Shown here: positions 1 to 64,000 of the stretch, in pieces
Layout: the number at the start of each line of letters is the position of its first letter
How positions within the stretch are numbered: the stretch's first letter is position 1
DNA from: an uncultured virus (IMG/VR IMGVR_UViG_3300025392_000003)
Taxonomy: Duplodnaviria; Heunggongvirae; Uroviricota; Caudoviricetes
DNA: 64,000 nt
Strand: one strand, 5' to 3'
Virus record (IMG/VR): IMGVR_UViG_3300025392_000003
Translations under genes and position numbers: made by a program
The notes under the pieces: generated by a model
Told to the model about the DNA's origin: nothing
The model's database searches: none
The model's input: the letters and a program-made list of their open reading frames with translations, nothing else

Positions 1-570
1 GCCCAAATCGGTAGATGGGGGGCCTATCTGTGTCTCTGGCTCTGTAGGGCTTTCTAGAGGCTCTAGCGAGGCTTCTACGGCCTCTACATCAATGACCGTA
101 TTCGCAATCAAGGCTTCTAACTTGCGATTGACCGACTCCACATCAATCTGTATCGCCCCGCCCTCGGCCCCTGTGATTTCTGTCCTACGCACCAATCCCC
201 AATCTTGAGGGTTTGCTCGTTCTAGATACCACGCCGCCGCTTGCCAAGACGAATCGCCCGCTTGTCTAATCTTCTCTACTGCCCTTACCTCTGCTACTGC
301 CCTTGCTTTTTCTACTGCCAAAGAAAACTCTACGAATAGTTGTTCGGTAGTGTCCAACTCCCTAGATAACATCTGTAGTTCTTTGCCTTTGCGCACCCAT
401 TGGCTAAGGGTCGCTGGGTTAATCCCTACGGCCTTAGCCGAGGCGGTATAGGTATTGCCCCTCTCCAATAAATCCGTTATGGCTTTCATCTTGTCTTCGT
501 TTAGTAAGACTGGTCGCCCGGTCTTCTTCGCCATAGGGGTTGGCTCTGGGAAGTCGTATTGCTCGGTCAT
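1..570 (-). CDS. Probable terminase small subunit / HTH DNA-packaging protein (3' end runs off window; not in ORF track)
   Basis: Manual translation from ATG at 570 (ATGA overlap with stop of 567..791): MTEQYDFPEPTPMAKKTGRPVLLNEDKMKAITDLLERGNTYTASAKAVGINPATLSQWVRKG...WQAAAWYLERANPQDWG...EITGAEGGAIQ. GRP + HTH + WQAAAWxLER + EITGxxGG pattern is typical of phage TerS-like proteins; frame open to position 1. Confidence 0.65.
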   Translation of the reverse strand, partial: MTEQYDFPEPTPMAKKTGRPVLLNEDKMKAITDLLERGNTYTASAKAVGINPATLSQWVRKGKELQMLSRELDTTEQLFVEFSLAVEKARAVAEVRAVEKIRQAGDSSWQAAAWYLERANPQDWGLVRRTEITGAEGGAIQIDVESVNRKLEALIANTVIDVEAVEASLEPLESPTEPETQIGPPSTDLG

Positions 571-791
571 AAGGCTTCTATAGCCTCTTGGCATACAGGG
601 GAGTTGCAGCGTAGTGGTCGCCCATAGATTCTTTCGTTCGCCTTTAGTAGTTCTCTGTCTACAGGGAGAAACTCATCTTCGGGGTTTCGCTCTAGGGGAT
701 TAGTGAGGTCGAAGCGCTCTACGCACTTTAGGCATAGGAGTACTCCGTTGTTGGTATAGGCGATTGGTTGTTCTTGGGTCTTTGTATCCAT
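567..791 (-). CDS. Small Cys-containing (zinc-finger-like) hypothetical protein
   Basis: CLKC ... CNSPVC; translationally coupled to downstream gene. Confidence 0.55.
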   Translation of the reverse strand: MDTKTQEQPIAYTNNGVLLCLKCVERFDLTNPLERNPEDEFLPVDRELLKANERIYGRPLRCNSPVCQEAIEAL

Positions 792-804
792 AGGTATAAG
801 GATA

Positions 805-1305
805 CTAGCGTTTAGTTAGGTCTTCCTCTATGGGTGAGAGGGTATCTGCCTCATAGGAAGATTTGTTTGCTTTGGTGGCTAGGGAGAGATAGTTCTCTAG
901 GGATTTTTGTATTGCGGCCTTTGGTTGATTAGTGTCTATTGCCCTTATGACTTGTTGAGCCCCTAGTAGTGCTTCTTGGTGGCGTTGAGCGGCGATTTTG
1001 TGAGGGGCGTCGAATATGACTTGATTGGCGATTTGGTTATGGGCCGAGATGATTCCCCTATGAACGCCGATAGCCGTTGCTTTGGGGGTTTGGGGATTGT
1101 CGAGGAATTGCTTTATGCCCTCTTCCCCGATTTCGTTCTTCTTGTATCTATCTAGAACTCGGCTAATTGCCGATACGAGGTATTGGGCTGGTTGGGAAGT
1201 GTGTTCTCCCCCCTCTGTGTATTGGTTGCCCCGAAACTCGTGTCCTTGAGTATCGCCTTTGATTACTCGTAGCCATAGGGCTATTGCTTGCTCTATGGTT
1301 TCCAT
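805..1305 (-). CDS. KGD-GHxFxGNQ motif protein with helical His/Ala-rich cargo
   Basis: VIKGDTQGHEFRGNQY at aa 14-29 (K to Y = nt 1219-1260). Confidence 0.7.
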   Translation of the reverse strand: METIEQAIALWLRVIKGDTQGHEFRGNQYTEGGEHTSQPAQYLVSAISRVLDRYKKNEIGEEGIKQFLDNPQTPKATAIGVHRGIISAHNQIANQVIFDAPHKIAAQRHQEALLGAQQVIRAIDTNQPKAAIQKSLENYLSLATKANKSSYEADTLSPIEEDLTKR

Positions 1306-1312
1306 AGTTGGG

Positions 1313-1537
1313 CTAGTCCTTTAGGAAGTTAGATACTTCGTCTTTGAGTGTTTGTGGCGCGGCGTTCCAAACTGGTAGGTGAGTAAAGTTCTCTACGGCG
1401 TCGAGTTGCTGGGTGGTTGTGCCGTTTGATACCCCTAGTGACCAGAGTAGGTCTGGCAAGGTGGTTATGAGTTTGCCTACTCGGTATAAATCCCACGAGT
1501 TGTATTTGAGCCAGTCTTCGTTATCTATCTGTGTCAT
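1313..1537 (-). CDS. Hypothetical protein (74 aa, MTQIDNEDW...)
   Basis: TAATG stop/start overlap with 1110-aa ORF at 1537; GAGGAAAAGGA RBS-like sequence upstream. Confidence 0.6.
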   Translation of the reverse strand: MTQIDNEDWLKYNSWDLYRVGKLITTLPDLLWSLGVSNGTTTQQLDAVENFTHLPVWNAAPQTLKDEVSNFLKD

Positions 1538-4500
1538 TAGGATTCCTTTTCCTCGTCTTCTTCGCCTGTGGTCCATTGGTTTCCGTAAAATTGATGCCCC
1601 TCGACATCTCCCTTGCTTACTTGCGTTTTGCTTTCTACGGTCGCTTCTAGCGGCCCGCCTAATACGACCATTTCATCTTCACCTAAGCACCCTATACCCG
1701 TTAGGGCGAACGAGAGTATCCGTGATACTGGCACGATTGAGGTAGTCACGAAGCCCTTATCGGTCTTATCAGCACTATTGGCGAAGTAATCGGCGCGCTC
1801 TTTGGTATAGGAGAATGACGATAGTGGGCGTAGTGGCACTTCGGCCTTAGTTGCTTGTTCTGTCCACTTTGGTTCTTTGCCTTGCCCGAATACATAGCCA
1901 CGATAGAGAGTTAGTTCTTTGATTCCCTTATCAGCAAAATACTTCTGTGTTGCGTTGTATTGGGCTCGGAGAAAGGCTTTGTATAGGTCGGTTTCTGGCT
2001 TATCCATAGGGAAAGCATTTGAGTTTGGATTTTGGGCGGCATTTTTGATGCCAAACTCCTTTTCAGCAATCTCTTGTAGATTCCCCGCCTTGTTGTTGGT
2101 GGAAGATGTGGCCCAAGTTCGGATTAGGCGAGAAACGCCCTGTTCTCGTAAGGTGTTGATAATTCGGGGGTCGTTGCCGGGGATACGCTCTGTCTTATTA
2201 AACTCTCGTAGTTTGGCTTGGGAGAGATTGCGTATCTGCTCATTAGCCGAGTCATTGATGTTTTGGTTTTGCTCTTTAGTGCCGCTATTGGATTCGATAA
2301 CTTTGGGGTCGCCCCACTTGTCAACAATCCATACATCGCCTTTGCCGAGTGGTGTGTAGGCGTTGGCTTTTACGCCCCAACCGAAAGTAGCGAATTGTCT
2401 GGTTAGGGCTTGGTCGGCTTTGGGGTTCGCCTCTAGGAACGGAGTTAGTTCTTTGGTGATTTGCTGGGTCACATAGGTCTTGGCTTTGGCGGCGTAGGGC
2501 GAGTAGATAGAAGTTTGGTATTTGGTCGGCACACCGCTATTTGCTTCCGCCATAGGGGTAATGCCGCTAAGTAGTTTTTCGCAGTCTTTGGCTATTTCAG
2601 CACCGAGTTCGCCACCTGTCCATTGGTTTCCCCTAAACGGATGCCCCTCTGATTCGCCCTTTAGAACTCGTGCCTTTGGATTTTCTAGGGCCGCAATTTG
2701 GCGGGCCTGTTCTTCGTTCCACTTCGACCACTTGTTGTCGGGTTCTAGTGACCGACCTAATAGTTGGTGATACGGCTTTGAGTCAGGTATGTATTTAGAT
2801 TGAACTGGCAATCCTCTATCGTTTGCGATTTGTGCAATTTGCTCTTCTATAGCCGTTGCTGCGCCCGGCACTTTCCCTGTTGAGCCCAAATAGCCGACAT
2901 CAACATAGTTTCCGTATTTTTCCGTTTCCTTTACGCTGACGCTCACTACTGCCGCTAGGTTCTTATCCTTGTCTCTAGCAACAAGTAGATAACACTCCTT
3001 GATGTCTGGGTCTTCGTCATAGATTTTCCCCTTTACATCTTTAACTGCCGCACCCATTAGGTCTATACCTAACTGTTGGCGTTTCGGCATACTCTCGTAT
3101 TCTTTTTTCTTTAGTTTGGTGATTTCGTCATTGACTTTTTGGATAGCGGAAGTTCTATAGCCCGATAGAGCCGTTATTCTTCCGCCCGCATCGTAGAACT
3201 CTTTGATGTTCCTTTGGATAAACGAGATTGGTGAATCGCCCTCTCCTGTTTCCCATTGATTACCTCGAAAAGGGTGTCCTGCCGATTCGCCCTTGATTAC
3301 ATCACTTGGCTCGGCAGGTATTGGCTTTGACTCTAGGCCGCTTGGCGATACCTTGTCGTAGGTGTCGCTCATAACTAACTTGCCTCGGTTGAGAATCATC
3401 ACATAGGAGTTGCCGTTCTCTTCTACTTTGGCTGTTAGGGCATCTACGCCCATCATCGCTAGACGTATGTTTTCATCGCCAGCCACAATCGTTTGTGCTG
3501 CTGTCTCGGCTATGTCCTTGAGTTGTGGCTTGCCCGCCGAAAGCATTTCAGCAACGGCGTCTATGTTCTTGAGGATGTCGGCGCTTTTACTCTCTGCGTT
3601 GTTGAGGGCTTTTACGGCCTTGTTGTAATCAAGGACTTTGGAATCTGCTTGGAGTTTGAGTTTCATAACGCCCCCATCAACTTCTCCATTGTGGGCTGAT
3701 GAAGCGTAGTATTGGGCGTTCTCGGCGTTGGTGGTCGAATACCAAGCGCGACCAAAAGCACCCGCCCCGATTTTGACCCCCTTGCCATAGGCGAAGTCGG
3801 CAATCTTGTCTTCGGCTGGTGAACGGTGCGTAGAGATTCCGGTAAAGAGTGGTGGGAGTTTGCTTCGGTATTTGTCGAACTCACTCTGGGATAGAACCTT
3901 TGGTGGTTCGTTGTTCCCAATACGGTCAAAGACCAGATTGGCTAGTTTGAGGTGTCCTCGACCAGATTCAGTCACTCCTGCGTAATCCGCTAGGGTTTTG
4001 GAATTGGCAGCGACTCGTACGAGGTTTTCAGCAAACTTTGGATAATCGCCGTAGCCGAGTTCCTTAGCGATTTCTTTAGCCTTTGCTTCCAACTTCTCGT
4101 ATGAACGACCGTCTGGTGTCGTTCCGCCCATACCGAGGGTGTATTGATTGCCGTGAAATGGGTGGCCCTCGATATCGCCCTTGCTAACGGTGGAAGATTT
4201 TGCCTGTTGGAGAATAAATGCCGCCAATGCCTCTGGCGCTCCCGGTGGTGAGAAAATCATTGGGCGTTTCTCATCCATCATCGCTGGGGTTGCTTCTACG
4301 AGGTGATTATCGTATAGCCCATTGTCTAAAGGCTTTGGCTCTTGCCCCGTAAAGTAATCGGTTAGGTTTGCTGCTTGTGCCTCGTTGATTACGCCACGCC
4401 CATCAAGGAACTTGCCATCACCGATAGATAGAACAAAGTGGTCCACTATCGGGTGGTAGCCACTCTCAACCGCTGCGTTGATGTGGCGAACGCTCGTAGT

Positions 4501-4869
4501 TATTGAGGCCTTGATTTCACCATTAGGGAATAGTTGCTTTAGTGCCTCGGCGGTAGCCAAGCATCCGCCCGTAAGGGCGTTGTTAGGGTAGAAGTCGGAA
4601 ACCTCTTGCGTTCCATAGTTCAGCATCTTTGATGCTGTTCCGATAACTTCGTTTAGTTTTTTCGTGTATTCCTGTGAATCTAGGATTTCGCCAATCTTGT
4701 TTGGGTCAACCCTTGCCCCCTCTAGCGAGCCCTCTTTTCCAAACGAGAACGATGGGTGAACCTGTGCGTGTCCGTTTCCGTCTTGGTATTGGTTGCCGTG
4801 GAATGGATGTCCGTCAACATCGCCTTTGATGATTTCAGCAAACGTCGGGTGGATGGGCAGGACTTCCAT
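1537..4869 (-). CDS. 1110-aa polyvalent protein: papain/transglutaminase-like + degenerate ART-like + GNAT-like + R-S-E ADP-ribosyltransferase modules, separated by five KG[DE]-GHxFxGNQ motifs
   Basis: Module 1 GGC...DHFV...FLDGRG (C-H-D); module 2 LFTG...GAGAFGRAWYSTT..AQYYA...GVDAL...VMILNR; module 3 VDVGYLGSTGKVPGAATAI...SKPYHQLLG; module 4 LYRG...LSSFS...GEDEMVV. Confidence 0.75.
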   Translation of the reverse strand: MEVLPIHPTFAEIIKGDVDGHPFHGNQYQDGNGHAQVHPSFSFGKEGSLEGARVDPNKIGEILDSQEYTKKLNEVIGTASKMLNYGTQEVSDFYPNNALTGGCLATAEALKQLFPNGEIKASITTSVRHINAAVESGYHPIVDHFVLSIGDGKFLDGRGVINEAQAANLTDYFTGQEPKPLDNGLYDNHLVEATPAMMDEKRPMIFSPPGAPEALAAFILQQAKSSTVSKGDIEGHPFHGNQYTLGMGGTTPDGRSYEKLEAKAKEIAKELGYGDYPKFAENLVRVAANSKTLADYAGVTESGRGHLKLANLVFDRIGNNEPPKVLSQSEFDKYRSKLPPLFTGISTHRSPAEDKIADFAYGKGVKIGAGAFGRAWYSTTNAENAQYYASSAHNGEVDGGVMKLKLQADSKVLDYNKAVKALNNAESKSADILKNIDAVAEMLSAGKPQLKDIAETAAQTIVAGDENIRLAMMGVDALTAKVEENGNSYVMILNRGKLVMSDTYDKVSPSGLESKPIPAEPSDVIKGESAGHPFRGNQWETGEGDSPISFIQRNIKEFYDAGGRITALSGYRTSAIQKVNDEITKLKKKEYESMPKRQQLGIDLMGAAVKDVKGKIYDEDPDIKECYLLVARDKDKNLAAVVSVSVKETEKYGNYVDVGYLGSTGKVPGAATAIEEQIAQIANDRGLPVQSKYIPDSKPYHQLLGRSLEPDNKWSKWNEEQARQIAALENPKARVLKGESEGHPFRGNQWTGGELGAEIAKDCEKLLSGITPMAEANSGVPTKYQTSIYSPYAAKAKTYVTQQITKELTPFLEANPKADQALTRQFATFGWGVKANAYTPLGKGDVWIVDKWGDPKVIESNSGTKEQNQNINDSANEQIRNLSQAKLREFNKTERIPGNDPRIINTLREQGVSRLIRTWATSSTNNKAGNLQEIAEKEFGIKNAAQNPNSNAFPMDKPETDLYKAFLRAQYNATQKYFADKGIKELTLYRGYVFGQGKEPKWTEQATKAEVPLRPLSSFSYTKERADYFANSADKTDKGFVTTSIVPVSRILSFALTGIGCLGEDEMVVLGGPLEATVESKTQVSKGDVEGHQFYGNQWTTGEEDEEKES

Positions 4870-4891
4870 AGTCCGTATTCTAGGTCAGGGG

Positions 4892-5167
4892 TTATGAAAT
4901 CCCTGTTAGGTAATCAACAAAACCGTAGAGCCAGCCGAGTATGTCTAGATACAAAGGCGCGCTATCAAAGTTGTCTTCGGGAAATTGCGCCGAGTAGGTG
5001 TTGAGCCAAGTTCTGACTTTGATGTAGACATCGGCCATATCGCTAGACACTTCGTTGTATTTCAGCACCAATACACATTTCGCCCACCACTCAAGGTCGG
5101 TCTTGCTAACCCAAACAGGGTCTATCTCGTATTCGCAAAGCATTGGTAGGTCGGGCAGTAGTGCCAT
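4892..5167 (-). CDS. Hypothetical protein (start uncertain)
   Basis: ORF 4892..5257 in track; its upstream part overlaps a hairpin, so ATG at 5167 is preferred. Confidence 0.4.
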   Translation of the reverse strand: MALLPDLPMLCEYEIDPVWVSKTDLEWWAKCVLVLKYNEVSSDMADVYIKVRTWLNTYSAQFPEDNFDSAPLYLDILGWLYGFVDYLTGIS

Positions 5168-5192
5168 AACGAGAGTCTTCCACAGAAAGCAG

Positions 5193-5230
5193 AAATCCCA
5201 CCGGCCAACAAGAAAAAACCGGTGGGATTT
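5193..5230. other. Perfect 12-bp inverted repeat (hairpin / possible terminator)
   Basis: AAATCCCACCGG (5193-5204) ... CCGGTGGGATTT (5219-5230). Confidence 0.6.
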
Positions 5231-5410
5231 ACGGCGGGTGGGAATGGAGTAAACCACCTACCTGCTGCCAGCGCGCCACCCCAGAGTAAGGACAGGGGCA
5301 TAAGGGTCTGCTTGGTTAATAACAACTACTCGTCAACTCGGCCTAAGACCTAATGCACGAGCGATTGTCGGTATCTATTATACCGAGTCAGTTAAGGGGG
5401 TGGGCGATTT

Positions 5411-6199
5411 TTACGAGAGGTAAGTCATCAAGTCGGAACTTGCCAAATTAGCCTTGTTTGAGGCCGCAATCGCAGATTGAGACTTGGTGGCATCGCCCTT
5501 AGCAACTCCGTGAGCGATAGCCGCTTCGGTGTGGGCGTTCGCCGCTTTGTTCGCTAGGTCACGACCATAGGTGTCGCCCATAGAGCCACGCTCAATAGCA
5601 ATCTTCACTGCTTCGGTTGCGGTGTCGGTGTGTTCCTTAGCCATCTTGTCGTGGTCAACTGGTGGATAAGCGTTGCCAGAAAAATTGTGTGGTGGTGGTG
5701 GTGGTGGTGGTGAGCCAGCGCCGCCGGCGTTTGGGCCTTGTTCTTGGGCTTCTTTTAGAGCGTAAGGAACCATAATCTTCGTGGCGCGGTCAATCGCATC
5801 TATTCGAGCGTGAAGGCGTGGGCTATAAATATCAGTTTGCATATCTGACAAAGCCCTTTGGCTCAAATCATCTCGTTTTGCCTTTAGGTCCTCTAGGTGC
5901 TCCGATAGCGGCTTGGGGTCTTCGGTAATCTTCTTAGCAACATCACGCAGCACTTCAGCAGTGGCCTCGTGTGAAGACTTGCCGTAATAGGTGCCTGTGT
6001 GTCCACGAGTGTCTGTAAAAGATGGGTTTTGGAATCTCGCTTTGCCCTCGTGGAAAGCGGCTTGCTTGTTGAGTTCGTTTACCGCACCAGAGCGATATTG
6101 GTTTCCGTGAAAAGCGTGTCCAGCAACATCGCCTTTCAGGATTTCGCTAGCCTTAGTCCAGTTTGGAACCAGTGCGTCGGTGGAGAAGGGGTTGGTCAT
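5411..6199 (-). CDS. Leader + KGD-GHxFxGNQ motif protein with helical His/Ala cargo and poly-Pro linker
   Basis: MTNPFSTDALV...EILKGDVAGHAFHGNQY (motif 6095-6136); PPPPPPP; AANAHTEAAIAH. Confidence 0.75.
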   Translation of the reverse strand: MTNPFSTDALVPNWTKASEILKGDVAGHAFHGNQYRSGAVNELNKQAAFHEGKARFQNPSFTDTRGHTGTYYGKSSHEATAEVLRDVAKKITEDPKPLSEHLEDLKAKRDDLSQRALSDMQTDIYSPRLHARIDAIDRATKIMVPYALKEAQEQGPNAGGAGSPPPPPPPHNFSGNAYPPVDHDKMAKEHTDTATEAVKIAIERGSMGDTYGRDLANKAANAHTEAAIAHGVAKGDATKSQSAIAASNKANLASSDLMTYLS

Positions 6200-6678
6200 T
6201 ACTTGACCAGAGCCTTCAGTTCAGCCTTCAACGGCGCAGCGCCCTCGCCACGGAAAGTTCCCATATTGGAGAGCAAGTAGTTGACAACGCTCTTGGCACT
6301 GTCAAACATATAGTTGTCTTTGATGTCGTGGAGTTGCTTTAGTGCGTCTAGGTATGGTTTGGCGGTATAGTGAACGCCATTCTTGCTGTTCGTATTCCAA
6401 ACCTTTTCGATGTCACGAGCAATCTCGTTCAACGGACGATGCCCAGAGGGGGTGAGATTTCCACCACCGCCCTCTCCAGCCTCGTACTGGTTCCCGTGGA
6501 AATCGTGTCCTTTGACATCGCCTTTAGCGACGGCTTTTTTTCCACCACACTTAGGGCAAGTGACGTGACCGCCACGGATTTTGCCCGTCCCCTTACAAAG
6601 GGGGCATTTATCGCCCTTTACAACAGAGTAAATACCCTGTCCTTTGAGTAGTGCGTCAGAAGAGAACGAGTTTGACAT
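6199..6678 (-). CDS. Leader + DnaJ-type Zn finger + KGD-GHxFxGNQ motif + phage-type helical domain
   Basis: Start reassigned to ATG 6678 (AAAGGAA RBS); MSNSFSSDALLKGQGIYSVVKGD-KCPLCKGTG...CPKCGG; motif 6484-6525; RPLNEIARDI...AKPYLDAL...FRGEGA..LKAELKAL. Confidence 0.75.
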   Translation of the reverse strand: MSNSFSSDALLKGQGIYSVVKGDKCPLCKGTGKIRGGHVTCPKCGGKKAVAKGDVKGHDFHGNQYEAGEGGGGNLTPSGHRPLNEIARDIEKVWNTNSKNGVHYTAKPYLDALKQLHDIKDNYMFDSAKSVVNYLLSNMGTFRGEGAAPLKAELKALVK

Positions 6679-6688
6679 TTTGGTTCCT

Positions 6689-6997
6689 TTAGATTTCAGC
6701 AATCGCTAGAGTTGCGCCAGCGGTCGAACTAATTGCACAAACTGCCCCGGTGTAAGTCGTAAACTGAATCTGTGCGTTTGGTTGTAGCGGAATACCCTTA
6801 CCGACTGATGCGCCACTTGCGGCGAGGTAGAGGTAGATAACGGCAGAAGAGTGGGTGTTGGTAATCCACGCCTGAAAACGAGTGGTGTTGGCGGGGATAA
6901 CCGAATAGACCGTGTTAGCCGTAGTGAGGGTGAGGTTCGAGCCGGGGTTAAATGCGACTGACTGCTGATATGACTCAACGATTTGGGGGTGTGGCAC
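6689..6997 (-). CDS. Small beta-rich hypothetical protein (possibly virion-associated)
   Basis: GTG start with AGGAG RBS; R...ITN....IYL...GIPLQP pattern. Confidence 0.6.
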   Translation of the reverse strand: MPHPQIVESYQQSVAFNPGSNLTLTTANTVYSVIPANTTRFQAWITNTHSSAVIYLYLAASGASVGKGIPLQPNAQIQFTTYTGAVCAISSTAGATLAIAEI

Positions 6998-7040
6998 TTG
7001 GCTCTCCTAAAGGTCTAAGACGAAAAAATATTACCCCACG

Positions 7041-7085
7041 AAAAGAAAAAAGCCCCCACCGACCCGATTTGGGCCGATAGGGGCG
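7041..7085 (-). terminator. Rho-independent terminator
   Basis: Minus strand GCCCCTATCGGCCC-AAATC-GGGTCGGTGGGGGC followed by TTTTTTCTTTT. Confidence 0.75.
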
Positions 7086-7101
7086 TGATTCTTGTTGGTG
7101 A

Positions 7102-7296
7102 CTACTGGTTCGTCAACTTGGGGCGAACGGCAATCAGGTATGGAACTGCTGCGAAGATGCCAAACAAGAACATCAAAACGAGCCAACCGGCCTTTGATTT
7201 CTGAACGGCATTCCACTTGCTCTGGTGCTGTAGGCAAGCATCGATAAACGAGCCAATAGCAACTACGGCAACAAACAAAATAATCAATGTTGACAT
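7102..7296 (-). CDS. Small two-TM membrane protein, DUF2516/PLDc_N-like
   Basis: Two hydrophobic segments flanking DA...W.AVQKSKAGWLV; PYL...RPKL ending. Confidence 0.6.
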   Translation of the reverse strand: MSTLIILFVAVVAIGSFIDACLQHQSKWNAVQKSKAGWLVLMFLFGIFAAVPYLIAVRPKLTNQ

Positions 7297-7333
7297 TTTT
7301 GTTCCTTTCTTTCTTTTCTCTAATTGAGACTTA

Positions 7334-7774
7334 TTACCAACGGTTGTTGTCGAACTTCATACGGGCAGTGACCTTGCCCTCGGCAGCGGTCAAAGTGTGG
7401 ACAGCGTTGGTAAACGCCGTGACCGAGCCGTTTCCGTTGATTACGGCTTCACCGGTGTTGACCAAAGTTGAGAGAGCGATAGCAACATCACTCATATCAA
7501 AGTTGAGGGTCATATCGGGTGAATTAGCGTGGCTATTGAACGCACGGGCATCGCTGGCTAGAGCGTTAAAGTCGGCGTTGCCTTGAGCGATACTGGCATT
7601 GGTGTTGATGTCAATCGCCAACTGCTGATAGTCACGGTAGCACTTGGATACGACAGGCAAAGTCCTTTGCTTCCAAGCCGCATACTGACTTGCCTTGCTC
7701 GCACCCGCCGTAGCGATTGGCAAAGCAACTGAAATCGCAATCGCAGCAATCGCTGCTTTCTTGATGATGTTCAT
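7334..7774 (-). CDS. Secreted helical protein (paralog of 19334..19870)
   Basis: Signal peptide MNIIKKAAIAAIAISVALPIATAGA; AAGGAG RBS; TATAGT -10 upstream. Confidence 0.7.
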   Translation of the reverse strand: MNIIKKAAIAAIAISVALPIATAGASKASQYAAWKQRTLPVVSKCYRDYQQLAIDINTNASIAQGNADFNALASDARAFNSHANSPDMTLNFDMSDVAIALSTLVNTGEAVINGNGSVTAFTNAVHTLTAAEGKVTARMKFDNNRW

Positions 7775-7848
7775 TTTGTCTCCTTGTTAGGTTGGATACA
7801 ACTATAGCAAGGTTGAGTGGTGAAAGCCAGTTTTCTTGCTAGTTATTT

Positions 7849-8562
7849 CTAGTTGTTTCCGCGCCACTCGGTAAGGGCTTCTACATACTTTTTGTAGAGG
7901 TCTTCTGGTGTTCCGTCATTGTAAAGAACAATGTCTTGGTCGGAGTAGGCCGTTTCCGAAATATGGGTGTTTGTCGGCTCGTAGCCACTACGGAAGATAC
8001 GAACGATTACGCCGCCACGCTTTTTGATTGCTTCGGCTTCGTTTGGAAAACGGACATCGGGGATAACAACTTTTTCGTGCTTTACATTGTCGAAAGTCGC
8101 TCGAATCCAAACATCATCAGAGATGAATTGGCGAGCCCCGTCAGTTCCGAGTCGCTGTAGTAGTTGGCGGATTTCGGGGTATTCCACTTTCGCTCGTTCC
8201 CAGCCAATCGTATTTACAATCTGCTGAATCCTTACGGTGCGAGCCAAGCCTGAACCGTCACGCTCAATCGTCGGGTTCATCGCATACAAGATATTTCGCA
8301 TTGGGTCGGCTAGTGCTGTTCGGAAGAACCCCTCGCGCTCTACGAGTTGGTTAGCGAGAGTGTCTTTTCCTGATTGGGCGAAGCCACAGATTCCGACAAA
8401 GGTTTGGTTGGTCTTTGGTTCTGCCCAATCAGCACCCCAAGTTTTTATTTCGGGGGTCGTACAAAATCGCTGCTCGGCGTGTTGCCAAACAGGTTTGCTG
8501 GTTAGGTGTAGCGGTTGGCGACAGTTCGCACAAACGCCGTGTCCGTAGATAAGGCTAACCAC
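7849..8562 (-). CDS. Deoxynucleoside monophosphate kinase with N-terminal Cys/His extension
   Basis: GICGFAQSGKDT P-loop, ALADPMR, RQLLQRLGT, VVIPDVRFPNEAEAI, HISE; start GTG 8562 inferred. Confidence 0.85.
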   Translation of the reverse strand: MVSLIYGHGVCANCRQPLHLTSKPVWQHAEQRFCTTPEIKTWGADWAEPKTNQTFVGICGFAQSGKDTLANQLVEREGFFRTALADPMRNILYAMNPTIERDGSGLARTVRIQQIVNTIGWERAKVEYPEIRQLLQRLGTDGARQFISDDVWIRATFDNVKHEKVVIPDVRFPNEAEAIKKRGGVIVRIFRSGYEPTNTHISETAYSDQDIVLYNDGTPEDLYKKYVEALTEWRGNN

Positions 8563-8563
8563 G

Positions 8564-8767
8564 CTAACTCTTATCGCTAGCGGAATAACTAGCCGTGAGC
8601 AAACGGAGTAGCGCACCGGGGGCTAGTGAAGTGGTGAATCCCATAGTTGGGATTGAGTGATTCCAATGGTGTAGGTCGCCCACGAAAAGCATCATCACGA
8701 AGCCACCGCCGAGCGCGTAAAGACATAGGACAACGGCAAAGGCGATTAGGTAAGACAAAACTTTCAC
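8564..8767 (-). CDS. Small membrane protein
   Basis: Hydrophobic N-terminal half; AGGAG RBS. Confidence 0.55.
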   Translation of the reverse strand: MKVLSYLIAFAVVLCLYALGGGFVMMLFVGDLHHWNHSIPTMGFTTSLAPGALLRLLTASYSASDKS

Positions 8768-8792
8768 GGTATCTCCTAGTTCGGTAGGAACC

Positions 8793-9275
8793 CTACTCTA
8801 TCTCTTCTAGAAACCTAGAACCCGGCAAAGTGTAGATTTTTACATCGTGGTCAGGTAGTTCTCGCTCAATGATTTCAGCAATCGTATCCCAATCGCCGCC
8901 ACCAATTCCCGTTCCGATTCTCGGACCGTGAATCTGATAACTTGTGGGTAAATGCTTGCCTAACTTACGCAGACAGAGCGTTAGAGCCTCATAATCTACG
9001 GCAACGGGGCGTTCTTCGGTTGGGAAGCCATCTTGGGCGACCATATTCGCCACATAAATATTCTCTTCCACCTGAACGAGTTGGACAATTCCGAGCAAAA
9101 GGCGACCATCAGCGATTCCGTCTTTGTAGCGAAGTTCGGGGTAAGGCCACTTTTGGCTCAAGGACATAACGAAGCCCGCACCCCACGCACCGAAGTTGTT
9201 ATTGATATGAATGATTACGTGAGGACCATCACCTTTTGGACTGGTCGCATCACCAGTTAGGTAGGTAATAGCCAT
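8793..9275 (-). CDS. Macro-domain protein (Poa1p/TARG1-like ADP-ribose-processing enzyme)
   Basis: YLTGDAT, IIHINNNFGAWGAGF, VANMVAQ, PRIGTGIGGGDW. Confidence 0.85.
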   Translation of the reverse strand: MAITYLTGDATSPKGDGPHVIIHINNNFGAWGAGFVMSLSQKWPYPELRYKDGIADGRLLLGIVQLVQVEENIYVANMVAQDGFPTEERPVAVDYEALTLCLRKLGKHLPTSYQIHGPRIGTGIGGGDWDTIAEIIERELPDHDVKIYTLPGSRFLEEIE

Positions 9276-9307
9276 CCAAACACTTTAGCATAGTTTAGCG
9301 AATTGGG

Positions 9308-10507
9308 CTACGCACCTTCACGAACAACGCTGGTTAGGGGGATTCCGAGGCTATGTAGGGCATCTTCGGGGATATTTCGGGTGGCTACCCACTCTTTGTA
9401 GATGTCTTCGGTCGCGCTAAATCCAAACTCGCCAATCTTAAACTTGACCTTTGGTTGCTTGGGGGTAAAGGCCTTGCCACTTTCCAAATCAGCAACATCT
9501 TCGGCATCAAAGCCGGTTCCATCCAAAGTCTTGACCTCGCCCAAAATCTGAACGAGCAAGTCGTTGTCGTAGGTTGCCTTATCAGCAGTTCGGTTGTCGG
9601 CTAAAACGATTCGGGCAGCGGCCTCATCATCAACATCTACCCAAACAACGGCTATTTCTGTCCAGCCGAGGGCAGAAGCCGCAGCGGCGGTGTGGTTGCC
9701 TTTGAGGATTTGGTTGTTTCGTTTATTGACTACGATTGGGCGATACTGTCCGAATAGTCGCAGGCTTTCGCTAATTGCCCCAATGTCGCCCTCTCTAGGG
9801 TTTCCGGGGAAGCGTTGGAGTTCGCTTAGGGGCGTGGTTGTCGTTTCAGCAAGAGCGTACTTCTCTGGTGTGGGTTTGGAAGTGACCCTAGATTCTTTGG
9901 GTTTTTTAGGCTTGGCTTCTTTCGGCACATCTAGACGTGCGCGTAGTTCTCGGTTGATTTGGGATTTCTTGTCTCCCGCCACTTCCTTGATTGAGGCAAG
10001 CCAGATTCCGTGAAGTTCGGCCTCTAATTCACCACGCCACTCACCTATTTGGATAGGCACATTATTGGTTTCTTCTTTTTCCTTTTCCACTAGTGGCTGA
10101 CCGACTCCGCCACCGGGTTCTGCGAATAGACCCTCAAGTTCGTCAAGGGCTTCTTTGTCGTAGCCAGTTCCCTCTAGGTTTGGCAACGATTTCAGCAAAT
10201 CAATTAGGAACTCGTTGTGATACGAGGCGATATCGCTAGTTCGGTTATCGGCAAGCAGGATTTTTAGGGCATCGCGTTCGCTTCCCTCATAACGGGTAAT
10301 CGCCACTTCTTGCCAGCCGAGAGATTGGGCCGCTTTCCAAGTGTGGGTTCCGGCGATAATGATGTCGTTCCAAACTACGATTGGTGAATACTGCCCGTTG
10401 ACTTTTAGGCTTTCGGCAATAGAGGCAACATCGCCAATACGAGGGTTAGATGGGTGCGCCTTGATAGAATCAATCGCAACCTTTTCAGCACGAACATTTA
10501 TCGTCAT
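9308..10507 (-). CDS. Protein with two tandem ParB/Srx N-terminal domains
   Basis: Twice: HPSNPR/FPGNPR-GD..AI.ESL...GQY.PIVV...I.GxHT..AA..LGW.E.A...LADNRT.D.A.Y. Confidence 0.85.
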   Translation of the reverse strand: MTINVRAEKVAIDSIKAHPSNPRIGDVASIAESLKVNGQYSPIVVWNDIIIAGTHTWKAAQSLGWQEVAITRYEGSERDALKILLADNRTSDIASYHNEFLIDLLKSLPNLEGTGYDKEALDELEGLFAEPGGGVGQPLVEKEKEETNNVPIQIGEWRGELEAELHGIWLASIKEVAGDKKSQINRELRARLDVPKEAKPKKPKESRVTSKPTPEKYALAETTTTPLSELQRFPGNPREGDIGAISESLRLFGQYRPIVVNKRNNQILKGNHTAAAASALGWTEIAVVWVDVDDEAAARIVLADNRTADKATYDNDLLVQILGEVKTLDGTGFDAEDVADLESGKAFTPKQPKVKFKIGEFGFSATEDIYKEWVATRNIPEDALHSLGIPLTSVVREGA

Positions 10508-10652
10508 AGTGCTTACAGACTACTACGGCGTTTTGCTAAAGGTTATGTAGAGCCTCGTAAGGTGTGGAGCCGTAGGCACGAGAACTTGCTATAGAAGCGG
10601 CCTGTGATGCCTCTTCCGAAAGACCGACATTTGTGCCGGGGGTTTTGCCGTT

Positions 10653-13121
10653 TTAGGTTTCGTTGGCTAAACCTCGCTCGGTGAGCCCGATAAGCAAGTC
10701 GCCAACCATAGAGTTCTCTTGCTCTTCATCATCTACAACGCCATCTGTGGCTTGATTCACCACTACTCGCTTGGCGTTGATTAGGGCCGCTATGTCTTCG
10801 TCAATCGTGTCTTTGGTAATCATCAACCAACCAGTCACGGAGTCTTTTTGCCCGATTCGGTGGCAACGGTCAACGGCTTGGTCCATATCAGCAGGAGTCC
10901 AGCCTTGCTCAATAAATAGAACATCACTTGCAGCCGTTAGGGTCAAACCCACGCCAGCGGCTTTGATTTGGCAAGCAATAACTTTCTGCTCATCGGAGTT
11001 TTGGAAACTGTCAACGGCTACCTGTCGCTTCTCCATAGAAACGCCACCCTGAATCTTGCAACCATTGGCGAACTTATCCGAAACCATATTCACCACTTCG
11101 GTATGCCAACCGAATACGACCAACTTCTTGTCGTTGGCTAGGAAGTCGCCCACCCACTCTTCGGCGGCCTTTAGTTTGGCTTTGGCGGCCAACTGCTTAA
11201 GGGTAGAGATTGCGACTAGGTGTTCTGCCGAACGAGCGCGTAGGGCTTTCTGCCACGCCGCCTTGCGAGCCTCTTCCGTATCAGCACCACTTTCCGTAGC
11301 AGCCTTGAGAGCCATCTCGGTTAGGTATTTGATAATGTCCGCTTCGGCTTTCTTGTATTCTTTCATAATGTCCTTGTCGCCCTCAACAAAGACTTCTGAC
11401 CACATCTTCGGTGGTAGTTCGGTGAGCACTTCTGCTTTACGCCTACGGACATAGCAAGAGGCACGGAGTTTGCGATTCAGCATCGCTAACGAACGGCTTG
11501 ATGAGCGACCGAATTGCGAACGGAACTTGCTCGCCCCGCCGAAATCATCTAGACGGGCAATTACTCGGAGTTGGGTCATCAACTCAAGGGGAATATTCAC
11601 GACTGGTGTTCCCGATAGGCAGACACGAGTTCCGTCATTTGGAATCTTGTCGGCTAATCGGATTGCGGCCTTGCTTCGCTGTGCCGTGCCACTCTTGATG
11701 TAGTGGCTTTCGTCAAGAACAAGACCCTTGAGTTTTGGGAACTTCTCGACCCAGTAGGTCAAAATATCGTAATTAATCACATAAATGTCGGCATCGGGTT
11801 CGACCTGACCACTTGTTCCGCTAACGACTGCGACCTTTACGCCCTTTATCCACTTCTCTGCTTCACGCTTCCAATTGAGTTTGAGAGATGCTGGACAGAT
11901 AACTACGGCTGGGAACGCTTCGGTTGCTTTCAGCATCGCCAATCCTTGTAGCGTTTTACCGAGGCCCATCTCGTCACCGATTAGAACGCCACCGCCCGTT
12001 AGGTTTTCGTGGACACGAACCCACTTGTCTTCTTGGTATTCGTATCCCAATGCTCGCATTCCGTAGGCGACGCCCGCCCTTTGGAAAGGCATAAGGTTGA
12101 GGCCGTTTCCGCCAAATCCCGGCACGGTTATTTCAGCATCTTTGGCCGCGCTCGCATCAATAATGTGCTGGACAGAAGCCGCTTCCTCAATAAGTGCTTT
12201 TGCTTCCTTAGAGAGTTTGGCGTTGTGTTCTTCGTGGAATCGGAGAACCTCGGCAACGCTTTCTACTGGAATAAGCCATAGGCGTAGTTCTGGCGACCAA
12301 GACGAACCCGGCATTTCACGAACTTGGCTAATCAGCGTGGCATCGTAATTAAACGAGATAGCGAACGAGTTGTTATTTACGAGGATTCGAGGGGCTAGGG
12401 AAACCTCTTGGTCTTTGAGAGCCAACACATCATCGGAGATGTAGAACTTGTTGTCTTTGCCGAAAGTCTTGACCATCGTTGCTGATGAGAGTGGCACGAA
12501 CCAAGTTGAGGTCGGCTTATCGAAGTGGCGACCGGGGATTAGTCGCACGGCTTCTAGATACTTAACGTTGTAGTCAAAGGTGATTGCTATTTCGCCCTCG
12601 CCTAGCGTGATTCTGCCGTTGTATTCGTCTTCTAGGTTTTTGGGAACGGTGGCAAGGAAATCTCTGGCTCGCTGGCTAACTTGGATGTCGTTTTGCTCGG
12701 CCCAAGTTTCCACTTTGCCGTAGCGACTGCTGGCTACTACCCAACCACGCTCATCTCGATTCCAATACGCGCCGAGTGGCCCTTTGGGATTTGCTGTATC
12801 ACCATACGGAATCGTGACAATGATTTTGCCGTTGCGTAGGTCAATCGCCCTAAGTCCACTTAGTCGGCTCTTTGGCTTATCTAGAACTGGTCGCTCGATA
12901 TCAGCATACGAAATACCAACTACCGAAAGTTGCTTCGCATACTTGGCGAGCATCTCGTAAGCCTTGAGTTCAATCTCTTTGCCCCACGCCTCAATCGGTG
13001 TTTCGGCTAGTTGCTTACCAAACTTGGCATCAGTTCCGTTAAAGCCCTGACCATCTTGCTCTTGTGCGCCATCGCAACGAAGTGCGAGTGCTGATACCGC
13101 TTCGTGTAGGGCCGAACTCAT
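10653..13121 (-). CDS. SNF2-family helicase with HARP-like N-terminal repeats (SMARCAL1-like)
   Basis: GDEMGLGKT, DESH, LSGTP, QAVDRCHRIGQ; repeated F.Y......VR.(I/M)PG..(F/W).....W..P units. Confidence 0.9.
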   Translation of the reverse strand: MSSALHEAVSALALRCDGAQEQDGQGFNGTDAKFGKQLAETPIEAWGKEIELKAYEMLAKYAKQLSVVGISYADIERPVLDKPKSRLSGLRAIDLRNGKIIVTIPYGDTANPKGPLGAYWNRDERGWVVASSRYGKVETWAEQNDIQVSQRARDFLATVPKNLEDEYNGRITLGEGEIAITFDYNVKYLEAVRLIPGRHFDKPTSTWFVPLSSATMVKTFGKDNKFYISDDVLALKDQEVSLAPRILVNNNSFAISFNYDATLISQVREMPGSSWSPELRLWLIPVESVAEVLRFHEEHNAKLSKEAKALIEEAASVQHIIDASAAKDAEITVPGFGGNGLNLMPFQRAGVAYGMRALGYEYQEDKWVRVHENLTGGGVLIGDEMGLGKTLQGLAMLKATEAFPAVVICPASLKLNWKREAEKWIKGVKVAVVSGTSGQVEPDADIYVINYDILTYWVEKFPKLKGLVLDESHYIKSGTAQRSKAAIRLADKIPNDGTRVCLSGTPVVNIPLELMTQLRVIARLDDFGGASKFRSQFGRSSSRSLAMLNRKLRASCYVRRRKAEVLTELPPKMWSEVFVEGDKDIMKEYKKAEADIIKYLTEMALKAATESGADTEEARKAAWQKALRARSAEHLVAISTLKQLAAKAKLKAAEEWVGDFLANDKKLVVFGWHTEVVNMVSDKFANGCKIQGGVSMEKRQVAVDSFQNSDEQKVIACQIKAAGVGLTLTAASDVLFIEQGWTPADMDQAVDRCHRIGQKDSVTGWLMITKDTIDEDIAALINAKRVVVNQATDGVVDDEEQENSMVGDLLIGLTERGLANET

Positions 13122-13199
13122 AGTCTTACAATCTTACTAGGGTTTAGTAAGGCGTAAGTGTATTTACTTAGACTCTCGGTCGTGGGGCGAAGTCAAGAA

Positions 13200-13904
13200 C
13201 TACTCTTTTTCTACAACAAATCCATTTACAACTTCGTGGCTAGGTGGCAATAAAGTTTTTTCGTCACCTTTTGCGTTGGTCAGATTGGCACCATTCAGGT
13301 TGGCGTTGGTCAGGTCGGCTCTCTGCAGTTTGGCATTGCTCAGGTTGGCGTTGGTCAGGTCGGCTCCACGCAGGTCGGCATTAAACAGGTTGGCACTGCT
13401 CAGGCTGGCTCCACGCAGGTTGGCACCGACTAGGTGGGCATTAGTCAGGTTGTCTCCGTGCAGTTCGGCACCGCTCAGGTCGGCACGGTGCAGGACGGTG
13501 TAGTTCAGATTGGCATTGGTCAGGCTGACACCGCTCAGGTTGGCAAAGTTCAGTTCGGCATTCCTCAGGTCGGCACCGCTCAGGTCGGCACCTTTCAAGT
13601 TGGCACTGGTCAGGTGGGCATCATTCAGGTTGGCACCCCTCAAGTTGGCACCGCCTAGGTCGGACTCAAACAGGTTGACCCCGTACAGGTTGGCACGGCG
13701 CAGGTTGGCACCGACTAAGTTGGCACGGGGGGCAATAATGACATCTTTACCGTTGATGGTGTGGATGCCGTTGGGTACTCTACTTGCGCCGTTTGAACCC
13801 TCTTGATACTGGTTTCCGTGAAAGGGGTGACCGGGGACATCGCCCTTGCGGACAGGGTAGTTTGATAACGATTTCAGTAGTTCGTTGGCAGTAAAACCTG
13901 ACAT
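13200..13904 (-). CDS. Leader + KGD-GHxFxGNQ motif + pentapeptide-repeat protein
   Basis: MSGFTANELL...PVRKGDVPGHPFHGNQY (motif 13806-13847), then ~30 A(N/D)LxG/N pentapeptides. Confidence 0.9.
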   Translation of the reverse strand: MSGFTANELLKSLSNYPVRKGDVPGHPFHGNQYQEGSNGASRVPNGIHTINGKDVIIAPRANLVGANLRRANLYGVNLFESDLGGANLRGANLNDAHLTSANLKGADLSGADLRNAELNFANLSGVSLTNANLNYTVLHRADLSGAELHGDNLTNAHLVGANLRGASLSSANLFNADLRGADLTNANLSNAKLQRADLTNANLNGANLTNAKGDEKTLLPPSHEVVNGFVVEKE

Positions 13905-13953
13905 ACAAAGTCCTTTCGGTCTAAGTAAAGACTACATTAGGATTTACAAAACC

Positions 13954-14211
13954 CTACTTGTTGTCTCGGTTGTGGTGTTTGTAGAGTGCTTGGTCGGTAG
14001 TTCCGGCCCACTCCGCAATCTTGCGCCAAGTCACGCCCTTGTCACGAAGACGAGTGACTGTCTGACGGCGTTCCTTACCCAACTCAACGACTTTCTTTTC
14101 GTGGTCACGCATCTGCGCGCAGGTGTCTTTGATGTGCTGAAGAAGCGATGCTACTTCGGGCGAGTCGTTCTCGTCTGCTTGCACTCGGTTGGGTAGTGGC
14201 TCTAAAACCAT
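13954..14211 (-). CDS. Helix-turn-helix DNA-binding protein
   Basis: RRQTVTRLRDKGVTWRKIAEWAGTTDQALYK. Confidence 0.75.
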   Translation of the reverse strand: MVLEPLPNRVQADENDSPEVASLLQHIKDTCAQMRDHEKKVVELGKERRQTVTRLRDKGVTWRKIAEWAGTTDQALYKHHNRDNK

Positions 14212-14329
14212 TAGTTCTCTTTCCTCTAGGGGTGTGGGGTCTAGTGTAGTGAGGTTTATCTTATCGTGCTATATCAAAACGCTTATTTTTAGAACAGCGT
14301 CATAGCGCCCCGACTTTGGAAAAGCGGGC

Positions 14330-14713
14330 TTATTCGGTTTCGTTCTCTCCCAAAACGACTGGAACCACCGTCAATTCTAGGGCATCTTTTCCAAACTGCG
14401 GAGTTAGGAAAGTTAGTTTGGTCACGATTTTTGCGTTGTCGTCAATCAGCACTCCGGCATCAACTAACCCGTCGATAGCGGCTTTGACTAATGGGAAACA
14501 CGCGCCGACATCTTGGCGATAGCGAGCATTCAGCACATAGGGCTGTGCCACGACTTCGATAACTTCCAAACGAGGGACCATCGCTTGTTGGGCTAACTCG
14601 CAGAAAGCGGCTCGCCACTCTTTTACGATTTTGGCTCGCTTCATATGGTGCACAGTTCGCTCTTTGTTGAGAGTGAAGTCTGGGCGAACCTCGTATTCCA
14701 AAGTCCAAGTCAA
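14330..14713 (-). CDS. RusA-like Holliday junction resolvase
   Basis: TLN...H...RAKIVKEWR, RQDVG...VKAAIDGLVDAGVLIDDN. Confidence 0.8.
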   Translation of the reverse strand: MTWTLEYEVRPDFTLNKERTVHHMKRAKIVKEWRAAFCELAQQAMVPRLEVIEVVAQPYVLNARYRQDVGACFPLVKAAIDGLVDAGVLIDDNAKIVTKLTFLTPQFGKDALELTVVPVVLGENETE

Positions 14714-15201
14714 AGTGATACGACCCTAATCGGTGGTCGGACATTTGTGGTGTGGGTAATCGCAGCGTTCACGACCAGTTCCAAACGCTTTTTAGGAACG
14801 AGAGTTTTATCGCGCTCAAGGACAAACAAAGCAGCGAGGGCGGCATCTACGGCCGCGCCAGTTGCCCCATAGTTGTTGGTTGATTTCAGCACGGCAAAGT
14901 CAGAGCCGATACTAAAGATTCCTTTTTTATTTGCCACGAGCACTTCCCAATCTGGTTCTTCGGGAAATCCGGGTTCAGAGGTTTTGCTCAAAAGAAAGTC
15001 ACGGATTTTGTATGGGTCGCCAATGCCAGATTTACGCAATAAATCCATAACTCGGAACGAGCCAGAAACGCCGACTAATCCATCTCCGGCTTTCCAAACT
15101 TTCGGTTCTGCTGAAACGATGACACTTGAGCCATCAAAGGCCCCGCTATCGCCGGCCATCCAAACCTGATTCTTGTCTTTCCAAGCGGCGATTAATGTCA
15201 T
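14710..15201 (-). CDS. Ntn-hydrolase (HslV/proteasome-beta-like) phage peptidase
   Basis: N-terminal M-T-LIAA...VWMAGDS, KVW, VGVSGS, YGATGA. Confidence 0.65.
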   Translation of the reverse strand: MTLIAAWKDKNQVWMAGDSGAFDGSSVIVSAEPKVWKAGDGLVGVSGSFRVMDLLRKSGIGDPYKIRDFLLSKTSEPGFPEEPDWEVLVANKKGIFSIGSDFAVLKSTNNYGATGAAVDAALAALFVLERDKTLVPKKRLELVVNAAITHTTNVRPPIRVVSL

Positions 15202-15247
15202 AGCACAAGGCTACTAGTGGATTTCAGCACCCTTGCTTTAGGGGCGT

Positions 15248-15682
15248 TTAGCCAAGTGCGCGCTTAAACAAAACCCAAGCCGCCGTGCGACCGACGCGCT
15301 CGAGAATCCATTGGTCGTAGCAAACCTTTCGGTAGCCGTGTCCAGTCTTGTCGTGGTATTCGTTGCACTCCCAAATAGTTCCGACGGGGTATTCCTCAAT
15401 CGGCGGTGTTGGACATTCGTGGGGCAAGTAGATAACTACGCCCTTGCGTGGCGGGTGTTCGTTGATGACCTCAAACTGCTGGCTGGGGTGGCGTAGGCGT
15501 GACTGCAACTCGGCAGAGTCATTCGTAGACGGCTTGATGTTGGTGATTACCCAAGGGTCTTTGCCGTGTCGGGCGTTCCACTCGCTATAACGCTTGTCGG
15601 CTGATTCTGGCATTTCGTTCTTCTTGATTGGATAGAAGTTATTGCGAAATGGGTCTTTGTCTTTTGGCATCTTTACCTCCAC
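15248..15682 (-). CDS. Hypothetical protein
   Basis: ORF track; C-terminal HECP...GTIWEC...C motif. Confidence 0.55.
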   Translation of the reverse strand: MEVKMPKDKDPFRNNFYPIKKNEMPESADKRYSEWNARHGKDPWVITNIKPSTNDSAELQSRLRHPSQQFEVINEHPPRKGVVIYLPHECPTPPIEEYPVGTIWECNEYHDKTGHGYRKVCYDQWILERVGRTAAWVLFKRALG

Positions 15683-15727
15683 GCCTTTTATTCGTAGAGG
15701 TGACTATAGCAACCTTTAGGGGCTAAA

Positions 15728-16336
15728 TCAAGAAATCTTACAAAGAAGTTGTAGCCCGGTCGGAGAAACCATATAAATATCAGGAACATCAAAGTAGATA
15801 CCGGCGTAGCGCATCGCTTCGTGGGCGAGTGCTGAACAAATCCAAGTTCCCTCACGGCGAGCCTCGAAGAACCAATATGGGGTAATGATGTCGATTCCGA
15901 TACAGATGTCCGAGAGTAGGCCATACTTCTTGCCTACCTGTTGCTCGGCAAAGAAAGCGGCCTTTTCGGGGTCGCCGCCAAGAGTGGTGATATCGAAGAA
16001 AGAAATAACTTCCGAGGTGGCAATCAGACTTGCGAGGGTCGAGCGAAGAACGCCTTTCATCGTCGCCTGAACGATAATGATTTCCTCGTAGGTTTCGCCC
16101 TCGGTAATGACGGTAAAGCAGTGGTTGTATTTGCCGTCTTTCCAACGCAACTTCTCACCGACACGGATAAGCATTCCCATAGTGCCATCGGTGCGAGCCC
16201 ATCCGGTCATTCCGCGCTTGATTTCAGCAGGGGCAAGTTGAGTGACACAGGTTGGTTTGATTTTGGTTATTCCCAACAATGACTTGATGCTGAAATCCTT
16301 TTCCACAAGATTGCCTTTCGGGGGTGCGTTTCTCAC
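15728..16336 (-). CDS. Permuted papain-like (YiiX/YebB NlpC/P60) amidase
   Basis: His before Cys: YNHCF ... QVGKKYG ... WICSALAHEA ... VSP. Confidence 0.75.
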   Translation of the reverse strand: MRNAPPKGNLVEKDFSIKSLLGITKIKPTCVTQLAPAEIKRGMTGWARTDGTMGMLIRVGEKLRWKDGKYNHCFTVITEGETYEEIIIVQATMKGVLRSTLASLIATSEVISFFDITTLGGDPEKAAFFAEQQVGKKYGLLSDICIGIDIITPYWFFEARREGTWICSALAHEAMRYAGIYFDVPDIYMVSPTGLQLLCKIS

Positions 16337-16412
16337 ACAAATCTACACCCGACTTTGGAAAATGCCGTTTAGATAGAGCGTGGGCAGTGTTGACTCTGTT
16401 AGTGTTTAGTTT

Positions 16413-17672
16413 ATGTTGCTAAAAGGAAATTGCCTAGAGACACTGAAATCTTTACCCGACAACTCAATTGACGCAGTTGTGACCGACCCCCCATACGAAC
16501 TCGGATTTATGGGGAAGTCGTGGGATAGCACGGGCATTGCTTACAATGTTGAGGTTTGGAAAGAGTGCTTACGGGTTCTCAAACCCGGTGGACACCTCTT
16601 GGCATTTGGCGGTAGTCGCACTTATCACCGCCTCGCTTGCGCCGTTGAAGACGCTGGGTTTGAGATACGTGACCAAATTATGTGGATTTACGGTTCGGGG
16701 TTTCCAAAATCGCTGGACGTGAGCAAGGCCATAGACAAGTCGGCCGGTGCAGAGCGTGAAGTTGTCGGCAAAAAAATAACTAGGAAGGCAAACGCACCAC
16801 GTTCGGAAGGACGAAATCACATTGACTGCGCTTCTGGGCAAATGGAGGTGTCTATCACCGCCCCAGCCACCGCCGAAGCCCAACGCTGGCAAGGCTGGGG
16901 AACGGCACTCAAGCCCGCGCACGAACCTATCGTTGTCGCTCGCAAACCCCTAATCGGCACGGTGGCTAATAATATTCTGACCTACGGAACGGGGGCGCTG
17001 AACATTGACGGGTCGAGGGTGGGCTTGCAAGACGGGGAAATCAAGGTTGGCGGCTTCGGCAACGGGGGCATTGGCTTCGGTGGTGGTGACGCTTCAGGTG
17101 TTGAGTGGCAAAAAGACACTAAGGGTCGCTGGCCCGCCAACGTAATCCACGATGGTAGTGAGGAAGTGCTGGCAGGGTTCCCTGATGCTAAGGGTGGGAC
17201 TTGGAATCCTACGGCAGGAGCAAGGCACTTCAACAATGATGGAGAGCCAACGCTTTATAAAACCAGCAAGTCCGACGCCAGCGAAGGTTCCGCAGGCCGC
17301 TTCTTCTACTGCGCTAAAGCAAGCAAGGCAGAGCGCAACGCAGGGCTAGAGGGGTTGCCTGAACAAATGCTGACAGGGCGTGACGAGGGTCAAGACGCTA
17401 TGCAAGTGCCGTACAAAACCCGTTCCAAAGTCACCGCCAACTTCCACCCCACAGTCAAGCCACTTGCCCTTATGCGCTACTTGATTAAGTTGGTGACACC
17501 GCCCAACGGCACTGTCCTTGACCCGTTCTTGGGTTCAGGAACAACCGCCGTAGCAGCCGTTTTAGAGGGCTGTGAGTGGATAGGGTGCGAACTCACGCCC
17601 GATTACCACCCGATTATTGAAGCCCGTGTTGAGTGGGCTAAGTCGCAGGTGGAACAGCAAACCCTGTTTTAG
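16413..17672 (+). CDS. DNA N6-adenine/N4-cytosine methyltransferase (beta class)
   Basis: VVTDPPY near N-terminus; HPTVKP and VLDPFLGSGTT near C-terminus. Confidence 0.92.
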   Translation: MLLKGNCLETLKSLPDNSIDAVVTDPPYELGFMGKSWDSTGIAYNVEVWKECLRVLKPGGHLLAFGGSRTYHRLACAVEDAGFEIRDQIMWIYGSGFPKSLDVSKAIDKSAGAEREVVGKKITRKANAPRSEGRNHIDCASGQMEVSITAPATAEAQRWQGWGTALKPAHEPIVVARKPLIGTVANNILTYGTGALNIDGSRVGLQDGEIKVGGFGNGGIGFGGGDASGVEWQKDTKGRWPANVIHDGSEEVLAGFPDAKGGTWNPTAGARHFNNDGEPTLYKTSKSDASEGSAGRFFYCAKASKAERNAGLEGLPEQMLTGRDEGQDAMQVPYKTRSKVTANFHPTVKPLALMRYLIKLVTPPNGTVLDPFLGSGTTAVAAVLEGCEWIGCELTPDYHPIIEARVEWAKSQVEQQTLF

Positions 17673-17700
17673 GCAAGGACTTGTTGTTTAGCCTCGTCAG

Positions 17701-18201
17701 TTAGTTTCCAGAAGCGTGTTGGTTTCCGTAAAAAGGGTGGCCTTCTTGTGCGCCAACTTTACCACCCGTTCCTTGTGGTGTCGTGCTCGGGCCAGTTGAG
17801 TAGCGGTCGGTTGATTGGTATCGGGGCAGGGGCGTTCCGTAAAAAATGTTTTTGAGTCCGGTTTTGATATTCCCTAGTAGTTCGTGAGCATCATCGTCTT
17901 TACCGCCACTCTGTCTAATTGCTTTTGCTCGGTCAAGGTTTTCTTGTGCGAAAGCGCGGCTTGCGTGTGCATCCGCTTCGTATTGAGAAATATTGCTGGC
18001 GTGTAGTTTTTGAGCAATCGGGTTAGTTGCGGTCTTAGCCTTTTCTTTTTCCGCTGCGATTTTCTTATCGCTTTCTTTTGCATCAGCAAGGTTTATTCGG
18101 GCAGTTTCCTCGTGCCACTCTGCTGAATGACCCAACTTCTCAACCCGGGCGTAAATGCCTTGGCCGCCTAAAAGTTCTTCCGCTAAGAACGGATTCGGCA
18201 T
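17701..18201 (-). CDS. Leader + helical cargo + C-terminal GHPFYGNQH motif protein
   Basis: MPNPFLAEELLGGQGIYARVEK ... GKVGAQEGHPFYGNQHASGN*. Confidence 0.75.
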   Translation of the reverse strand: MPNPFLAEELLGGQGIYARVEKLGHSAEWHEETARINLADAKESDKKIAAEKEKAKTATNPIAQKLHASNISQYEADAHASRAFAQENLDRAKAIRQSGGKDDDAHELLGNIKTGLKNIFYGTPLPRYQSTDRYSTGPSTTPQGTGGKVGAQEGHPFYGNQHASGN

Positions 18202-18812
18202 TAGTTTCCAGAGGCGTGTTGGTTGCCGTAGAATGGGTGGCCTTGCTGTGCGCCGACCTTACCGGTTCCCTTTGGAACAGAAACGCCAGCAGCGGCCTCA
18301 CGAGACTCACGATTTGCTGAAACCTGATAACGGTCGTTTAGGTCGTTATTAATTTCCTTAAGGTTTTTCTGTTCGTCTTTGATTTTGCCAACGACTTCCT
18401 TTGCCGCATCGAGGTGGTGTCCGGCAAGAACGGCGTGAACTTTTCCTGTTAGACCATCCCCCGATTTGGAAGCGTGGTCATTGGCGGCGTCAATGTGATT
18501 TTGGAGTTTGCTTTTCAGCCCGCTAATAGTGCTAACTGATTCATCGCGCATATTCTTAAGTTCGCTTTTAACGGCGGGGCGAGCGCGTACACCATAAGCC
18601 TCCGCCTCGGTATTATTAACCCTTACGGCGTTTGGATACTTCTTTACTGCGGCATCAACTTTTTTGTTGTATTCGTGGATTTGGCTTTGGAGTTCATCGT
18701 GCCTTTTCATACCGTAGGCAACGGCTGCGCCAATTAAAACAGCGTTTTTGCTGACACGAGAGTAGATGCCTTGGTTGGCAAGAAGTTCGTCTGAAGAAAA
18801 GGCGTTGCTCAT
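18201..18812 (-). CDS. Leader + helical cargo + C-terminal GHPFYGNQH motif protein (tandem partner)
   Basis: MSNAFSSDELLANQGIYSRVSK ... GKVGAQQGHPFYGNQHASGN*; TAATG overlap with next gene. Confidence 0.75.
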   Translation of the reverse strand: MSNAFSSDELLANQGIYSRVSKNAVLIGAAVAYGMKRHDELQSQIHEYNKKVDAAVKKYPNAVRVNNTEAEAYGVRARPAVKSELKNMRDESVSTISGLKSKLQNHIDAANDHASKSGDGLTGKVHAVLAGHHLDAAKEVVGKIKDEQKNLKEINNDLNDRYQVSANRESREAAAGVSVPKGTGKVGAQQGHPFYGNQHASGN

Positions 18813-18854
18813 AGCCCCAATAATAGAGCCCGATTTAGATTTTTTTGATTTTGG

Positions 18855-19334
18855 TTATTCCCAAGAGTGCTTGGTTAATCCGAGTTCGTGGGCTTTGGTG
18901 GGGTTATCTTCTATCCACGAGTTGTGGTGATTACAAACGAGGATAATCCCCGACATATCCAAGAGGTTCGCATCGCTTTGGCCCGACCGAGCGCGTGAAA
19001 GGATTTCGTGACCGTTTACATCTCCGAAGCAAGGTGTTCCGATTATCTCTCTAACTGAACACTTCCAAGTCTCACGCTTGCCGAAGTGCTCGAGCATCGC
19101 CTCTCGGCGTTTGGTATTCACCTCACGGCGTTTGTCGCTTATGGGGTTGAGCCGAGTTCGCTTCATCTGCGTTGGCTTGCGTTCCAACGGCTTGCGCTTT
19201 AGGGCTTTGGTTTTCGTTTCAGCACTACGGCAGTTCTTACAACGAGGCAAGAACTTTTCTGGCTTGTCACGGCGAGGTATGAAGTCACTAGTAGGGAGCA
19301 GTTCCCTACACGAACCGCAACGCTTGATGTCCAC
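18855..19334 (-). CDS. Zn-finger + HNH-like endonuclease
   Basis: CGSC...CKNC; C...C...NGHEIL.R...LVCNHHN.WI. Confidence 0.7.
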   Translation of the reverse strand: MDIKRCGSCRELLPTSDFIPRRDKPEKFLPRCKNCRSAETKTKALKRKPLERKPTQMKRTRLNPISDKRREVNTKRREAMLEHFGKRETWKCSVREIIGTPCFGDVNGHEILSRARSGQSDANLLDMSGIILVCNHHNSWIEDNPTKAHELGLTKHSWE

Positions 19335-19870
19335 TACTTAGTGGTGTAGATAGCGTTATCGGTTGTGTAGATAGTTTGGACCGTCTTCTCGGCGGCCAAA
19401 TACTTCGCTACTTCCGTTTGGAAAGCGGGGAGTTGTGAGGTGTTCTCAATCACGCTCAATCCAATAACTGTCAAACCCTCAAGTGCTTGTGCTTGTGCCG
19501 CAATCGCTTGGTTAAGGGTTTTGCTTGGTGAACCAATCGCATTGTTGAGTGCGTTTATATCTTCCGACAAACGAACGAAGTATTTGTTGGTGGTAGTGAC
19601 ATTGTTAGCGGCGAGTGCTTTCTGTGTATTGTTGTAATCCGCAAGAGTGTGCTTTTCAGCAACAACGAAAGTTGGCTTCCAAATCTTCCACATAGCCGCT
19701 TCTGCTTGTGCCTTTGTGGTGGTAGTAGTCGTTGGGCCAGAGGTGCTAATGACGCCAGCCGACATAAGAAGAATCGTTGCTACTAGAGCGAAGACCACTG
19801 CGGCGACCCACTTGGTCTTAGTGCTTAGTGCGAGGAATCGCTCGGATGGCTTGATAGGTGTAGTGGTCAT
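19334..19870 (-). CDS. Membrane-anchored exported helical protein (paralog of 7334..7774)
   Basis: N-terminal TM, poly-Thr linker, shared WK...DY...F..L..D..A.N....SP..TLN pattern. Confidence 0.7.
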   Translation of the reverse strand: MTTTPIKPSERFLALSTKTKWVAAVVFALVATILLMSAGVISTSGPTTTTTTKAQAEAAMWKIWKPTFVVAEKHTLADYNNTQKALAANNVTTTNKYFVRLSEDINALNNAIGSPSKTLNQAIAAQAQALEGLTVIGLSVIENTSQLPAFQTEVAKYLAAEKTVQTIYTTDNAIYTTK

Positions 19871-20418
19871 TGTTCGCCCCTTGCTAGTGCGTTTTGGTTA
19901 TTAGAACTTACCATAGTGATACCCGGCACACTTACAGGCCCAGCCCCTAGAGCAAATCCACTGCTGAAAAGAACTTCGTTGTTGTTCTTCTCGGAGAACT
20001 CGTTATACATTTTGATAAATTGCGCTCGGACAGTTGAGGGATTATCCGTCTGGCAAATCTCCCACCAGCCGATTGCTTTTACGGTTTTGGAAATTGCTTC
20101 GTTCGACCAAGGTGGCCGTGAGAGGTTTTGCCAATTGTGTAATCCGTATCGCTCAACGGCATCTGCTACTTCGGCCCACGCTTCGTTGGCACTCATAGAT
20201 AACACGCCAGCGATTTCAGCACAGCGCTTTCGGATGCCCGCAATCGTGGGGTATCGCTCTTCTTTGAGAATCCAATCTTGGGCGGCCCTAAACACGAGCC
20301 CGACATCTAAGTCTCCGAGCATCGCATTCCACATCTCCACCGTTTCAGCACTCATAGTGAGATTTGGAAACGCCGCCGATAGGAGAGCGCAAACTTTTGC
20401 TGTGTCAATCCGTTCCAT
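19867..20418 (-). CDS. Replicative helicase loader/inhibitor (G39P-like)
   Basis: LSAAFPN...VEMWNAMLGDL...YPTIAGIR...EAWAEV; directly downstream of initiator. Confidence 0.75.
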   Translation of the reverse strand: MERIDTAKVCALLSAAFPNLTMSAETVEMWNAMLGDLDVGLVFRAAQDWILKEERYPTIAGIRKRCAEIAGVLSMSANEAWAEVADAVERYGLHNWQNLSRPPWSNEAISKTVKAIGWWEICQTDNPSTVRAQFIKMYNEFSEKNNNEVLFSSGFALGAGPVSVPGITMVSSNNQNALARGEQ

Positions 20419-21200
20419 TATTCGCCCCTCTGTAGGAACTCTTCGATACCGCTAAAGCCCTTTGGCTTCTTGGTGTCGGTCTTTAGACCCTCACCGTCAG
20501 AAAGATAATCTTTCCAGCGTTGCTTAGGGCCGAAGAAAGTCGAGGCGTGGAGTGTGTATTCGATTTCCTTGCCTTTTCTGAAAGCGGCATAATTTACAAC
20601 TGCTTCTCTCAATTCTGCTGGTGATACCCCAGAGCGAAGTACGGACTTTAGTGCTTGTAGTGCTGCCGAGCGACCTACCTTGCGGGGGTATATTTCCCAA
20701 AGGTCGTTGAAGACAGATTCGTATTCCGATTCCTTTTTTGCTTTCTCCGCTTTTTTAGAAGCGGGGGAAGTACTTTTAGTACTTTCTTTCTGTTTATTTA
20801 TATAAAGAGGTGAGTCCTCTTCAGAAGGGACGAAATGTCCACCTATTCGGACAGGATGTCCACCTATTCGGACAAAATGTCCACCTATTTCTTCCTCTTC
20901 GGGAACAAAATCCGGGGTGATATCCACATCAGTTTGTGGGAAAAGAAACTCATATTCGGCCACTCTGCGACCTGATGCGGGGCGCAATAAACGCAAGAAT
21001 CCATCTTCGACCATTTGTGCTTTTGCGCGCTGAACTGATTTGGTTGAGCAGCGACACAACTTCGCAAGATTTTCGTCAGCGATGAAGAGCCGGTGGTTGT
21101 AAGTGTCGTTTTCGATATTGCCGAGTCGTAGGTGAATTAGAAACATAGTCCCGGTGTAGGGGGAGTGCTTTTCTACGTATGCTCTGCCAGCATCACTCAT
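20418..21200 (-). CDS. Replication initiator (N-terminal wHTH, lambda O-like organisation)
   Basis: LAKLCRCSTKSVQRA HTH; FNDLWEIYPRKVG...HASTFFG...WKDY C-terminal domain; internal iterons; start ATG 21200 with AAGGA RBS. Confidence 0.8.
   Translation of the reverse strand: MSDAGRAYVEKHSPYTGTMFLIHLRLGNIENDTYNHRLFIADENLAKLCRCSTKSVQRAKAQMVEDGFLRLLRPASGRRVAEYEFLFPQTDVDITPDFVPEEEEIGGHFVRIGGHPVRIGGHFVPSEEDSPLYINKQKESTKSTSPASKKAEKAKKESEYESVFNDLWEIYPRKVGRSAALQALKSVLRSGVSPAELREAVVNYAAFRKGKEIEYTLHASTFFGPKQRWKDYLSDGEGLKTDTKKPKGFSGIEEFLQRGE
20770..20889. repeat. Putative replication origin: three 21-bp-period iterons plus AT-rich tract
   Basis: ATGTCCACCTATTCGGACA at 20835 and 20856, ATGTCCACCTATT at 20877; AT-rich 20771-20806. 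Confidence 0.75.
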
Positions 21201-21277
21201 AGGTAATTCCTTTGTTAGTTCTAGAGGCAAAGACACTACCCTGCCGAGAAGGGCCAGCGCACGGCTTATTTGGGCCT

Positions 21278-21325
21278 AAAAAGCCAAAAACCCCCGGAGT
21301 GGTATCTCCGAGGGCTTTTGGTTCT
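21278..21325 (-). terminator. Rho-independent terminator
   Basis: Minus strand CCAAAAGCCCTCGGAG-ATACCA-CTCCGGGGGTTTTTGGCTTTT. Confidence 0.65.
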
Positions 21326-21361
21326 AGAACGCCTACAAAGGCGATTTAGGGGGGTATGCGC

Positions 21362-22285
21362 CTATTCTGGCACTACCTCTGCTGAAACCTTTGCCTTGGT
21401 CTTAGCGATTTTGTTCAGAAGAGCGTCGGCTTCTTCGTAGCGAGACTCTGGCAAGTTGGCTACTTTGGGGAAGTTGCCCTCGGCCCACAAGCCCTTGAGA
21501 ACCTCACGCTGTTCGGGGGTGAGTTGGCGAATCTTGCTGTCGAGAACATCACGCTGGGTAGCGGTGATGATTGGGTCGCCCGACTTGAGCCAAGTCAAGA
21601 ACTCGTTTGCGCCATCAACGCCCTTGTTCGGTGGGAACACCTTGTCGGCCAAAGACTCACAACGGGTCTTACCGATAATCGTGCGGTGGTCGGTGTCCAT
21701 CTCAACTACGAGGGTGAACTCATACTCAATTCCGTCACGCTGTTGTGGTGCTAGACCAACTTTCTTCGGTGAGGTGCGACCGGTGCGCTCGTCTTTCTCC
21801 AAAGTCCACTCGGTCTTAGAACGCATAGTGGCGATGATGTGACCGTTGAAGTTCAGAATCGCATCAACCATCTGTTGCTGAATTGGCGTAGCGACTTTCC
21901 AACCGGCGAAAGAGTTGCCCTTTGCCGCCGCACCTGCTTGGTCAACAAGTTCGAGCAATCCGCCTTGACCGTTGTAGAAGTGAGTCAAGGAGTCAACAAC
22001 TACGCAAGCGTAGCCTTCTGCTTCAGCAGCCTTGAGTGCCTCAATCAAACGGTTTGGGTGGTAGGGGGCAGACATCGTAAGTGAGTCAAACTCAAATCGG
22101 TCGGCGTATAACTTCGCGCTATCGCGCTCGGTGTCAATAACGGCAATCTTTCCACCCTCGGCAAGTGTGGTAGCCCACAACAAAGCCGAGTAGGTTTTGC
22201 CTGACCCAGAGGGTCCTGTCACAGCGATTCGGGCCTTTGCTTCGGCCTTTACCGCCTTGGTAAATAATGAACTCATTTGGTTCAC
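21362..22285 (-). CDS. AAA_24 / Sak4-like RecA-family ATPase
   Basis: GPSGSGKT, IDTE, VVDSLTH, TMRSK, QRDGIEYEF. Confidence 0.88.
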   Translation of the reverse strand: MNQMSSLFTKAVKAEAKARIAVTGPSGSGKTYSALLWATTLAEGGKIAVIDTERDSAKLYADRFEFDSLTMSAPYHPNRLIEALKAAEAEGYACVVVDSLTHFYNGQGGLLELVDQAGAAAKGNSFAGWKVATPIQQQMVDAILNFNGHIIATMRSKTEWTLEKDERTGRTSPKKVGLAPQQRDGIEYEFTLVVEMDTDHRTIIGKTRCESLADKVFPPNKGVDGANEFLTWLKSGDPIITATQRDVLDSKIRQLTPEQREVLKGLWAEGNFPKVANLPESRYEEADALLNKIAKTKAKVSAEVVPE

Positions 22286-22323
22286 CTTTCATCTATTACT
22301 CAACAATTACTACGAGTGGTGAA

Positions 22324-22351
22324 ATCTTACCAGAATCTATAGCCGTGTCAA
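22324..22351 (-). promoter_or_regulatory. Sigma-70-type promoter for replication genes
   Basis: TTGACA-N16-TAAGAT. Confidence 0.65.
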
Positions 22352-22381
22352 GTCAAAAAAAGCCCTAAATTGCAAGGGTTC

Positions 22382-22410
22382 TTGCTATGTCACACCCTTT
22401 ATACTAAACT
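22382..22410 (+). promoter_or_regulatory. Divergent leaderless sigma-70-type promoter
   Basis: TTGCTA-N17-TAAACT-N6-ATG(22417). Confidence 0.6.
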
Positions 22411-22416
22411 AGGGTT

Positions 22417-22932
22417 ATGGAAGCGATGACCAAGACCATTAGCCAAGAGGTTCTCAACGAACTTGCTCTTACGCCGGTGCTTGAGTCTGCTACGCCCAAT
22501 CGCTACAAGGGCAAGTGTGCTGGTTGCGATGCGAAAGTTGCTAAAGCCGAGGGCGCATACGCCAACGGTTTGACTTGGTGCGCCGTAGCACTCGTGAGCC
22601 CAGAGTTCGGATACATCTGCCCGAACGCCAATGGCATCATCGAGCGCGTATCAGCACAACACGAAATCAATCGGGCTCGTGAGGTTGAGGTTGCTGCGAA
22701 GAACGAGGCTATCTCTGCCGAGGCAGAAGCCCGCCGAATTGCTTACGCCGAATCTGATGAGGGTAAGGCCGAGGTTGCTGCACGCAAGGCTAAGGCCGCC
22801 GAACTCAAGAAGAACGGCCTAAAGATTTGTCGCCGTTGCGGTGGTGCTGGTGAAGCCGACAAGTGGCTTAACACAGGTCGTGTTTGCTATGGGTGCGGTG
22901 GTAGTGGATACATCACACCCGAAGTGCTATAG
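22417..22932 (+). CDS. Zn-finger protein with C-terminal DnaJ-type CxxCxGxG repeats
   Basis: NRYKGKCAGC; CRRCGGAG...CYGCGGSG. Confidence 0.7.
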   Translation: MEAMTKTISQEVLNELALTPVLESATPNRYKGKCAGCDAKVAKAEGAYANGLTWCAVALVSPEFGYICPNANGIIERVSAQHEINRAREVEVAAKNEAISAEAEARRIAYAESDEGKAEVAARKAKAAELKKNGLKICRRCGGAGEADKWLNTGRVCYGCGGSGYITPEVL

Positions 22933-22963
22933 TAGAGTTTAGTTATTGAGTAATAGGAGTGGT

Positions 22964-23350
22964 ATGGAAGTTATCCGTGAGTTTGGTGCTGACTTGGCTT
23001 TTGCCGGTCTAGACACTATTGGTATGTCGGCGCGGGGTGTAAATCTCACCGGGCGTGACGAGATTGTAGTTTCGGTTGCCGATGGTGAATGGCGAGCCGA
23101 GATTGGTGGCTTTGTATCGGTTGAGCAAGCCGAGGCCGCTATGAGTATGGTCCACCAAGGAAGCCTCGTTCGAGACATAGTTGGTGAAAACAACAAGAAT
23201 CGTTTTGACTTTGCCGTTGGCGTTCTCAAGATGATTGCTGACCAATCGTATGTGTTGCCTACGCCCGCTAAGGACAGCGAGTTAGATGACGCTTTGACCG
23301 AGAGTATCCTTGAGGATATTTTCGTTGAGCGTATGTCGGAGATGGAGTAG
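22964..23350 (+). CDS. Hypothetical protein
   Basis: AGGAG RBS before ATG 22964; part of plus-strand operon. Confidence 0.6.
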   Translation: MEVIREFGADLAFAGLDTIGMSARGVNLTGRDEIVVSVADGEWRAEIGGFVSVEQAEAAMSMVHQGSLVRDIVGENNKNRFDFAVGVLKMIADQSYVLPTPAKDSELDDALTESILEDIFVERMSEME

Positions 23351-23352
23351 TT

Positions 23353-23637
23353 ATGTCAGACAACTTTTGGACCAAGCGTGATTACGAGTTCCTAGACGAA
23401 CGAGGTGCTGATTACTTCGTTCACGATGAGGGCGTGTTTGCTTTCCAAGCGTTCCGTATTTCGGAGAGCAATCCATACTTCGTATCCTTTGACCGAATTG
23501 ATGCTGGTAAGTCGGCAAAGGTAGGTGACTTCGATTCCCTAGAGCAAGCACAGGCGTTTATTGAATACGCTCGCCGCAAGGGGAACTTCTACACTTCACC
23601 AGCAGGTTTCGTATCAAAGAAAAAGGAGAATAACTAA
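23353..23637 (+). CDS. Hypothetical protein
   Basis: GGAG RBS; tightly packed operon. Confidence 0.6.
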   Translation: MSDNFWTKRDYEFLDERGADYFVHDEGVFAFQAFRISESNPYFVSFDRIDAGKSAKVGDFDSLEQAQAFIEYARRKGNFYTSPAGFVSKKKENN

Positions 23638-23999
23638 TGGGGCTTTCACTCCAAGTAGATGACAGGCAGTATTGGAAGAGCACATACTCGGCTTTCGGAG
23701 AGTTCCGTAGAGAGGTAGAGCGAGCGAGTGGAATCACCACCGAGTCGCTTCTCGACAAGGGGTTCACCGAGGCTAATGTTCAGGGTCTATGGGCCGAGAA
23801 GCCTAGAGAGCCACTAGCGTTCTTGTTCATTCACTCTGACTGTGACGGAGTTATTGAGGCCGAAGATGCCGAGGTCTTGGCTAATCGCCTTGAGGGTCTG
23901 CTTCCGAACTTTAGTGAGGATTGGACTGAAGATGTTGAGGTGTTCATTGACACGCTTCGTGCCGCCGTTGATACCGGGCAACAAGTTGAGTTTTGGTAA
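23637..23999 (+). CDS. Hypothetical phage protein (HSDCDG motif)
   Basis: MGL...TYSAFGEFRR...LFIHSDCDGVI...VEF. Confidence 0.65.
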   Translation: MGLSLQVDDRQYWKSTYSAFGEFRREVERASGITTESLLDKGFTEANVQGLWAEKPREPLAFLFIHSDCDGVIEAEDAEVLANRLEGLLPNFSEDWTEDVEVFIDTLRAAVDTGQQVEFW

Positions 24000-24010
24000 A
24001 GGAGATACAG

Positions 24011-24595
24011 GTGTCAGATTTTGATTTCAGCAACGAAGAGATGCCGAGCCTTGAGGATTTTTTGGCTCAAGACGGACAGCCCGAAGATTTTGGTAGCGAC
24101 GACTACGCTATCAAGAACGATGACGAGGCTCTGTGGGCCGTTCGCCGTATCGCCCAATCGCAACGCCGAATTGACGAGGTGAAGCGACAGGCTCAAATCG
24201 AACTCGACCGAATCAATCGTTGGGTCGAAGAAAACACGGTCGGCAACCAGCGCGTAGTTGATTACTTCGAGCGCATAGTTGGTGAATACCTAGTGCGTAT
24301 CCGTGAAGATGAGCAAGACGGTCGTAAGTCACTTGACTTCCCCGATGGCAAGGTGACTAGTCGCAATACGCCTAGCAAGGTATCTGTCTCGGACTTGGAT
24401 TCGTTCCTTGAGTGGGCCGAATCAAACGGACACTCGGATTGGGTGCGTATCAAGCGTGAGGCTGATGTTTCCACTATCAAAAAAGTCGTAGACTTTAACG
24501 GCGAGGAAGTTATCGACCCAATCACGGGCGCGGTGATTTCCGGCCTCTCGCACACCGAGGGTGGCGTGTCGGTATCGGTAAAGGTATCCGAGTAA
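24011..24595 (+). CDS. Host-nuclease inhibitor Gam-like (Mu Gam family) protein
   Basis: A.WAVRRI coiled coil, KSLDFPDGKVTSR, VRIKRE.D...IKK; AAAGGAG RBS before GTG 24011. Confidence 0.75.
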   Translation: MSDFDFSNEEMPSLEDFLAQDGQPEDFGSDDYAIKNDDEALWAVRRIAQSQRRIDEVKRQAQIELDRINRWVEENTVGNQRVVDYFERIVGEYLVRIREDEQDGRKSLDFPDGKVTSRNTPSKVSVSDLDSFLEWAESNGHSDWVRIKREADVSTIKKVVDFNGEEVIDPITGAVISGLSHTEGGVSVSVKVSE

Positions 24596-24605
24596 GGCAC
24601 AAGGT

Positions 24606-24705
24606 TTGTGTTGGCGGGTAGTTCTACTCCGCTCTATTCGCCAACACAATTACAAAGAGAAAGCCCGCTAGGTCTGGTGATTAGCCAAACTTAGCGGGCT
24701 TCTTG
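24606..24705. terminator. Two hairpins between convergent operons (probable bidirectional termination)
   Basis: TTGTGTTGGCGGGTAG/CTATTCGCCAACACAA (24606-24649) and AAGCCCGCTAGG...CTTAGCGGGCTT (24661-24702). Confidence 0.65.
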
Positions 24706-24735
24706 CTCTTAGAGCAAACAATCGCTAATGCGAGA

Positions 24736-24990
24736 TTACTTCGTGATTGAGGTGGGCTTTACTGCGCCGAGGATTCGGTTAAGTGCTGGGTACTTCGCCT
24801 CAAGTGCGTGGGCCAGAGTGCTGTATCCGGTCGCTACGGCTGGGGCTACGATTGCGTAAGCCTGCGTTGGCGAGAGGTTAAAGCCAGCCTTTGCTGCTAC
24901 CGATACGAGCAGACCGACCAGAGCCGGAACGACATAACGAGTGATTTCAGCAGTAATTGCCTTTGGGTCCAATGCTGGGGTTGTTGCCAT
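24736..24990 (-). CDS. Holin-like two-TM membrane protein
   Basis: RYVVPALVGLLV..., second TM, LE.KYP...RILG ending; downstream of tail genes. Confidence 0.6.
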   Translation of the reverse strand: MATTPALDPKAITAEITRYVVPALVGLLVSVAAKAGFNLSPTQAYAIVAPAVATGYSTLAHALEAKYPALNRILGAVKPTSITK

Positions 24991-25046
24991 AATTATCTCC
25001 TTTTCAGAGTATCTAGAGCACCCCAGAGAAACCGAGATGCTTACTT

Positions 25047-25076
25047 ATCTTACCGATATCCGAGTATCGGTGTCAA
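25047..25076 (-). promoter_or_regulatory. Promoter with palindromic spacer
   Basis: TTGACA-N18-TAAGAT; ACCGATA-N6-TATCGGT inverted repeat spans the spacer. Confidence 0.6.
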
Positions 25077-25080
25077 AGAT

Positions 25081-25410
25081 TTAGGAATCTATTTCGGGGG
25101 CCGAATCGCGCTTTAGGAGTTTTTCCAAACCTTTTTCAGCATCCGCCCGGTGCCACCCCAAGTGCCGTTCTACCTTGTCTTCTATGGAATCTAGGCGTAG
25201 GTCTATGCGCTCGAATTGGGTGTCGGCGCGCTCAAACTTGAGGTCAATTTGGTCAAATCGGGTGTCGTGGCGTTCCAAAATAGAGAGGATTTTTTCGCTA
25301 TCGCTATGCCCCTCGGAGCGCATTTTGTGACTAGAGTGCCAGTTTCCAATCGCAACGATAATCGTTGTGAATGCGGTTATACACGCTGCGATTACATACG
25401 GCTGGGTCAT
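25081..25410 (-). CDS. Single-TM coiled-coil protein (lysis-cassette type)
   Basis: N-terminal TM, heptad F/I/L repeats, HLGWH near end. Confidence 0.6.
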   Translation of the reverse strand: MTQPYVIAACITAFTTIIVAIGNWHSSHKMRSEGHSDSEKILSILERHDTRFDQIDLKFERADTQFERIDLRLDSIEDKVERHLGWHRADAEKGLEKLLKRDSAPEIDS

Positions 25411-25449
25411 AGCAGGATTTTAGACTGGGATTTCCAAATCTCGGTTGCT

Positions 25450-26817
25450 CTAAGAGGCTACGCCACAGTCGTAAATAAACATCTGCTGACTAACATTTGT
25501 AATCGCAAAGGATGCCGAGCCCGAAAGTTTCATAGCGGCTTGCCACTTAAATTGAGGCCCTTGACCAAGATTCCAAGTTCTCGGAGTTTGGACAGCGCTT
25601 GGTATTTCCCAAAAGGTTTGTGCGCCTGTAATCGTTATTTGTTTACCATCGTAAGCACCAGTGATATCTATTTTGGTGATTTCTTGATACTTACCGCCAC
25701 CTTGTAAAGCGTTTGGTGCGATTACTCCGATAGAAACTTCGGCAAGGTTGCTACTTGAGTTTTGACCAGAGGTTCCGTTTGTGACACTCACGGTTGGCTC
25801 GGTGGTGATAGTCGCAGTGGTAGAGGCAATAGTTGGGGCTTGGTTGAGCAACTGAATATTTACATTGGACATAAAGGTAGCGGTGGTCGAGCCAAAGAAC
25901 TTGCTATAGGTTCCGCCGCTGAAATACACTTCGTAGGCATTGGTGGAAACATTAGACCACGCCGAGGGTGCGGCCTGCGCTGTCGCCCCAGATGGATAAG
26001 TTCCGGTAAACCCCGTTCCTGTAGTTTGCCAATTACACCCAATAACCTGAACGCCATCGGCTAATCCGAACCCGGTTGCGATAACCGGGCCAGTACGGTT
26101 AATCATATTTGGAACTTCGTTTAGCCAGCCACCTACATTTGTTCCAATAGCGTAAACGCCGTTGTTTGGAAGAGAGTAGGTGTGGCTGTTTGCTACTGGC
26201 GCGCCCGTTGCTGAACCGGTTGGGAAGTCAACCTGAATAGCCTCGGTGTAGATAGTTGGAACGGATAGGGTGGGAACTGTCGCCTGTCCACCCGAAAGGC
26301 TTACGCCTGTTCCGCTATTCAGCAGTTGTGGTGCGCCCGAAATCGTAAAAGTAGTTGTTAGTTCGGCTCGGTAGATTCGGTTAGGCAAGTATGGCGTAGT
26401 GGATACGACACTTGGGAAATTGTGGATTGTGCCACTCGTGGTATTGGTGAACGCACTTGTGTCGGTGTATTCCGTTCCTTTTAGAACCACGACTGGTGAA
26501 CGGAGTTGCCCGATAACTTCTTTCGGCGCACCCGCCAACGAGCCCATAACCCAAGCATCAGGGCCAGAGAGGGCTACCCAAACGGTGTCACCGATATTTG
26601 GAACATACGACTCGGAGAACCGAATACGGTGCATTGGTGTCGTGTCGCCCGCGAGAGTGATACTTACGAATGGATAACTGTGCTTCTTGGCGGTGGTGTC
26701 GTAGTTGGGGTCGTAGCCAATCACCACAGCCATACGGATTTCCGTATTTGGCTGGTGGCGAAAGTCGCCATCGTTCTTGATGAGTTCGGCTAAACGCTTG
26801 AAGTCTGTAGATGCCAT
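25450..26817 (-). CDS. Minor tail protein
   Basis: SYVPNIGDTVWV...WVMG OB-like N-terminus; last tail gene. Confidence 0.65.
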   Translation of the reverse strand: MASTDFKRLAELIKNDGDFRHQPNTEIRMAVVIGYDPNYDTTAKKHSYPFVSITLAGDTTPMHRIRFSESYVPNIGDTVWVALSGPDAWVMGSLAGAPKEVIGQLRSPVVVLKGTEYTDTSAFTNTTSGTIHNFPSVVSTTPYLPNRIYRAELTTTFTISGAPQLLNSGTGVSLSGGQATVPTLSVPTIYTEAIQVDFPTGSATGAPVANSHTYSLPNNGVYAIGTNVGGWLNEVPNMINRTGPVIATGFGLADGVQVIGCNWQTTGTGFTGTYPSGATAQAAPSAWSNVSTNAYEVYFSGGTYSKFFGSTTATFMSNVNIQLLNQAPTIASTTATITTEPTVSVTNGTSGQNSSSNLAEVSIGVIAPNALQGGGKYQEITKIDITGAYDGKQITITGAQTFWEIPSAVQTPRTWNLGQGPQFKWQAAMKLSGSASFAITNVSQQMFIYDCGVAS

Positions 26818-28442
26818 TAGTTGACCTGTCCTTGGTCGTATGCGGCCTGACGGATAGCATCCTTTTTACTACCGTGGCGACGGGCGCGCGCGGTGATTTG
26901 TAGTGGGCTATCAAGGTCGAGTGGAATAACCAATTTGTCCACGAAGTAGGAAACGCTCCCATCGCTAGGCAAAGTTGGGTCAACGACAATACAGTTCTTG
27001 CGATAGGTCACATTGGGGCGGAAAGGCTCGACATTCAGCACCGTATCTCCCGGCGATACGCTTTGCGAAAGAACCACATCTTGCGAAGAGAAGTTGTTTA
27101 ATAAACGAATAGTCGTTCCTGCTGGAAGCGAGGTTGCATTTTTGGGAAGACGAACTGGTGAACAGATAATCGAACTATAAAGTTGGCCCGTATAGACATC
27201 CATTTTGAGGTCGGTAAAGACTGTGGCGGCATCGTAGATACCCAAGTGCTTACGGCGAACCTTGATAATGTCTGCCACATCAAGAGCGGGATTCACGACT
27301 CCCTCGATAGAAACCTGCTCGTCAGCACCCACATACCAGTTGAGGTAAGTGTTAGCGGCGTTCTGAACCTGCTGAATTGTGTATAACTGCTTACGCCCAG
27401 ACTCACGCCCAACGATACGGCCAAGCGGTCCTTGATAGTAGGTAGGCGAAGTTGGGTCATTGTCAATCGCTTCAGCGCGGAGTGGAACGGCGACTCCAAC
27501 GCCTTCGCCAGTCGCAATAACGAAGTTCACGGTCTTGTCGACATTGATTTCACGAGTCACTTTGGTAAGTAGCCCACCATCACCATCTAGGAAACTCCAA
27601 ACTGGCGGTAGCGAGTTCGGGTCGGGAACGGTGCGAAGAACGAACTTGCCTCTCGCATCTACAAACAATTCAGCACCAAGCGCAGTTGCTAGAGCCGTAA
27701 TGTCTTGCCACGGCGAGCCTGATGAGGTAGCACCGTTATAGGAACTACCCATAATTACGGCATCGGTAATCGGCATATCAACTACGCCAGAGAAGTCAAA
27801 CTCTGGTGGGCCAAAAGCGGGGTGAACCGGCCATCGGTTATTGATAAGAATCTTTATGGCTTCCATAATCGTTTGAGCCACATAGGTCTGCTCTGGGGTG
27901 ATGTCAAACGAAGAGATAGCCTCGACTGGAATTGTGTATGGGGTGCGACCTACCGTGACCGGGCCGGTCCATTGGTTTTGAGACAAAACAAGCGATATGT
28001 CAGACCCCTTAATGGTGGTCACGACATTTCCCTCTTTGTCTTCGTCAGTAGAAACGCTAGTGATTCGGAATACGCCCATAGGGATTAGTTCGTAGGCTTG
28101 GTTATCTGGCACAAGCAAGTTTTCTGGGATTGGGGCTTGGCAAGTCCAAAGGGCAGGGTCAATCTGGCTTGAGTTCCAAAGAACGCCACGATAGACATAC
28201 AACTGGTGAGCGTAAACATTGACAGGGCCGTAGGCATCGTAAAGGTCGGGAACGATACTCTCGTCTGTGATGGTGATTTCTACAGTTCGGCGCGCGTCTT
28301 GGGCCGTGTGGTCAACCGTGACAGTTCCCTTTTCGATATTTAGGTTTGTCACTAATCCGTGCGGAGACTTTGCTTTCACCACGACCATAGGGCGATTAGA
28401 CCCCAAAAGGGATTGGCGCAGTTTGTCGCTCATCTTTTGCAT
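26817..28442 (-). CDS. Minor tail / baseplate hub protein (DUF5047-like)
   Basis: GTVTVD...RRT, IPMGVFRIT, ELFVDARG, N.VIATGE, D.DPTSPTY..GPLG, NPALDV.D. Confidence 0.75.
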   Translation of the reverse strand: MQKMSDKLRQSLLGSNRPMVVVKAKSPHGLVTNLNIEKGTVTVDHTAQDARRTVEITITDESIVPDLYDAYGPVNVYAHQLYVYRGVLWNSSQIDPALWTCQAPIPENLLVPDNQAYELIPMGVFRITSVSTDEDKEGNVVTTIKGSDISLVLSQNQWTGPVTVGRTPYTIPVEAISSFDITPEQTYVAQTIMEAIKILINNRWPVHPAFGPPEFDFSGVVDMPITDAVIMGSSYNGATSSGSPWQDITALATALGAELFVDARGKFVLRTVPDPNSLPPVWSFLDGDGGLLTKVTREINVDKTVNFVIATGEGVGVAVPLRAEAIDNDPTSPTYYQGPLGRIVGRESGRKQLYTIQQVQNAANTYLNWYVGADEQVSIEGVVNPALDVADIIKVRRKHLGIYDAATVFTDLKMDVYTGQLYSSIICSPVRLPKNATSLPAGTTIRLLNNFSSQDVVLSQSVSPGDTVLNVEPFRPNVTYRKNCIVVDPTLPSDGSVSYFVDKLVIPLDLDSPLQITARARRHGSKKDAIRQAAYDQGQVN

Positions 28443-28444
28443 AG

Positions 28445-31400
28445 TTAACTTCCGTAGGTGTAGCCGTAGCCGGGTGGTGCGGCTTCTACTGTATCAATCA
28501 CTAGTTCACGATAGGGCTGTGTTGATGCGTAGTGCGTGACCTGAACATCAGTTTGGATAAAGACATAGCGACGCTCGGCTTCTACAGGGTCAATCAGGAT
28601 TAGGGTTTCGCCTGTATTCAGCAGATTGAGGAAGTTAGGCCACTCTGCTTCGTTTTCCCAGATAACGGTGAGTTTGGAGTCACGGCCCTGAACCACACCA
28701 GCGATTGTGTATGGTCGGCTAGAACCAAGTGGGTAGAAGATACCAACAGGGTGCTTCTGCGATTCCTCAACCTTGTTCTGAACGAGGATTGGGAAGCGTA
28801 GGGTGACATCGCTAGAACTAGAAATCCACCAAGAGTTGACAGTAAGTTGGGTCGGCCCAAGCGCAGGGGTGGTCAATCCAGCCACAGGGGAAGTGGAATC
28901 GTTGTTCGTAGAGGTTGCTTGTAGGCGATAATAAATATTCTTGCTAGGTGAGCATTCATAGTCATCTACATAGCCAATGCCCGATGCTGAAATAGGTAGG
29001 TTCTTAGCCTTGCGAAGCGTAGTCCAAGTTGTTCCGTTGTCTTCGGTTCGGTCAATCTTTACGGTGTAAGAGTCGTTAGCCTCGTTGAGCCAGCCAGAGT
29101 TATTCCAAGTAATTGCGGCAACGCGCGTTCCAATTGCTTGCGGGGTGATTACTTCGGTGGACAAACCAGCGGCGGTAGCCGAGGCAAGAGCGCCGAGAGA
29201 GTGGACATACCAAATAGGTGTGGTGAGTGGAACTGTGAGTGAGCCATCCCAATTAGCGGCGTCAATCATAACTGTCTCTTCGTTGGCGTTTCCGTAGTCA
29301 AGGGTGATTTGACCCGAATCGGCCAAGTCATCAACATTAGAAAGGTTTACGAACTTTGCACCGACAAAAGTAGGAACTGTAAGAGTTGCCGTAAAGGTTG
29401 GCAATTCAGCACCTAACTTGATTTCACGAGTTCCCTTGTCGTTGGTGGGGTCAAGAACCCAAAGGGTGTAAGCACCATCCATAGGGGTATTGATTGGAAC
29501 CGCTAGTGATGTGCCAGTTCCAATAGTCGGGTCGCAAGGTGCTGAAATAGTTGGAATTGCACTATTCAGAATCGTGTAGTTGTTTGCCGTTCCGTCAATC
29601 GGAAGAGGTGGGGCTACGGCTTGGAACATAATGTTTGAGAGCGCGTAGATATCACCAGTGACACCTGTAGCGCCCGGGCTCACACTTGCGAGTTGGATTC
29701 GTGGACAAGCACGAGTGGCGTTGATAGAGAGAGTGGCGGTATCGCCGGGGTAGGCGGTGACTCTTGCGTAGATAGTCGTAGCACCAATGCTCGTGTCGCC
29801 AATAGTGACTACCTGAACGCCGTTGGTGGTGGTTAGGGTTGTGCCTGCTTTGATGAAGAGTGTCGTTGCTGATGGGAGAGTAAAGGTTCCCGTAGCCGTA
29901 GTTGCTAGGTCGTAGGCGAATATTGCGTTTGTGGCTACTACTACATTTGAGGGGGCTTGGGCGATAATCGCATTGGGGTAGAAACCCTTATTGCTATCCG
30001 AGTTGGGGTCAACTGTTGGGTCTAGACCCAGAGCCCCAATTTTCACGCCCATAATCGCTGCCGTAGTGGAAACGGTGCTAGTGGTGTCGTAGTGGGTTCG
30101 ACCGTCACTTGTGCCAATAAAGTTTCCTGCCTCGTCATACCAGTCAATAAACATACTGAAAGTTGGAACCGAGTAGGCGATATAGCCAGTCGAAAGTGAT
30201 GCCGTAGTTGATACTGGTTGGCTCAAAGTTAGGGTGTTGCCAGAGATAGCCGTGATAGTCGTTCCTGCTGAAATGCCAGAACCACTAATAGTCATATTCG
30301 CAAGCAGACCTGCTGGGGCTGTGGTGGAGAGGGTAAAGGTTGTTCCACTCGCAGAGGTAGCGCTTAGAGAGAAGTAAGCGCCGTTGATTGATTGGATAAA
30401 GCCTGCTAATCCATACCAGCCAGAGGGTTCTACGGAAGCAGAGTTGGCGCTAGACCAAGCCAAGCCATCATAGATTCCAATTTCGGTGACTCCTGCCGTT
30501 GGACCATTTGCCGTAGTGGTAGAGGCCGATGGCTGCAAGAGAAGTGGGTTAAGGACATCCGTTCCATCTGTAAATTGAGTCGGTGCTGAAATGTGGACAG
30601 GCGTGTATTGGGGGAAGTCGGTCTTTGGCTGGAAAGTTCCAACATAGATACTTCGGCTACCTGCTGGTGTCACAGGGGCGGCAATACTTGTTGCTACAAG
30701 GTTGATAGGTGCGTGGAGAGAAACGTGCGGAGAGAGGTTCGACGGGGCGTAGGCCGTAGCGGTTGAGGTTGGCCCTGTCGCACTTGAGGTCACGGTGAAT
30801 GAGCCGGTAGTGGCAGTAGCGACTGTAAAGTTTCCGTTAAAAGCCTGATTGTACGCCCCAACAATAGAAACTCGCTGACCACTAACAAAAGTGTTGCTTG
30901 CTGTATAAGTGACCGTTGTTCCGCTCCCACTAATAGCCGTAATATTGGCATTCCCCGGCGTGACTCCGTAGAGAACTGTGCCGGGATTCGATAGGTAGGC
31001 AATAAAACTACCGCCAGAAGTAGGGCCGTGACTCGTGATACGAGTTCCAGTCTCAATGCCATCTCCGGCAACTTCCCAGTTTTGATATTGGTTTGCTGAA
31101 ATAGTGGCAGTAGTGGCGATAGTGACACTTTGGAAAGTATCTGTTCCGGCTATCGTATTTGCCGTGACCCCAGAGGTAAAGGGAATAGTATTGCCCGAAC
31201 CTAACGGCCCAATCACTTGTAGCAAGTGCTCAAAGGTTGTGTAGGTATAAGTAAATTGTTGGGTGTACCCAGTTAGTTTGCTGAAACCCGGTGCGGCCGT
31301 TGCCCCAACATCAAGGTTTGCCGACTCTAGGTAGTCGCCCTCGACTAAGTGAAGACCCTTATAGTCTCCTTGACCAATAGTGTTCTTTTGGAAGTAAACG

Positions 31401-34400
31401 AGTTTGTATTTGGATGGTGTTTCCGATGTATAAACTTGGATTTCAGTTCCAGCGGGGATAATAAAAGACGAACTAGAGAGTGGGCCGGTTGATTTAGTGC
31501 CGAACTTTTGGAAAGCCCATCCGTTTCCGATTGGTCGGATATTAAAGGTCTTTTCACCATCGTTTCCGTTAGGGCCTGTTGGCCCTTGCCAATGAGAGGA
31601 CAGAACGGCTGTCATTTTGCTAGAACCGTTAACAAAACGGATTTTTGTTCCTGCTGGTAGAAGTCGTGATGTTCCGACCTTTTGGTTTTTCTTTATGTTG
31701 GTGTCGAAAAGCCCCATAAATCCAGTCACGGACATTTTGATAGGAACGCTCTTTACATTTTGGTATTTGTATTTAGGCGGCGTAGTTGGGGGTAGGATTA
31801 GTTGGCGTGAGCCGTAGGTATCAGCAGTGACCTGACCAAAGGTAGTCCAGCCACCTTGTTTGATTGGTGGCATTGCGTGGACGCTATCAATAGTTGCTAC
31901 TTCAGCAATATTTGAGCGAACAACTTTGGTGGTTGCTTTTAACTTCTTCTGGGCCTTTTTGCCAGAAGTTCCACTTGCTTTTGGTTGCGGAACGGTGAAG
32001 TGGGTGTAGTGGACATTTATTTTTTTGCCCGCGCCTTGTCCGGGTGCGTAGAAAGCATTATTGGGGTCGTGGATAACGACCTTAAGTGGGTGTTCTTTGC
32101 TATTTCCCTTGTGAACAACAAAACGGTTTTTTACAGGGGCAGAACCCTTACCAGTTGCGACAAAAGCGTAATCAGGTTTTGGTCGTGAATGCTTAGTTTT
32201 CTGTGTCCAAGACATATTTGCCGTTGAGCCGAAATAAACAGGTGCTTGAAGACCAAATGAAACGTTGTCTCCCGAAGCGTGGGCCGCTGGCGTTGTGGAA
32301 GCACCGACCGGGCCATATTGGACAGGGAAAGCGCGCTGAAGAATCTTGTATGTTCCACTTGTTGTGGTTTGAGAAACGGTCTGAAGCAAAATGTTTTCAC
32401 TTGTCTTACCAGAGATGTTTCCGCTAATAACGCCTGTTGTTGCGTCAATCGCCCCACCGATATTTACCCAAAAACTCCCAGAAATAGGTAGACCCGCACC
32501 ATTGATAGTGATATTTGTTCCGGCCGTAGTGGTAGTTGCGATAGGTGTAGCAAGGGTTGCATCGGTTCCAATAGGAAGTTGGGTGTAAATCTTGGTCTTG
32601 TCTAGCGACTGCTGAATATGAGTAGATACGAGTCCAACAGATAGTTGGGTATTTGCCGTGTCGTTCGCCGTAATTGTCCAGTTGCCGATATTGCTTGGGA
32701 AATCAGCATTGGCTTCGGAAAGCAAGTTGTCGCTTGACTGAACGATTAGGCGATTGATTGCGTTTTCGCCATCGCTATAGACAGCCAACATTGGAAGTTG
32801 AGGTTGCGCTGGGTCAACTAAGAAGTGCTTGACATTCCAAGAGCCAAACCAAGATTTGTTTTGGAAAGATTTGGATACTCGAACATAGGCGTAGTAAAGG
32901 GTGTTGTCCTTAAAACCGATAGAGGAATCAATCAAAGTTTGGGTAGAGTCATCATTCCCCGATTTTGACCAAATAGGCGTAGATGTATCTGGTGAAAAAC
33001 CAAGACTTTGGTAGGTGGTGTCATCAAAGATACGGACTTCCCATCCGTTCTGTGGGTCTTCGTCAAAGTCGCTGTATTTCCAACCGATAGCGGGCGTTTC
33101 ACCAGCCGAGAAAGTCACGGTATCTGTTGGCTTGATTAGAACATCATCAACCGAGGGGGCAGACCTAAAAACAATGTGCATTCCGAGACTACGGAAAGCA
33201 ACTTGCTTGCCCGGCGGAACGGCGGCCTGAATGTGCATCTGAACTCGCGAGAGAACATCGTAAGTCCACTCGACATTGTTGGGGTCGTTTCCAAACAAAG
33301 AGCCGAAGTGGGTGGTGTAGGCAACGCTTGAGTTGTTGGTGAAAGTGTCCTGCTGGGTTTCTGTCTTGTTAATAGGGTCGTAGAGTGAAAACAACTCTTT
33401 ATCTAGACCGCCGTTCGCACCAAGCATTGTGTAGATAGGCTGAACCGACTGAACGCGCGCGTATCGCCATCCGAGGCCGTCATACATTTGGAATTGGTTG
33501 AGGTCGGGTCGGTAGCAAACATCAGCAATATTTGGGCTCTGGGGCATCTGATACCAAAGAACTTGCGAGTTGATAGCGTGGTTATTCATCATCGGCGTTC
33601 CGAGGATTACCTGATAAGGGGCAGAGAATCCGTCAGCGGCTAGTGAAGACGGTGCTGAAACGGGATAAATCTTCTCTTGGAGACTTCCGGTATCAACAGA
33701 TAACTCGTAAGTCTTTACGACAGTCGCATTAGCGTCGTATGCGTAGTTTGGCTGGAAAGTCTTTACGGAGATTTGCTTTGCTCGGATAGTAGACGCTTTA
33801 TCCACTTCAAGGAGTTGAGTAAAGTAAACCGTGATAGTAGAAGCATTTGGGATAGTAAAAGAACCAGCCGCCACGCTAACTCCGGTTAAAGTGCTTCCCG
33901 AAATGCCGGTGTAAAACACTTCTTTCATAACCTTGTTGATGATTACGCTAAAAGCGCCATTATTGGGCCAATTAGTAGGGGCAGAAGTTAGGGCTAGGGT
34001 CGTGGGCGTTGTGCTGATACTTGTTGCCCCACTTGTAGTGGCTGTATAAGTCTCGGAAAGAACTAGGGAGTCTCCCGGTGAGAGTGGTTCGGTCAACTGA
34101 ACCGAAACAATCGCACCAACGGCGTCGGTGTTGTTCGGCTGGTTAAACGCACTATTCACGACTCCGTTAGTTCCAAAGTTAGTTGGGTAAAAGTTGTAGA
34201 AAGCGTAAAACGCGCTGTAGTAGGTGTATGAACTACCGATTGTTCCGAGGCTCTGACCAGCGGCAAGCGTAATTGTAATACTTGGCGTAGTTGAGGTTGC
34301 TGAAATGCTCGCAATACTTCCAATAACTGTGTCGGAACTAGAAGCGTAAATATTCTGGCCGATAAAAAGATTGCCGGCTAAATAACTAGCCGAACTATTA

Positions 34401-35173
34401 GTGATGGTTAGGGTTGTGGTGCTAACAACTGTCGCTACTATTCGGCTATTGGCAACATTGATACTCGTCTGCCCAGCAACGGCATTGAGTTGGGCTCCAG
34501 CGCCACCGTTTCGCACGATTAAGTCTTGGTAGAACAAGCCCTGATGGATAGTGAGGGGTGTTTTGTCAGCGATTGAGTATGGAAGTGGTGATACTGGCAG
34601 AGAACCGTAGTTTTGGCCGTTTGAGATGTCAATCCCTGTTCCCGTTAGGAAAGCGTGTGGTAATTCCAAAGAAGAGTATGAGCCCCTAGTGTCTAGGTTG
34701 GCGAGGTGAATAGGCGTTCCAACGCCGTAAGAAGCACCAACCGCAGTGGCGAGGTTGATGGTTGCCGAGGATACACTTGCGCTAGTTGTAGCGGTCGTAG
34801 GAACGACATAGGTGATTGTGGAAGCCGTAAGGGTCGTTCCACCTATCGTGAAGTTAAAAGGCGCGGCAATAGGAAGTTGTGTGGTTGCGTTAAAGGTGAT
34901 AGTGGTGTCAGTAGTGGCAACAACTACCGAAACACGGCCGATTTCGGGCAAGGCAAAGTAGCCGGGGCTAGTGGTGGAAACCGAGTTGTTAAAAGCCGGG
35001 AAAACATCGGGGTATGAGGTGGGGAATCCGGCCCGACTTTGGACAACGATACTTTCATCGCCAGCAGAAGTGGGGGCAACGAGTTGGGTATTGATATTGG
35101 GCTGACCGTTAATGCCCGTTGTTAACCACGGCTGGTCGAAATCTAGGTAGGCGTCAGTGGTGATTGATGGCAT
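28445..35173 (-). CDS. 2242-aa minor tail protein (Dit-like C-terminus, many beta-rich inserts)
   Basis: Position after tape measure; WKYSDFDEDPQ, DYE...YYRL FN3-like segment; Thr/Ser-rich modules. Confidence 0.7.
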   Translation of the reverse strand: MPSITTDAYLDFDQPWLTTGINGQPNINTQLVAPTSAGDESIVVQSRAGFPTSYPDVFPAFNNSVSTTSPGYFALPEIGRVSVVVATTDTTITFNATTQLPIAAPFNFTIGGTTLTASTITYVVPTTATTSASVSSATINLATAVGASYGVGTPIHLANLDTRGSYSSLELPHAFLTGTGIDISNGQNYGSLPVSPLPYSIADKTPLTIHQGLFYQDLIVRNGGAGAQLNAVAGQTSINVANSRIVATVVSTTTLTITNSSASYLAGNLFIGQNIYASSSDTVIGSIASISATSTTPSITITLAAGQSLGTIGSSYTYYSAFYAFYNFYPTNFGTNGVVNSAFNQPNNTDAVGAIVSVQLTEPLSPGDSLVLSETYTATTSGATSISTTPTTLALTSAPTNWPNNGAFSVIINKVMKEVFYTGISGSTLTGVSVAAGSFTIPNASTITVYFTQLLEVDKASTIRAKQISVKTFQPNYAYDANATVVKTYELSVDTGSLQEKIYPVSAPSSLAADGFSAPYQVILGTPMMNNHAINSQVLWYQMPQSPNIADVCYRPDLNQFQMYDGLGWRYARVQSVQPIYTMLGANGGLDKELFSLYDPINKTETQQDTFTNNSSVAYTTHFGSLFGNDPNNVEWTYDVLSRVQMHIQAAVPPGKQVAFRSLGMHIVFRSAPSVDDVLIKPTDTVTFSAGETPAIGWKYSDFDEDPQNGWEVRIFDDTTYQSLGFSPDTSTPIWSKSGNDDSTQTLIDSSIGFKDNTLYYAYVRVSKSFQNKSWFGSWNVKHFLVDPAQPQLPMLAVYSDGENAINRLIVQSSDNLLSEANADFPSNIGNWTITANDTANTQLSVGLVSTHIQQSLDKTKIYTQLPIGTDATLATPIATTTTAGTNITINGAGLPISGSFWVNIGGAIDATTGVISGNISGKTSENILLQTVSQTTTSGTYKILQRAFPVQYGPVGASTTPAAHASGDNVSFGLQAPVYFGSTANMSWTQKTKHSRPKPDYAFVATGKGSAPVKNRFVVHKGNSKEHPLKVVIHDPNNAFYAPGQGAGKKINVHYTHFTVPQPKASGTSGKKAQKKLKATTKVVRSNIAEVATIDSVHAMPPIKQGGWTTFGQVTADTYGSRQLILPPTTPPKYKYQNVKSVPIKMSVTGFMGLFDTNIKKNQKVGTSRLLPAGTKIRFVNGSSKMTAVLSSHWQGPTGPNGNDGEKTFNIRPIGNGWAFQKFGTKSTGPLSSSSFIIPAGTEIQVYTSETPSKYKLVYFQKNTIGQGDYKGLHLVEGDYLESANLDVGATAAPGFSKLTGYTQQFTYTYTTFEHLLQVIGPLGSGNTIPFTSGVTANTIAGTDTFQSVTIATTATISANQYQNWEVAGDGIETGTRITSHGPTSGGSFIAYLSNPGTVLYGVTPGNANITAISGSGTTVTYTASNTFVSGQRVSIVGAYNQAFNGNFTVATATTGSFTVTSSATGPTSTATAYAPSNLSPHVSLHAPINLVATSIAAPVTPAGSRSIYVGTFQPKTDFPQYTPVHISAPTQFTDGTDVLNPLLLQPSASTTTANGPTAGVTEIGIYDGLAWSSANSASVEPSGWYGLAGFIQSINGAYFSLSATSASGTTFTLSTTAPAGLLANMTISGSGISAGTTITAISGNTLTLSQPVSTTASLSTGYIAYSVPTFSMFIDWYDEAGNFIGTSDGRTHYDTTSTVSTTAAIMGVKIGALGLDPTVDPNSDSNKGFYPNAIIAQAPSNVVVATNAIFAYDLATTATGTFTLPSATTLFIKAGTTLTTTNGVQVVTIGDTSIGATTIYARVTAYPGDTATLSINATRACPRIQLASVSPGATGVTGDIYALSNIMFQAVAPPLPIDGTANNYTILNSAIPTISAPCDPTIGTGTSLAVPINTPMDGAYTLWVLDPTNDKGTREIKLGAELPTFTATLTVPTFVGAKFVNLSNVDDLADSGQITLDYGNANEETVMIDAANWDGSLTVPLTTPIWYVHSLGALASATAAGLSTEVITPQAIGTRVAAITWNNSGWLNEANDSYTVKIDRTEDNGTTWTTLRKAKNLPISASGIGYVDDYECSPSKNIYYRLQATSTNNDSTSPVAGLTTPALGPTQLTVNSWWISSSSDVTLRFPILVQNKVEESQKHPVGIFYPLGSSRPYTIAGVVQGRDSKLTVIWENEAEWPNFLNLLNTGETLILIDPVEAERRYVFIQTDVQVTHYASTQPYRELVIDTVEAAPPGYGYTYGS

Positions 35174-35181
35174 AGGGTCCT

Positions 35182-38100
35182 CTAGATATTCTGCGCTATC
35201 AATGCCGTAGATGATGTCGCACTAGTTGTAGTGCTTGTATCTGGCGAGCCAATAACAGGGGTATCCGCACCGTGGTCGTTCGTTAGCGGATTGGTGTAGC
35301 AAAGGATATTTGGGGTGAAAATAGGCTCACCGGCGTAGTGGTCGAATCGGAAAGTGTTGCCGGGAACCAAATCCCAAACGATAGGAACATTGTTTAGCGA
35401 GCCATCCACGCCGACATACGAGCCCGAAAGCAAAACGGATTCTTGGGTCTTGCCCGTTCCAATAATCGCCACGCTCACATCGTTGGCGATATCAGCAGTT
35501 AGGTTCATAATATTGCTCGAAAATGTGATATTCTCGACTCCACTAATAGTGGCGTTGTTAGAGATAGAGATTATTCCAGCAGTGGGTAGCCCGGTAGATG
35601 CGACTACATAAGGTGCAACGACAGAAGTGACTACAGAACCGCTAGGGATTCCCGTTCCCTGAACCAACATACCTACGATTACGCCCGTGACTGACCCATA
35701 GGTGTTCGCGCCAGCCAAAGTCGCAAGTTGGTTGCCTCCGCTAGAGAGCGTGAGGTTTAGGGATACCGAGGTTTGGGCCGGTGCTGGGCTTGCGATAAAC
35801 GAAGTCGAGACTCCACCCATCAAATCTGAATAGAGACTTGAGGTGTAGCGAGAACCGATTTGGTCTGCGTTAAGGGCTTCCAAATCAGCAGCCGTATTCG
35901 ACCCAATCCAACGCTTTCCGAGGATGTAAGAGCCGACTGTAGTTCCGGCTAAGTGAACGCCACCGATAGTTCCGTTCTGTAGTGAGACTACGCCGCTACC
36001 CGTTCCATCGTAGTTTGCTGCTGAAAGCGAAGAACCGAGTGGGATAGTCCAAGCAAGGTAGAAAGGATTGGTGTTTCCATTGGCAAGCGTTGGCGACTGC
36101 TCGACCTCCCATAGATAGATGTAGTTCTGACTATCACCGTTGTAATAGGCGTTTTGTGCTGGTGCGTAGTTATCTAAGGAAGAGTTGTTGATGTAGAAAG
36201 AGTTGGTGCTATCTGTTGGGATACCAGTCACCTGCCAATACGGCGTTGGCCCTGAAGTCAAAACACTAGTATTCCAGCGCGCACCCTCGCCACGGAAAGT
36301 TAGGTAAAGGCTCTTGCCACTATTAGTCGCTTGGGTATAGAGGCTAGAGATAGTGGAGTTGTTATCGCAGGTCACTAACGCCGGTGCTGATATGACGGTG
36401 GCGGTCCAAGTCGTGTTAGTCGTGCTAATAGGATTACTTACATAACCTATTAAAGCCGTGGTGTCGACATAGGTGAGGTAGCAAGTGCTAGATGTGACCC
36501 CAGCGCCAGACAAGAGAAGTACGCCCGTGCTAGAAATCATATTGCTTAGAGTTTGTGCGTCCGATGAGGATAGGTTTATCAACTCATAGTTAGTGACTGG
36601 TTGGCCGTGGCGGTTGATAATCGTATTGGCATAACCTGTTGCTTGGAAACTAAACGGTGAGGTGATACCCGTAGTACTCACTAGCGAAATGCTTACGAAC
36701 GAGGCTACCGGCGTTGAGCGATAAGTATCAATCGTTCCGGTGAAAATAAGGTTTTTTAGATATGGATAGAACCATATGTTTGAGCCTGTGCTTCCATAGA
36801 AACCATTTGTTTCATCTCCAAGCGAAACCATATTGGCTGTTCCTGTTAGTGCGCCCGGCGTTGTTGTGGATGTCGTGGCAACGACAAAGTTGGTGCTAGT
36901 AGTGGAGACAATCTGGTAAATACCCGCATATGGGGAACCAGATATATTTACAGAAACCGTTTGACCCGCCTTAAAAGAGTTGGTGGCGTTAAAGGTGAGT
37001 TGTCCGCCCGAATAGGTGACACTAGTGATGTTCGCTTTCGTTCCGATAGAGTTCGCACCTAGAGGTGATGGGTCAATAGAGGAATAGTAAGGGGGTGTTG
37101 GGCCTAAGACTACGGAGTAGGTGTTATTTCCCGGTGTGGTGACTATGCCCTTGTAGCGTTGGTCGCTGTCCGAGAGCATAATGACATCTCCCGCCGACAC
37201 GGTTTCCGATGGGCCAGTACCAGAATAGGAAAGGGGCTGTGCGAGGGTTGAGTTTGTAGCAATAACAAACGAAGTAGGTGAATTGACTGCGGAGATTTCG
37301 CTAGAGAGGATTTGCGCTCCCAAACCAGAGTTCGTGGCACTAAGCACATAAACATTTTGATTTACGGTAGCCGTGATAGGTGCGGTGACTGTTCCGGCGA
37401 CTGTTGGTGCGCCGACCGTTGAGGTGAAAGTAAAGGTTAGGGCAGAGGTGTTGATAGCCGTAATCGTGTTAGTTCCCTGAAGCGTTGCCGTTCCAGCACT
37501 AAGGGTCGCACCTACCTGTGGTGGCTGACCCGTGTAAGTTCCCATTAGCGAGCCAGCAGAGACATTGAGGGTTGATGACCTAGTGGCCCAAGAAGATACG
37601 ATAGTGGTTGCCGACGAAGTGGTTGACACAACAACGGAGCCGACCGTTCCAATAGCCAAGTCTGCTGAAACGCTAGAAGCAAAGATAGGTGTGTAAACAG
37701 TTAGCGTTGAGGTAGTGCTTACGGTCGCCGTTGTGTTGATAACAAGGTTGCCCTGCGTTGCCGTAGTAGCCGTTCCGACTACAGAAGCAAAGTAGTTTTG
37801 GATAGTTCCCACCGTGTTAAAGAACGATGCTGAAACCTTGTTGCCGCCCATAATCGTTCCTACGGGCTCGTAGGTTTCCAAAGTAGAAGCCGTTGCTACA
37901 ACGGTGTTGCTACCAGAGGTGGCAGTGACAGAGAAAGTCGCCGTGAGGTTTAACCAGTTTGCCACTATTGGGTTTTGGAAAGAAAGGGTTGTGTAAGTTC
38001 CCGAAATAGGCAAAGTTGCGGTCGTGCTAGTGACCCCACTAATAAGACCTAAGTAGTCGCCCTTGGCATCAAAAACCATTTGGCCGGGTTGCCACGAGCC

Positions 38101-38751
38101 GACTAGTGGTGTGTTCCCATTGAGGCCGCTATTAAAGACCGTGATTTGCGTTGAGGTTGTGGAAACCACATAGTCGTATGTCCAATCGGGAACGATTCCC
38201 GTGATTTCAGCAGTAGGCGTTCCGCCCGAACAAGTAAAGTAAAGGCCTTGATTCATTTCGTTTCCCACATTGTATGGAGAAGAAATAACGGAAGAGTTTG
38301 TAAAGTTTGCATTGGTAATTGACTGCGTGATAGGGATTTGACCGGCCGAACCCACAGTTCCCCACTCTGAATAAAAAGCAGGGGAGTTTTGCTGACTATC
38401 GCCTTCCAAAACAATCACTTCCTGTGTGGGGGCGAATCCGCTTGTGTCGTTGACATAGATAAAGCCATCGCCGGTGTAGGTGTAGTTCTTGGCCGCCGAA
38501 TACCAAGCACTACTTGGCACATAGGCGTATGGGGCTACTTGCGTATCTTGCGAAAGGCTTGTAAGGCTTGTAAAGAGTTTGGTGAGGTTATCTACGTGGA
38601 CTTGGTAGATATTGGTATCAGCAGTTCTGATTGCAGTGCAACTAAGGCGAGTTGTGTCGTTTTGTGCCGTTGCCCCATCGGGCGCGCCATTAATTACCCA
38701 ATATCTAGGGTCAATATTTGCTGAAGTCGGAGTGGCGGTCAGAGTCTTCAT
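35182..38751 (-). CDS. 1189-aa Thr/Ser-rich tail-associated protein
   Basis: Immediately downstream of tape measure; shares modules with 2242-aa protein. Confidence 0.65.
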   Translation of the reverse strand: MKTLTATPTSANIDPRYWVINGAPDGATAQNDTTRLSCTAIRTADTNIYQVHVDNLTKLFTSLTSLSQDTQVAPYAYVPSSAWYSAAKNYTYTGDGFIYVNDTSGFAPTQEVIVLEGDSQQNSPAFYSEWGTVGSAGQIPITQSITNANFTNSSVISSPYNVGNEMNQGLYFTCSGGTPTAEITGIVPDWTYDYVVSTTSTQITVFNSGLNGNTPLVGSWQPGQMVFDAKGDYLGLISGVTSTTATLPISGTYTTLSFQNPIVANWLNLTATFSVTATSGSNTVVATASTLETYEPVGTIMGGNKVSASFFNTVGTIQNYFASVVGTATTATQGNLVINTTATVSTTSTLTVYTPIFASSVSADLAIGTVGSVVVSTTSSATTIVSSWATRSSTLNVSAGSLMGTYTGQPPQVGATLSAGTATLQGTNTITAINTSALTFTFTSTVGAPTVAGTVTAPITATVNQNVYVLSATNSGLGAQILSSEISAVNSPTSFVIATNSTLAQPLSYSGTGPSETVSAGDVIMLSDSDQRYKGIVTTPGNNTYSVVLGPTPPYYSSIDPSPLGANSIGTKANITSVTYSGGQLTFNATNSFKAGQTVSVNISGSPYAGIYQIVSTTSTNFVVATTSTTTPGALTGTANMVSLGDETNGFYGSTGSNIWFYPYLKNLIFTGTIDTYRSTPVASFVSISLVSTTGITSPFSFQATGYANTIINRHGQPVTNYELINLSSSDAQTLSNMISSTGVLLLSGAGVTSSTCYLTYVDTTALIGYVSNPISTTNTTWTATVISAPALVTCDNNSTISSLYTQATNSGKSLYLTFRGEGARWNTSVLTSGPTPYWQVTGIPTDSTNSFYINNSSLDNYAPAQNAYYNGDSQNYIYLWEVEQSPTLANGNTNPFYLAWTIPLGSSLSAANYDGTGSGVVSLQNGTIGGVHLAGTTVGSYILGKRWIGSNTAADLEALNADQIGSRYTSSLYSDLMGGVSTSFIASPAPAQTSVSLNLTLSSGGNQLATLAGANTYGSVTGVIVGMLVQGTGIPSGSVVTSVVAPYVVASTGLPTAGIISISNNATISGVENITFSSNIMNLTADIANDVSVAIIGTGKTQESVLLSGSYVGVDGSLNNVPIVWDLVPGNTFRFDHYAGEPIFTPNILCYTNPLTNDHGADTPVIGSPDTSTTTSATSSTALIAQNI

Positions 38752-38783
38752 TAGAACCCTACTCTATCGCTAGTTTGGAAGAA

Positions 38784-41771
38784 TTAACGACCTAAAGAGC
38801 GTAATTGCCTGTGAAGTTCCTTAAATTGGTCATCAACATAGGTCTTGACTTCCCTACCAACGGTCTTGTCCATATTGCCGTGAACTTGGATAGTAAAAGC
38901 ACCGGGGGCAATATGAACGACCGTTTCACCACGCCCAACGGCATTAGATGCACGCCCGTTTAGTGCTCGACCCGCCTGAACGCCCATAATGTGCACATTC
39001 AGCGCACCACCAGTAAAGGTCATCTTGTTGAGTTGGCCGATATTTGGGGTTGAGGGCTTGCTAGAGCCGCCACCACCAAACAGACCACCAAAGAATCCAC
39101 CAATAGCACTAACCGCGCCACCGACTAAGTGGGCCGCGCCCTTAGCGATATTCGCAGCACCAGTGACTAGGTGTTTGCCGACATTGAGAACAGCGTGACC
39201 AACGTGCGCGCTGAACTTGACATATGACTTGGCGACATCTTTTACGCCATTAAACAAGTGACCGGCCTCCTTGCTCGCCCACTTGCCGACATCTTTGGCC
39301 CCATTCCAAAGGTGATGTGCTGTGGTTGAGACAAAGTGGTTGATTTGTTTGTGCCACTTGATATAGGCCGCTGTCGCTGCAGCAACGGCTACGGAGACAC
39401 CGAGAGTCTCTGGTCCGAGAGCCGCACCTGTTTCCATAGTTCCCGCAACTTCAGCACCAGTCGCCGCTTCGTCGCCCAGAGCCTCCGCACCACCGCCGCC
39501 AAACAGTCTGCCGACAAGGTTCTTACCCATAGAAACGAGGTTCTTCGCTTTACTAGCGAGGCCCCTGCCTTTCTTTAGGTCATCGATTAATGACTTGCCC
39601 TTTTTGACATCGTTCTCGACCGTCTTTAGGGGGTTGGAACTATTGCCCCCACCACCACCCATACCACCTGACTGAATAGTGGAGATTAGGTTGTTGATTG
39701 CGTCAATTAGGTTGTTGGTAGCAGACAGTTGGTTATCGGCCTTGTCCGAGGCTTGACCAGCCCCACTAACACCAAAGAGGTTGCCAGCAACGCCGAAGAA
39801 GCCCTTAAACAAGCCTTTCCAGCGGCCTTTCTTTGCCTCTTCACCAGCATCCTTAAAAAGAGTTTTGCCGAGATTGGAGTCAGCGATTTTCTCGAAGTAT
39901 GAGGTTTTCTTCTTGAGTTCTTCTGCGCGCTTAGCCCAGTGAGCAGCCATAAATCCGCCGTGTTCGGCTTTCTGCTCATACGCCTTGATTTTTGCCGCGC
40001 GCTCAACTGCTGAAATGTCGGCTCGGTTGTTGAGCAAGCGACCCAAACGAGAACCGGCGGTCATTGGGTTGCCCTTGGCATCTGTCATTCCCCTATTTTG
40101 GAAGAACTGCTTAAAGAGCGAACCGGTCTTACGCAGTGTGCCACCAAGACTAAGAACCTTGCCCGATAGAAGCGTGATGCCTTCCATAGCCATCTTGATT
40201 GGCGTGAGGAAGAGGTTTCGGGTGAACCAAGCGGCCGCCAAAATAGCAATCGCTTCGGTAAGACCCTTGTTCCCGGTAATCCAACCAATCAACTTGCTGA
40301 TTGCGTTTATGATAATAAGAATTGCTGGCGTTAGTGCGACTAGTAAGTTGGCCCAGATTTGGAGAATCTTTACGAGTGCTGGCCCCGCAGCAATAAAGAT
40401 AGGCGCTAGGGCAACCATTAGGTTTGCGACCGCTGTTGCAACGGCAGGAAGAATAGGCTCTAGCGTTGCGATTACCTTTACAAAACCCTGAAGCATCGCA
40501 TTGAGTTGGCCGTTTTTCACCATTTTTGTAAAGGCATCGGCTATGGCTTTTACACCAACCATAAGGCTCTTGCTTACCGCGGCCCCCATAGTGCTAAAGA
40601 TTCCCGAAAGGGTCTTCATACCGCTACCCGTTCCGATAATCTTATCCAAAGCCTTTGCCAATGGGGTGAAAATGTCGTTTGCTAACTTAAAGAACGGCGT
40701 AATCATTTGCAACAATACGGGAAGCAAGTTATTTACAAATAAGTCAACAAGAGGTTTAATCACTTGGAAGATAGTTCCAAGTTCTTGTCCCAATGAACCT
40801 AATACCTGCCCAAGAGCATCACCCGCACTTTGGAAAAGTGGCATAAGTGCTGTCACTACGGTTCCGAGAGAAGTTGCTAGTGCCTTAAAGAACGGCAACA
40901 ATCCCTGACCAATAGTTGTATAAATAATTTGGAAATCGTTTTTCAGCATCTCAATAGGCGAAGTTGCCACTTGAGCCGTGTTCTTAACGTGGTTGTTGAT
41001 ATCCACGAGAAGTTGTTGCTGGGCTGCGTAAAGACCATTGGTTGATTCCAAAGTCTTGATTCGCATCTGTTCCGATTGCGACAAGGTGAATCCGTATCGG
41101 GCCATACTAGCCATACGCTGCATCGGGTTCGATAAAGTTCGGGTCAGCATACGAGCCGAAGAAGCAACCGAACCGCCGTGACCGCCACCCATTGTCTCCG
41201 ACAGGTTGATGGCGTCGGTAATCATAAGTTGCATATTTTGGTGAATGCCGTTTAGCGGTTGACCTGCCGCGCCTAAAGCACCTTTCACCATTGGGCCGGT
41301 CGAAACCAACTTGGCGATATCGGTATTAGTTAGAGCAAGAGTCTGCGCTTGGGTGATTTGCGCTCGGTTTACGCCCGTCTGAACAGAGAGGTAGTTTGAT
41401 TGGTTGGCAAGCATTTTGGAATAGAACGCAGCACTCCAGTTGCCAATAGCCTTTTGCTGGTCATACTGCTGTTTGGTCATACTTAGGTCGTATTGCCTAG
41501 CAAGACCTTGGTTTGTTAAGAGGTTTGCTTGTACGGCCTGAACTTGCTCAAGTTGAGAAGCCGAATCAACGGCTTTCTCAAACATTGTGCTAAGACCGAT
41601 AATTCCAATCGTGCTCTTGATGAACTCACCAGCACGGCGGAACTCTTCTGTAATTTTTTCAGCAGCGACGTGCGCAGAATCCGTAGCCTGTGAAAGCGCG
41701 GTCTTCATAGAGGATGTGTCGGCTAAAAACCGTGCGCGGATGTCCATATTTCCGCCTTCGCCCATACTCAT
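38784..41771 (-). CDS. Tape measure protein
   Basis: Follows tail chaperones; Ala/Gly-rich helical protein with periodic P/F repeats; IRARFLADTS N-terminus. Confidence 0.9.
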   Translation of the reverse strand: MSMGEGGNMDIRARFLADTSSMKTALSQATDSAHVAAEKITEEFRRAGEFIKSTIGIIGLSTMFEKAVDSASQLEQVQAVQANLLTNQGLARQYDLSMTKQQYDQQKAIGNWSAAFYSKMLANQSNYLSVQTGVNRAQITQAQTLALTNTDIAKLVSTGPMVKGALGAAGQPLNGIHQNMQLMITDAINLSETMGGGHGGSVASSARMLTRTLSNPMQRMASMARYGFTLSQSEQMRIKTLESTNGLYAAQQQLLVDINNHVKNTAQVATSPIEMLKNDFQIIYTTIGQGLLPFFKALATSLGTVVTALMPLFQSAGDALGQVLGSLGQELGTIFQVIKPLVDLFVNNLLPVLLQMITPFFKLANDIFTPLAKALDKIIGTGSGMKTLSGIFSTMGAAVSKSLMVGVKAIADAFTKMVKNGQLNAMLQGFVKVIATLEPILPAVATAVANLMVALAPIFIAAGPALVKILQIWANLLVALTPAILIIINAISKLIGWITGNKGLTEAIAILAAAWFTRNLFLTPIKMAMEGITLLSGKVLSLGGTLRKTGSLFKQFFQNRGMTDAKGNPMTAGSRLGRLLNNRADISAVERAAKIKAYEQKAEHGGFMAAHWAKRAEELKKKTSYFEKIADSNLGKTLFKDAGEEAKKGRWKGLFKGFFGVAGNLFGVSGAGQASDKADNQLSATNNLIDAINNLISTIQSGGMGGGGGNSSNPLKTVENDVKKGKSLIDDLKKGRGLASKAKNLVSMGKNLVGRLFGGGGAEALGDEAATGAEVAGTMETGAALGPETLGVSVAVAAATAAYIKWHKQINHFVSTTAHHLWNGAKDVGKWASKEAGHLFNGVKDVAKSYVKFSAHVGHAVLNVGKHLVTGAANIAKGAAHLVGGAVSAIGGFFGGLFGGGGSSKPSTPNIGQLNKMTFTGGALNVHIMGVQAGRALNGRASNAVGRGETVVHIAPGAFTIQVHGNMDKTVGREVKTYVDDQFKELHRQLRSLGR

Positions 41772-41796
41772 CTACTCACCTCGCTTTCCAAACTAG

Positions 41797-42335
41797 TTAT
41801 TGTGCTTTATCCATCGCCTCTTGCTGCTCGTGATTCCTGATTTGCCATACTGCCTGCCACTCAACCAATTCCATTGCTGAAAGTGGTTTGTGGGCGGGAG
41901 AACCATCAAGAAGTTCGCCAACTGTTCTCCCCAACTTTTCCGCTAGTTCGTAGAGGAAGCGTCGTTCTGGGTTGGCGAAGATTCTTTTCCCGCTGCCTCA
42001 ACAGCATCATCGGTCATTCCTGAAAGTCGCATAGCCGCTTGAGCAATAACTTCAATAGGGCCTGAAGACTTAGCCATTACAGCCTCACGGTCCGAGTCCA
42101 AGAACACACGCTCGCCCGTTGTGGGGTCGTAGGTGCACTGAAGAACGAGGTCTGGGAGAATCTGCTGAATATTGAATTGTCCGTTTACGCTGGTAGCGAT
42201 AGCGTTATCAATCATTAGAGCGCGTGACTTAGCCGAAAGCGACTTGACTAGAACCTCGACACCCCATTGTGGGATGGCAACGAGTTCTGATTCAATATCG
42301 TCAGCGGCGAAAATCTTTGCTGATAGTTCTGACAT
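41797..42335 (-). CDS. Frameshifted tail assembly chaperone (gpGT-like, -1 slip at 41985-41991, ~179 aa)
   Basis: G GGA AAA slippery heptamer; -1 frame reads RIFANPERRFLYELAEKLGRTVGELLDG...LSAMELVEWQAVWQIRNHEQQEAMDKAQ*. Confidence 0.85.
41943..42335 (-). CDS. Tail assembly chaperone (gpG-like)
   Basis: IFAADD...V.IPQWG.EV.VKSLS...G.RVF...D; ends just after GGGAAAA. Confidence 0.85.
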   Translation of the reverse strand: MSELSAKIFAADDIESELVAIPQWGVEVLVKSLSAKSRALMIDNAIATSVNGQFNIQQILPDLVLQCTYDPTTGERVFLDSDREAVMAKSSGPIEVIAQAAMRLSGMTDDAVEAAGKESSPTQNDASSTN

Positions 42336-42363
42336 CTGTAAATCTCCTAACTAGGGTTTATCC

Positions 42364-43095
42364 CTAGAGTGTAGTGCGGAATACAGGGCCAGTCACCTGT
42401 AATTCGCCATCAAATGTCACAACAGCACCAACGGCACTCTTGAGGTCATACTTGGTCAAAACGCCAGTTCCGTAGTACTTGGTGTCGCCAGTCAAACCGG
42501 TAAATCCACCGGGGGTTGCTGGGCCATAAACGAAGTTTCCGATACGGCCAGAGTCCTGCCAAGAAGAAAGACCGTTCATAATTGCGTCAATTCCACCTGC
42601 GTAGCCGGTGTTAACGGCAGTCTCGTCGAACATACCCGAAAAGGTAAGAGTCCAAGACTTCAGACCCACGATGTAGGTCTTCACGCCGTACTGCGAGAAA
42701 GTCGTGGTTTCTTGGGCCTCGATAGCGTATGGCAACGAGACATCGTTGATGAACTCCGAGATGTTAATCATTGGAACCATTGGGGTAGCGACCGAAGTGG
42801 TAGCCACGTTGCCCGAAGAAACGGTCATTGAGGTTGTGCTTAGGGCCGTTCCGTAAACAGGAACACCACCGAAGAACGCACCGTAAACCGAGTTTCCGGC
42901 CCCTGCGTAAGTCATTGGGTTGTTCTGCGTAAGCAACGAGCCAGTTCCAGCACCAGAGATGGTGAGGGAAGTGGTTGTGGTTGCCGTAGCGGTTGCTTGA
43001 ACCAAAGAACCAGCAGTCAAACCGAGGTCATAACCGAGAGCAAGAAACGCATTCTTACCGTGCTGGAAAGTTGGAGTAGTTGTTGAAGTAGCCAT
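42364..43095 (-). CDS. Tail tube (major tail) protein, copy 2
   Basis: F.HGKN, ETTTF...KTYIVGLK..TLTFSG, YGP...KYYGTGVLTKYD...VG.VVTF..ELQVTG.V.R. Confidence 0.8.
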   Translation of the reverse strand: MATSTTTPTFQHGKNAFLALGYDLGLTAGSLVQATATATTTTSLTISGAGTGSLLTQNNPMTYAGAGNSVYGAFFGGVPVYGTALSTTSMTVSSGNVATTSVATPMVPMINISEFINDVSLPYAIEAQETTTFSQYGVKTYIVGLKSWTLTFSGMFDETAVNTGYAGGIDAIMNGLSSWQDSGRIGNFVYGPATPGGFTGLTGDTKYYGTGVLTKYDLKSAVGAVVTFDGELQVTGPVFRTTL

Positions 43096-43112
43096 TTTGG
43101 TCTATTCCTTTC

Positions 43113-44087
43113 CTAGTATCGGGCGAACCCGTAGTAAATTACTGCTGATGTGTTTGTTCCGCCAATAGTCCACGCCAAGCGTGTGTATTGGTAGATTGTT
43201 CCGGTGAGCAAAGTCACCGAGCCGCCAGCACTTGAAAAAGTCGCAAGGTTGGCCCAAGTGGTGCCATCCTGCGAGTGCTGAAATGCGAGCGAAATTGTTG
43301 GGTTCGTTCCTACGACCGTAGAAATACCCATAATCAAAGAGCCACCCTTAGTGGTAGAGGCTGTTCCTGAAGAAGCGGCTGGCGTTGAGGTGTAAGCCGT
43401 GCTATTTCCCGTAGTTGATACAACGAGGTATTGGCCGTTTCCGCGCCAAACTCCGCCATCGGCCTGAAGTTCCATATCGTTTGTGACAACGCCCGCGACT
43501 GGTGATTTGATGTCAAACTTCGTAGTCACGCCGTTCGCCATAAGGCAACGCTCGTTGTCGGTCGTGCCACCAGCGGGGAATACGAGAACTGACTTGTCTC
43601 CTGCCGTTGAGGTCGCACCGTGAATGATTGCGCTGGTTCCGCCGATAGTGCCATCGTGGAAGCCAGACAAGGTGATTGTGCCGTCTTTGAGGCCGGGGAT
43701 AAAGGTCTTTGAGCCACCCTGTAAGAAAGTCGTTGTTTCTTCGGCTGCTACGGCGTAGGTCACGCTCGCATCGTTAAAGAATGGTGAAAGGTCGAAGCCC
43801 GCACCCGTGCTTGAGAGGGTCACAGACACGCCAGAAGCCGTTGCGGTGGCCGCTGCTGACAGAGTAATGTTCTGCCCCTGTATAGCCGTAATAGTCGCCC
43901 CAGAGGGGATTCCAGAGCCGCTAACGGACTGTCCGAGTGAGGCTGGCCCGATAACGGTCGTGGAAACGATAACGGCACTGCCGTTGGTCGTGTTGGCCGT
44001 AATAACAGCAGAAGAGAACAATGGGTTCACGAAAAGAACTCGTGTGTTCTTACCGTGTAGGAAGTTAGGGGCGGTAGTGGTAGCCAT
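43113..44087 (-). CDS. Tail tube-like protein, copy 1, with C-terminal extension
   Basis: F.HGKN, EETTTF...KTFIPGLKDGTITLSG, TKFDIKSPVAGVV...ELQADG; extra C-terminal QHSQDG.TW..L.TF domain. Confidence 0.75.
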   Translation of the reverse strand: MATTTAPNFLHGKNTRVLFVNPLFSSAVITANTTNGSAVIVSTTVIGPASLGQSVSGSGIPSGATITAIQGQNITLSAAATATASGVSVTLSSTGAGFDLSPFFNDASVTYAVAAEETTTFLQGGSKTFIPGLKDGTITLSGFHDGTIGGTSAIIHGATSTAGDKSVLVFPAGGTTDNERCLMANGVTTKFDIKSPVAGVVTNDMELQADGGVWRGNGQYLVVSTTGNSTAYTSTPAASSGTASTTKGGSLIMGISTVVGTNPTISLAFQHSQDGTTWANLATFSSAGGSVTLLTGTIYQYTRLAWTIGGTNTSAVIYYGFARY

Positions 44088-44275
44088 TAGTTGTCGCTCG
44101 TTTCAGCATCTACTTTGGAAGCCGAGGCTGACACAATAAACCCATCGGCTAGAAGCCAAGAAATGCTCTCGCCGGGAAGGTCCGTGACCGTATCACCGGG
44201 ATTGGCAGTCTTGCCGAGATACGACAAAGGAGACTGGTCAGTGACGACATACGCCACAGTATTTGACTTAGCCAT
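44087..44275 (-). CDS. Small virion-module protein
   Basis: AGGAAAGG RBS; GKTANPGDTVTDLP...WLLADGFI; TAATG overlap. Confidence 0.6.
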   Translation of the reverse strand: MAKSNTVAYVVTDQSPLSYLGKTANPGDTVTDLPGESISWLLADGFIVSASASKVDAETSDN

Positions 44276-44333
44276 AGTGCCTTTCCTAGTGAGGTTGCCT
44301 TGCGACAAATCGTATCACCACGTTTGGAAAAAC

Positions 44334-44606
44334 CTATTTGTCGTTTTCCTCTGCGACTTTGGGCTTTCTGGCTCTTTTGGCTGGTGGCTTGCTCACCCGA
44401 TTGGGGTAGAAAGAGCGATTCGTCTTCCTGCCGTTTGGCCCGCCGTAAACATTGACAGCGATAATCTCGCCATCTCGCTCGTGTGCTGAAATAAAGATGA
44501 AGTCGCCGCGCTCGTTGGAAACACGGATGGGGTCGTCTTTTCCAAACCCATTCCACTCGGAGAGTTCAATCCACGAGGGGGTGTGTTGAGGCGTAGGCGT
44601 TTTCAT
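44334..44606 (-). CDS. Hypothetical protein
   Basis: ORF track; basic C-terminus. Confidence 0.55.
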   Translation of the reverse strand: MKTPTPQHTPSWIELSEWNGFGKDDPIRVSNERGDFIFISAHERDGEIIAVNVYGGPNGRKTNRSFYPNRVSKPPAKRARKPKVAEENDK

Positions 44607-44628
44607 AACGGCCTCTAATTTAGCCTAT

Positions 44629-44889
44629 TTATTGGAGTCTCTGCTGAAAACCGCAGTGGCAAATTAGATACCGACCCTGAACGGTGGCGGCTTCTACTGC
44701 TTCGGAGTGGTCACAACCACCCTCGCTGGTTTCGGTTGTTTCAGTTGCGGGTTCTGGCTGGTTTGGAAAGCCATTGGAGAATCCCAACAGCCGCTCGACT
44801 GTTTCTAGCGCGCGGATAGATGCGACATTGGCGGCTTTGGCTGCTGAAATAGCGGCTTGAATCGCATCGAGTTCGGGGTTATTGGACAT
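44629..44889 (-). CDS. Hypothetical protein with C-terminal CxH...CxC
   Basis: GAGG RBS before ATG 44889. Confidence 0.5.
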   Translation of the reverse strand: MSNNPELDAIQAAISAAKAANVASIRALETVERLLGFSNGFPNQPEPATETTETSEGGCDHSEAVEAATVQGRYLICHCGFQQRLQ

Positions 44890-45307
44890 TGGCCTCAAAG
44901 TTTATTGTGAACTTGGGTCGGTTGCCATCATCATACGGCATTGGGCTAATCGTTCCAAGCGGGGCCATACGAAGAATATGGATTCCATCAATCGTCTGTG
45001 TGCCAACGATTGAGGCTAGAGCCGTGCGAATAGTGTCGGCCCAAGCGTAGGTGTCTGGGTAATCTTCTGGCTCGCCACGAATCAGCAGTTGGATTTTGAG
45101 GTTGTCAATCGCAATCGCTTCTATCCCCATAGTGAGGCTCGGCGCACGACCGGGATAGGGCTGAATCAGAACGGAAGCGTTAGGTGCTTCGGCTGGTAGG
45201 CGACCTAGAAAGAGATTCTGTCCGAGAACGAGTCCGTATGAACCGTATTTGGCAACGGTGATGTTGTTGACTAGATATTGGGCTAGTGCGTCAAGAATAT
45301 TAGCCAT
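44879..45307 (-). CDS. Tail terminator / minor capsid-3-like protein
   Basis: LFLGRLP..P, IQLLIRG...Y, D...RPKFTINF; position before tail tube. Confidence 0.75.
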   Translation of the reverse strand: MANILDALAQYLVNNITVAKYGSYGLVLGQNLFLGRLPAEAPNASVLIQPYPGRAPSLTMGIEAIAIDNLKIQLLIRGEPEDYPDTYAWADTIRTALASIVGTQTIDGIHILRMAPLGTISPMPYDDGNRPKFTINFEANVQ

Positions 45308-45722
45308 TAGTACCAAATCCACTCGTGTCGGATGCTGAAGAAACCTTACCACCGTAAAGCACAGCGTTCACTCGGTCAATAATTCCCCGTCGAAGTTCTG
45401 GTAGCCGCTCATCCATTGGTTGCTCTATGTATTTGGCTTGACCGCCGTTGGGGTGATTGAGTTGTAGGTCTTCGTGAATGTAGAGCGCGTAGGGGGCGTC
45501 GTAGGTGATAGCCACTTCTGGGAATCCCTCGCCGCTAATGATGTCTATGTGTCCGCTAGCCTGCAGATTTCCAGTATCCACCGGCACAAGATTCTGACTG
45601 TCGTTAAACACATTGTCGCCGTATTCCTTTAGGGCATCAAGCACGGCGAGGTTTATGTAGTCGGCTTTCTTGGCGATTGCCTCTATGTCGGCCTTATTAA
45701 AAGTGACTTGGTAGGAAATCAT
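45300..45722 (-). CDS. HK97 gp10-like tail completion protein
   Basis: SQNLVPVDTGNLQASG, YDAPYALYIHE, GQAKYIEQP. Confidence 0.85.
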   Translation of the reverse strand: MISYQVTFNKADIEAIAKKADYINLAVLDALKEYGDNVFNDSQNLVPVDTGNLQASGHIDIISGEGFPEVAITYDAPYALYIHEDLQLNHPNGGQAKYIEQPMDERLPELRRGIIDRVNAVLYGGKVSSASDTSGFGTNG

Positions 45723-45730
45723 TTCAGCAC

Positions 45731-46156
45731 CTACTCAAAGTGGAGAGTCGTGTTGTATCCGTTTAGGCCGTTCTCGTCATAGTTGTTTTCCACATACATA
45801 ATGATTGGGTGCTTGAGAATTGGCTGGGTCTGGTTTGGAACTGTGACTCGGCTTTCTGTGGTGATATTTGGGTAGAAGCCAGTTAGGTAGGCTCGACCCG
45901 AACTGTATCGGTCACGACCATCCATAGAGGGCATCACCTTAATCTCGTATTCCAAACGACACTTGTAAGCGACCGATGGGCCGTATTCCACCGTGCTATC
46001 GCTAGTTCCGTCTGCGCCTACATAGTGGCGACCATAGCCGTCTAAAACCACAGTTCCCTGACTGCCTTGGTTTGGAATAATATTCTCAACCAGAATCGTC
46101 TGGGTCATCAAAGCAACTAGGTCTGGGTCAATCCCAAAAGACGAAATATCGCTCAT
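45731..46156 (-). CDS. Head-to-tail stopper (head closure)
   Basis: DGYG...YG....YKCR; synteny after adaptor. Confidence 0.7.
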   Translation of the reverse strand: MSDISSFGIDPDLVALMTQTILVENIIPNQGSQGTVVLDGYGRHYVGADGTSDSTVEYGPSVAYKCRLEYEIKVMPSMDGRDRYSSGRAYLTGFYPNITTESRVTVPNQTQPILKHPIIMYVENNYDENGLNGYNTTLHFE

Positions 46157-46677
46157 TAGCCGATGTCTTCCTGAACGACCTCAACAATGTTTTCTTGGAT
46201 TTCACCAGCGATATCAAGAGGGTCATAGTTGCCAACGCCATAAGTCGAGGTGACACCCGTGACAGAGTTGGTCGGCCAAGCGTTCGGCTCGGCGTAGTAG
46301 GGGTCCATAAAGCCAACCTTGAGTTCCGCACCGAGGGCGCGTGGGTCGGCGTTCGCTGATGGTGGGGCAACTCGGCGTGAACGGATAAGCAAGTCTTTCG
46401 CCAAGCGCTCGTAGCGTTGGGCTCGGTCGCCAAGTGATTTGCTGATAGACAGACCACCGACGCTCTTGCTCTCACTTTGGGCTGCGCCAGTGAAGAAAGC
46501 CGCAAGGTTAAAGCAAGTGTTAGAAGCGGCTCGGTATGGCTCGTTGTTGACCTCGCCTAAGTTAAAGTAGATTTCTTCGTCTTGAACGATTTGGTTGTCA
46601 ATGTTCGTATCGCCAATGAGGTAGCGAACCGTGTCTTTTGGTGATGAGCCGGGGTTTGCGGAATAAGTCCAAGACAT
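46156..46677 (-). CDS. Head-to-tail adaptor
   Basis: MSWTYS.NP..SPKD.VRYLIGDT...DEEI...SVGGLSIS. Confidence 0.75.
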   Translation of the reverse strand: MSWTYSANPGSSPKDTVRYLIGDTNIDNQIVQDEEIYFNLGEVNNEPYRAASNTCFNLAAFFTGAAQSESKSVGGLSISKSLGDRAQRYERLAKDLLIRSRRVAPPSANADPRALGAELKVGFMDPYYAEPNAWPTNSVTGVTSTYGVGNYDPLDIAGEIQENIVEVVQEDIG

Positions 46678-46686
46678 AGTTATCCT

Positions 46687-47028
46687 TTACATTTGGGCGA
46701 AGTCAAACTTGATTGACCCCGTGAGAATACGCTGCGCCCCGCTAGAAGTCTGCGTTGCGGTGATTTGGAAATACCAACGACCAGAGGTGAGGTTAACCAA
46801 CTCGTTGTCAGCCCATACAACCACTAGGTTTGATGAGCCATTAGTGCTGGTCAGGCCGTAAAAACCGCTAGTTTTCGTGACCTGAACTGGGTTTGGTGGC
46901 TGGGCGATTTTCATCACAAAAGTCCAGCCTGTGCTGAAATCAAGGGGTGTGCCACTCGAATCCAACCAGAGAAAGTTAGCGTTCGGCAGTGAAGCGGCGG
47001 GCGTTGGGTATTCCAAAGTGTCGGGCAT
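46687..47028 (-). CDS. BppU-like beta-sandwich virion protein
   Basis: D..G.PLDF.TGW.F...L..GRWYFQI...RILTG.I. Confidence 0.55.
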   Translation of the reverse strand: MPDTLEYPTPAASLPNANFLWLDSSGTPLDFSTGWTFVMKIAQPPNPVQVTKTSGFYGLTSTNGSSNLVVVWADNELVNLTSGRWYFQITATQTSSGAQRILTGSIKFDFAQM

Positions 47029-48275
47029 TAGGTGTTATTCCATTTCCTCTCGGTAAACAAGGATACGTCATCCTCTTGGAAAGTCGCATTGGCCGAAGAT
47101 TCCTCAATGACTGCTTGGCCGTGTTCTTGGCTAGTCACGCTATTTACCTCTTGGTCAATAAAGGTGTTGTAGTAATCCTTAAAGATAATTGGCGAGCCAA
47201 TAATTAGCGGTAAGAGAACTTTTATCGCAACTGTGAATTGCTTGAGTGAGTTATTACCCAACTCGGTAATTGCGCGCGACCGCACATCTTCAGCAGCGAG
47301 TCGTAAGGCCGCCGAAGCCGCAGCGAGGCGAGTTTGGAACTTGACACTCGAAGTCTTTTGCGTTAGGTTGGCCGAGCCAGACTCCGTGCGAGCCTGTGAC
47401 CTTGTGGAAGATAGGGCTTGCTTTTCAGCAGAAGAACCAGAACGAATAATCGCCCTAGCCGCCGTTCCGACAGTAGCCATAATCGTTGCGTTGTAGGCGA
47501 GTTTGGAAATAGCGCGCTTGGTAATAGAGGTGGAGACTTGCGTGAGGGATACGGCAGAGGTCGATGCTTTGCCCTGCGACTTGGTGGAACTAACGGCTTC
47601 CTTTTGGGAAGTAGAACCAGACCTAATAAGGGTCTTATTTGGCACGGCAATCTGGGTCAGGATTTCAGCAGTTGAGGCAAGTTTGGAAACTCCCCGGGTG
47701 CGCAGAGAAGTAGTTGCCTGAATAAGAGAGATGGAAGAAACCCCAAAAAGACTAGAAGATTTGGAAGAAGTAGTCCTTTCGACCAGAGCCGTAGCCCCAG
47801 CATCCGAGCGGGTTTGCGACCGGCTAGAGGATTGGCTCTCTATTTCAGCAGCCGAAGCAGAACGAATCTTTCCTTGACTCTTGACCCCATCCGTGATGAA
47901 GTAGGTGGCTTCCAAACCAGTTTTATTGGTGGATTTGCTAGAAGCACTCCCTTGTGCCAATAGGAGACTAGCGACTTGCTCTTTGTAGAGGTTATGGGAT
48001 TTGGAAGATACCGCCGAAAAAGTAGCCAGAACCGAACTTGTTGGGTTATTGGCTGTGACCTTAAATTGGGTTTGGAAAGCGTAAAGTGCAACCGAACTAA
48101 TTGGGTTATTGGCAGTCGTCTTGGTATCAACGGTCTGGTCGAGTGCTGAAACGATACCTACTACGGAATAGACCTTGCCGATAGCACCATTGGCGTAAAG
48201 GCCACTAAAGGCCGTATCACCACCGCCGTTGTAGAGAGTTGAGAAGACTCCGTAAGTCTGGGTAGTGACGGGCAT
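47028..48275 (-). CDS. Ser/Thr/Ala-rich repetitive virion protein
   Basis: Degenerate ~26-aa repeats; located in structural module. Confidence 0.55.
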   Translation of the reverse strand: MPVTTQTYGVFSTLYNGGGDTAFSGLYANGAIGKVYSVVGIVSALDQTVDTKTTANNPISSVALYAFQTQFKVTANNPTSSVLATFSAVSSKSHNLYKEQVASLLLAQGSASSKSTNKTGLEATYFITDGVKSQGKIRSASAAEIESQSSSRSQTRSDAGATALVERTTSSKSSSLFGVSSISLIQATTSLRTRGVSKLASTAEILTQIAVPNKTLIRSGSTSQKEAVSSTKSQGKASTSAVSLTQVSTSITKRAISKLAYNATIMATVGTAARAIIRSGSSAEKQALSSTRSQARTESGSANLTQKTSSVKFQTRLAAASAALRLAAEDVRSRAITELGNNSLKQFTVAIKVLLPLIIGSPIIFKDYYNTFIDQEVNSVTSQEHGQAVIEESSANATFQEDDVSLFTERKWNNT

Positions 48276-48293
48276 AGCCCCTTACCTACCTGA

Positions 48294-48989
48294 CTAGTTG
48301 CTCATCAACCAAGTAGGTGTGACTGTCAGGGTGTCGTTTACGGCTAGAACTGGCGTTGAGGCATCAGCAAAGTTGGCGGCGTAAAGGAGTTTTCCTGAAG
48401 TTCCACTAGCAACTGTCGTGATGAAGTAGCCGGTTGAAGCAGTTGACCAAGCACCTGTGGCGGGGCCGAAAGTCACGGCAGTAGCGACAGTCTTCTGACC
48501 GCTTACGGCATCACCAATCTTGATAACCGCCGAAGTCGTTGCCGTTGCGGGGGCGTTCAGAACGATTTGCGAAGAACCGGGGAGTGCGGTGATTACGAAC
48601 AGGGAAGCCGCACCAGAACCCTGTGCGCCACCAGTAGCACCAGCGATGTCAATGCTCATACCTACGGCGAGGCTTGCGTAAGTGCCGGTGGTGAAAGAGC
48701 CGACAGCAATCAAGTTGGAAGAAGTGACCGAACCGTTGAGGGTAGAAGCAGCAAAGGGTGTTGACCAGATAGTTGAGAGGGCTGGTGCGCCGAACGAAAC
48801 AGCCTTGCGAGCATAGCCAGAGCCAGTCTGCTCATACCAAGCCGAGCCAACTGCTGAAAGAGTCGTGGTGGCCGCTGGTATAGTTCCCGTAAAGAGGCCG
48901 ATATAAAGCGAAGAGTAAGTCGTTGGGCTTGAGGTGATGACCTGATTCAGTAGGACATCAAGACCTTCGTTGATAAATACCTGTGCCAT
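48294..48989 (-). CDS. Virion structural protein (fibre-associated)
   Basis: LYIGLFT...GSGYARKAVSF...VTFGPATGAW...GKLLY. Confidence 0.6.
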   Translation of the reverse strand: MAQVFINEGLDVLLNQVITSSPTTYSSLYIGLFTGTIPAATTTLSAVGSAWYEQTGSGYARKAVSFGAPALSTIWSTPFAASTLNGSVTSSNLIAVGSFTTGTYASLAVGMSIDIAGATGGAQGSGAASLFVITALPGSSQIVLNAPATATTSAVIKIGDAVSGQKTVATAVTFGPATGAWSTASTGYFITTVASGTSGKLLYAANFADASTPVLAVNDTLTVTPTWLMSN

Positions 48990-49045
48990 AGAGACTCCTA
49001 AAAGGGGTTTTCGCTGTCTCTATCTTGCCACAAGATTTGGAAAAT

Positions 49046-50290
49046 CTAGACTTGTGCGCCTCGCCACCCGCCAAAGCGTTCTTCGCCCTTGACTGCTATG
49101 AGATTTGCTAGCACATAGGAGATATTGTGCTTCTGGTGAAACTCCGATGGGAAGTAGGTTAGGAGTCGGCTAGTTTGGAAGTCCATCTTGAGTTCTGGCA
49201 CGAATCGGCGGAAGTTCTCATCTATGAAATACCAAAAAGAGTTTTCGTTGTAGAACGAGTTATGGGTTGGGTCTTGGAAAGCACCCCTACCGTCAGTCGA
49301 GGGCGTAATGCTCAAAACCATACCCCCATCAGCCAAAACACGATACATTTCGTTCCAAAGACCAATCTTGTCTGGTATGTGCTCGAGGAAATCAGCAGCC
49401 CGAATAACGCCCACCGAGTTGTCTGGCATACTTGCCAAAACATCAAAGATATCGCCAACAATATCGGCATCGTGTAGGTCAACAGTTTGGAAGCCGGGCT
49501 TGGGATTGTGAGCCCCGCCCAAATCTAGAGCGCGTAAATGGTTGTCTCCGGCCCATTTCAGCAAAAGGTCGGAGATATAAATGTTGTATAACTCCAAAGT
49601 TCCGGCTTGGATTTTTGGGTTGATTTGGGGGTCGGCCTGTGTCTGATTCGCGTGGATACGCTGTAGATACAAGTTCTCCTTTATGTGGTGGAACTTGGTC
49701 TGTAGGTAGAGGCGACACATAAGGTCTTGGTCATCAAGGATTTCCAAACCGGGGTTGTACCCATTAGCCGAGTCGTATGCCTTACGAGTAAAGGCTCGTA
49801 GGTGATTTGGGGCGAACCAGATAAGGGAGATGTGGTGGGGGTGTGGAGATTTGGAATTGGTTATGTGGTATCCGTCTTCATCACGATACGACCATCCGAA
49901 CCGAGAATCAAACTCGTTAAAGTTTGGAGTTCCGTCTTCGTTGATTTGGGCAAAGTCGGAATAGACAAACCCAACCCCTTCGTTTTCACTAAACGCCTCT
50001 GCGACTTTTTCCAAAGCGGTAGGCATAAGTTTGTCATCGTGGTCTAGTTCTAAGAGGATTTCACCACCGCAAAGGGATACCGCCTCACGCTTTAGTGCGC
50101 CTACGGCTTTAGTCTCGGTGGTCGCCTGAACGACTTTGATACGCTTATCTCGCTTGGGCGGTTTCCATTCCGCCCCGTTATTCAGCAGAACTACCCATTC
50201 CCAATCCTCATACGATTGTGTTATGAGGCTTTCATAGGTTTCGGTAAGCCACTTTGGGTTGTGGCTGGGTGTGAATACTGAAATGGTCAT
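49046..50290 (-). CDS. GT2 (GT-A) glycosyltransferase fused to class I SAM methyltransferase-like domain
   Basis: ISVFTPSHN, ELDHDD, DDQDL; LDLGG, DFLEHI, EMYRVL..GG, FQDPTH; leaderless start ATG 50290. Confidence 0.85.
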   Translation of the reverse strand: MTISVFTPSHNPKWLTETYESLITQSYEDWEWVVLLNNGAEWKPPKRDKRIKVVQATTETKAVGALKREAVSLCGGEILLELDHDDKLMPTALEKVAEAFSENEGVGFVYSDFAQINEDGTPNFNEFDSRFGWSYRDEDGYHITNSKSPHPHHISLIWFAPNHLRAFTRKAYDSANGYNPGLEILDDQDLMCRLYLQTKFHHIKENLYLQRIHANQTQADPQINPKIQAGTLELYNIYISDLLLKWAGDNHLRALDLGGAHNPKPGFQTVDLHDADIVGDIFDVLASMPDNSVGVIRAADFLEHIPDKIGLWNEMYRVLADGGMVLSITPSTDGRGAFQDPTHNSFYNENSFWYFIDENFRRFVPELKMDFQTSRLLTYFPSEFHQKHNISYVLANLIAVKGEERFGGWRGAQV

Positions 50291-50311
50291 AAAGACCACT
50301 CTAGTCTTTTT

Positions 50312-51262
50312 CTAGTCGTTCGGAGACCAACGAATGATAACTAAACCATTAGCACCATTACCCGCAGTTCCGCCAGATGAATAAGCGTTGCCCGTTCCAC
50401 CACCGCCACCAGAACCATAGGTTGTTCCGTTTCCAGCGTTTGCTGAGCCACTGCCAGTCATTGCGCCAGCGCCACCACCGCCAGTTCCCCCAGCACCACC
50501 AGCATAATAAGTTCCCGTGGTAGTGCTGTTTACAAACGTGTATCCACCACCACCACCACCACCGGCCGCTACAGTTCCCAACTGCGTAGTGGCATTGATG
50601 TACCAAGTGCTTGCCCCTGTGTAGCCAGAACCACCTGCTCCACCAACAGACGACGTTGCGTTGCTACCACCAGCGCCCTGTCCAGCACCACCGCCACCGA
50701 ATTGTGCGTTAGCCGTTCCGCCTGTGTGATAAGTACCTACGGCTCCATTTGCGTTGTAATAGCCACCACCACCGTTAGCGCCAGTAGTTCCGCTTGAACC
50801 AGTAGTTCCTGTTCCACCGCCACCCGTTCCTGCACCTTGAAAAGATTGACCAAGGGCGCTAGTTGCAGACCCGCCCGTTCCGTTTCCACCTGTAGTAGCA
50901 CCGGCACCACCGGCACCAATAGTAATGGCATAATTTCCAGCGGTTAAACCATTAAGTGAAACAATGTTTGCATAGCCTGCTCCACCACCACCGCCACCCA
51001 AGTCAAAGTTAACTCGGTTTACACCAGTTCCAGTAAAGTTTGAGCCACCCAAACCACCGCCACCGCCACCGCCAACTCCCAATACTTGAGGGTTATAAAT
51101 TGTGCCCGTAATGTATAAAGTTGCAGAACCCACCGTGCTTAAAACAGCGTATACATAACCGTCAGAACCAACAAAAGTTGTTCCATTGGTTATTGATGAA
51201 ACGGCGCCTTGTCGTCTTGTGTAAAGGTTTTTTGATATAGAAAAAGAACTGTTAATTGGCAT
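50312..51262 (-). CDS. Glycine-rich tail-fibre-associated protein
   Basis: VGGGGGGG...GGGGGAG...YAITIGAGG...GANGLVIIRW; start 51262 via TAATG overlap. Confidence 0.75.
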   Translation of the reverse strand: MPINSSFSISKNLYTRRQGAVSSITNGTTFVGSDGYVYAVLSTVGSATLYITGTIYNPQVLGVGGGGGGGLGGSNFTGTGVNRVNFDLGGGGGGAGYANIVSLNGLTAGNYAITIGAGGAGATTGGNGTGGSATSALGQSFQGAGTGGGGTGTTGSSGTTGANGGGGYYNANGAVGTYHTGGTANAQFGGGGAGQGAGGSNATSSVGGAGGSGYTGASTWYINATTQLGTVAAGGGGGGGYTFVNSTTTGTYYAGGAGGTGGGGAGAMTGSGSANAGNGTTYGSGGGGGTGNAYSSGGTAGNGANGLVIIRWSPND

Positions 51263-54200
51263 TAGTATTTCACGAGACTTAACAACATAGTCCAAGCACT
51301 TGAACCCGTGCTGATTACGGTAAAAGTATAGATGTCTAATGTTGAAGCGTCTGCGGTAGCCCAAGCAGTTCCACCAGCGTAGTAAGTAGTAATACTATTG
51401 TTAGTAGCACCTTGCGCTGGTAGTACGGTTGTGCTTGCACCCGCTTGCGTTCCGTTGATTGTAATGTTTTTTGGCAAGTAAGCCGTAGCACCATTGATAA
51501 CCATAAGGACATAGGTTGCTGATTGACCCACAACTGTTGGGGCGTTAGTCAAGGCAACGGTATAGGTTGCTGTTGGGTTTGTCGTGTAGAAGTATGGCAA
51601 AGCCGTAGACGCTGACAAAGTAGCCGTGTTCGTTCCGCTAAGTGCCGTTGAGGTGTTGATTGAGACAGTCTCAAATGGGCTTGTAAGGATTGGGTTGGTA
51701 AGCGTCTTGTTGCTTAAGGTGGCTACAATTGTGTTGGTGACTAGGGTATCCGAGGTCGTAGTTGAGGACGGGAATAAGAAAGTCTGGTTGTTTGAGCCAC
51801 CGTTAAAGTTCAGGTAGGCGTTCTGACCACTATTGTTGCTATCCAAAATTGTTAGTGGAACATTGGGGCCGCCGTTTTGTGCGATAAGCCCACCGCCAAA
51901 GTTGACGCTTCCGCTAAAAGTTGGTGCGTTTGCTAGAACTTGAGTTCCAGTTCCTGTCGTTCCGTATTGGTTGTAATACCAAACTCCACTTTCGTAAACG
52001 AAAGTCGCCGTGTAGCCACCGTAAAGAGTTATGGTGGCCTGCCCTGTGGTGATGTTGTAGTACCCCTGTTCCAAGGTTAGGGTGTTCGTGCTACTACGAG
52101 AAACGGTGATGTTAACGCTTGCGTAGTTTGCTACTGTGTTTATCGTTCCGTTTGCTGGCGAAGAGGGGAGACTGATAGTTCCCGTGCTTGAGCCAGTAAA
52201 GATTGTGTATTCCCCAGCATTCGCCGTTGCTGAACCTGTGCGTTGAGTAGCCGAAACTCCTGATGGAGTGGCAGTTGATGTTCCTGTAATTCGGCCCTTA
52301 GCATCGTAGGTGATTACTGGAATCTGGGTTGATGAACCTACCGTGCTTCCTGTGACGATTGAGGCAAGGGTGGGGTTTGGATATGTTCCAGTCAAGTCAC
52401 CACCGGCAGAGCCGTTAGGGGGCAAAGAGGTTGGAATCTGACCAAAAGCAGCGGCATCAGTTGAGGCCGTTCCGTTGGCGAGACTCGTAATCTTCTGGCT
52501 GTTCATAGCCAGAGTTCCGTAGATTGTGGTGTTTCCGCTAGAACTAATAGTCATAGCGTCTGTCGCGCCGTTATTTACTACAAAGTGAATCGCCTGTGGG
52601 CCGTAAGTTCCAACTGCTAGTTCGGTTGAGCCCGAAGCGAGGTAAACCATTCCCGCTTTTCCAAACGCGCCCGTTCCTTGGAAGCCAGAAGAGTTGATAC
52701 CGATTTCACCATAGTTAGAGTTGTTGCTACCTTGGTCGTTCGAGATATTGAAGTTCGCGCTCGCTTGCGTTCCGTTGCTTAGGTTCTGAATAATAACTTG
52801 GTTGTAGTTATTGACCGTAGAAGCGATTGACTCCATAATGTTTACATCGGAGTATCCGAGTGCTGAACCATTTTGGATTACGCCGACATTGGTTGAGGTC
52901 GTATTGGATGGCGTGTTCGTGACATCAATATTTGGAACGAACAATTCACCAGTTAGCGTTCCACCTGTAAGGGGGAGTGCGTTTTGCGCGCCGCTTACAC
53001 CTTGATACCCTTGATACCCTTGTGGCCCCTGAACGGCAGATTGCGCGCCTTGGTTTCCTTGATTACCTTGGAAACCTTGACTTCCCTGATTTCCTTGAGC
53101 ACCCTGATTGCCCTGCGAACCCTGTGCGCCGTTTCCTGTGGTGAGAAGCGTGGCGGTGAACATACTGTTTTGGTATGCGCCACTACCAACTAACTGCTGG
53201 CTAGTCGTGTTTGAGGTGTAGGCGGTGAAATACACATAGTCGGTTGAGCCGTTGAGGTAGATAGCCTTAGAGCCGTTAACGGTGCGTTGGTTGTTGCTAT
53301 CAATAGTCGAACCGATAATAAGGAATGTTCCACCACCAACGGTGTGCAACTGAATATTGTTCTGACCTGTTTGGCCTGCTGTTCCCGTCTGCCACTCGAT
53401 AGAAACATCAATAAGGTAGTAGCCGGGGATAGTCGGCTGAAAGCGATAGTTTGGTGAACCGTTCCACCAACCTTGAGGGTCGGCTGTAGCCGTAAACTGA
53501 ATAGTCTGGTCAGAACCTTGTGTGATTGTCTGGTTGGCCGCCAAAGCACCAACCGTGACATACTGACTAGCCGTGAGCAAGCCACCTTGCGTTCCCTGCG
53601 TTCCTTGACTTCCTTGGTATCCCTGAACTCCTTGACTTCCGGTAGTTCCTTGTGTTCCTTGCGAACCTTGGTTGCCTTGTGTTCCCTGTGTTCCTTGCGT
53701 TCCTTGGTTGCCTTGATAACCTTGAGCGCCCTGACTACCAGTAGAGCCAGTCGCACCTTGGTTTCCTTGTGTTCCTTGAGAACCAGTCGTTCCCTGAAAT
53801 CCTTGATTACCTTGCGAACCCGTAGCACCCATTGTTCCTTGGTTTCCTTGTGAACCTTGAAATCCTTGTGAGCCTTGACTACCAGTTGCGCCCTGATTAC
53901 CTTGGAACCCCTGAGAACCTTGCGAACCTGTCGTTCCCTGATAGCCCTGTGAACCCTGAGAGCCTGTGCTTCCTTGGTTGCCTTGATTTCCTTGAGTGCC
54001 TTGCGTTCCTTGGTTTCCCTGAAAACCCTGTGGTCCGACAACACCGGCAATTCCAAAAGTCCAAGAGGTGAAAGTTCCTGTTCCGCTTGTCGTATCTACG
54101 AGAACCGTGATAGACGAGTTGGGCGTTAGGGCGGTGATGTTTCCTTCAAGCCAGTTGGTTGCGCTGTTTGCTACACGGACACGCAGACCCACGGCAAACG

Positions 54201-57200
54201 CCTGAGTAGCGGCTACTGAAAAAGTAAGCGACCCTGTTCCAATTGTTGTTGAGGTAGATGAGGTGACACCCGAATAGCCTGTGCCTTGGAAACCCTGATT
54301 ACCTTGGTTGCCCTGAGAACCCGTTGTTCCCTGCGTTCCTTGGTTGCCTTGGAATCCTTGATTACCTTGACTTCCTGTAGTTCCCTGATTACCCTGATAG
54401 CCCTGAGCGCCCTGCGAGCCGGTGGAACCTTGTGAGCCAGTTGAACCCTGTGTGCCTTGGAAACCTTGTGAACCCTGTGACCCCGTAGAACCCTGATTAC
54501 CTTGGTTTCCTTGCGCACCCTGCGCACCAGTGGAACCCTGCGCACCTGTAGCACCCGTAGAACCTTGTGACCCTGTTGCGCCAGTAGAACCCGTTGTTCC
54601 CTGATTTCCTTGATTACCCTGATACCCTTGCGAGCCCGTTGTTCCTTGGAAGCCTTGACTTCCTTGAGCGCCGGTAGAACCCTGAACGCCTTGATACCCT
54701 TGACTTCCTTGTGCGCCAGTGCTACCTTGCGAACCAGTTGCCCCTTGGAACCCTTGGTTTCCCTGTGAGCCTGTAGTGCCTTGCACGCCTTGGTTTCCTT
54801 GCGAACCAGTAGAACCTTGCGCACCCGTGTTGCCCTGCGAGCCAGTCTGACCTTGGAAGCCCTGCGGTCCTTGTGAACCAGTTGCGCCCTGACTTCCGGT
54901 AGCACCTGTAGAACCCTGCGAACCTGTTGCGCCAATAGAACCCTGCGTTCCCTGATACCCTTGCGAGCCTTGAGCACCAGTACTTCCTTGCGAACCCTGC
55001 GAGCCAGTTTGACCTTGATACCCCTGTGACCCTTGCGAACCAATGGAGCCTTGAGAACCTGTTTGACCTTGTGTTCCCTGATACCCCTGTGAACCCGTGC
55101 TTCCTTGCGAACCGGTTGCCCCCTGATACCCCTGATTTCCCTGTGTGCCAGCAACACCCTGAAAACCCTGATTTCCTTGGTATCCCTGTGAGCCTAGAAC
55201 TCCCTGAAAACCCTGTGTTCCTTGAGTTCCCTGACTACCCTGAAATCCTTGATACCCCTGAAGACCTTGATATGTGATTTGTTGTGCCGTAAAGATTACG
55301 CCCGGCGTTGCTGGAACCGTTGGGCTTGTTTGTGCTGCGGTTGTGGTGATAGCGATAGTTGTGCTTGATACCGCCCACGCCAACTGAACATAATCACCAG
55401 CGTTTACATTGACTAGGTAGTTGATGGCTGCGATAAGTGCGCCAGAGCCACCGTGACTTGTGCCGGGAACATTGTAAATTGAGTTTGTTTCAGCGACATC
55501 TGAACCATTTTTGCGTAGCCACACATCAACATTGTCCGAGTTGCTATCCGAGTTGGTGAACTGAATTGAGTATTGGATGTTGTATGTGCCAGCATAACTA
55601 AAGGTGACTTGGTTGCCACTAACGATAGAAATGCCGTAGTTTCCGCTTGTGGTGTTTATGCCAACTACATAGGCGGTTGTAGTTGATGAGGCGGTTTGGG
55701 TCGTAGTGTCGTATGCTGAAATGTAAGGGGCGACCACTCCACCAGCACCCTGAACTCCCTGATATCCCTGCGCACCTATACCTGCGGTTTCGGTAAAAGT
55801 GATTGCATCGGTCCCGATACGAATAGAGGCGTCTGGGTTTGAGCCGTTGCCATACTGAACCCAAGTGGTGTTTCCGTAAAGCGTTCCGTTTGTAATAAAG
55901 GAGTAGTCGCCGCTAATCACCTGTAGGGCTATGTGGTTGTCATAGTCGGTGGCACGAGTGAATGAATACTTGCTTGTTGGCGAACCGAGGCTAGTGACCG
56001 TGTAGATTCCGTTTTCGATATTGTTTGTGCGGCCTGTAAAGAGGATTCTGTCTCCAACCGAGAGGCTCACGCCATCAATAGCGCCCAAAGCACCGTTAGC
56101 CGTTGCTGTGATAGTCGCACCGACACCTGTTCCGTTTTCAGCATCCGCCGAACCTGCCGCATAAGTTGCGGGCAAGTTGTTGGTATAGACGACCTTTACT
56201 GCTGGGTGAGCGTTGGCTGTGCTAGTAGCGCCCTGCGTTCCTTGATTACCTTGATAACCTTGTGCTCCTTGGGAACCAGTCGCACCTTGGGAACCAGTTG
56301 AACCCTGCGAGCCTGTTGCTCCTTGGAAGCCTTGACTTCCCTGTGAGCCTGTAGAACCTTGTGCGCCAGTGCTTCCTTGTGCACCTGTGGCACCTTGGAA
56401 ACCCTGACTACCAGTTGCTCCAATAGCGCCCTGAGAGCCAGTCAGACCTTGTGTACCCTGAGTTCCCTGTACGCCTTGATTACCTTGCGGGCCGACAACG
56501 CCAGCAACCCCGAATGTCCAAGAGGTGAATGTTCCAGAACCAGACGTTGTGTCAACACTAACTGTTATTGATGTATTGGCGGAGGTGATTGTTCCTTCAA
56601 CCCAGTTGCTTGCGCTATTGGCAACACGGACACGTGTACCAACCGAAAATGCTTGAGTATTAGATACTGCCCAAGTGAGTGCGCCTGTTCCAATCGTCAC
56701 CGACGAGGTTGAGGTGACGCCTGCATAGCCAGAACCTTGGTACCCCTGCGTTCCTTGAGCGCCAGTTGCGCCTTGGCTCCCTTGAGTACCTTGCGCTCCC
56801 TGAACTCCTTGGAAACCTTGATTGCCCTGAAAGCCTTGCGCTCCTGTAGCGCCCTGTGAACCTGTAGCGCCTTGATAACCCTGTGAGCCTTGGGAACCTT
56901 GCGCACCAGTACTTCCCTGTGCGCCCGTAGACCCTTGAACACCCTGCGTTCCTTGGAACCCCTGCGTTCCTTGACTACCTTGACTTCCCTGCGAACCTGT
57001 GTTGCCCTGAAAGCCTTGGCTACCTTGTGAGCCGGTAGAACCTTGGAAACCCTGATTGCCTTGCGTTCCTTGTGAGCCTGTAGAGCCTTGTGTTCCCTGA
57101 CTACCCGTTGAGCCTTGCGTTCCTTGATTTCCTTGGAAGCCCTGCGAACCCTGACTACCCTGAGAACCAGTAGCACCAGTTGAGCCTTGCGCGCCAGTTG

Positions 57201-59688
57201 AGCCTTGGCTACCCGTAGCACCTTGATAACCTTGCGCCCCTTGGCTACCCGTGGAACCTTGGAAACCCTGCGCTCCTTGTGAACCGTTTGTTCCAGTATT
57301 TCCTTGACTACCTTGATAGCCTTGTGCGCCCTGAGAACCTGTCGCACCTTGACTTCCGGTGGAACCTTGGTATCCCTGTGACCCCTGTGCGCCTGTCGTG
57401 CCTTGATTACCTTGGTTGCCTTGGTATCCCTGACTGCCTTGTGACCCGACAGCACCTTGCGCACCAGTCGCACCGATTACACCTTGGTATCCCTGATTAC
57501 CTTGACTGCCTTGACTACCTGTTTGACCTTGCGTGCCTTGGTAGCCCTGATTTCCCTGTGAACCCGTAGCACCGGTGTTCCCCTGATTCCCCTGACTGCC
57601 CTGTGCGCCAGTGGAACCCTGTGAGCCAGTATTTCCTTGACTTCCTTGATAGCCCTGCGAACCTTGAGTTCCGTTAGTTCCTGCTGAACCCTGCGAACCC
57701 TGATACCCCTGTGTTCCCTGTGAGCCGTTCGTTCCAGCCGTTCCTTGATTACCTTGGTATCCTTGCGAACCTTGCTGACCAACAACAGTCGTGTATGTTA
57801 GGCCAGTTCCTGCGGAGTTCACCACTAGGGCTTGGCCCTGCGTTCCGATAGTGTTCAGGCCTGTTCCGCCGTTAGAAGTTGGCAGAGTTCCCGATACCCC
57901 AGTAGTTAGGGAGACATTGGTGATTGTGTTGTTCGCACCAGAAATTGTTTTGTTAGTTAGTGTTGCGGGAATCGTATTGGATACGATTGTGTCGCTTCCC
58001 GTAGTGGAAGCGGGTAGGTAGAAAGTTTGGTTGTTGGAACCACTATTAAAACCCACACTCGCGCTATAGCCGTTTCCAGCGCCATCAACGAAAGTTAGTG
58101 CGTTCCCAGAGGCTCCATTGTTGGTTATAATTCCAGCATTAAAAGTCGCTGATGATGGACCGCCGAAACTTGGTGCATTGGATAATACGACAGCCCCAGT
58201 TCCGGTTTCTTGGTAGGGGGAAGAATACCAAGTGCCGCTCTCGTAGGTGAGTGTCACGGACATACCAGAGGTGACGGTAATAGAGTTGGTGGTGGTGGCG
58301 ATGCCACCCTGAACCAAACTAATTACATCGCTACTTCCACTAGCGCGTTGGATATTTCTATTTCCGCCAGTGGTGTAGTTAGCAACTATGTTTGTCGTTC
58401 CGTTTGCCGGTGCGTTCGGCAACTGGATAGTCATTACATTGCTGCCGGTGAGGATGCTGTATTCGCCAGCCGAGACAGAGATAGTGCCAGAGGCCGTTCT
58501 TAGAGTTGCTGATGGGGCAGTTCCGGCTACGCCCTGATAACCTTGACTTCCCTGCGAACCCGTGCTTCCTTGACTGCCAATTTGACCCTGAAAGCCTTGA
58601 TTGCCCTGAAAGCCTTGGTTTCCCTGTGCGCCTTGACTTCCCTGTGACCCCTGATAGCCCTGTGGTCCTTGTGGGCCGGTATCACCTTTAGGGCCGGTGC
58701 TTCCTGTCGTTCCCTGCGACCCGGTGCTACCTTGACTTCCCTGAAATCCTTGCGAACCCTGATATCCCTGCTGACCGACAACGGTTGTGTAGGTGAGCGC
58801 CGTTCCCGCGTTATTTACAACGAGTGCTTGGCCTGCTGTTCCGATAGAACTAAGACCAGTTCCACCACTAGAAGTCGGCACGATACCAGTAAGGGCAAAG
58901 GTAAGTGTTCCGTGTCCATACGAAACGCTGATTGGGTCTGAACCTTGCATTGACTGGATAACCGATACCCAGTTGCCTGCTGAACCTGTGGCCTCAACGA
59001 CTCCGAGCCAATATGCGTTTGGGGCTAGGAAGATAGGTGAGCCAGCCGTGCCTAAGTCAATAGTCTGCGTGGAAAGGTTTGGATAAACAGCAAGAGAATA
59101 CGAAGAGTTGTTGTTGTCAATATAGATAAATTGACCGGTCGCAGCGATAGGTGGAAGCGTGACCGATTGACCCGAAGCGGTGGGATTTACTTGGTTGTAT
59201 TGACCAGTAAGAGTGGGGTTTGAGGTCGGGGTGACTGATGAGTAGTTGTAGGCCTGACTCGTTCCGCCGTTCGGGAAAAGGGTAGAGATAACGCTAGTGA
59301 TAGCCGAGAAGTCTGTGCCACCTATGAATGGGAAGCAGTTGTTGATGCCGCCGTTTGGGGCGTGTGCTGAAATAGGAGTGCCATCCCAGCCACGACCGTT
59401 GAGCGTTCCGTCTGTCCAAATCGTGACTACGCCAGTTGAGGGGTTGACCGCCGAGCAGAGAATGTGCTCTTCGGTGGATAATCCAAAGTCCACGACGACC
59501 GTAAAAACGCCGCTAGTTCCCAAAGGATTGCTAGTGTCTTGGCCGTTCGTGCCTACTTCTAGCCAACTAGTTGCTGAAAAGAGCGTAAAAGTTGTTTCTG
59601 CGTAGGAACTAGAGAGGCTCGTGGTTATGTATGTAGGCTTTGCCGAACCGGGAACCGAGCGTTTGGATGTCGCAGAGGGGTAGGCCAT
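51262..59688 (-). CDS. 2808-aa collagen-like (Gly-X-Gln) fibre protein
   Basis: Six tracts of [18 protein letters not shown] triplets interrupted by globular modules, some duplicated. Confidence 0.85.
52995..58775 (-). repeat. 9-bp-period coding repeats (Gly-X-Gln tracts)
   Basis: Plus-strand CCTTG/CCCTG periodicity at approx. 52995-53135, 53580-54035, 54280-55270, 56225-56490, 56730-57780, 58527-58775. Confidence 0.85.
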
Positions 59689-59725
59689 AGCGACATTCTA
59701 CGCCCAGATTTGGAAAATCTAGGGG

Positions 59726-60196
59726 TTAGAAACCGTAGCGAGCCTTAAGGCTATCTGTGCCTTGCGCCCTATCGATAATCAGCAAACCGTTGAGATGGTC
59801 AACTTCGTGCTGGAAGATTCGAGCCAGCAAACCAGTCGCCTCAATCTCTATGTCGTTTCCGTTTAAGTCCAAACCCGTGAGGTGGCAACTTATGGCGCGC
59901 TCTACGTGGGAACGATTGTTGGGAACGGATAGACAGCCCTCTAGACCCAAAGCCATTTCAGCACCGAGGGATAGTTTGGGATTTACGACCACCGAGTAGT
60001 TCCCCGATAGTTCCTCGTCATAGACAAAGACACGCTTCGTGATACCAATCTGGTTGGCCGCCAGACCTACGCCGTTATTGGCATACATCACCTCGGCCAT
60101 AGTTTGAGCAAGCAGGGCAATACCCTTGTCAATGTCCGTGACTTCTCTAGCCTCTAGAGCAAGAACGGCATCTGGGTAGTGTCTTAGGCTAAACAT
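59726..60196 (-). CDS. def: Peptide deformylase
   Basis: All three PDF motifs: GVGLAANQIG, EGCLS, QHEVDHLNG; start 60196 or 60214. Confidence 0.93.
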   Translation of the reverse strand: MFSLRHYPDAVLALEAREVTDIDKGIALLAQTMAEVMYANNGVGLAANQIGITKRVFVYDEELSGNYSVVVNPKLSLGAEMALGLEGCLSVPNNRSHVERAISCHLTGLDLNGNDIEIEATGLLARIFQHEVDHLNGLLIIDRAQGTDSLKARYGF

Positions 60197-60197
60197 T

Positions 60198-60335
60198 TCA
60201 GCACTCGCAATCATCGCAGTCGCAGCCCTTTACGACATAACTCTCGGAGTCATCTAGCGTGGTAGCCACATTCTTGACCTTGCCATAAACCGATACGAGT
60301 CGGGGCGTGAGTTCCTTAAAACTAGGGTGATTCAT
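60198..60335 (-). CDS. 45-aa ORF with Cys-rich tail (below ORF-track cutoff)
   Basis: MNHPSFKELTPRLVSVYGKVKNVATTLDDSESYVVKGCDCDDCEC*; fills the gap between DUF1003 and def. Confidence 0.5.
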   Translation of the reverse strand: MNHPSFKELTPRLVSVYGKVKNVATTLDDSESYVVKGCDCDDCEC

Positions 60336-60342
60336 AACGCTT

Positions 60343-60861
60343 CTAAGCCTCTGGTTTTGGGTCATCTGTAGCCTTTGCTCTATTTAGTAGAGAGTGTAGT
60401 TCAGCCACGACTTCGTGAATGGCTTTTGTAGCCTCTGTATTTGCCTTGAGTTCTTTTTCCAAACGCCGAATAATCTCGCTGCTTGTTTTGGAAATAGTGA
60501 GGTGAGAAAGGGCTTGCTCGGCGGCTACGGCATCTGCTCGTTTGGCCGCAATCAGCAGGATTGCCCCTTGTAAGCCCGCCAACATAGAAAGGAATAGGTT
60601 GAGCAGGATAAACGGATAGGGGTCAAATCCCTTGTTGTTGAGCCAGAAGATATTGACTCCGGCCCATATCAGCATAAAGATAACGAATAGGGTCACAAAG
60701 CCCCACGAACCCATCTTGTTTCTAACGGCATCAGCGGCCTTTTCGCCACGAGTTAGTTCCGAGCCTGTGCGAACGCCGGGTAGCGGTGTCCAAGGGTTAT
60801 TGGGGTCGAACCACGCTTCGCTCTCCACGCCGTCTGTCCAATCGATTTCTATCTCGTTCAT
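60343..60861 (-). CDS. DUF1003 membrane protein
   Basis: AD....MGSW.F...FDPYPFILLNLFLSMLAGLQGAILL; start at ATGA overlap 60861. Confidence 0.85.
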   Translation of the reverse strand: MNEIEIDWTDGVESEAWFDPNNPWTPLPGVRTGSELTRGEKAADAVRNKMGSWGFVTLFVIFMLIWAGVNIFWLNNKGFDPYPFILLNLFLSMLAGLQGAILLIAAKRADAVAAEQALSHLTISKTSSEIIRRLEKELKANTEATKAIHEVVAELHSLLNRAKATDDPKPEA

Positions 60862-61241
60862 TTCAGCACCTCGGCACGAGTGACAATCTGAACTCCGTTG
60901 AGTTCCTCTAGGGAGATAGGGCGATGCTTGTGATACTGAAAGATTTTCTTTCCAGTCGCCACAGCCGTAGCAACCTCTACTTTCGCACCTTCCGAGCGAG
61001 CCCAACCGGGCAATACAACGATTCCATCAGAATCAAGGATGGTGGAAAGAAAGACTCGCATCTTGTCCTGAACCCACTCTTTCGTCACGGGTGTCGTTGG
61101 CTCGTAGCCATCTAATAAGGCGTGTTCAGCAGGGCAGAAGATTTCGTGACCCTCTTTGCGGATACGCTCGCGCGCCTCGGCAAAAGCAGGGTAGTTGTGT
61201 TCGGGAAGACCCGTCATTGGGCCAGCAAGGTAGAACTTCAT
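60858..61241 (-). CDS. DUF4406 / nucleoside 2-deoxyribosyltransferase-like protein
   Basis: YLAGPMTGLPEHNYPAF, D.IVVLPGW..SEGA..E. Confidence 0.8.
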   Translation of the reverse strand: MKFYLAGPMTGLPEHNYPAFAEARERIRKEGHEIFCPAEHALLDGYEPTTPVTKEWVQDKMRVFLSTILDSDGIVVLPGWARSEGAKVEVATAVATGKKIFQYHKHRPISLEELNGVQIVTRAEVLK

Positions 61242-62482
61242 CAGATAATCAGCAAGTCGCCCCAGCCACGCTTGCCATAAGCGTCGCCAACACAGAAAGT
61301 CAACATACCGGCAGGAGAGCCCTTACCGCTTGTATCCGTAAACCACTTAGAGCCACCGTCTTGAGCAGGGCATTGGAAGCAAGTGCGACCTGTTCCCTCT
61401 GATGCTATGTAGTGGTGGAAGTGGCCGCTGACATAGATATCCGATTCAGCAGCCTTTGTGCGGCCTCTAATCTGCCCCAGAATCCACGACTCAATCTTGG
61501 CGATAGTTCCGCCACCCGAACCCTTACCGAACTGGTGTCCGTGAGCCAGAGTGACCAACTTGCCACACACATTGAGGGTCATAGTCAGGTCTTCTTCAAT
61601 CAAACCCTCGAATTGTGGGAACGATACATTTCCAAAACGACTTGGGTTTGCGGCACAGATTTCAGCGACGCCCTCGAAGACGGCCAAATCCATATTATCT
61701 GTCCAAGTTGTATAAGCCTTCCCATTGAGCCTATTCTCTCCGTGGTTTCCCGGCACGGCGGCAACAACGAGAGGAATCTCTGGGAAGTTCTCAACACAGA
61801 GTTCCACGAAACGAAGAATCAAACGCCGAGCAACTTTCTGCTGTTCGCGCGAATCTAAATCAACGGAGAAAGTCTGCATCGCATAGTGGTTCGAGCAATT
61901 TTCTACTAAATCTCCCATTCCGCAGCAATAGATAACGGATGGCGCACGACCGATGGTGATTAGTTCACGAATACGCTCGATAGATTCATCTTGAGAAGTG
62001 ATGATACGAGCGGCCGTTGCTTCACTACCGCCCCCTTCCGATTTTCCTATCTGCCAGTCAGAAAAAAACGCCATAAAAGCGCGCGCATCTTTGGTCGCCT
62101 TTTTCTTCGGCTTCTTGACAGCGGGGCGTTTCATAATCTCTTTACAGAGAGCCTCAATATCGGCTCTGTCGCCCTTTTCACCACGACGCCTAATCTGTGC
62201 TCGGTAGTAGCGCATCTTGGCGATTTCGCCGTTGCCTACATTGGTATCCCACGCTCTAATGTGGACCGAACCATCAACGATTTCGGTTAGGTTTGGGTCT
62301 AAGCCCCAATCCTCAATCACCATATCCCAAAGTGCTTGGTCGGGTTCTGCTTCGGTTGGTGGGCTATCTATGTAGCCTTTCTCGCCATCCCAACGAATCT
62401 CTCGCTCATAACCTTTTGCTACAGAAGCACGGCGAGCGGCCTCACGCCTTTCGGCTTCCTTTTCAGCAGACTCAAACGACAT
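61241..62482 (-). CDS. Calcineurin-like metallophosphoesterase (Mre11-like phage family)
   Basis: SDWQIGK, MGDLVE, PGNHGE, AHGHQ, SGHFHH. Confidence 0.85.
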   Translation of the reverse strand: MSFESAEKEAERREAARRASVAKGYEREIRWDGEKGYIDSPPTEAEPDQALWDMVIEDWGLDPNLTEIVDGSVHIRAWDTNVGNGEIAKMRYYRAQIRRRGEKGDRADIEALCKEIMKRPAVKKPKKKATKDARAFMAFFSDWQIGKSEGGGSEATAARIITSQDESIERIRELITIGRAPSVIYCCGMGDLVENCSNHYAMQTFSVDLDSREQQKVARRLILRFVELCVENFPEIPLVVAAVPGNHGENRLNGKAYTTWTDNMDLAVFEGVAEICAANPSRFGNVSFPQFEGLIEEDLTMTLNVCGKLVTLAHGHQFGKGSGGGTIAKIESWILGQIRGRTKAAESDIYVSGHFHHYIASEGTGRTCFQCPAQDGGSKWFTDTSGKGSPAGMLTFCVGDAYGKRGWGDLLII

Positions 62483-62723
62483 AAAGCCCCTTGAACTCTG
62501 TTCCTGCTGGGCAGTGGCATTGACCCTTTAGGTGGCTACCTAGAGTCTTGTCGTTGGTGCGCTTGCCATCAGCAGTCGCAACACGAGCAATCCAACCAAC
62601 GGGCTTGCGTTCCTCAAACCATTTTGCAATAGTTTCTTTATCGGATTTGTCTAGTGAATCAATAAAATCCACAAAACGACAGGTGCGCTCCGACAGACGC
62701 TTCTCTGCTTCTTTGAGTGACAT
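62472..62723 (-). CDS. Small hypothetical protein coupled to the phosphoesterase
   Basis: C.....LD..D...H.KGQC.C; leaderless TACCAT promoter. Confidence 0.6.
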   Translation of the reverse strand: MSLKEAEKRLSERTCRFVDFIDSLDKSDKETIAKWFEERKPVGWIARVATADGKRTNDKTLGSHLKGQCHCPAGTEFKGLYVV

Positions 62724-62758
62724 AGAGAAATGGTATCACCACTTCTCGTAAAAAAGAA

Positions 62759-63178
62759 CTACTTTTCGCTCGTTTTTTTGGGCGCGATTTTGGTCGGAGA
62801 AGTCTTCTTCTTGGCCGTAGTGGACTTCTTGGCTGGGCCAGACTTCTTCACGGGCGTAGTCTTTTCAGCAGCCTCTAGAGTCTTGCCTTGAGCCTTTTTT
62901 ACTATCGGCTTAGGAGAAATAGCCTCAACGACATCGTGGACAATCTCTTCCGTCTTCTCAACTACTGCCTTAGCGATTTCAGCGGCCTCTCGCTCGGCTA
63001 GTGCCGCATAGTGGGCTACGACTCTAGGCTCTAGTTTCTCAACCCAGCCACGAGCCTCTACATAAATCTTGCCTTGCCAAGTCCAGTCGTCTGAAGAAAC
63101 GAGTTGACCGCGCTCAAGCGTGACCCCATCCAATGGAAAGCCACGAATAACTCTGTGTGTGTATCGCTTAGATGCCAT
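62759..63178 (-). CDS. Hypothetical protein with Lys/Thr/Pro-rich tail
   Basis: KKSGPAKKSTTAKKKTSP; leaderless TATCAT promoter. Confidence 0.6.
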   Translation of the reverse strand: MASKRYTHRVIRGFPLDGVTLERGQLVSSDDWTWQGKIYVEARGWVEKLEPRVVAHYAALAEREAAEIAKAVVEKTEEIVHDVVEAISPKPIVKKAQGKTLEAAEKTTPVKKSGPAKKSTTAKKKTSPTKIAPKKTSEK

Positions 63179-63242
63179 AAAGAGATGATACCACCCTATT
63201 TGTAGCCTTGTATAGCCAGTTTGGAAAAATCACCGTAGAAAG

Positions 63243-63275
63243 CAAAAACCCCCCACCTTTCGGTGAGGGGCTCTC
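63243..63275 (-). terminator. Rho-independent terminator after major capsid gene
   Basis: GCCCCTCACC-GAAA-GGTGGGGGGT followed by TTTTG. Confidence 0.8.
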
Positions 63276-63294
63276 GCTATGGAACTGCTGGAAC

Positions 63295-63999
63295 TTAGAT
63301 AATGCTGTTCCAGAAGTAGCCGAGGTCGGCAGCAACAACCTTGTTGTCGAAAGCGAGTTCGCCCTCAACACGGTCGGCCTTCAACTCTTCCATACGGAAG
63401 CGTGAAACACCAACGGTCGTTCCGAGGCCACCCGAAACACCAGTCCACATAAAGGTATAGCCAGCCGAAGGGGTCAGCAAACCGGGGTTAGGTGCGGAGT
63501 AGCACAGAAGAGCCGAGTTGCCGGTCACGAACGAGAATGAGTCGTTGGTGGGGCTGTTCGAGCCTTCTGGGCCTGCGTTTACGACTGCCTTAGCGACAAG
63601 AACACGGTCCACGCCAAACAGTTGCGCGAGCAACTCTTCGGTGACAATAGCACCGGCTTGGGTGTACTTGTAGCGGTCAATCAAGAGAGGGTGGTTCTTA
63701 AGAGTCTGGAATACCTTGTAGCCAAGAACGAAAGTGTTTGGCTCGTATCCGGTCGTCTGCAGAACTGACGCCTTAGCGTTCTCAACCTGCGCGATTGGGT
63801 CAGAGGTGTATGAAGTTGGGTTGTTCACGTAGTCGGACCAAACGGTTCCTGCAACAGCAGTAGCGGTGGTTCCGGTCACGGTCACTGACCAAACGCCGGC
63901 GGCGAAGTAGTCCGAAGCCCACTGAACTTCCTTACGGAGCAGCAAACGCTGGGTCACGAACTGAGTCGCCTCCATATCGGGGTTCAAGGGGTTGTCGGC
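63295..63999 (-). CDS. Major capsid protein, C-terminal part (lambda gpE-like family; 5' end outside window)
   Basis: WSDY...SDPI, PNT.VLG..V...LKNHP..IDR.KY, LAQLFGV, PSAGYTF.W; frame open to window edge; followed by terminator. Confidence 0.85.
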   Translation of the reverse strand, partial: ADNPLNPDMEATQFVTQRLLLRKEVQWASDYFAAGVWSVTVTGTTATAVAGTVWSDYVNNPTSYTSDPIAQVENAKASVLQTTGYEPNTFVLGYKVFQTLKNHPLLIDRYKYTQAGAIVTEELLAQLFGVDRVLVAKAVVNAGPEGSNSPTNDSFSFVTGNSALLCYSAPNPGLLTPSAGYTFMWTGVSGGLGTTVGVSRFRMEELKADRVEGELAFDNKVVAADLGYFWNSII

Positions 64000-64000
64000 G

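Follow-up and report, generated by a model that had tools for sequence, protein, structure and literature searches.

Tagged genes in the window

We scanned the window, i.e. the whole 64 kb stretch (64,000 nt) of uncultured-virus DNA analysed here, in six frames with the regular expression GH.F.GNQ, the core of a short repeated peptide. The scan gave 11 matches, all on the minus strand, as compared to 0 in 50 mononucleotide shuffles. The copies are spread over seven ORFs (five in ORF 1537-4869 and one in each of six others), and the core was not found outside these carriers in the 64 kb. All 11 copies reported by the first-pass annotation were recovered at their positions. The features are listed below; junctions and C-terminal variant boxes are from the regex scan.

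1..594, minus strand: small terminase subunit, cut by the window edge (phrog_4102, E 8.6e-31)
805..1305, minus strand: tagged ORF, 166 aa; leader METIEQAIALWLRVIK, then box; cargo without assigned family
1219..1260, minus strand: junction VIK / GDTQGHEFRGNQY
1313..1576, minus strand: small ORF without a tag of its own; its domain is the G002 polyvalent domain behind a junction
1537..4869, minus strand: polyvalent protein, 1110 aa; order tag-D1-tag-D2-tag-D3-tag-D4(ART)-tag
1573..1614, minus strand: junction copy 5, C-terminal, VSK / GDVEGHQFYGNQW
2620..2661, minus strand: junction copy 4, VLK / GESEGHPFRGNQW
3253..3294, minus strand: junction copy 3, VIK / GESAGHPFRGNQW
4141..4182, minus strand: junction copy 2, VSK / GDIEGHPFHGNQY
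4786..4827, minus strand: junction copy 1, N-terminal, IIK / GDVDGHPFHGNQY
5411..6199, minus strand: tagged ORF, 262 aa; leader MTNPFSTDALVPNWTKASEILK, then box; cargo without assigned family
6095..6136, minus strand: junction ILK / GDVAGHAFHGNQY
6199..6702, minus strand: tagged ORF; leader (MSNSFSSDALLKGQGIYSVVK|GD), zinc-ribbon insert, full junction, phrog_13953 cargo
6484..6525, minus strand: junction VAK / GDVKGHDFHGNQY
6616..6624, minus strand: leader-end site VVK then GD, without box, i.e. the cut-site part alone
13200..13904, minus strand: tagged pentapeptide-repeat protein, 234 aa, in the replication module
13806..13847, minus strand: junction VRK / GDVPGHPFHGNQY
17701..18201, minus strand: split form, 166 aa; N-terminal leader ends VEK (about 18136-18201), box C-terminal
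17716..17760, minus strand: C-terminal variant box KVGAQEGHPFYGNQH, then ASGN, stop
18201..18812, minus strand: split form, 203 aa; N-terminal leader ends VSK (about 18747-18812), box C-terminal
18216..18260, minus strand: C-terminal variant box KVGAQQGHPFYGNQH, then ASGN, stop
63295..63999, minus strand: major head protein, cut by the window edge (phrog_1005, E 8.3e-58)

Immediately downstream of the tagged cluster, in the same orientation, comes the small terminase subunit. A near-identical contig, G002, matches the window at either end, with 97-99.5% identity in the overlaps, and therefore supplies the part of the genome outside it, bringing the whole genome to about 125 kb. The main block of the source phage's tagged genes is found there: past the window edge, beyond the major head protein, G002 encodes the portal, a 634-aa protein with a C-terminal XkdF domain, and 12 further tagged ORFs in a row.

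The protein start of ORF 805..1305 recurs identically in G002, and residues 14-87 of ORF 1313 are 100% identical to residues 939-1012 of the G002 polyvalent protein; translation of ORF 1313..1576 likely starts at the ATG in TAATG, where it overlaps the polyvalent stop codon. The leader class of ORF 5411..6199 recurs in IMG/VR loci. The real start of ORF 6199..6702 is probably an internal ATG, 8 codons downstream of the listed TTG, and its zinc-ribbon insert has an Anti-TRAP-like match below the cut-off. N-terminal leaders in the carriers are about 15-25 residues long and end in [VIL]-x-K.

Form of the junction

The junction has two parts, a variable site ([VIL]-x-K in the source phage) and an invariant box, G[DE]-hydrophobic-x-GH-x-F-[HR]-GNQ-[YW], followed by a Gly-rich spacer. 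The [VI]-x-K that had been noticed before the canonical copies is present in 9/9 of them; the two variant copies read GKVGAQ[EQ]GHPFYGNQHASGN-stop. Six residues of the box are invariant, three of them being His, Phe and an aromatic. Over the 36 pairs formed by the nine canonical copies, nucleotide identity is 0.70 and amino-acid identity is 0.73, and where two copies share a residue the codon differs in 46% of cases, which argues for selection on the peptide, as the first-pass annotation had proposed. That annotation had recognised no named family, and we found no matching entry in Pfam, NCBIfam or PDB (i.e. no solved structure there holds the motif) and no match in the searched literature. 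The peptide is very widespread (see below) and apparently undescribed.

Cargo of the tagged proteins

ORF 1537-4869 is made up of four mutually unrelated segments, one of them an ART, as in polyvalent proteins. The ART call made earlier agrees with a match to Pfam DRAT (residues 969-1076, E 3.8e-6), the one polyvalent signature inside the window itself, and the pentapeptide-repeat call for ORF 13200..13904 agrees with a match at E 1.2e-44. The GNAT-like call for D3 of ORF 1537-4869 is reduced to a weak lead (Atlas score 0.91), and a proposed papain-like domain drew no supporting match in any search. The cargo had also been described as unrelated from tag to tag; this holds for the segments, which show no BLASTP similarity to one another at E<=0.01, but ORFs 6199, 17701 and 18201 share a leader. 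No peptidase family matches the seven window carriers at E<=0.01, zincin-like metallopeptidases included. The AF2 model of ORF 13200..13904 has a confident beta-helix, but pLDDT stays below 50 over the leader, tag and spacer (residues 1-55), which predicts a flexible tag next to a confidently folded cargo.

Among 90 multi-tag proteins scanned, ART-type domains were found in 16, MuF in 7 and pentapeptide repeats in 4, and InPase, Zeta toxin, NUDIX and topoisomerase IB are also present; one protein reads Acb1 (anti-CBASS)-junctions-XkdF protease. Tagged relatives carry the polyvalent signature domains ART-PolyVal, InPase and Phage_Mu_F, and their genes adjoin the portal. Judged by these domain matches, the cargo of tagged proteins is typical of injected effectors.

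Distribution in phages and cells

A total of 2385 representative proteins (clusters) match the motif at E<=1e-3; 507 of them do so at E<=1e-10 and 96 at E<=1e-30, and a single protein can have as many as 9 copies. In IMG/VR, the motif occurs in at least 219 stretches. All five uncultured-phage contigs scanned have 10-25 copies each (5/5), and the reversed pattern gave 0. Only 3 matches, all in MAGs, were observed in cell genomes (185,579 species, one genome each). Cultured phages gave one record, in which the gene is annotated 'internal head protein' and lies near a DarA-N gene; no canonical junction was found in cultured phages. From these searches the junction appears to be restricted to phages, where it is abundant, and almost absent from cells.

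The median spacing between junctions is 214 residues, the length of one domain. This would suit a flexible connector without any capsid role, a joint that also serves as break point for cassette shuffling between polyvalent genes, and such shuffling is visible: an ART-type module (28% identical) sits between D2 and D3 in G002 and behind D3 in the window, the domain of ORF 1313 is part of the polyvalent protein in G002 but a separate ORF in the window, and orthologous pentapeptide cargo has three different leader classes. We consider a mere connector very unlikely, however, since a linker has no need for as many as six invariant residues (including His, Phe and an aromatic), single-domain proteins are also tagged at one terminus, and cellular multidomain proteins nearly lack the motif; in addition, copies that are about 70% identical in DNA over 42 nt would be poor substrates for homologous recombination.

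Head-gene context

Besides the portal-protease-tagged ORF order of G002, head genes themselves carry the junction. In G005 (100% complete), the portal is followed by MuF-junction-X-junction-Y and, further on, by XkdF protease(24-144)-junction(159)-Zeta toxin. The L-type contig G034 encodes a tagged portal (junction at residue 578), a MuF protein with 3 junctions and a protease-like protein with 1, and in L006 and L083 the junction is found right behind the MuF 'HPNC[RQ]C' end. This context (G002, G005, the L-type portal) gives good support to the capsid link in the earlier idea that the tag loads proteins into the head; the partners then suggested for the box (capsid, portal or DNA) are candidates. 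The position of 3/7 window carriers (13200, 17701, 18201) in the replication module, away from head genes, counts against a head-cargo reading.

The proposed cut site and the XkdF protease

Of 549 boxes, 354 have K directly before G[DE], 82 have L, 40 have A and 26 have F. Any one protein uses the same residues at this site throughout, and lineages differ from one another in them (K, L/A, F, E). The G002 protease, whose gene lies outside the window, matches PF14550 (Peptidase_S78_2/XkdF). This family was found in 18/27 K-type contigs, including 5/5 of those that are >=90% complete, in 0/15 L/E-type contigs, and in 1/37 comparison contigs, which encode related cargo and almost no box. As far as gene content tells, the K-type cut site goes with the XkdF protease family, and the co-occurrence may in part reflect common descent of the K-type phages (a Mu-type portal is common to 17/27 K-type contigs). 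The T4 gp21 family PF03420 was searched in the L/E-type contigs as the only group and matched 0/15, with control genomes giving no match either.

D49, H79 and S143 are invariant across 13 aligned XkdF sequences, as expected of a prohead serine protease with its catalytic His and Ser conserved, and in 4/13 an [IL]-x-K site is found right behind the protease domain, with the full box following in one. The predicted fold of a natural protease-junction fusion has a mean pLDDT of 49, too low to be interpreted. Counting against cleavage after Lys, the 14 residues upstream of the box lack Lys in 86 of 552 boxes. The first-pass annotation had expected an HMM of the motif to hit portal and MuF-type genes and to co-occur with one prohead protease family; these genes do carry the junction, and the co-occurrence holds for the K-type cut site but not for the box.

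Two separable parts

The putative cut site and the box can be separated. The distance from the K-G junction to the box can be 4 or 9 residues, and in some proteins the two occupy opposite termini, as seen in KGGxGSGAQxGH variants and in ORFs 17701 and 18201, where the leader is N-terminal and the box C-terminal; leaders ending in [VIL]xK also occur without the box. The division into a protease site and a docking element that had been suggested earlier is strengthened by this separability, by the lineage-variable site and by the XkdF association.

From the motif, its spread, placement and modularity, and its co-occurrence with head genes and one protease family, we infer a head-protease cut site joined to a retained handle on capsid-loaded polyvalent effectors, and give this reading a probability of about 0.55. 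The two-part junction would mark proteins and modules carried inside the phage head. Its first part would be a lineage-specific short site, here [VIL]-x-K, where the XkdF-type (Peptidase_S78_2) prohead serine protease encoded by the phage itself most likely cuts after Lys; its second part, the invariant box with the Gly-rich spacer, would remain on the released module as its new N-terminus, or else as a C-terminal tail, and serve as a flexible linear handle that a partner recognises in trans. The carriers, i.e. phage-type polyvalent/effector proteins (ADP-ribosyltransferases, a pentapeptide-repeat protein and domains without assigned family), would enter the procapsid alongside portal, MuF and protease; maturation would split them into single modules, which would then be ejected into the host along with the DNA.

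A cut site alone leaves junctions at the extreme N- or C-terminus unexplained, since cleavage there would set nothing free; of 552 boxes, 67 are found in the first 45 residues of their protein. Such junctions, the predicted flexibility of the tag and the head-module context would fit a pure loading peptide, in which the whole motif including [VIL]xK docks inside the procapsid (to capsid protein, scaffold or portal) without cleavage, in the way encapsulin cargo-loading peptides attach to their HK97-fold shell, and several tags give avidity. Yet a loading peptide would be redundant on portal, MuF and protease fusions, where the anchor already places the cargo in the head; it leaves unexplained why the residue before G[DE] varies with the protease family; and the box is constant while capsid-protein families differ among carriers (Phage_cap_E in 15/27 carrier contigs, including 3/5 complete ones, and another family in G034). 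Loading without cleavage therefore seems unlikely to us.

Under the preferred reading of a cut site with a retained handle, the protease cannot be the specific reader of the box, because the box is constant across lineages with different proteases and capsid proteins (the proteases of L-type phages being named by PHROG matches only, one of them weak at 2.7e-6). A further reading starts from this invariance, which extends over different portals as well and would demand a highly conserved partner: the box could be a handle that acts after or during ejection and binds something universal (DNA, the tail channel, a conserved host factor, a metal), or a reactive element that forms isopeptide cross-links via Lys, Asn or Gln or cuts itself at Asn; the box is rich in His, Phe, Arg/His, Asn, Gln and Tyr/Trp, which may point to nucleic-acid or metal contacts. 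We regard this group of roles as quite unlikely: a 13-residue peptide predicted to be disordered would hardly catalyse its own cleavage, and no solved structure holds the motif.

Comparison with known systems

Encapsulin cargo-loading peptides and the C-terminal targeting tail of the HK97 protease are short terminal peptides that direct unrelated cargo into an HK97-fold shell. These peptides are single and terminal and bind the shell protein, whereas the element found here is repeated inside polyproteins and the capsid family varies among carriers. The MuF-fused polymorphic toxins that temperate phages encode offer another parallel, with effector domains that vary from one to the next at the C-terminal side of a MuF head protein; these toxins are mostly prophage-encoded, unlike the junction, which is almost absent from cell genomes (3 matches in 185,579).

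The T4 internal proteins IPI-III and Alt carry a capsid-targeting sequence (CTS) that is removed by the prohead protease gp21 at L/I-X-E, and T4 internal proteins are unrelated and non-essential and include an ADP-ribosyltransferase (PMC9026906). As described there, the likeness lies in a short portable peptide on unrelated head-internal proteins and in the format of the cut, hydrophobic-x-P1 as in gp21's L/I-X-E. The leaders found here (about 15-25 residues) have [VIL]-x-K as their last residues, and the 10-residue CTS likewise finishes with its cut site. Alt loses sequence from both termini (PMC9026906), which resembles the ART-bearing polyvalent protein with its N- and C-terminal junctions. 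The differences from T4 are that P1 is Lys and not Glu, that the G002 protease is XkdF/S78_2 and not the Peptidase_S77 of gp21, that the box follows the putative cut and would be retained while the CTS precedes the cut and is discarded, and that the junction also punctuates giant polyproteins, in phages that are siphovirus-like with a Mu-type portal.

Packaging and injection have been proposed for phage-type polyvalent proteins, which are multidomain effectors with 2-15 domains including ART, InPase, NUDIX and MuF (Iyer, Burroughs, Anand, de Souza and Aravind 2017, PMC5512222), and Pfam families from that work (ART-PolyVal, InPase) match tagged proteins. Processing by embedded zincin-like metallopeptidase domains was proposed there; the candidate processing system here is instead the junction with a separate serine prohead protease, and no metallopeptidase domain was found in the carriers of the window. 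The terms 'GNQ' and 'linker' have 0 occurrences in the available text of PMC5512222.

In the giant phages SPN3US and phiKZ, the prohead protease (gp245 and gp175) removes propeptides from many head-internal proteins, ejection proteins among them, at one short motif (PMC10052503). That motif differs in ending in Glu, the propeptides are long and variable, and the available text of PMC10052503 describes no invariant retained box. This protease also cuts itself on its C-terminal side (PMC10052503), which parallels the [IL]-x-K site behind the XkdF domains.

The tag in the window and in other genomes

A six-frame scan of the 64-kb window identified exactly 11 copies of the tag core GH.F.GNQ, all on the minus strand and in seven ORFs, at the positions reported in the first-pass annotation, and none in 50 shuffles of the window. 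In the nine canonical copies the sequence is [VI]-x-K-G-[DE]-x-x-G-H-x-F-[HRY]-G-N-Q-[YW], and in the two C-terminal variants it is K-V-G-A-Q-x-G-H-P-F-Y-G-N-Q-H. Compared pairwise (36 pairs), the canonical copies are 70% identical in DNA and 73% in peptide, and 46% of the codons for a shared residue differ. With the DNA only this similar and the codons this variable, the conserved thing is the peptide, as the annotation had argued; a DNA-level repeat, also considered, is ruled out by the codon variation. The annotation also called the cargo unrelated from copy to copy; no similarity was found among the stretches separating the tags, apart from a common N-terminal leader on ORFs 6199, 17701 and 18201 (named by first coordinate). 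In the latter two the leader is N-terminal and the box (the G[DE]-to-aromatic part of the tag) C-terminal.

The back-translated pattern K-G-[DE]...GH.F.GNQ matched at least 219 stretches in IMG/VR, with 10–25 boxes per contig in five long contigs, where the reversed pattern matched none. A profile built from 148 tag segments and searched against 1.84 billion proteins matched 2385 representative proteins at E<=1e-3 (507 at E<=1e-10 and 96 at E<=1e-30), with up to nine copies per protein. In cells (185,579 prokaryote species, each represented by a single genome), the DNA pattern was found in only three contigs, all MAGs. Among 50,697 cultured-phage records (tblastn, three tag variants), only Xanthomonas phage Rb1 has the tag, a single degenerate copy of DGD type in a gene of 1222 aa that is annotated 'internal head protein', close to DarA-N and metallopeptidase genes; seven matches to mycobacteriophage integrases (E 8–10) were taken as chance. 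No PDB chain matched the tag alignment at E<=10 in a profile search, and no entry in Pfam, the annotated PHROGs, NCBIfam or PDB covers the tag, which the annotation had not recognised as a named family. A literature search on the motif strings found no paper that was relevant by its title and abstract, and a search of the text of a paper on polyvalent proteins (PMC5512222) turned up neither 'GNQ' nor 'linker'.

Anatomy of the junction

We examined 549 boxes from the best 150 of the 2385 matching proteins (the GH.F.GNQ core was demanded by the selecting pattern). Upstream of the core, G at position -4 (532 boxes) and D/E at -3 (544) are nearly fixed; downstream there is an aromatic residue and then a Gly-rich stretch. 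The residue preceding G[DE] (K in 354 boxes, L in 82, A in 40, F in 26) is the same throughout one protein and varies from protein to protein, with forms such as [VIL]-x-K, [RK]-x-[LA], [LA]-E-F and x-[RK]-E. Of the lineages defined by this residue, the E-type is represented in IMG/VR by one 13.6-kb contig, and for the F-type no relative was found there.

Judging from the sequences, the putative cut site and the box can be separated: there are variants of the form [VIL]-x-K-G-G-x-G-S-G-A-Q-x-GH..., and some N-terminal leaders without a box end in [VIL]-x-K. The pentapeptide cargo of the window has three different leader classes across nine orthologues. Boxes are spaced by a median of 214 residues, about one domain, and for 67 of 552 an N-terminus is no more than 45 residues away. 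In the AF2 model of the pentapeptide protein the beta-helix is confident and residues 1–55 (leader, tag and spacer) have pLDDT below 50, a prediction that agrees with a flexible motif read in trans.

The reading we favour, at a probability of roughly 55%, is that the tag combines a putative protease cut site with a retained handle on capsid-loaded effectors. The head protease would cut the polyprotein in front of the box, each module would keep its box, and the tagged effectors would be loaded into the capsid. The cut site is suggested by its T4-like format, its uniformity within a lineage and the tie to one protease family, and loading by gene order and by fusions to portal, MuF and protease (both described below). 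The format is that of the T4 L/I-X-E site as described in PMC9026906. Against this reading, three carriers in the window sit in the replication module, and cutting at terminal junctions would release nothing. Docking without cleavage, the putative site being left uncut, is unlikely.

Tagged genes next to head genes

According to the PHROG and Pfam scans, the window comes from a siphovirus-like phage with the following features:

1-594, small terminase subunit
7.8-22 kb, replication module
25-48 kb, tail genes
63295-63999, major-head-protein fragment

The 75-kb IMG/VR contig G002 overlaps both window ends (window 1-4158 and 52060-64000, at 91–99.5% identity), so its middle 60 kb is the part of the genome missing from the window, and the whole is about 125 kb, of which the window is roughly half. 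In G002 a Mu-type portal is followed by a protein of 634 aa whose C-terminal part (about residues 470-634) is an XkdF-type prohead protease (Peptidase_S78_2). Next come 12 consecutive tagged ORFs (37016-57256, with 14 further boxes), and after these a scaffold-like protein and a capsid protein of the lambda-E type. Of the roughly 25 copies in the genome, the window thus has the minority, 11.

The annotation had expected the tag on portal and MuF-type genes, and such carriers were found in other IMG/VR phages. In G005 (100% complete), the portal is followed by a MuF-junction-X-junction-Y protein, three more tagged ORFs, and an ORF in which an XkdF protease (24-144) is joined through a junction (159) to a Zeta toxin (mean AF2 pLDDT 49 over the first 200 residues). 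In two further loci, L006 and L083, the junction directly follows the 'HPNC[RQ]C' end of MuF. In the L-type contig G034 the three tagged head proteins are the portal, a MuF protein with three boxes, and a protein matching head-protease PHROGs; the C-terminal extension of the portal (locus L416, 6203-8278) opens with a junction, with the box at residue 578. In 11 of 16 further loci around an XkdF gene there are boxes on that gene's strand at a distance of at most 5 kb, and in one of the 16 a box is inside the protease ORF itself.

The window also holds other genes of note. A 2808-aa ORF (51262-59688, minus strand), largely G-x-Q/G-x-x collagen-like triplets, is probably a fibre; the gene is also present in G002, with repeats that vary in length and sequence (65–98% identity by blocks). 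Between it and the head genes lies a phage-encoded peptide deformylase (59726-60214, minus strand; phrog_2890, E 1.2e-32). The replication module includes an HslV-family peptidase-like gene (14710-15201, minus strand; phrog_1040) and a gene matching an enoyl-CoA-hydratase-like PHROG (15728-16336, minus strand). Amid the tagged genes are a double ParB-like protein (9308-10507, minus strand), an 822-aa SNF2-type helicase (10653-13121, minus strand) and, on the opposite strand, a DNA methyltransferase (16413-17672, plus strand).

Association with the XkdF protease

PF14550, the Pfam family of XkdF, is found in 18 of 27 K-type contigs (the 27 longest, at least 30 kb, among the matches listed), including 5/5 of those at least 90% complete. 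The corresponding counts are 0/15 for contigs from the L- and E-type patterns (0/3 of those at least 90% complete) and 1/37 for comparison contigs (at least 40 kb, selected for encoding a relative of one cargo domain; a box is present in only one). As 17 of the 27 K-type contigs carry a Mu-type portal and 15 an E-type capsid protein, and K-type phages are probably related to one another, the association may in part be descent. Asp, His and Ser are invariant in the XkdF domains, and an [IL]-x-K site directly follows the domain in 4 of 13. In the L-type phages the S78 and ClpP protease families were not found, and an S77 profile matched neither these phages nor the control genomes. Among the papers listed in a literature search on XkdF, none dealt with its specificity.

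The box is constant across protease families, and we rejected it as the protease's specificity determinant. Whatever reads the box cannot be lineage-specific. The invariant box could be a general export/ejection handle of tailed phages, recognised by a partner that all carriers share, which is possible if doubtful. It would act like a secretion signal and stay on every module after the protease cut, with the cut site co-evolving with each lineage's protease; candidate readers would be the end of the packaged DNA, the channel through portal and tail, or a chemistry that cross-links Lys covalently to Gln or Asn. Such a handle would amount to a portable cross-lineage code for virion-to-cell delivery of any protein. 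A handle that works post-ejection or is itself reactive is quite unlikely.

Cargo of tagged proteins

Among 90 multi-tag proteins (25 + 65, from the best 150), 37 match Pfam families (E<=1e-5): ART-type (16), MuF (7), pentapeptide (4), DUF7178 (4) and PI3/4-kinase-like (3), and more rarely InPase, topoisomerase IB and DUF3626 (2 each), and Zeta toxin and NUDIX (1 each). These are domains of the class found in phage-type polyvalent proteins. In the 694-aa representative protein P0112 an anti-CBASS Acb1 domain at the N-terminus and an XkdF prohead protease at the C-terminus are combined with three junctions.

Thousands of phage proteins that are not otherwise related carry this peptide of about 16 residues, and anti-defence or host-takeover domains (ART, Acb1, pentapeptide repeats, Zeta kinase, NUDIX) are present in many of them. 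To our knowledge, how proteins are chosen for head loading and injection is largely unknown in tailed phages other than T4. If the cut-site-and-handle reading is true, a sequence rule would predict the injected proteome of uncultured phages, the way polyvalent proteins come apart would be accounted for, and a small tag would be at hand to load foreign proteins into phage capsids. The tag is, besides, a system in which co-evolution of cut site and head protease, next to a handle that stays fixed, could be tested.

Between the window and G002, modules are rearranged at junctions. That the tag is a mere linker or shuffling joint is unlikely. An ART-type module differs in place between the two and is 28% identical. 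In G002 the domain of ORF 1313-1576 follows a junction as an in-frame fusion; it is a separate gene in the window, where the stop of the polyvalent gene (ORF 1537-4869) overlaps the ATG starting this domain (TAATG; 1537-1576, minus strand). The two genomes, near-identical otherwise, are thus set apart by a gene fusion or fission. D1 of the same polyvalent protein, described earlier as papain-like, gave weak YunG-like Atlas leads and only two homologues, and may contain an embedded peptidase. The tagged pentapeptide protein (13200-13904, minus strand) resembles Qnr, MfpA and PipB2 far below the curated cut-offs, and is a generic DNA-mimic-like beta-helix outside these families.

Follow-up and report, generated by a model that had tools for sequence, protein, structure and literature searches.

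Why a single octamer should recur about once per kb along a viral genome is the question raised by this DNA. The window, i.e., the whole analyzed stretch of 64 kb from an uncultured virus, contains 66 exact matches to the non-palindromic word TGCTGAAA, 28 on the plus and 38 on the minus strand, which reproduces the density, the coordinates and the count of about 66 copies on both strands reported in a first-pass annotation.

Excess of the octamer over chance

TGCTGAAA outnumbers every other octamer in the window, and dinucleotide-preserving shuffles (n=100) yielded a mean of 2.65 copies (sd 1.81, max 7). Codon-preserving shuffles had been set beforehand as the check that could overturn the observation. 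Three such procedures were run (n=300 each), all of which include the four fixed non-coding or junction copies in their counts: within-gene shuffling of synonymous codons gave a mean of 10.1 (max 18), pooled synonymous codons 8.4 (max 15) and codon order within genes 6.7 (max 12). With means of about 7 to 10 and maxima of 12 to 18 against 66 observed copies, the excess is not reproduced and the observation stands.

The window covers one half of the phage genome, whose composite circular map measures ~124.8 kb; an actinobacterial host is suggested by two WhiB genes. This genome harbors 130 copies of TGCTGAAA, whereas an order-3 Markov model predicts 6.1 (rank 1 of 21,339 octamers), synonymous shuffles yield 19.3 (z 33, top among all octamers) and a control word with swapped halves occurs seven times. 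The extended word comprises TGCTGAAA followed by a non-G base and then a non-T base, 8-10 bp in all, and close variants such as TGGTGAAA count too. The copies and the landmark genes of the window are as follows.

2061..14891, minus strand: 14 copies, all minus and in sense frames (2061, 2595, 3546, 4026, 4833, 5060, 6694, 8873, 9844, 10190, 10483, 11928, 12131, 14884)
15109..25141, plus strand: 5 copies in the replication/early region, which is mixed (15109, 16288, 18315, 19962, 21380)
15109..25141, minus strand: 9 copies in the same region (15222, which is intergenic, 16222, 19217, 19654, 20214, 20343, 24025, 24945, 25134)
28985..37835, plus strand: 11 copies, all plus (28985, 29540, 30266, 30584, 31094, 31279, 33653, 34298, 36019, 37663, 37828)
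38205..62870, plus strand: 12 copies among the structural genes and in the right-hand part of the window, also mixed (40008, 41875, 43276, 44484, 44642, 44842, 46932, 48144, 48852, 55714, 59365, 59572)
38205..62870, minus strand: 15 copies in the same region (38205, 40941, 41657, 44101, 45722, 47423, 47663, 47843, 49556, 56136, 59956, 60196, 60861, 62461, 62863)
1..594, minus strand: terminase small subunit, terS (phrog_4102, E 8.6e-31), truncated by the left window edge
16413..17669, plus strand: N6/N4 DNA methyltransferase (PF01555, E 9.9e-36), no copy of TGCTGAAA
20421..21236, minus strand: replication-initiation protein (phrog_270, E 5.8e-26)
21365..22285, minus strand: Sak4-like annealing ATPase (phrog_1366, E 3.7e-82; AAA_24)
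23993..24592, plus strand: Mu Gam-like DNA-end-binding protein (PF07352, E 1.1e-16; phrog_2205, E 4.6e-32)

In the leftmost block minus is the main coding strand, and its copies are the window's share of a unipolar run of 23 copies; the replication module 20421..22285 lies at the upstream edge of this run. The terS gene sits mid-way in it, and G012, which continues the gene, reaches terL 6 kb further on. The block 28985..37835 is antisense to two giant tail genes (28445-35173 and 35182-38751), with 10 of its 11 copies in the frame xTT TCA GCA. Two copies of the rightmost region, 41875 and 44101, are situated between genes and one, 45722, at a gene junction; a copy-free gap of 6.2 kb (49556-55714) falls within a collagen-like fibre gene and those that immediately precede it.

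Reading frames and spacing

In agreement with the first inspection of the sequence, which had noticed several reading frames as well as copies between genes and at junctions, TGCTGAAA is read in five coding frames of the window: sense xxT GCT GAA Axx (27 copies) and xTG CTG AAA (6), antisense xTT TCA GCA (20), xxT TTC AGC (7) and TTT CAG CA (2). Three further copies are intergenic and one is located at a junction; the sixth possible frame would read TGA. In the window the word occupies 62 of the 134 places that synonymous codons allow, in the whole genome 124 of the 263 that the proteins permit, and compatible peptides are themselves about twice as frequent as expected by chance (shuffle means 10.1 vs 6.7 in the window). 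Selection for TGCTGAAA acts on silent sites but is not limited to them. The earlier view of a DNA-level site rather than one amino-acid motif is borne out by the use of these places, by flank preferences that are the same in every reading frame across the genome, and by a site conservation above background in the relative G003.

Gaps of less than 100 bp between copies are avoided in the whole genome (1 vs 12.7 expected), and such an even, non-clustered distribution suits sites that work individually and at a distance. The genes without a copy include accessory, cassette-like ones, namely, both N6/N4 methyltransferases, the amidoligase, a glycosyltransferase and the endolysin.

Conservation and turnover among relatives

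The word shows both conservation and turnover among related phages. G003 (71-84% nucleotide identity) carries 15 copies in 12.5 kb; six of its seven aligned sites and six of the ten in the window are conserved, compared with a background of ~10%, and the window positions that are kept include 15109, 16222, 20214 and two further left. Dialects of the form T[GA][CG]TGAAA are found in relatives: orthologous sites have switched from TGCTGAAA to TGGTGAAA in 4 of 15 aligned sites of G467, and sister lineages use TGGTGAAA and [TC]AGTGAAA. These dialects read as a small-residue codon ending in T (GCT, GGT, AGT, ACT) followed by GAA. The word persists over relatives with a GC content of 0.50 to 0.58, while those with a portal identity of at most 58% or a Sak4-like identity of at most 49% exhibit no excess.

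Strand polarity

The first-pass annotation had regarded the octamer as not strand-polarized, unlike Chi. This part of it has to be revised: the strand split in the whole genome is 88:42, the window contains one block of 14 copies all minus and one of 11 all plus, and long same-strand runs are present. A run of 23 consecutive copies extends from composite position 49,110 to 81,500 (permutation P=0.002), from the replication genes to the terminase region and across terS and terL, and a second run of 11 copies covers the tail genes (permutation P=0.0002). The relative G466 displays the same near-unipolar block from terL to a ParB-like gene, and G470 is nearly unipolar throughout (140/152).

The possible places are used unequally on the two strands, 84 of 141 on one and 40 of 122 on the other, and between 49 and 80 kb of the composite the figures are 22 of 37 on the strand of the run and 0 of 18 on the opposite one. 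Orientation is mostly minus at composite 15-36 kb and all plus at 49-81 kb; the GC skew has no switch matching these domains. In minority-strand genes TGCTGAAA follows the DNA strand, not the gene, with 10 of 20 antisense and 4 of 16 sense places used. The tail domain uses all of its six sense-strand places and 19 of its 45 antisense places. Coding constraint accounts for most of the opposite run in the tail genes, so that not all of the regional pattern represents functional polarity, and the 42 opposite-pointing copies are likewise far above chance. We regard TGCTGAAA as a direction-sensitive signal under positive selection in the double-stranded DNA genome of a ~125-kb actinophage.

Gene repertoire and host genomes

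The phage encodes a recombination and DNA-end kit that comprises the Sak4-like ATPase, two or three exonucleases (matches to phrog_284, PDDEXK_1/Cas4-like and RNase_T), SSB, RusA and the Mu Gam-like protein. Its modification genes include at least six methyltransferase-like ORFs, among them two N6_N4 types and one C5 type with three extra ORFs for C-terminal parts, in addition to a dNMP kinase, a dCMP deaminase, an amidoligase, a GATase (amidotransferase) and glycosyltransferases.

A search of 401 evenly sampled Actinomycetota genomes and the 80 genomes of the G071 family revealed no comparable excess of TGCTGAAA. Density peaks among these 481 genomes at 0.25 per kb, in a family of low GC content (0.38), where it is mostly due to composition (obs/exp 1.3-1.75 by order-3 Markov in the three genomes examined in sequence); codon usage makes the word common in low-GC actinobacterial genomes. 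In 41 genomes (39 motif-rich genomes of the sample, G071 and G414) the excess over the swapped-halves control is at most 2.7-fold. This host-genome test is a weak one, because a small share of the phylum was sampled and the obs/exp of Chi in E. coli is only ~2.3, according to the relevant part of PMC3784561.

A Chi-like signal as the favored interpretation

We tentatively favor the possibility that TGCTGAAA is a Chi-like signal. A helicase-nuclease of the RecBCD, AddAB or AdnAB type, belonging to the host or, less likely, made by the phage, would enter at a DNA end, meet TGCTGAAA on the strand ending 3' at this entry end, and then stop degrading and start recombination. With ~1 copy per kb, the signal would protect the genome after injection or cutting as well as the rolling-circle tail and favor the formation of concatemers fit for packaging, and the unipolar block beside the terminase genes may mark the end at which the enzyme enters. 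Both the type of reader and this role of the block are predictions. If the packaging site is located at terS, the run would have the orientation read by an enzyme entering there, because Chi is read from its 3' side; this match between orientation and genome ends is post hoc. The "protection mark" proposed in the first-pass annotation comes close to the Chi-like interpretation.

Chi-class words are short (5-8 nt), non-palindromic and over-represented relative to composition, as is TGCTGAAA. Its density and octamer rank resemble those of the phages LLS (one Chi per 1.86 kb, 20/23 in the active orientation) and P1 (one per 1.9 kb), in both of which Chi is the commonest octamer in the data that PMC12315714 gives for them. 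The accessory genes without TGCTGAAA are also in favor, because Chi is likewise sparser in acquired than in core DNA, and so are the dialects and degenerate positions, because the Chi of H. influenzae is degenerate as well (GNTGGTGG / G(G/C)TGGAGG; both from a section of PMC8022716). By contrast, the phage's own recombination kit and Gam-like protein count against a Chi function, because lambdoid phages with recombinases and RecBCD inhibitors avoid Chi, as the relevant sections of PMC3784561 and PMC12315714 describe. The interpretation is further weakened by the 42 opposite copies, by the lack of a host-type enrichment in the 481 Actinomycetota genomes, and by actinobacterial AdnAB, for which the section of PMC5314763 concerned reports no Chi and proposes Chi-independence.

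Alternative explanations

A smaller chance is assigned to a "self" tag of the phage family with evolving dialects, read by an enzyme that senses direction and is encoded by the phage itself; its gene may be one of the helicase/nuclease genes or one of the many for large proteins without annotation. If this were true, the phage's own DNA would be spared while untagged linear DNA (host chromosome, competing phages) is destroyed, and the Chi-like logic would be owned by the virus, not borrowed from its host. The less radical alternative, if true, would mean that an actinobacterial end-processing nuclease has a Chi-type signal, the first one known, found via its phage. Rather unlikely, too, but still a serious competitor, as the first-pass annotation had suggested for a DNA-organizing protein, is a binding or loading site for a phage DNA-binding protein that organizes, coats, compacts or marks the genome, with sites selected for whole-genome cover. 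Candidate readers, i.e., a tandem ParB-N protein, a winged-helix/LexA-like HTH protein, terS or an unannotated protein, are at hand (ParB_N twice in tandem, HTH_24, LexA_DNA_bind and the HTH of terS). The confinement of the excess to this phage family, the absence of a host-type enrichment in the Actinomycetota genomes, the retention of the word across relatives of different GC content, and dialects that differ among sister lineages as expected from reader-word co-evolution are all in line with such a protein. However, a duplex binder gives no reason for the polarity or for 0 of 18 sites over 31 kb, the avoidance of close pairs is unlike cooperative arrays, ParB-type sites are normally palindromic and few, and none of our analyses linked a candidate reader to the word. 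A further possibility is a replication- or translocation-linked guide that is co-oriented with the fork from an origin near the replication genes, such as a preferred site for a helicase or for lagging-strand priming, or a KOPS-like signal that directs an FtsK-type translocase. The orientation flips around the replication/early region in the pattern of a leading-strand word around an origin, the word tracks the DNA strand in minority-strand genes, and the mean spacing of ~1 kb is comparable to the length of bacterial Okazaki fragments; as no phage DNA polymerase or primase was recognized in the genome, the host replication machinery would be used. We nevertheless consider a guide of this kind improbable: the GC skew does not switch accordingly, the second switch of orientation would lie only ~35 kb from the putative origin on one side and 90 kb on the other, the opposite tail-gene run largely reflects coding constraint, and G470 is nearly unipolar. 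Moreover, neither octamer-specific priming nor the use of KOPS by a phage is known to us.

The wealth of methyltransferase, amidoligase, amidotransferase and glycosyltransferase genes would suit a target of phage-made sequence-specific DNA modification, kept as a protection or packaging mark, and the methylation targets of Type I, IIG and III systems are asymmetric, as is TGCTGAAA. Over-representation is not required for this purpose, since nothing selects for more targets. The alignment of G003 jumps from window position 16237 to 18199, i.e., it lacks the methyltransferase segment of the window (16.3-18.2 kb), and still G003 keeps its 15 copies; the present phage genome has other methyltransferases elsewhere, and both N6/N4 genes are copy-free. 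The methyltransferase target contemplated at first is thus disfavored, and we rate modification in general as quite improbable. Least probable is a by-product without function, generated by codon-pair preference or context-dependent mutation bias. It could draw on the 64 of 130 copies in the single frame T GCT GAA A, on dialects that amount to small-residue codons ending in T plus GAA, and on the codon usage that renders the same word common in low-GC actinobacterial genomes. The 46 copies in three antisense frames and the seven non-coding ones, the identical flanks in all frames, the synonymous shuffles, the conservation of sites in G003 and a polarity that tracks the DNA strand instead of the gene bring this explanation already close to refutation.

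Comparison with known systems

KOPS/SRS and the replichore-polar "architecture imparting" octamers are chromosomal guides for FtsK or SpoIIIE. They share with TGCTGAAA the asymmetric octamer and orientation domains that switch near replication genes, whereas no host excess of TGCTGAAA was found in the 481 Actinomycetota genomes. The stoperators of cluster A mycobacteriophages (e.g., L5) are repressor-bound, transcription-oriented sites of 13-14 bp with a few dozen copies per genome. Both are asymmetric sites dispersed within and between the genes of an actinophage with an orientation bias, but TGCTGAAA has 130 copies, measures 8-10 bp and is oriented with the DNA strand (10 antisense vs 4 sense in minority-strand genes), and no repressor was identified in the phage. 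The DUS of Neisseriaceae and the USS of Pasteurellaceae occur about once per kb, mostly within genes in tolerated frames, and have lineage dialects and a sharp boundary, all of which applies to TGCTGAAA as well. They are transformation-driven, non-polar words of host chromosomes, in contrast to the excess of TGCTGAAA in a phage, its polarity (88:42, runs of 23 and 11) and a density of ~1 per kb that none of the 481 actinobacterial genomes searched reached; a link of TGCTGAAA to competence is not known to us.

The Chi-hoarding phages, i.e., LLS, P1 and lambdoids without a Rec module, are characterized here by the portions of PMC12315714 and PMC3784561 that treat them. TGCTGAAA matches no known Chi, and PMC5314763, in the section concerned, knows of no Chi in Actinomycetota. 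Chi-rich phages of the LLS/P1 class have no recombination module or RecBCD inhibitor, whereas the recombination genes and the Mu Gam-like protein place the present phage in the class that avoids Chi among lambdoids. Compared with LLS and P1, the density of TGCTGAAA is about twofold, its copies are spread over 125 kb and one third of them are opposite. The shared features are a non-palindromic word ranking first among the octamers, a density of about one copy per 1-2 kb with most copies in one orientation, frequent one-base variants, and a strongly oriented block between the replication and packaging genes.

Genome structure and gene content

The IMG/VR contig G012 (75,270 bp) matches both ends of the window at 97-99% identity in reverse orientation. 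It joins position 1 to position 64000, and the map is thus circular with a length of about 124,751 bp, of which the window represents one half. Relatives reach 113-121 kb, and one of them, the contig G466, is flagged with direct terminal repeats. Pfam and PHROGs matches in the window are those of a siphovirus-type phage. They comprise structural and packaging proteins (terminase small subunit, major head, tail tube, tape measure and giant tail proteins), replication and recombination functions (replication initiator, helicase loader, Sak4-like ATPase, SNF2 helicase, RusA), proteins of the DNA-end and nuclease category (Mu Gam-like protein, exonuclease), and further a tandem ParB-N protein, a dNMP kinase, a peptide deformylase and an N6/N4 methyltransferase. 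The other genome half contributes the portal, an endolysin, SSB, additional nucleases and methyltransferases, and two WhiB genes, both over the Pfam cut-off; the WhiB family is not known outside actinobacteria and their phages. A stretch of 6 kb separates terL from terS and carries a methyltransferase and a PD-(D/E)XK nuclease besides small genes.

Loci of the composite genome (window plus G012; L187 to L190 and L193 are parts of G012)
Window 1540-4869, minus strand: 1110-aa protein with an ADP-ribosyltransferase-like end (DRAT-like domain, E 3.8e-06, barely over the cut-off)
Window 13203-13904, minus strand: pentapeptide-repeat protein of the early region (E 1.2e-44)
Window 51265-59688, minus strand: collagen-like tail fibre, 2808 aa, with 16 collagen-repeat stretches
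Window 59729-60214, minus strand: peptide deformylase (E 4.5e-45), among structural genes
L187:10357-11930: terminase large subunit (terL) in two overlapping ORFs, an ATPase part of 316 aa and a nuclease part of 209 aa
L187:15256-17090 and L188:5321-5755, minority strand: amidoligase, class-II glutamine amidotransferase and gamma-glutamyl cyclotransferase
L189:13009-17253: 1415-aa protein with an ADP-ribosyltransferase-like end (ADPrib_exo_Tox match weak, under the cut-off)
L189:18193-19068, L193:59-1108 and L190:385-1192 (G012 58193-61195): C5 cytosine methyltransferase ORF and three further ORFs

A dCMP deaminase-like gene, a dNMP kinase, a phosphatase and glycosyltransferases lie near the amidoligase set, and together they may represent a pathway for metabolite or base modification. 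The C5 methyltransferase ORF covers the N-terminal catalytic part only, and the similarity of each of the three next ORFs is restricted to the family's C-terminal end; the group is possibly one multi-specificity methyltransferase that is split and whose target-recognition parts are interchangeable.

Abundance of the octamer

TGCTGAAA is the most frequent octamer of the window. The first-pass annotation had counted about 66 copies by eye; exactly 66 are present (28 on the plus and 38 on the minus strand), its individual positions proved correct, and 100 dinucleotide shuffles yielded a mean of 2.65 and a maximum of 7. It had also stated that its idea of a genome-wide site would fall if codon-preserving shuffles reproduced the count. 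We ran such shuffles (300 of each type) on 66 ORFs, nearly all on the minus strand, that cover about 94.5% of the window. Permutation of synonymous codons inside genes gave 10.1 copies (maximum 18), pooling of synonymous codons 8.4 (maximum 15) and permutation of codon order 6.7 (maximum 12), every mean including four fixed non-coding copies, and the finding survives. The occurrence in several frames and between genes was borne out as well: five frames are used (27, 6, 20, 7 and 2 copies), three copies are intergenic and one lies at a junction, and the sixth frame would introduce a TGA stop. The word occupies 62 of the 134 protein sites in the window where synonymous codons permit its spelling. 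Its edges are sharp apart from a preference for T at +1 and a near absence of T at +2.

The composite harbors 130 copies compared with 6.1 expected from an order-3 Markov model (z 46; rank 1 of 21,339 octamers), and the word is again the top octamer against 100 synonymous shuffles (19.3 copies; z 33). A control word with swapped halves occurs seven times, an excess of about 18-fold for the phage. One-base variants are also in excess, namely TGGTGAAA (41 vs 13.5) as well as TGCTGAAT and TGCTGATN (29-32 vs about 5). Across the composite, the word fills 124 of the 263 coding places open to it. The non-coding share of the genome is 7%, and seven of the 130 copies fall into it, so that intergenic DNA is not preferred. 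The flanks show T at +1 in 68 of 130 copies, G at +1 in 10 and T at +2 in 7. These preferences are equal across all frame classes and both orientations, so that the signal resides in the DNA, with a length of about ten bases.

Close pairs of the word are depleted, with a single gap below 100 bp where 12.7 are expected; an otherwise even spacing was rejected (coefficient of variation 1.07-1.11, which is close to random). The longest gap is due to the collagen-like fibre gene, which is also the source of repeated words, CCTTGACTTCC and CAAGGTAATCA among them. Of the 34 genes with a length of 900 nt or more, nine lack the word, including both N6/N4 methyltransferases, the amidoligase, a glycosyltransferase and the endolysin. 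A DNA word dictates about 1% of this 125-kb genome and is strong enough to alter the proteins, as seen in Ala-Glu and Ser-Ala contexts and in Ala-to-Gly switches between lineages.

A second over-represented family comprises TTTGGAAA/TTTCCAAA (91 copies on the composite vs 30.6 in synonymous shuffles), GTTTGGAA (83 vs 28.3) and AGTTTGGA. It is distributed across the whole window, one example being TTCCAA with 157 occurrences, extends beyond the collagen-like gene and is also enriched in the related contigs G002, G466 and G467. Five distant or unrelated IMG/VR phage contigs (L014, L033, L038, L181, L279) have strongly repeated words of their own, which are longer and single-stranded, with strand counts of 14/0 for AGGGTAGG, 16/0 for AACAGCGG, 1/16 for GGCAGCCC, 2/19 for ATAAGAGC and 15/0 for AGCAGTTC. 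A double-word scan of IMG/VR for unrelated carriers of TGCTGAAA returned at least 118 loci, and the matches listed contained only weak cases with 0.2-0.3 copies per kb.

Strand polarity

The first-pass annotation had described the word as not strand-polarised, which is contradicted by the composite. The strands are occupied at a ratio of 88:42, and 23 consecutive copies between 49,110 and 81,500 share the same strand (permutation P 0.002). This run corresponds to the window from 14,891 down to 2,061 and continues beyond its left end; the unipolar block spans the replication module, followed by terS and terL. The giant tail genes contain a run of eleven copies of opposite orientation (window 28,985-37,835; P 0.0002).

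Strand preference was separated from coding constraint by counting the possible sites on each strand. The main strand uses 84 of 141 possible sites in the whole genome and the other strand 40 of 122. The difference is absolute at 49-80 kb of the composite (22/37 vs 0/18). In the tail domain all six possible sites of the main strand are used and 19 of 45 on the other; here the proteins seem to have forced the opposite run as a second-best solution. In minority-strand genes the word is found antisense at 10 of 20 possible places and sense at 4 of 16, which documents that the DNA strand matters and not the transcript.

Conservation and dialects in related phages

The word is also carried by near-identical contigs. 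The related contig G003, with 71-84% nucleotide identity, contains the word 15 times in 12.5 kb, and 14 of these copies share a strand. Among aligned sites, six of seven in G003 and six of ten in the window are kept, compared with a chance conservation of 9-10% for an 8-mer at about 72% identity. The more GC-rich G002 (GC 0.58, about 70% identity) has 22 copies in 42 kb and the same regional orientation pattern as the window.

The first-pass annotation had proposed to look for enrichment in related phages, and our survey of 79 loci found by the portal protein traced the word, or a dialect of it, down to 70% portal identity. At 87-100% identity TGCTGAAA is present at about one copy per kb, and at 70-84% the top words are related to it, e.g. 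TAGTGAAA(T) and TGGTGAAA(TC). Neither the word nor related top words were found among the surveyed loci with at most 58% identity. T[GA][CG]TGAAA is the enriched set in G466 (121,340 bp), G467 and G470, with proportions that vary by lineage and extra variants in G466. In G470, 140 of 152 copies are on the coding strand. Comparison of aligned sites shows two identical, four TGGTGAAA and one TAGTGAAA among 15 in G467, three identical and one CAGTGAAA among 12 in G466, and two identical and three variants among 13 in G470, the rest being lost in each case. Orthologous sites thus turn over at a maintained density. In G466, a near-unipolar block that extends from terL to a ParB-like gene resembles that of the composite.

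Search for a host signal

The WhiB alignment was the route to the Actinomycetota genomes, and the word was counted in 401 genomes sampled evenly from the phylum and in the 80 genomes of the family to which the seemingly best case belongs. The 401-genome tallies of the word and of the deformylase include 15 genomes flagged as unpublished, none of which is named here. A frequency above 0.25 per kb was not found in any of the 401 and 80 genomes. An apparent 10- to 40-fold enrichment against the reversed word, seen in 80 of 80 family genomes and many sample genomes, was rejected because the reversed word contains CpG and the GC content of the genomes is 0.38; composition explains most of the effect. 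Under the order-3 model the word is observed 59 times in G071 (33.8 expected; rank 72), 51 times in G414 (38.5; rank 1826) and 65 times in G253 (50.0; rank 1138), ratios of 1.3-1.75; an excerpt of PMC3784561 gives only about 2.3 for the true Chi of E. coli. The swapped-halves control yields at most 2.7-fold in 41 genomes (39 motif-rich sample genomes, G071 and G414). No host-type signal was detected among the Actinomycetota genomes searched; we regard this as weak evidence, and the true host may lie outside the set.

The family of G071, G414 and G253 has small genomes (1.1-2.7 Mb) of low GC content (0.38) with a strong GC skew and about 80-90% of the coding on one strand per contig. The word tracks the G-rich strand in this family (43 vs 16 in eight G071 contigs). 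An apparent restriction to one strand on the G414 contig C2 (27/27) was rejected, since 400 kb contain 33 plus and 18 minus copies.

Other routes led to no host. No tRNA genes were found, and no DNA match of the phage was present in the phage collection. Protein matches in isolated phages of Mycobacterium, Arthrobacter, Pseudomonas and Roseobacter are only 40-48% identical. The WhiB search of genome contigs returned one Streptomyces match and one doubtful match. The deformylase indicated no lineage in the protein atlas, and its identity to the 401 Actinomycetota genomes is at most 50%.

Interpretation and relation to known systems

The traits of TGCTGAAA are those of a signal that is met by a direction-sensitive enzyme travelling along DNA: many well-spread and selected copies, an asymmetric word, a strand preference that tracks the DNA and not the genes, a strictly unipolar replication-packaging block, absence from accessory genes, and dialects in relatives. 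We tentatively favour a Chi-like word, i.e. a signal to an end-entering helicase-nuclease, over each of the other readings, although its probability is well below even. We are cautious because the phage encodes recombination genes of its own as well as a Mu Gam-like protein, no host excess was found, and, according to the excerpt of PMC5314763, the actinobacterial AdnAB has no known Chi and the response of Actinomycetota AdnAB/RecBCD to any Chi is an open question.

A phage-encoded protein that binds duplex DNA might also read the word; we judge this reading unlikely. A guide for replication or translocation is clearly less probable. Slightly more doubtful again is a modification target: methyltransferases are encoded in both genome halves, and the window's methyltransferase segment is missing from G003, in which the word is present. 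A functionless bias, finally, would have to produce 66 copies where codon shuffles never exceed 18, and appears very improbable.

If the word is Chi-like, it would be the first candidate Chi sequence for Actinomycetota, the phage would offer a ready-made test substrate, and the natural dialects could be used to map specificity. A phage-encoded reader would instead imply self-marking of a new kind. A possible use of TGCTGAAA is as a marker for host or lineage prediction. A whole-word literature search for TGCTGAAA and its complement retrieved nothing relevant, and it is in this sense that we call the word not described.

Among described cases, the hoarding of Chi by phages comes closest. According to an excerpt of PMC12315714, phage LLS has 23 Chi sites (one per 1.86 kb), 20 of them in active orientation and half within the genome's rightmost 22%, phage P1 has 50 (one per 1.9 kb), and Chi is the commonest octamer in both. 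Unlike this class, the present phage possesses recombination genes of its own together with a Mu Gam-like end binder; lambdoid phages with recombinases and RecBCD inhibitors avoid Chi, as stated in excerpts of PMC3784561 and PMC12315714. The hoarding of a polar octamer by a phage is known in kind. Novelty lies in the word itself, its host phylum and density, the dialects across the family, and the presence of a recombination module in the same phage.
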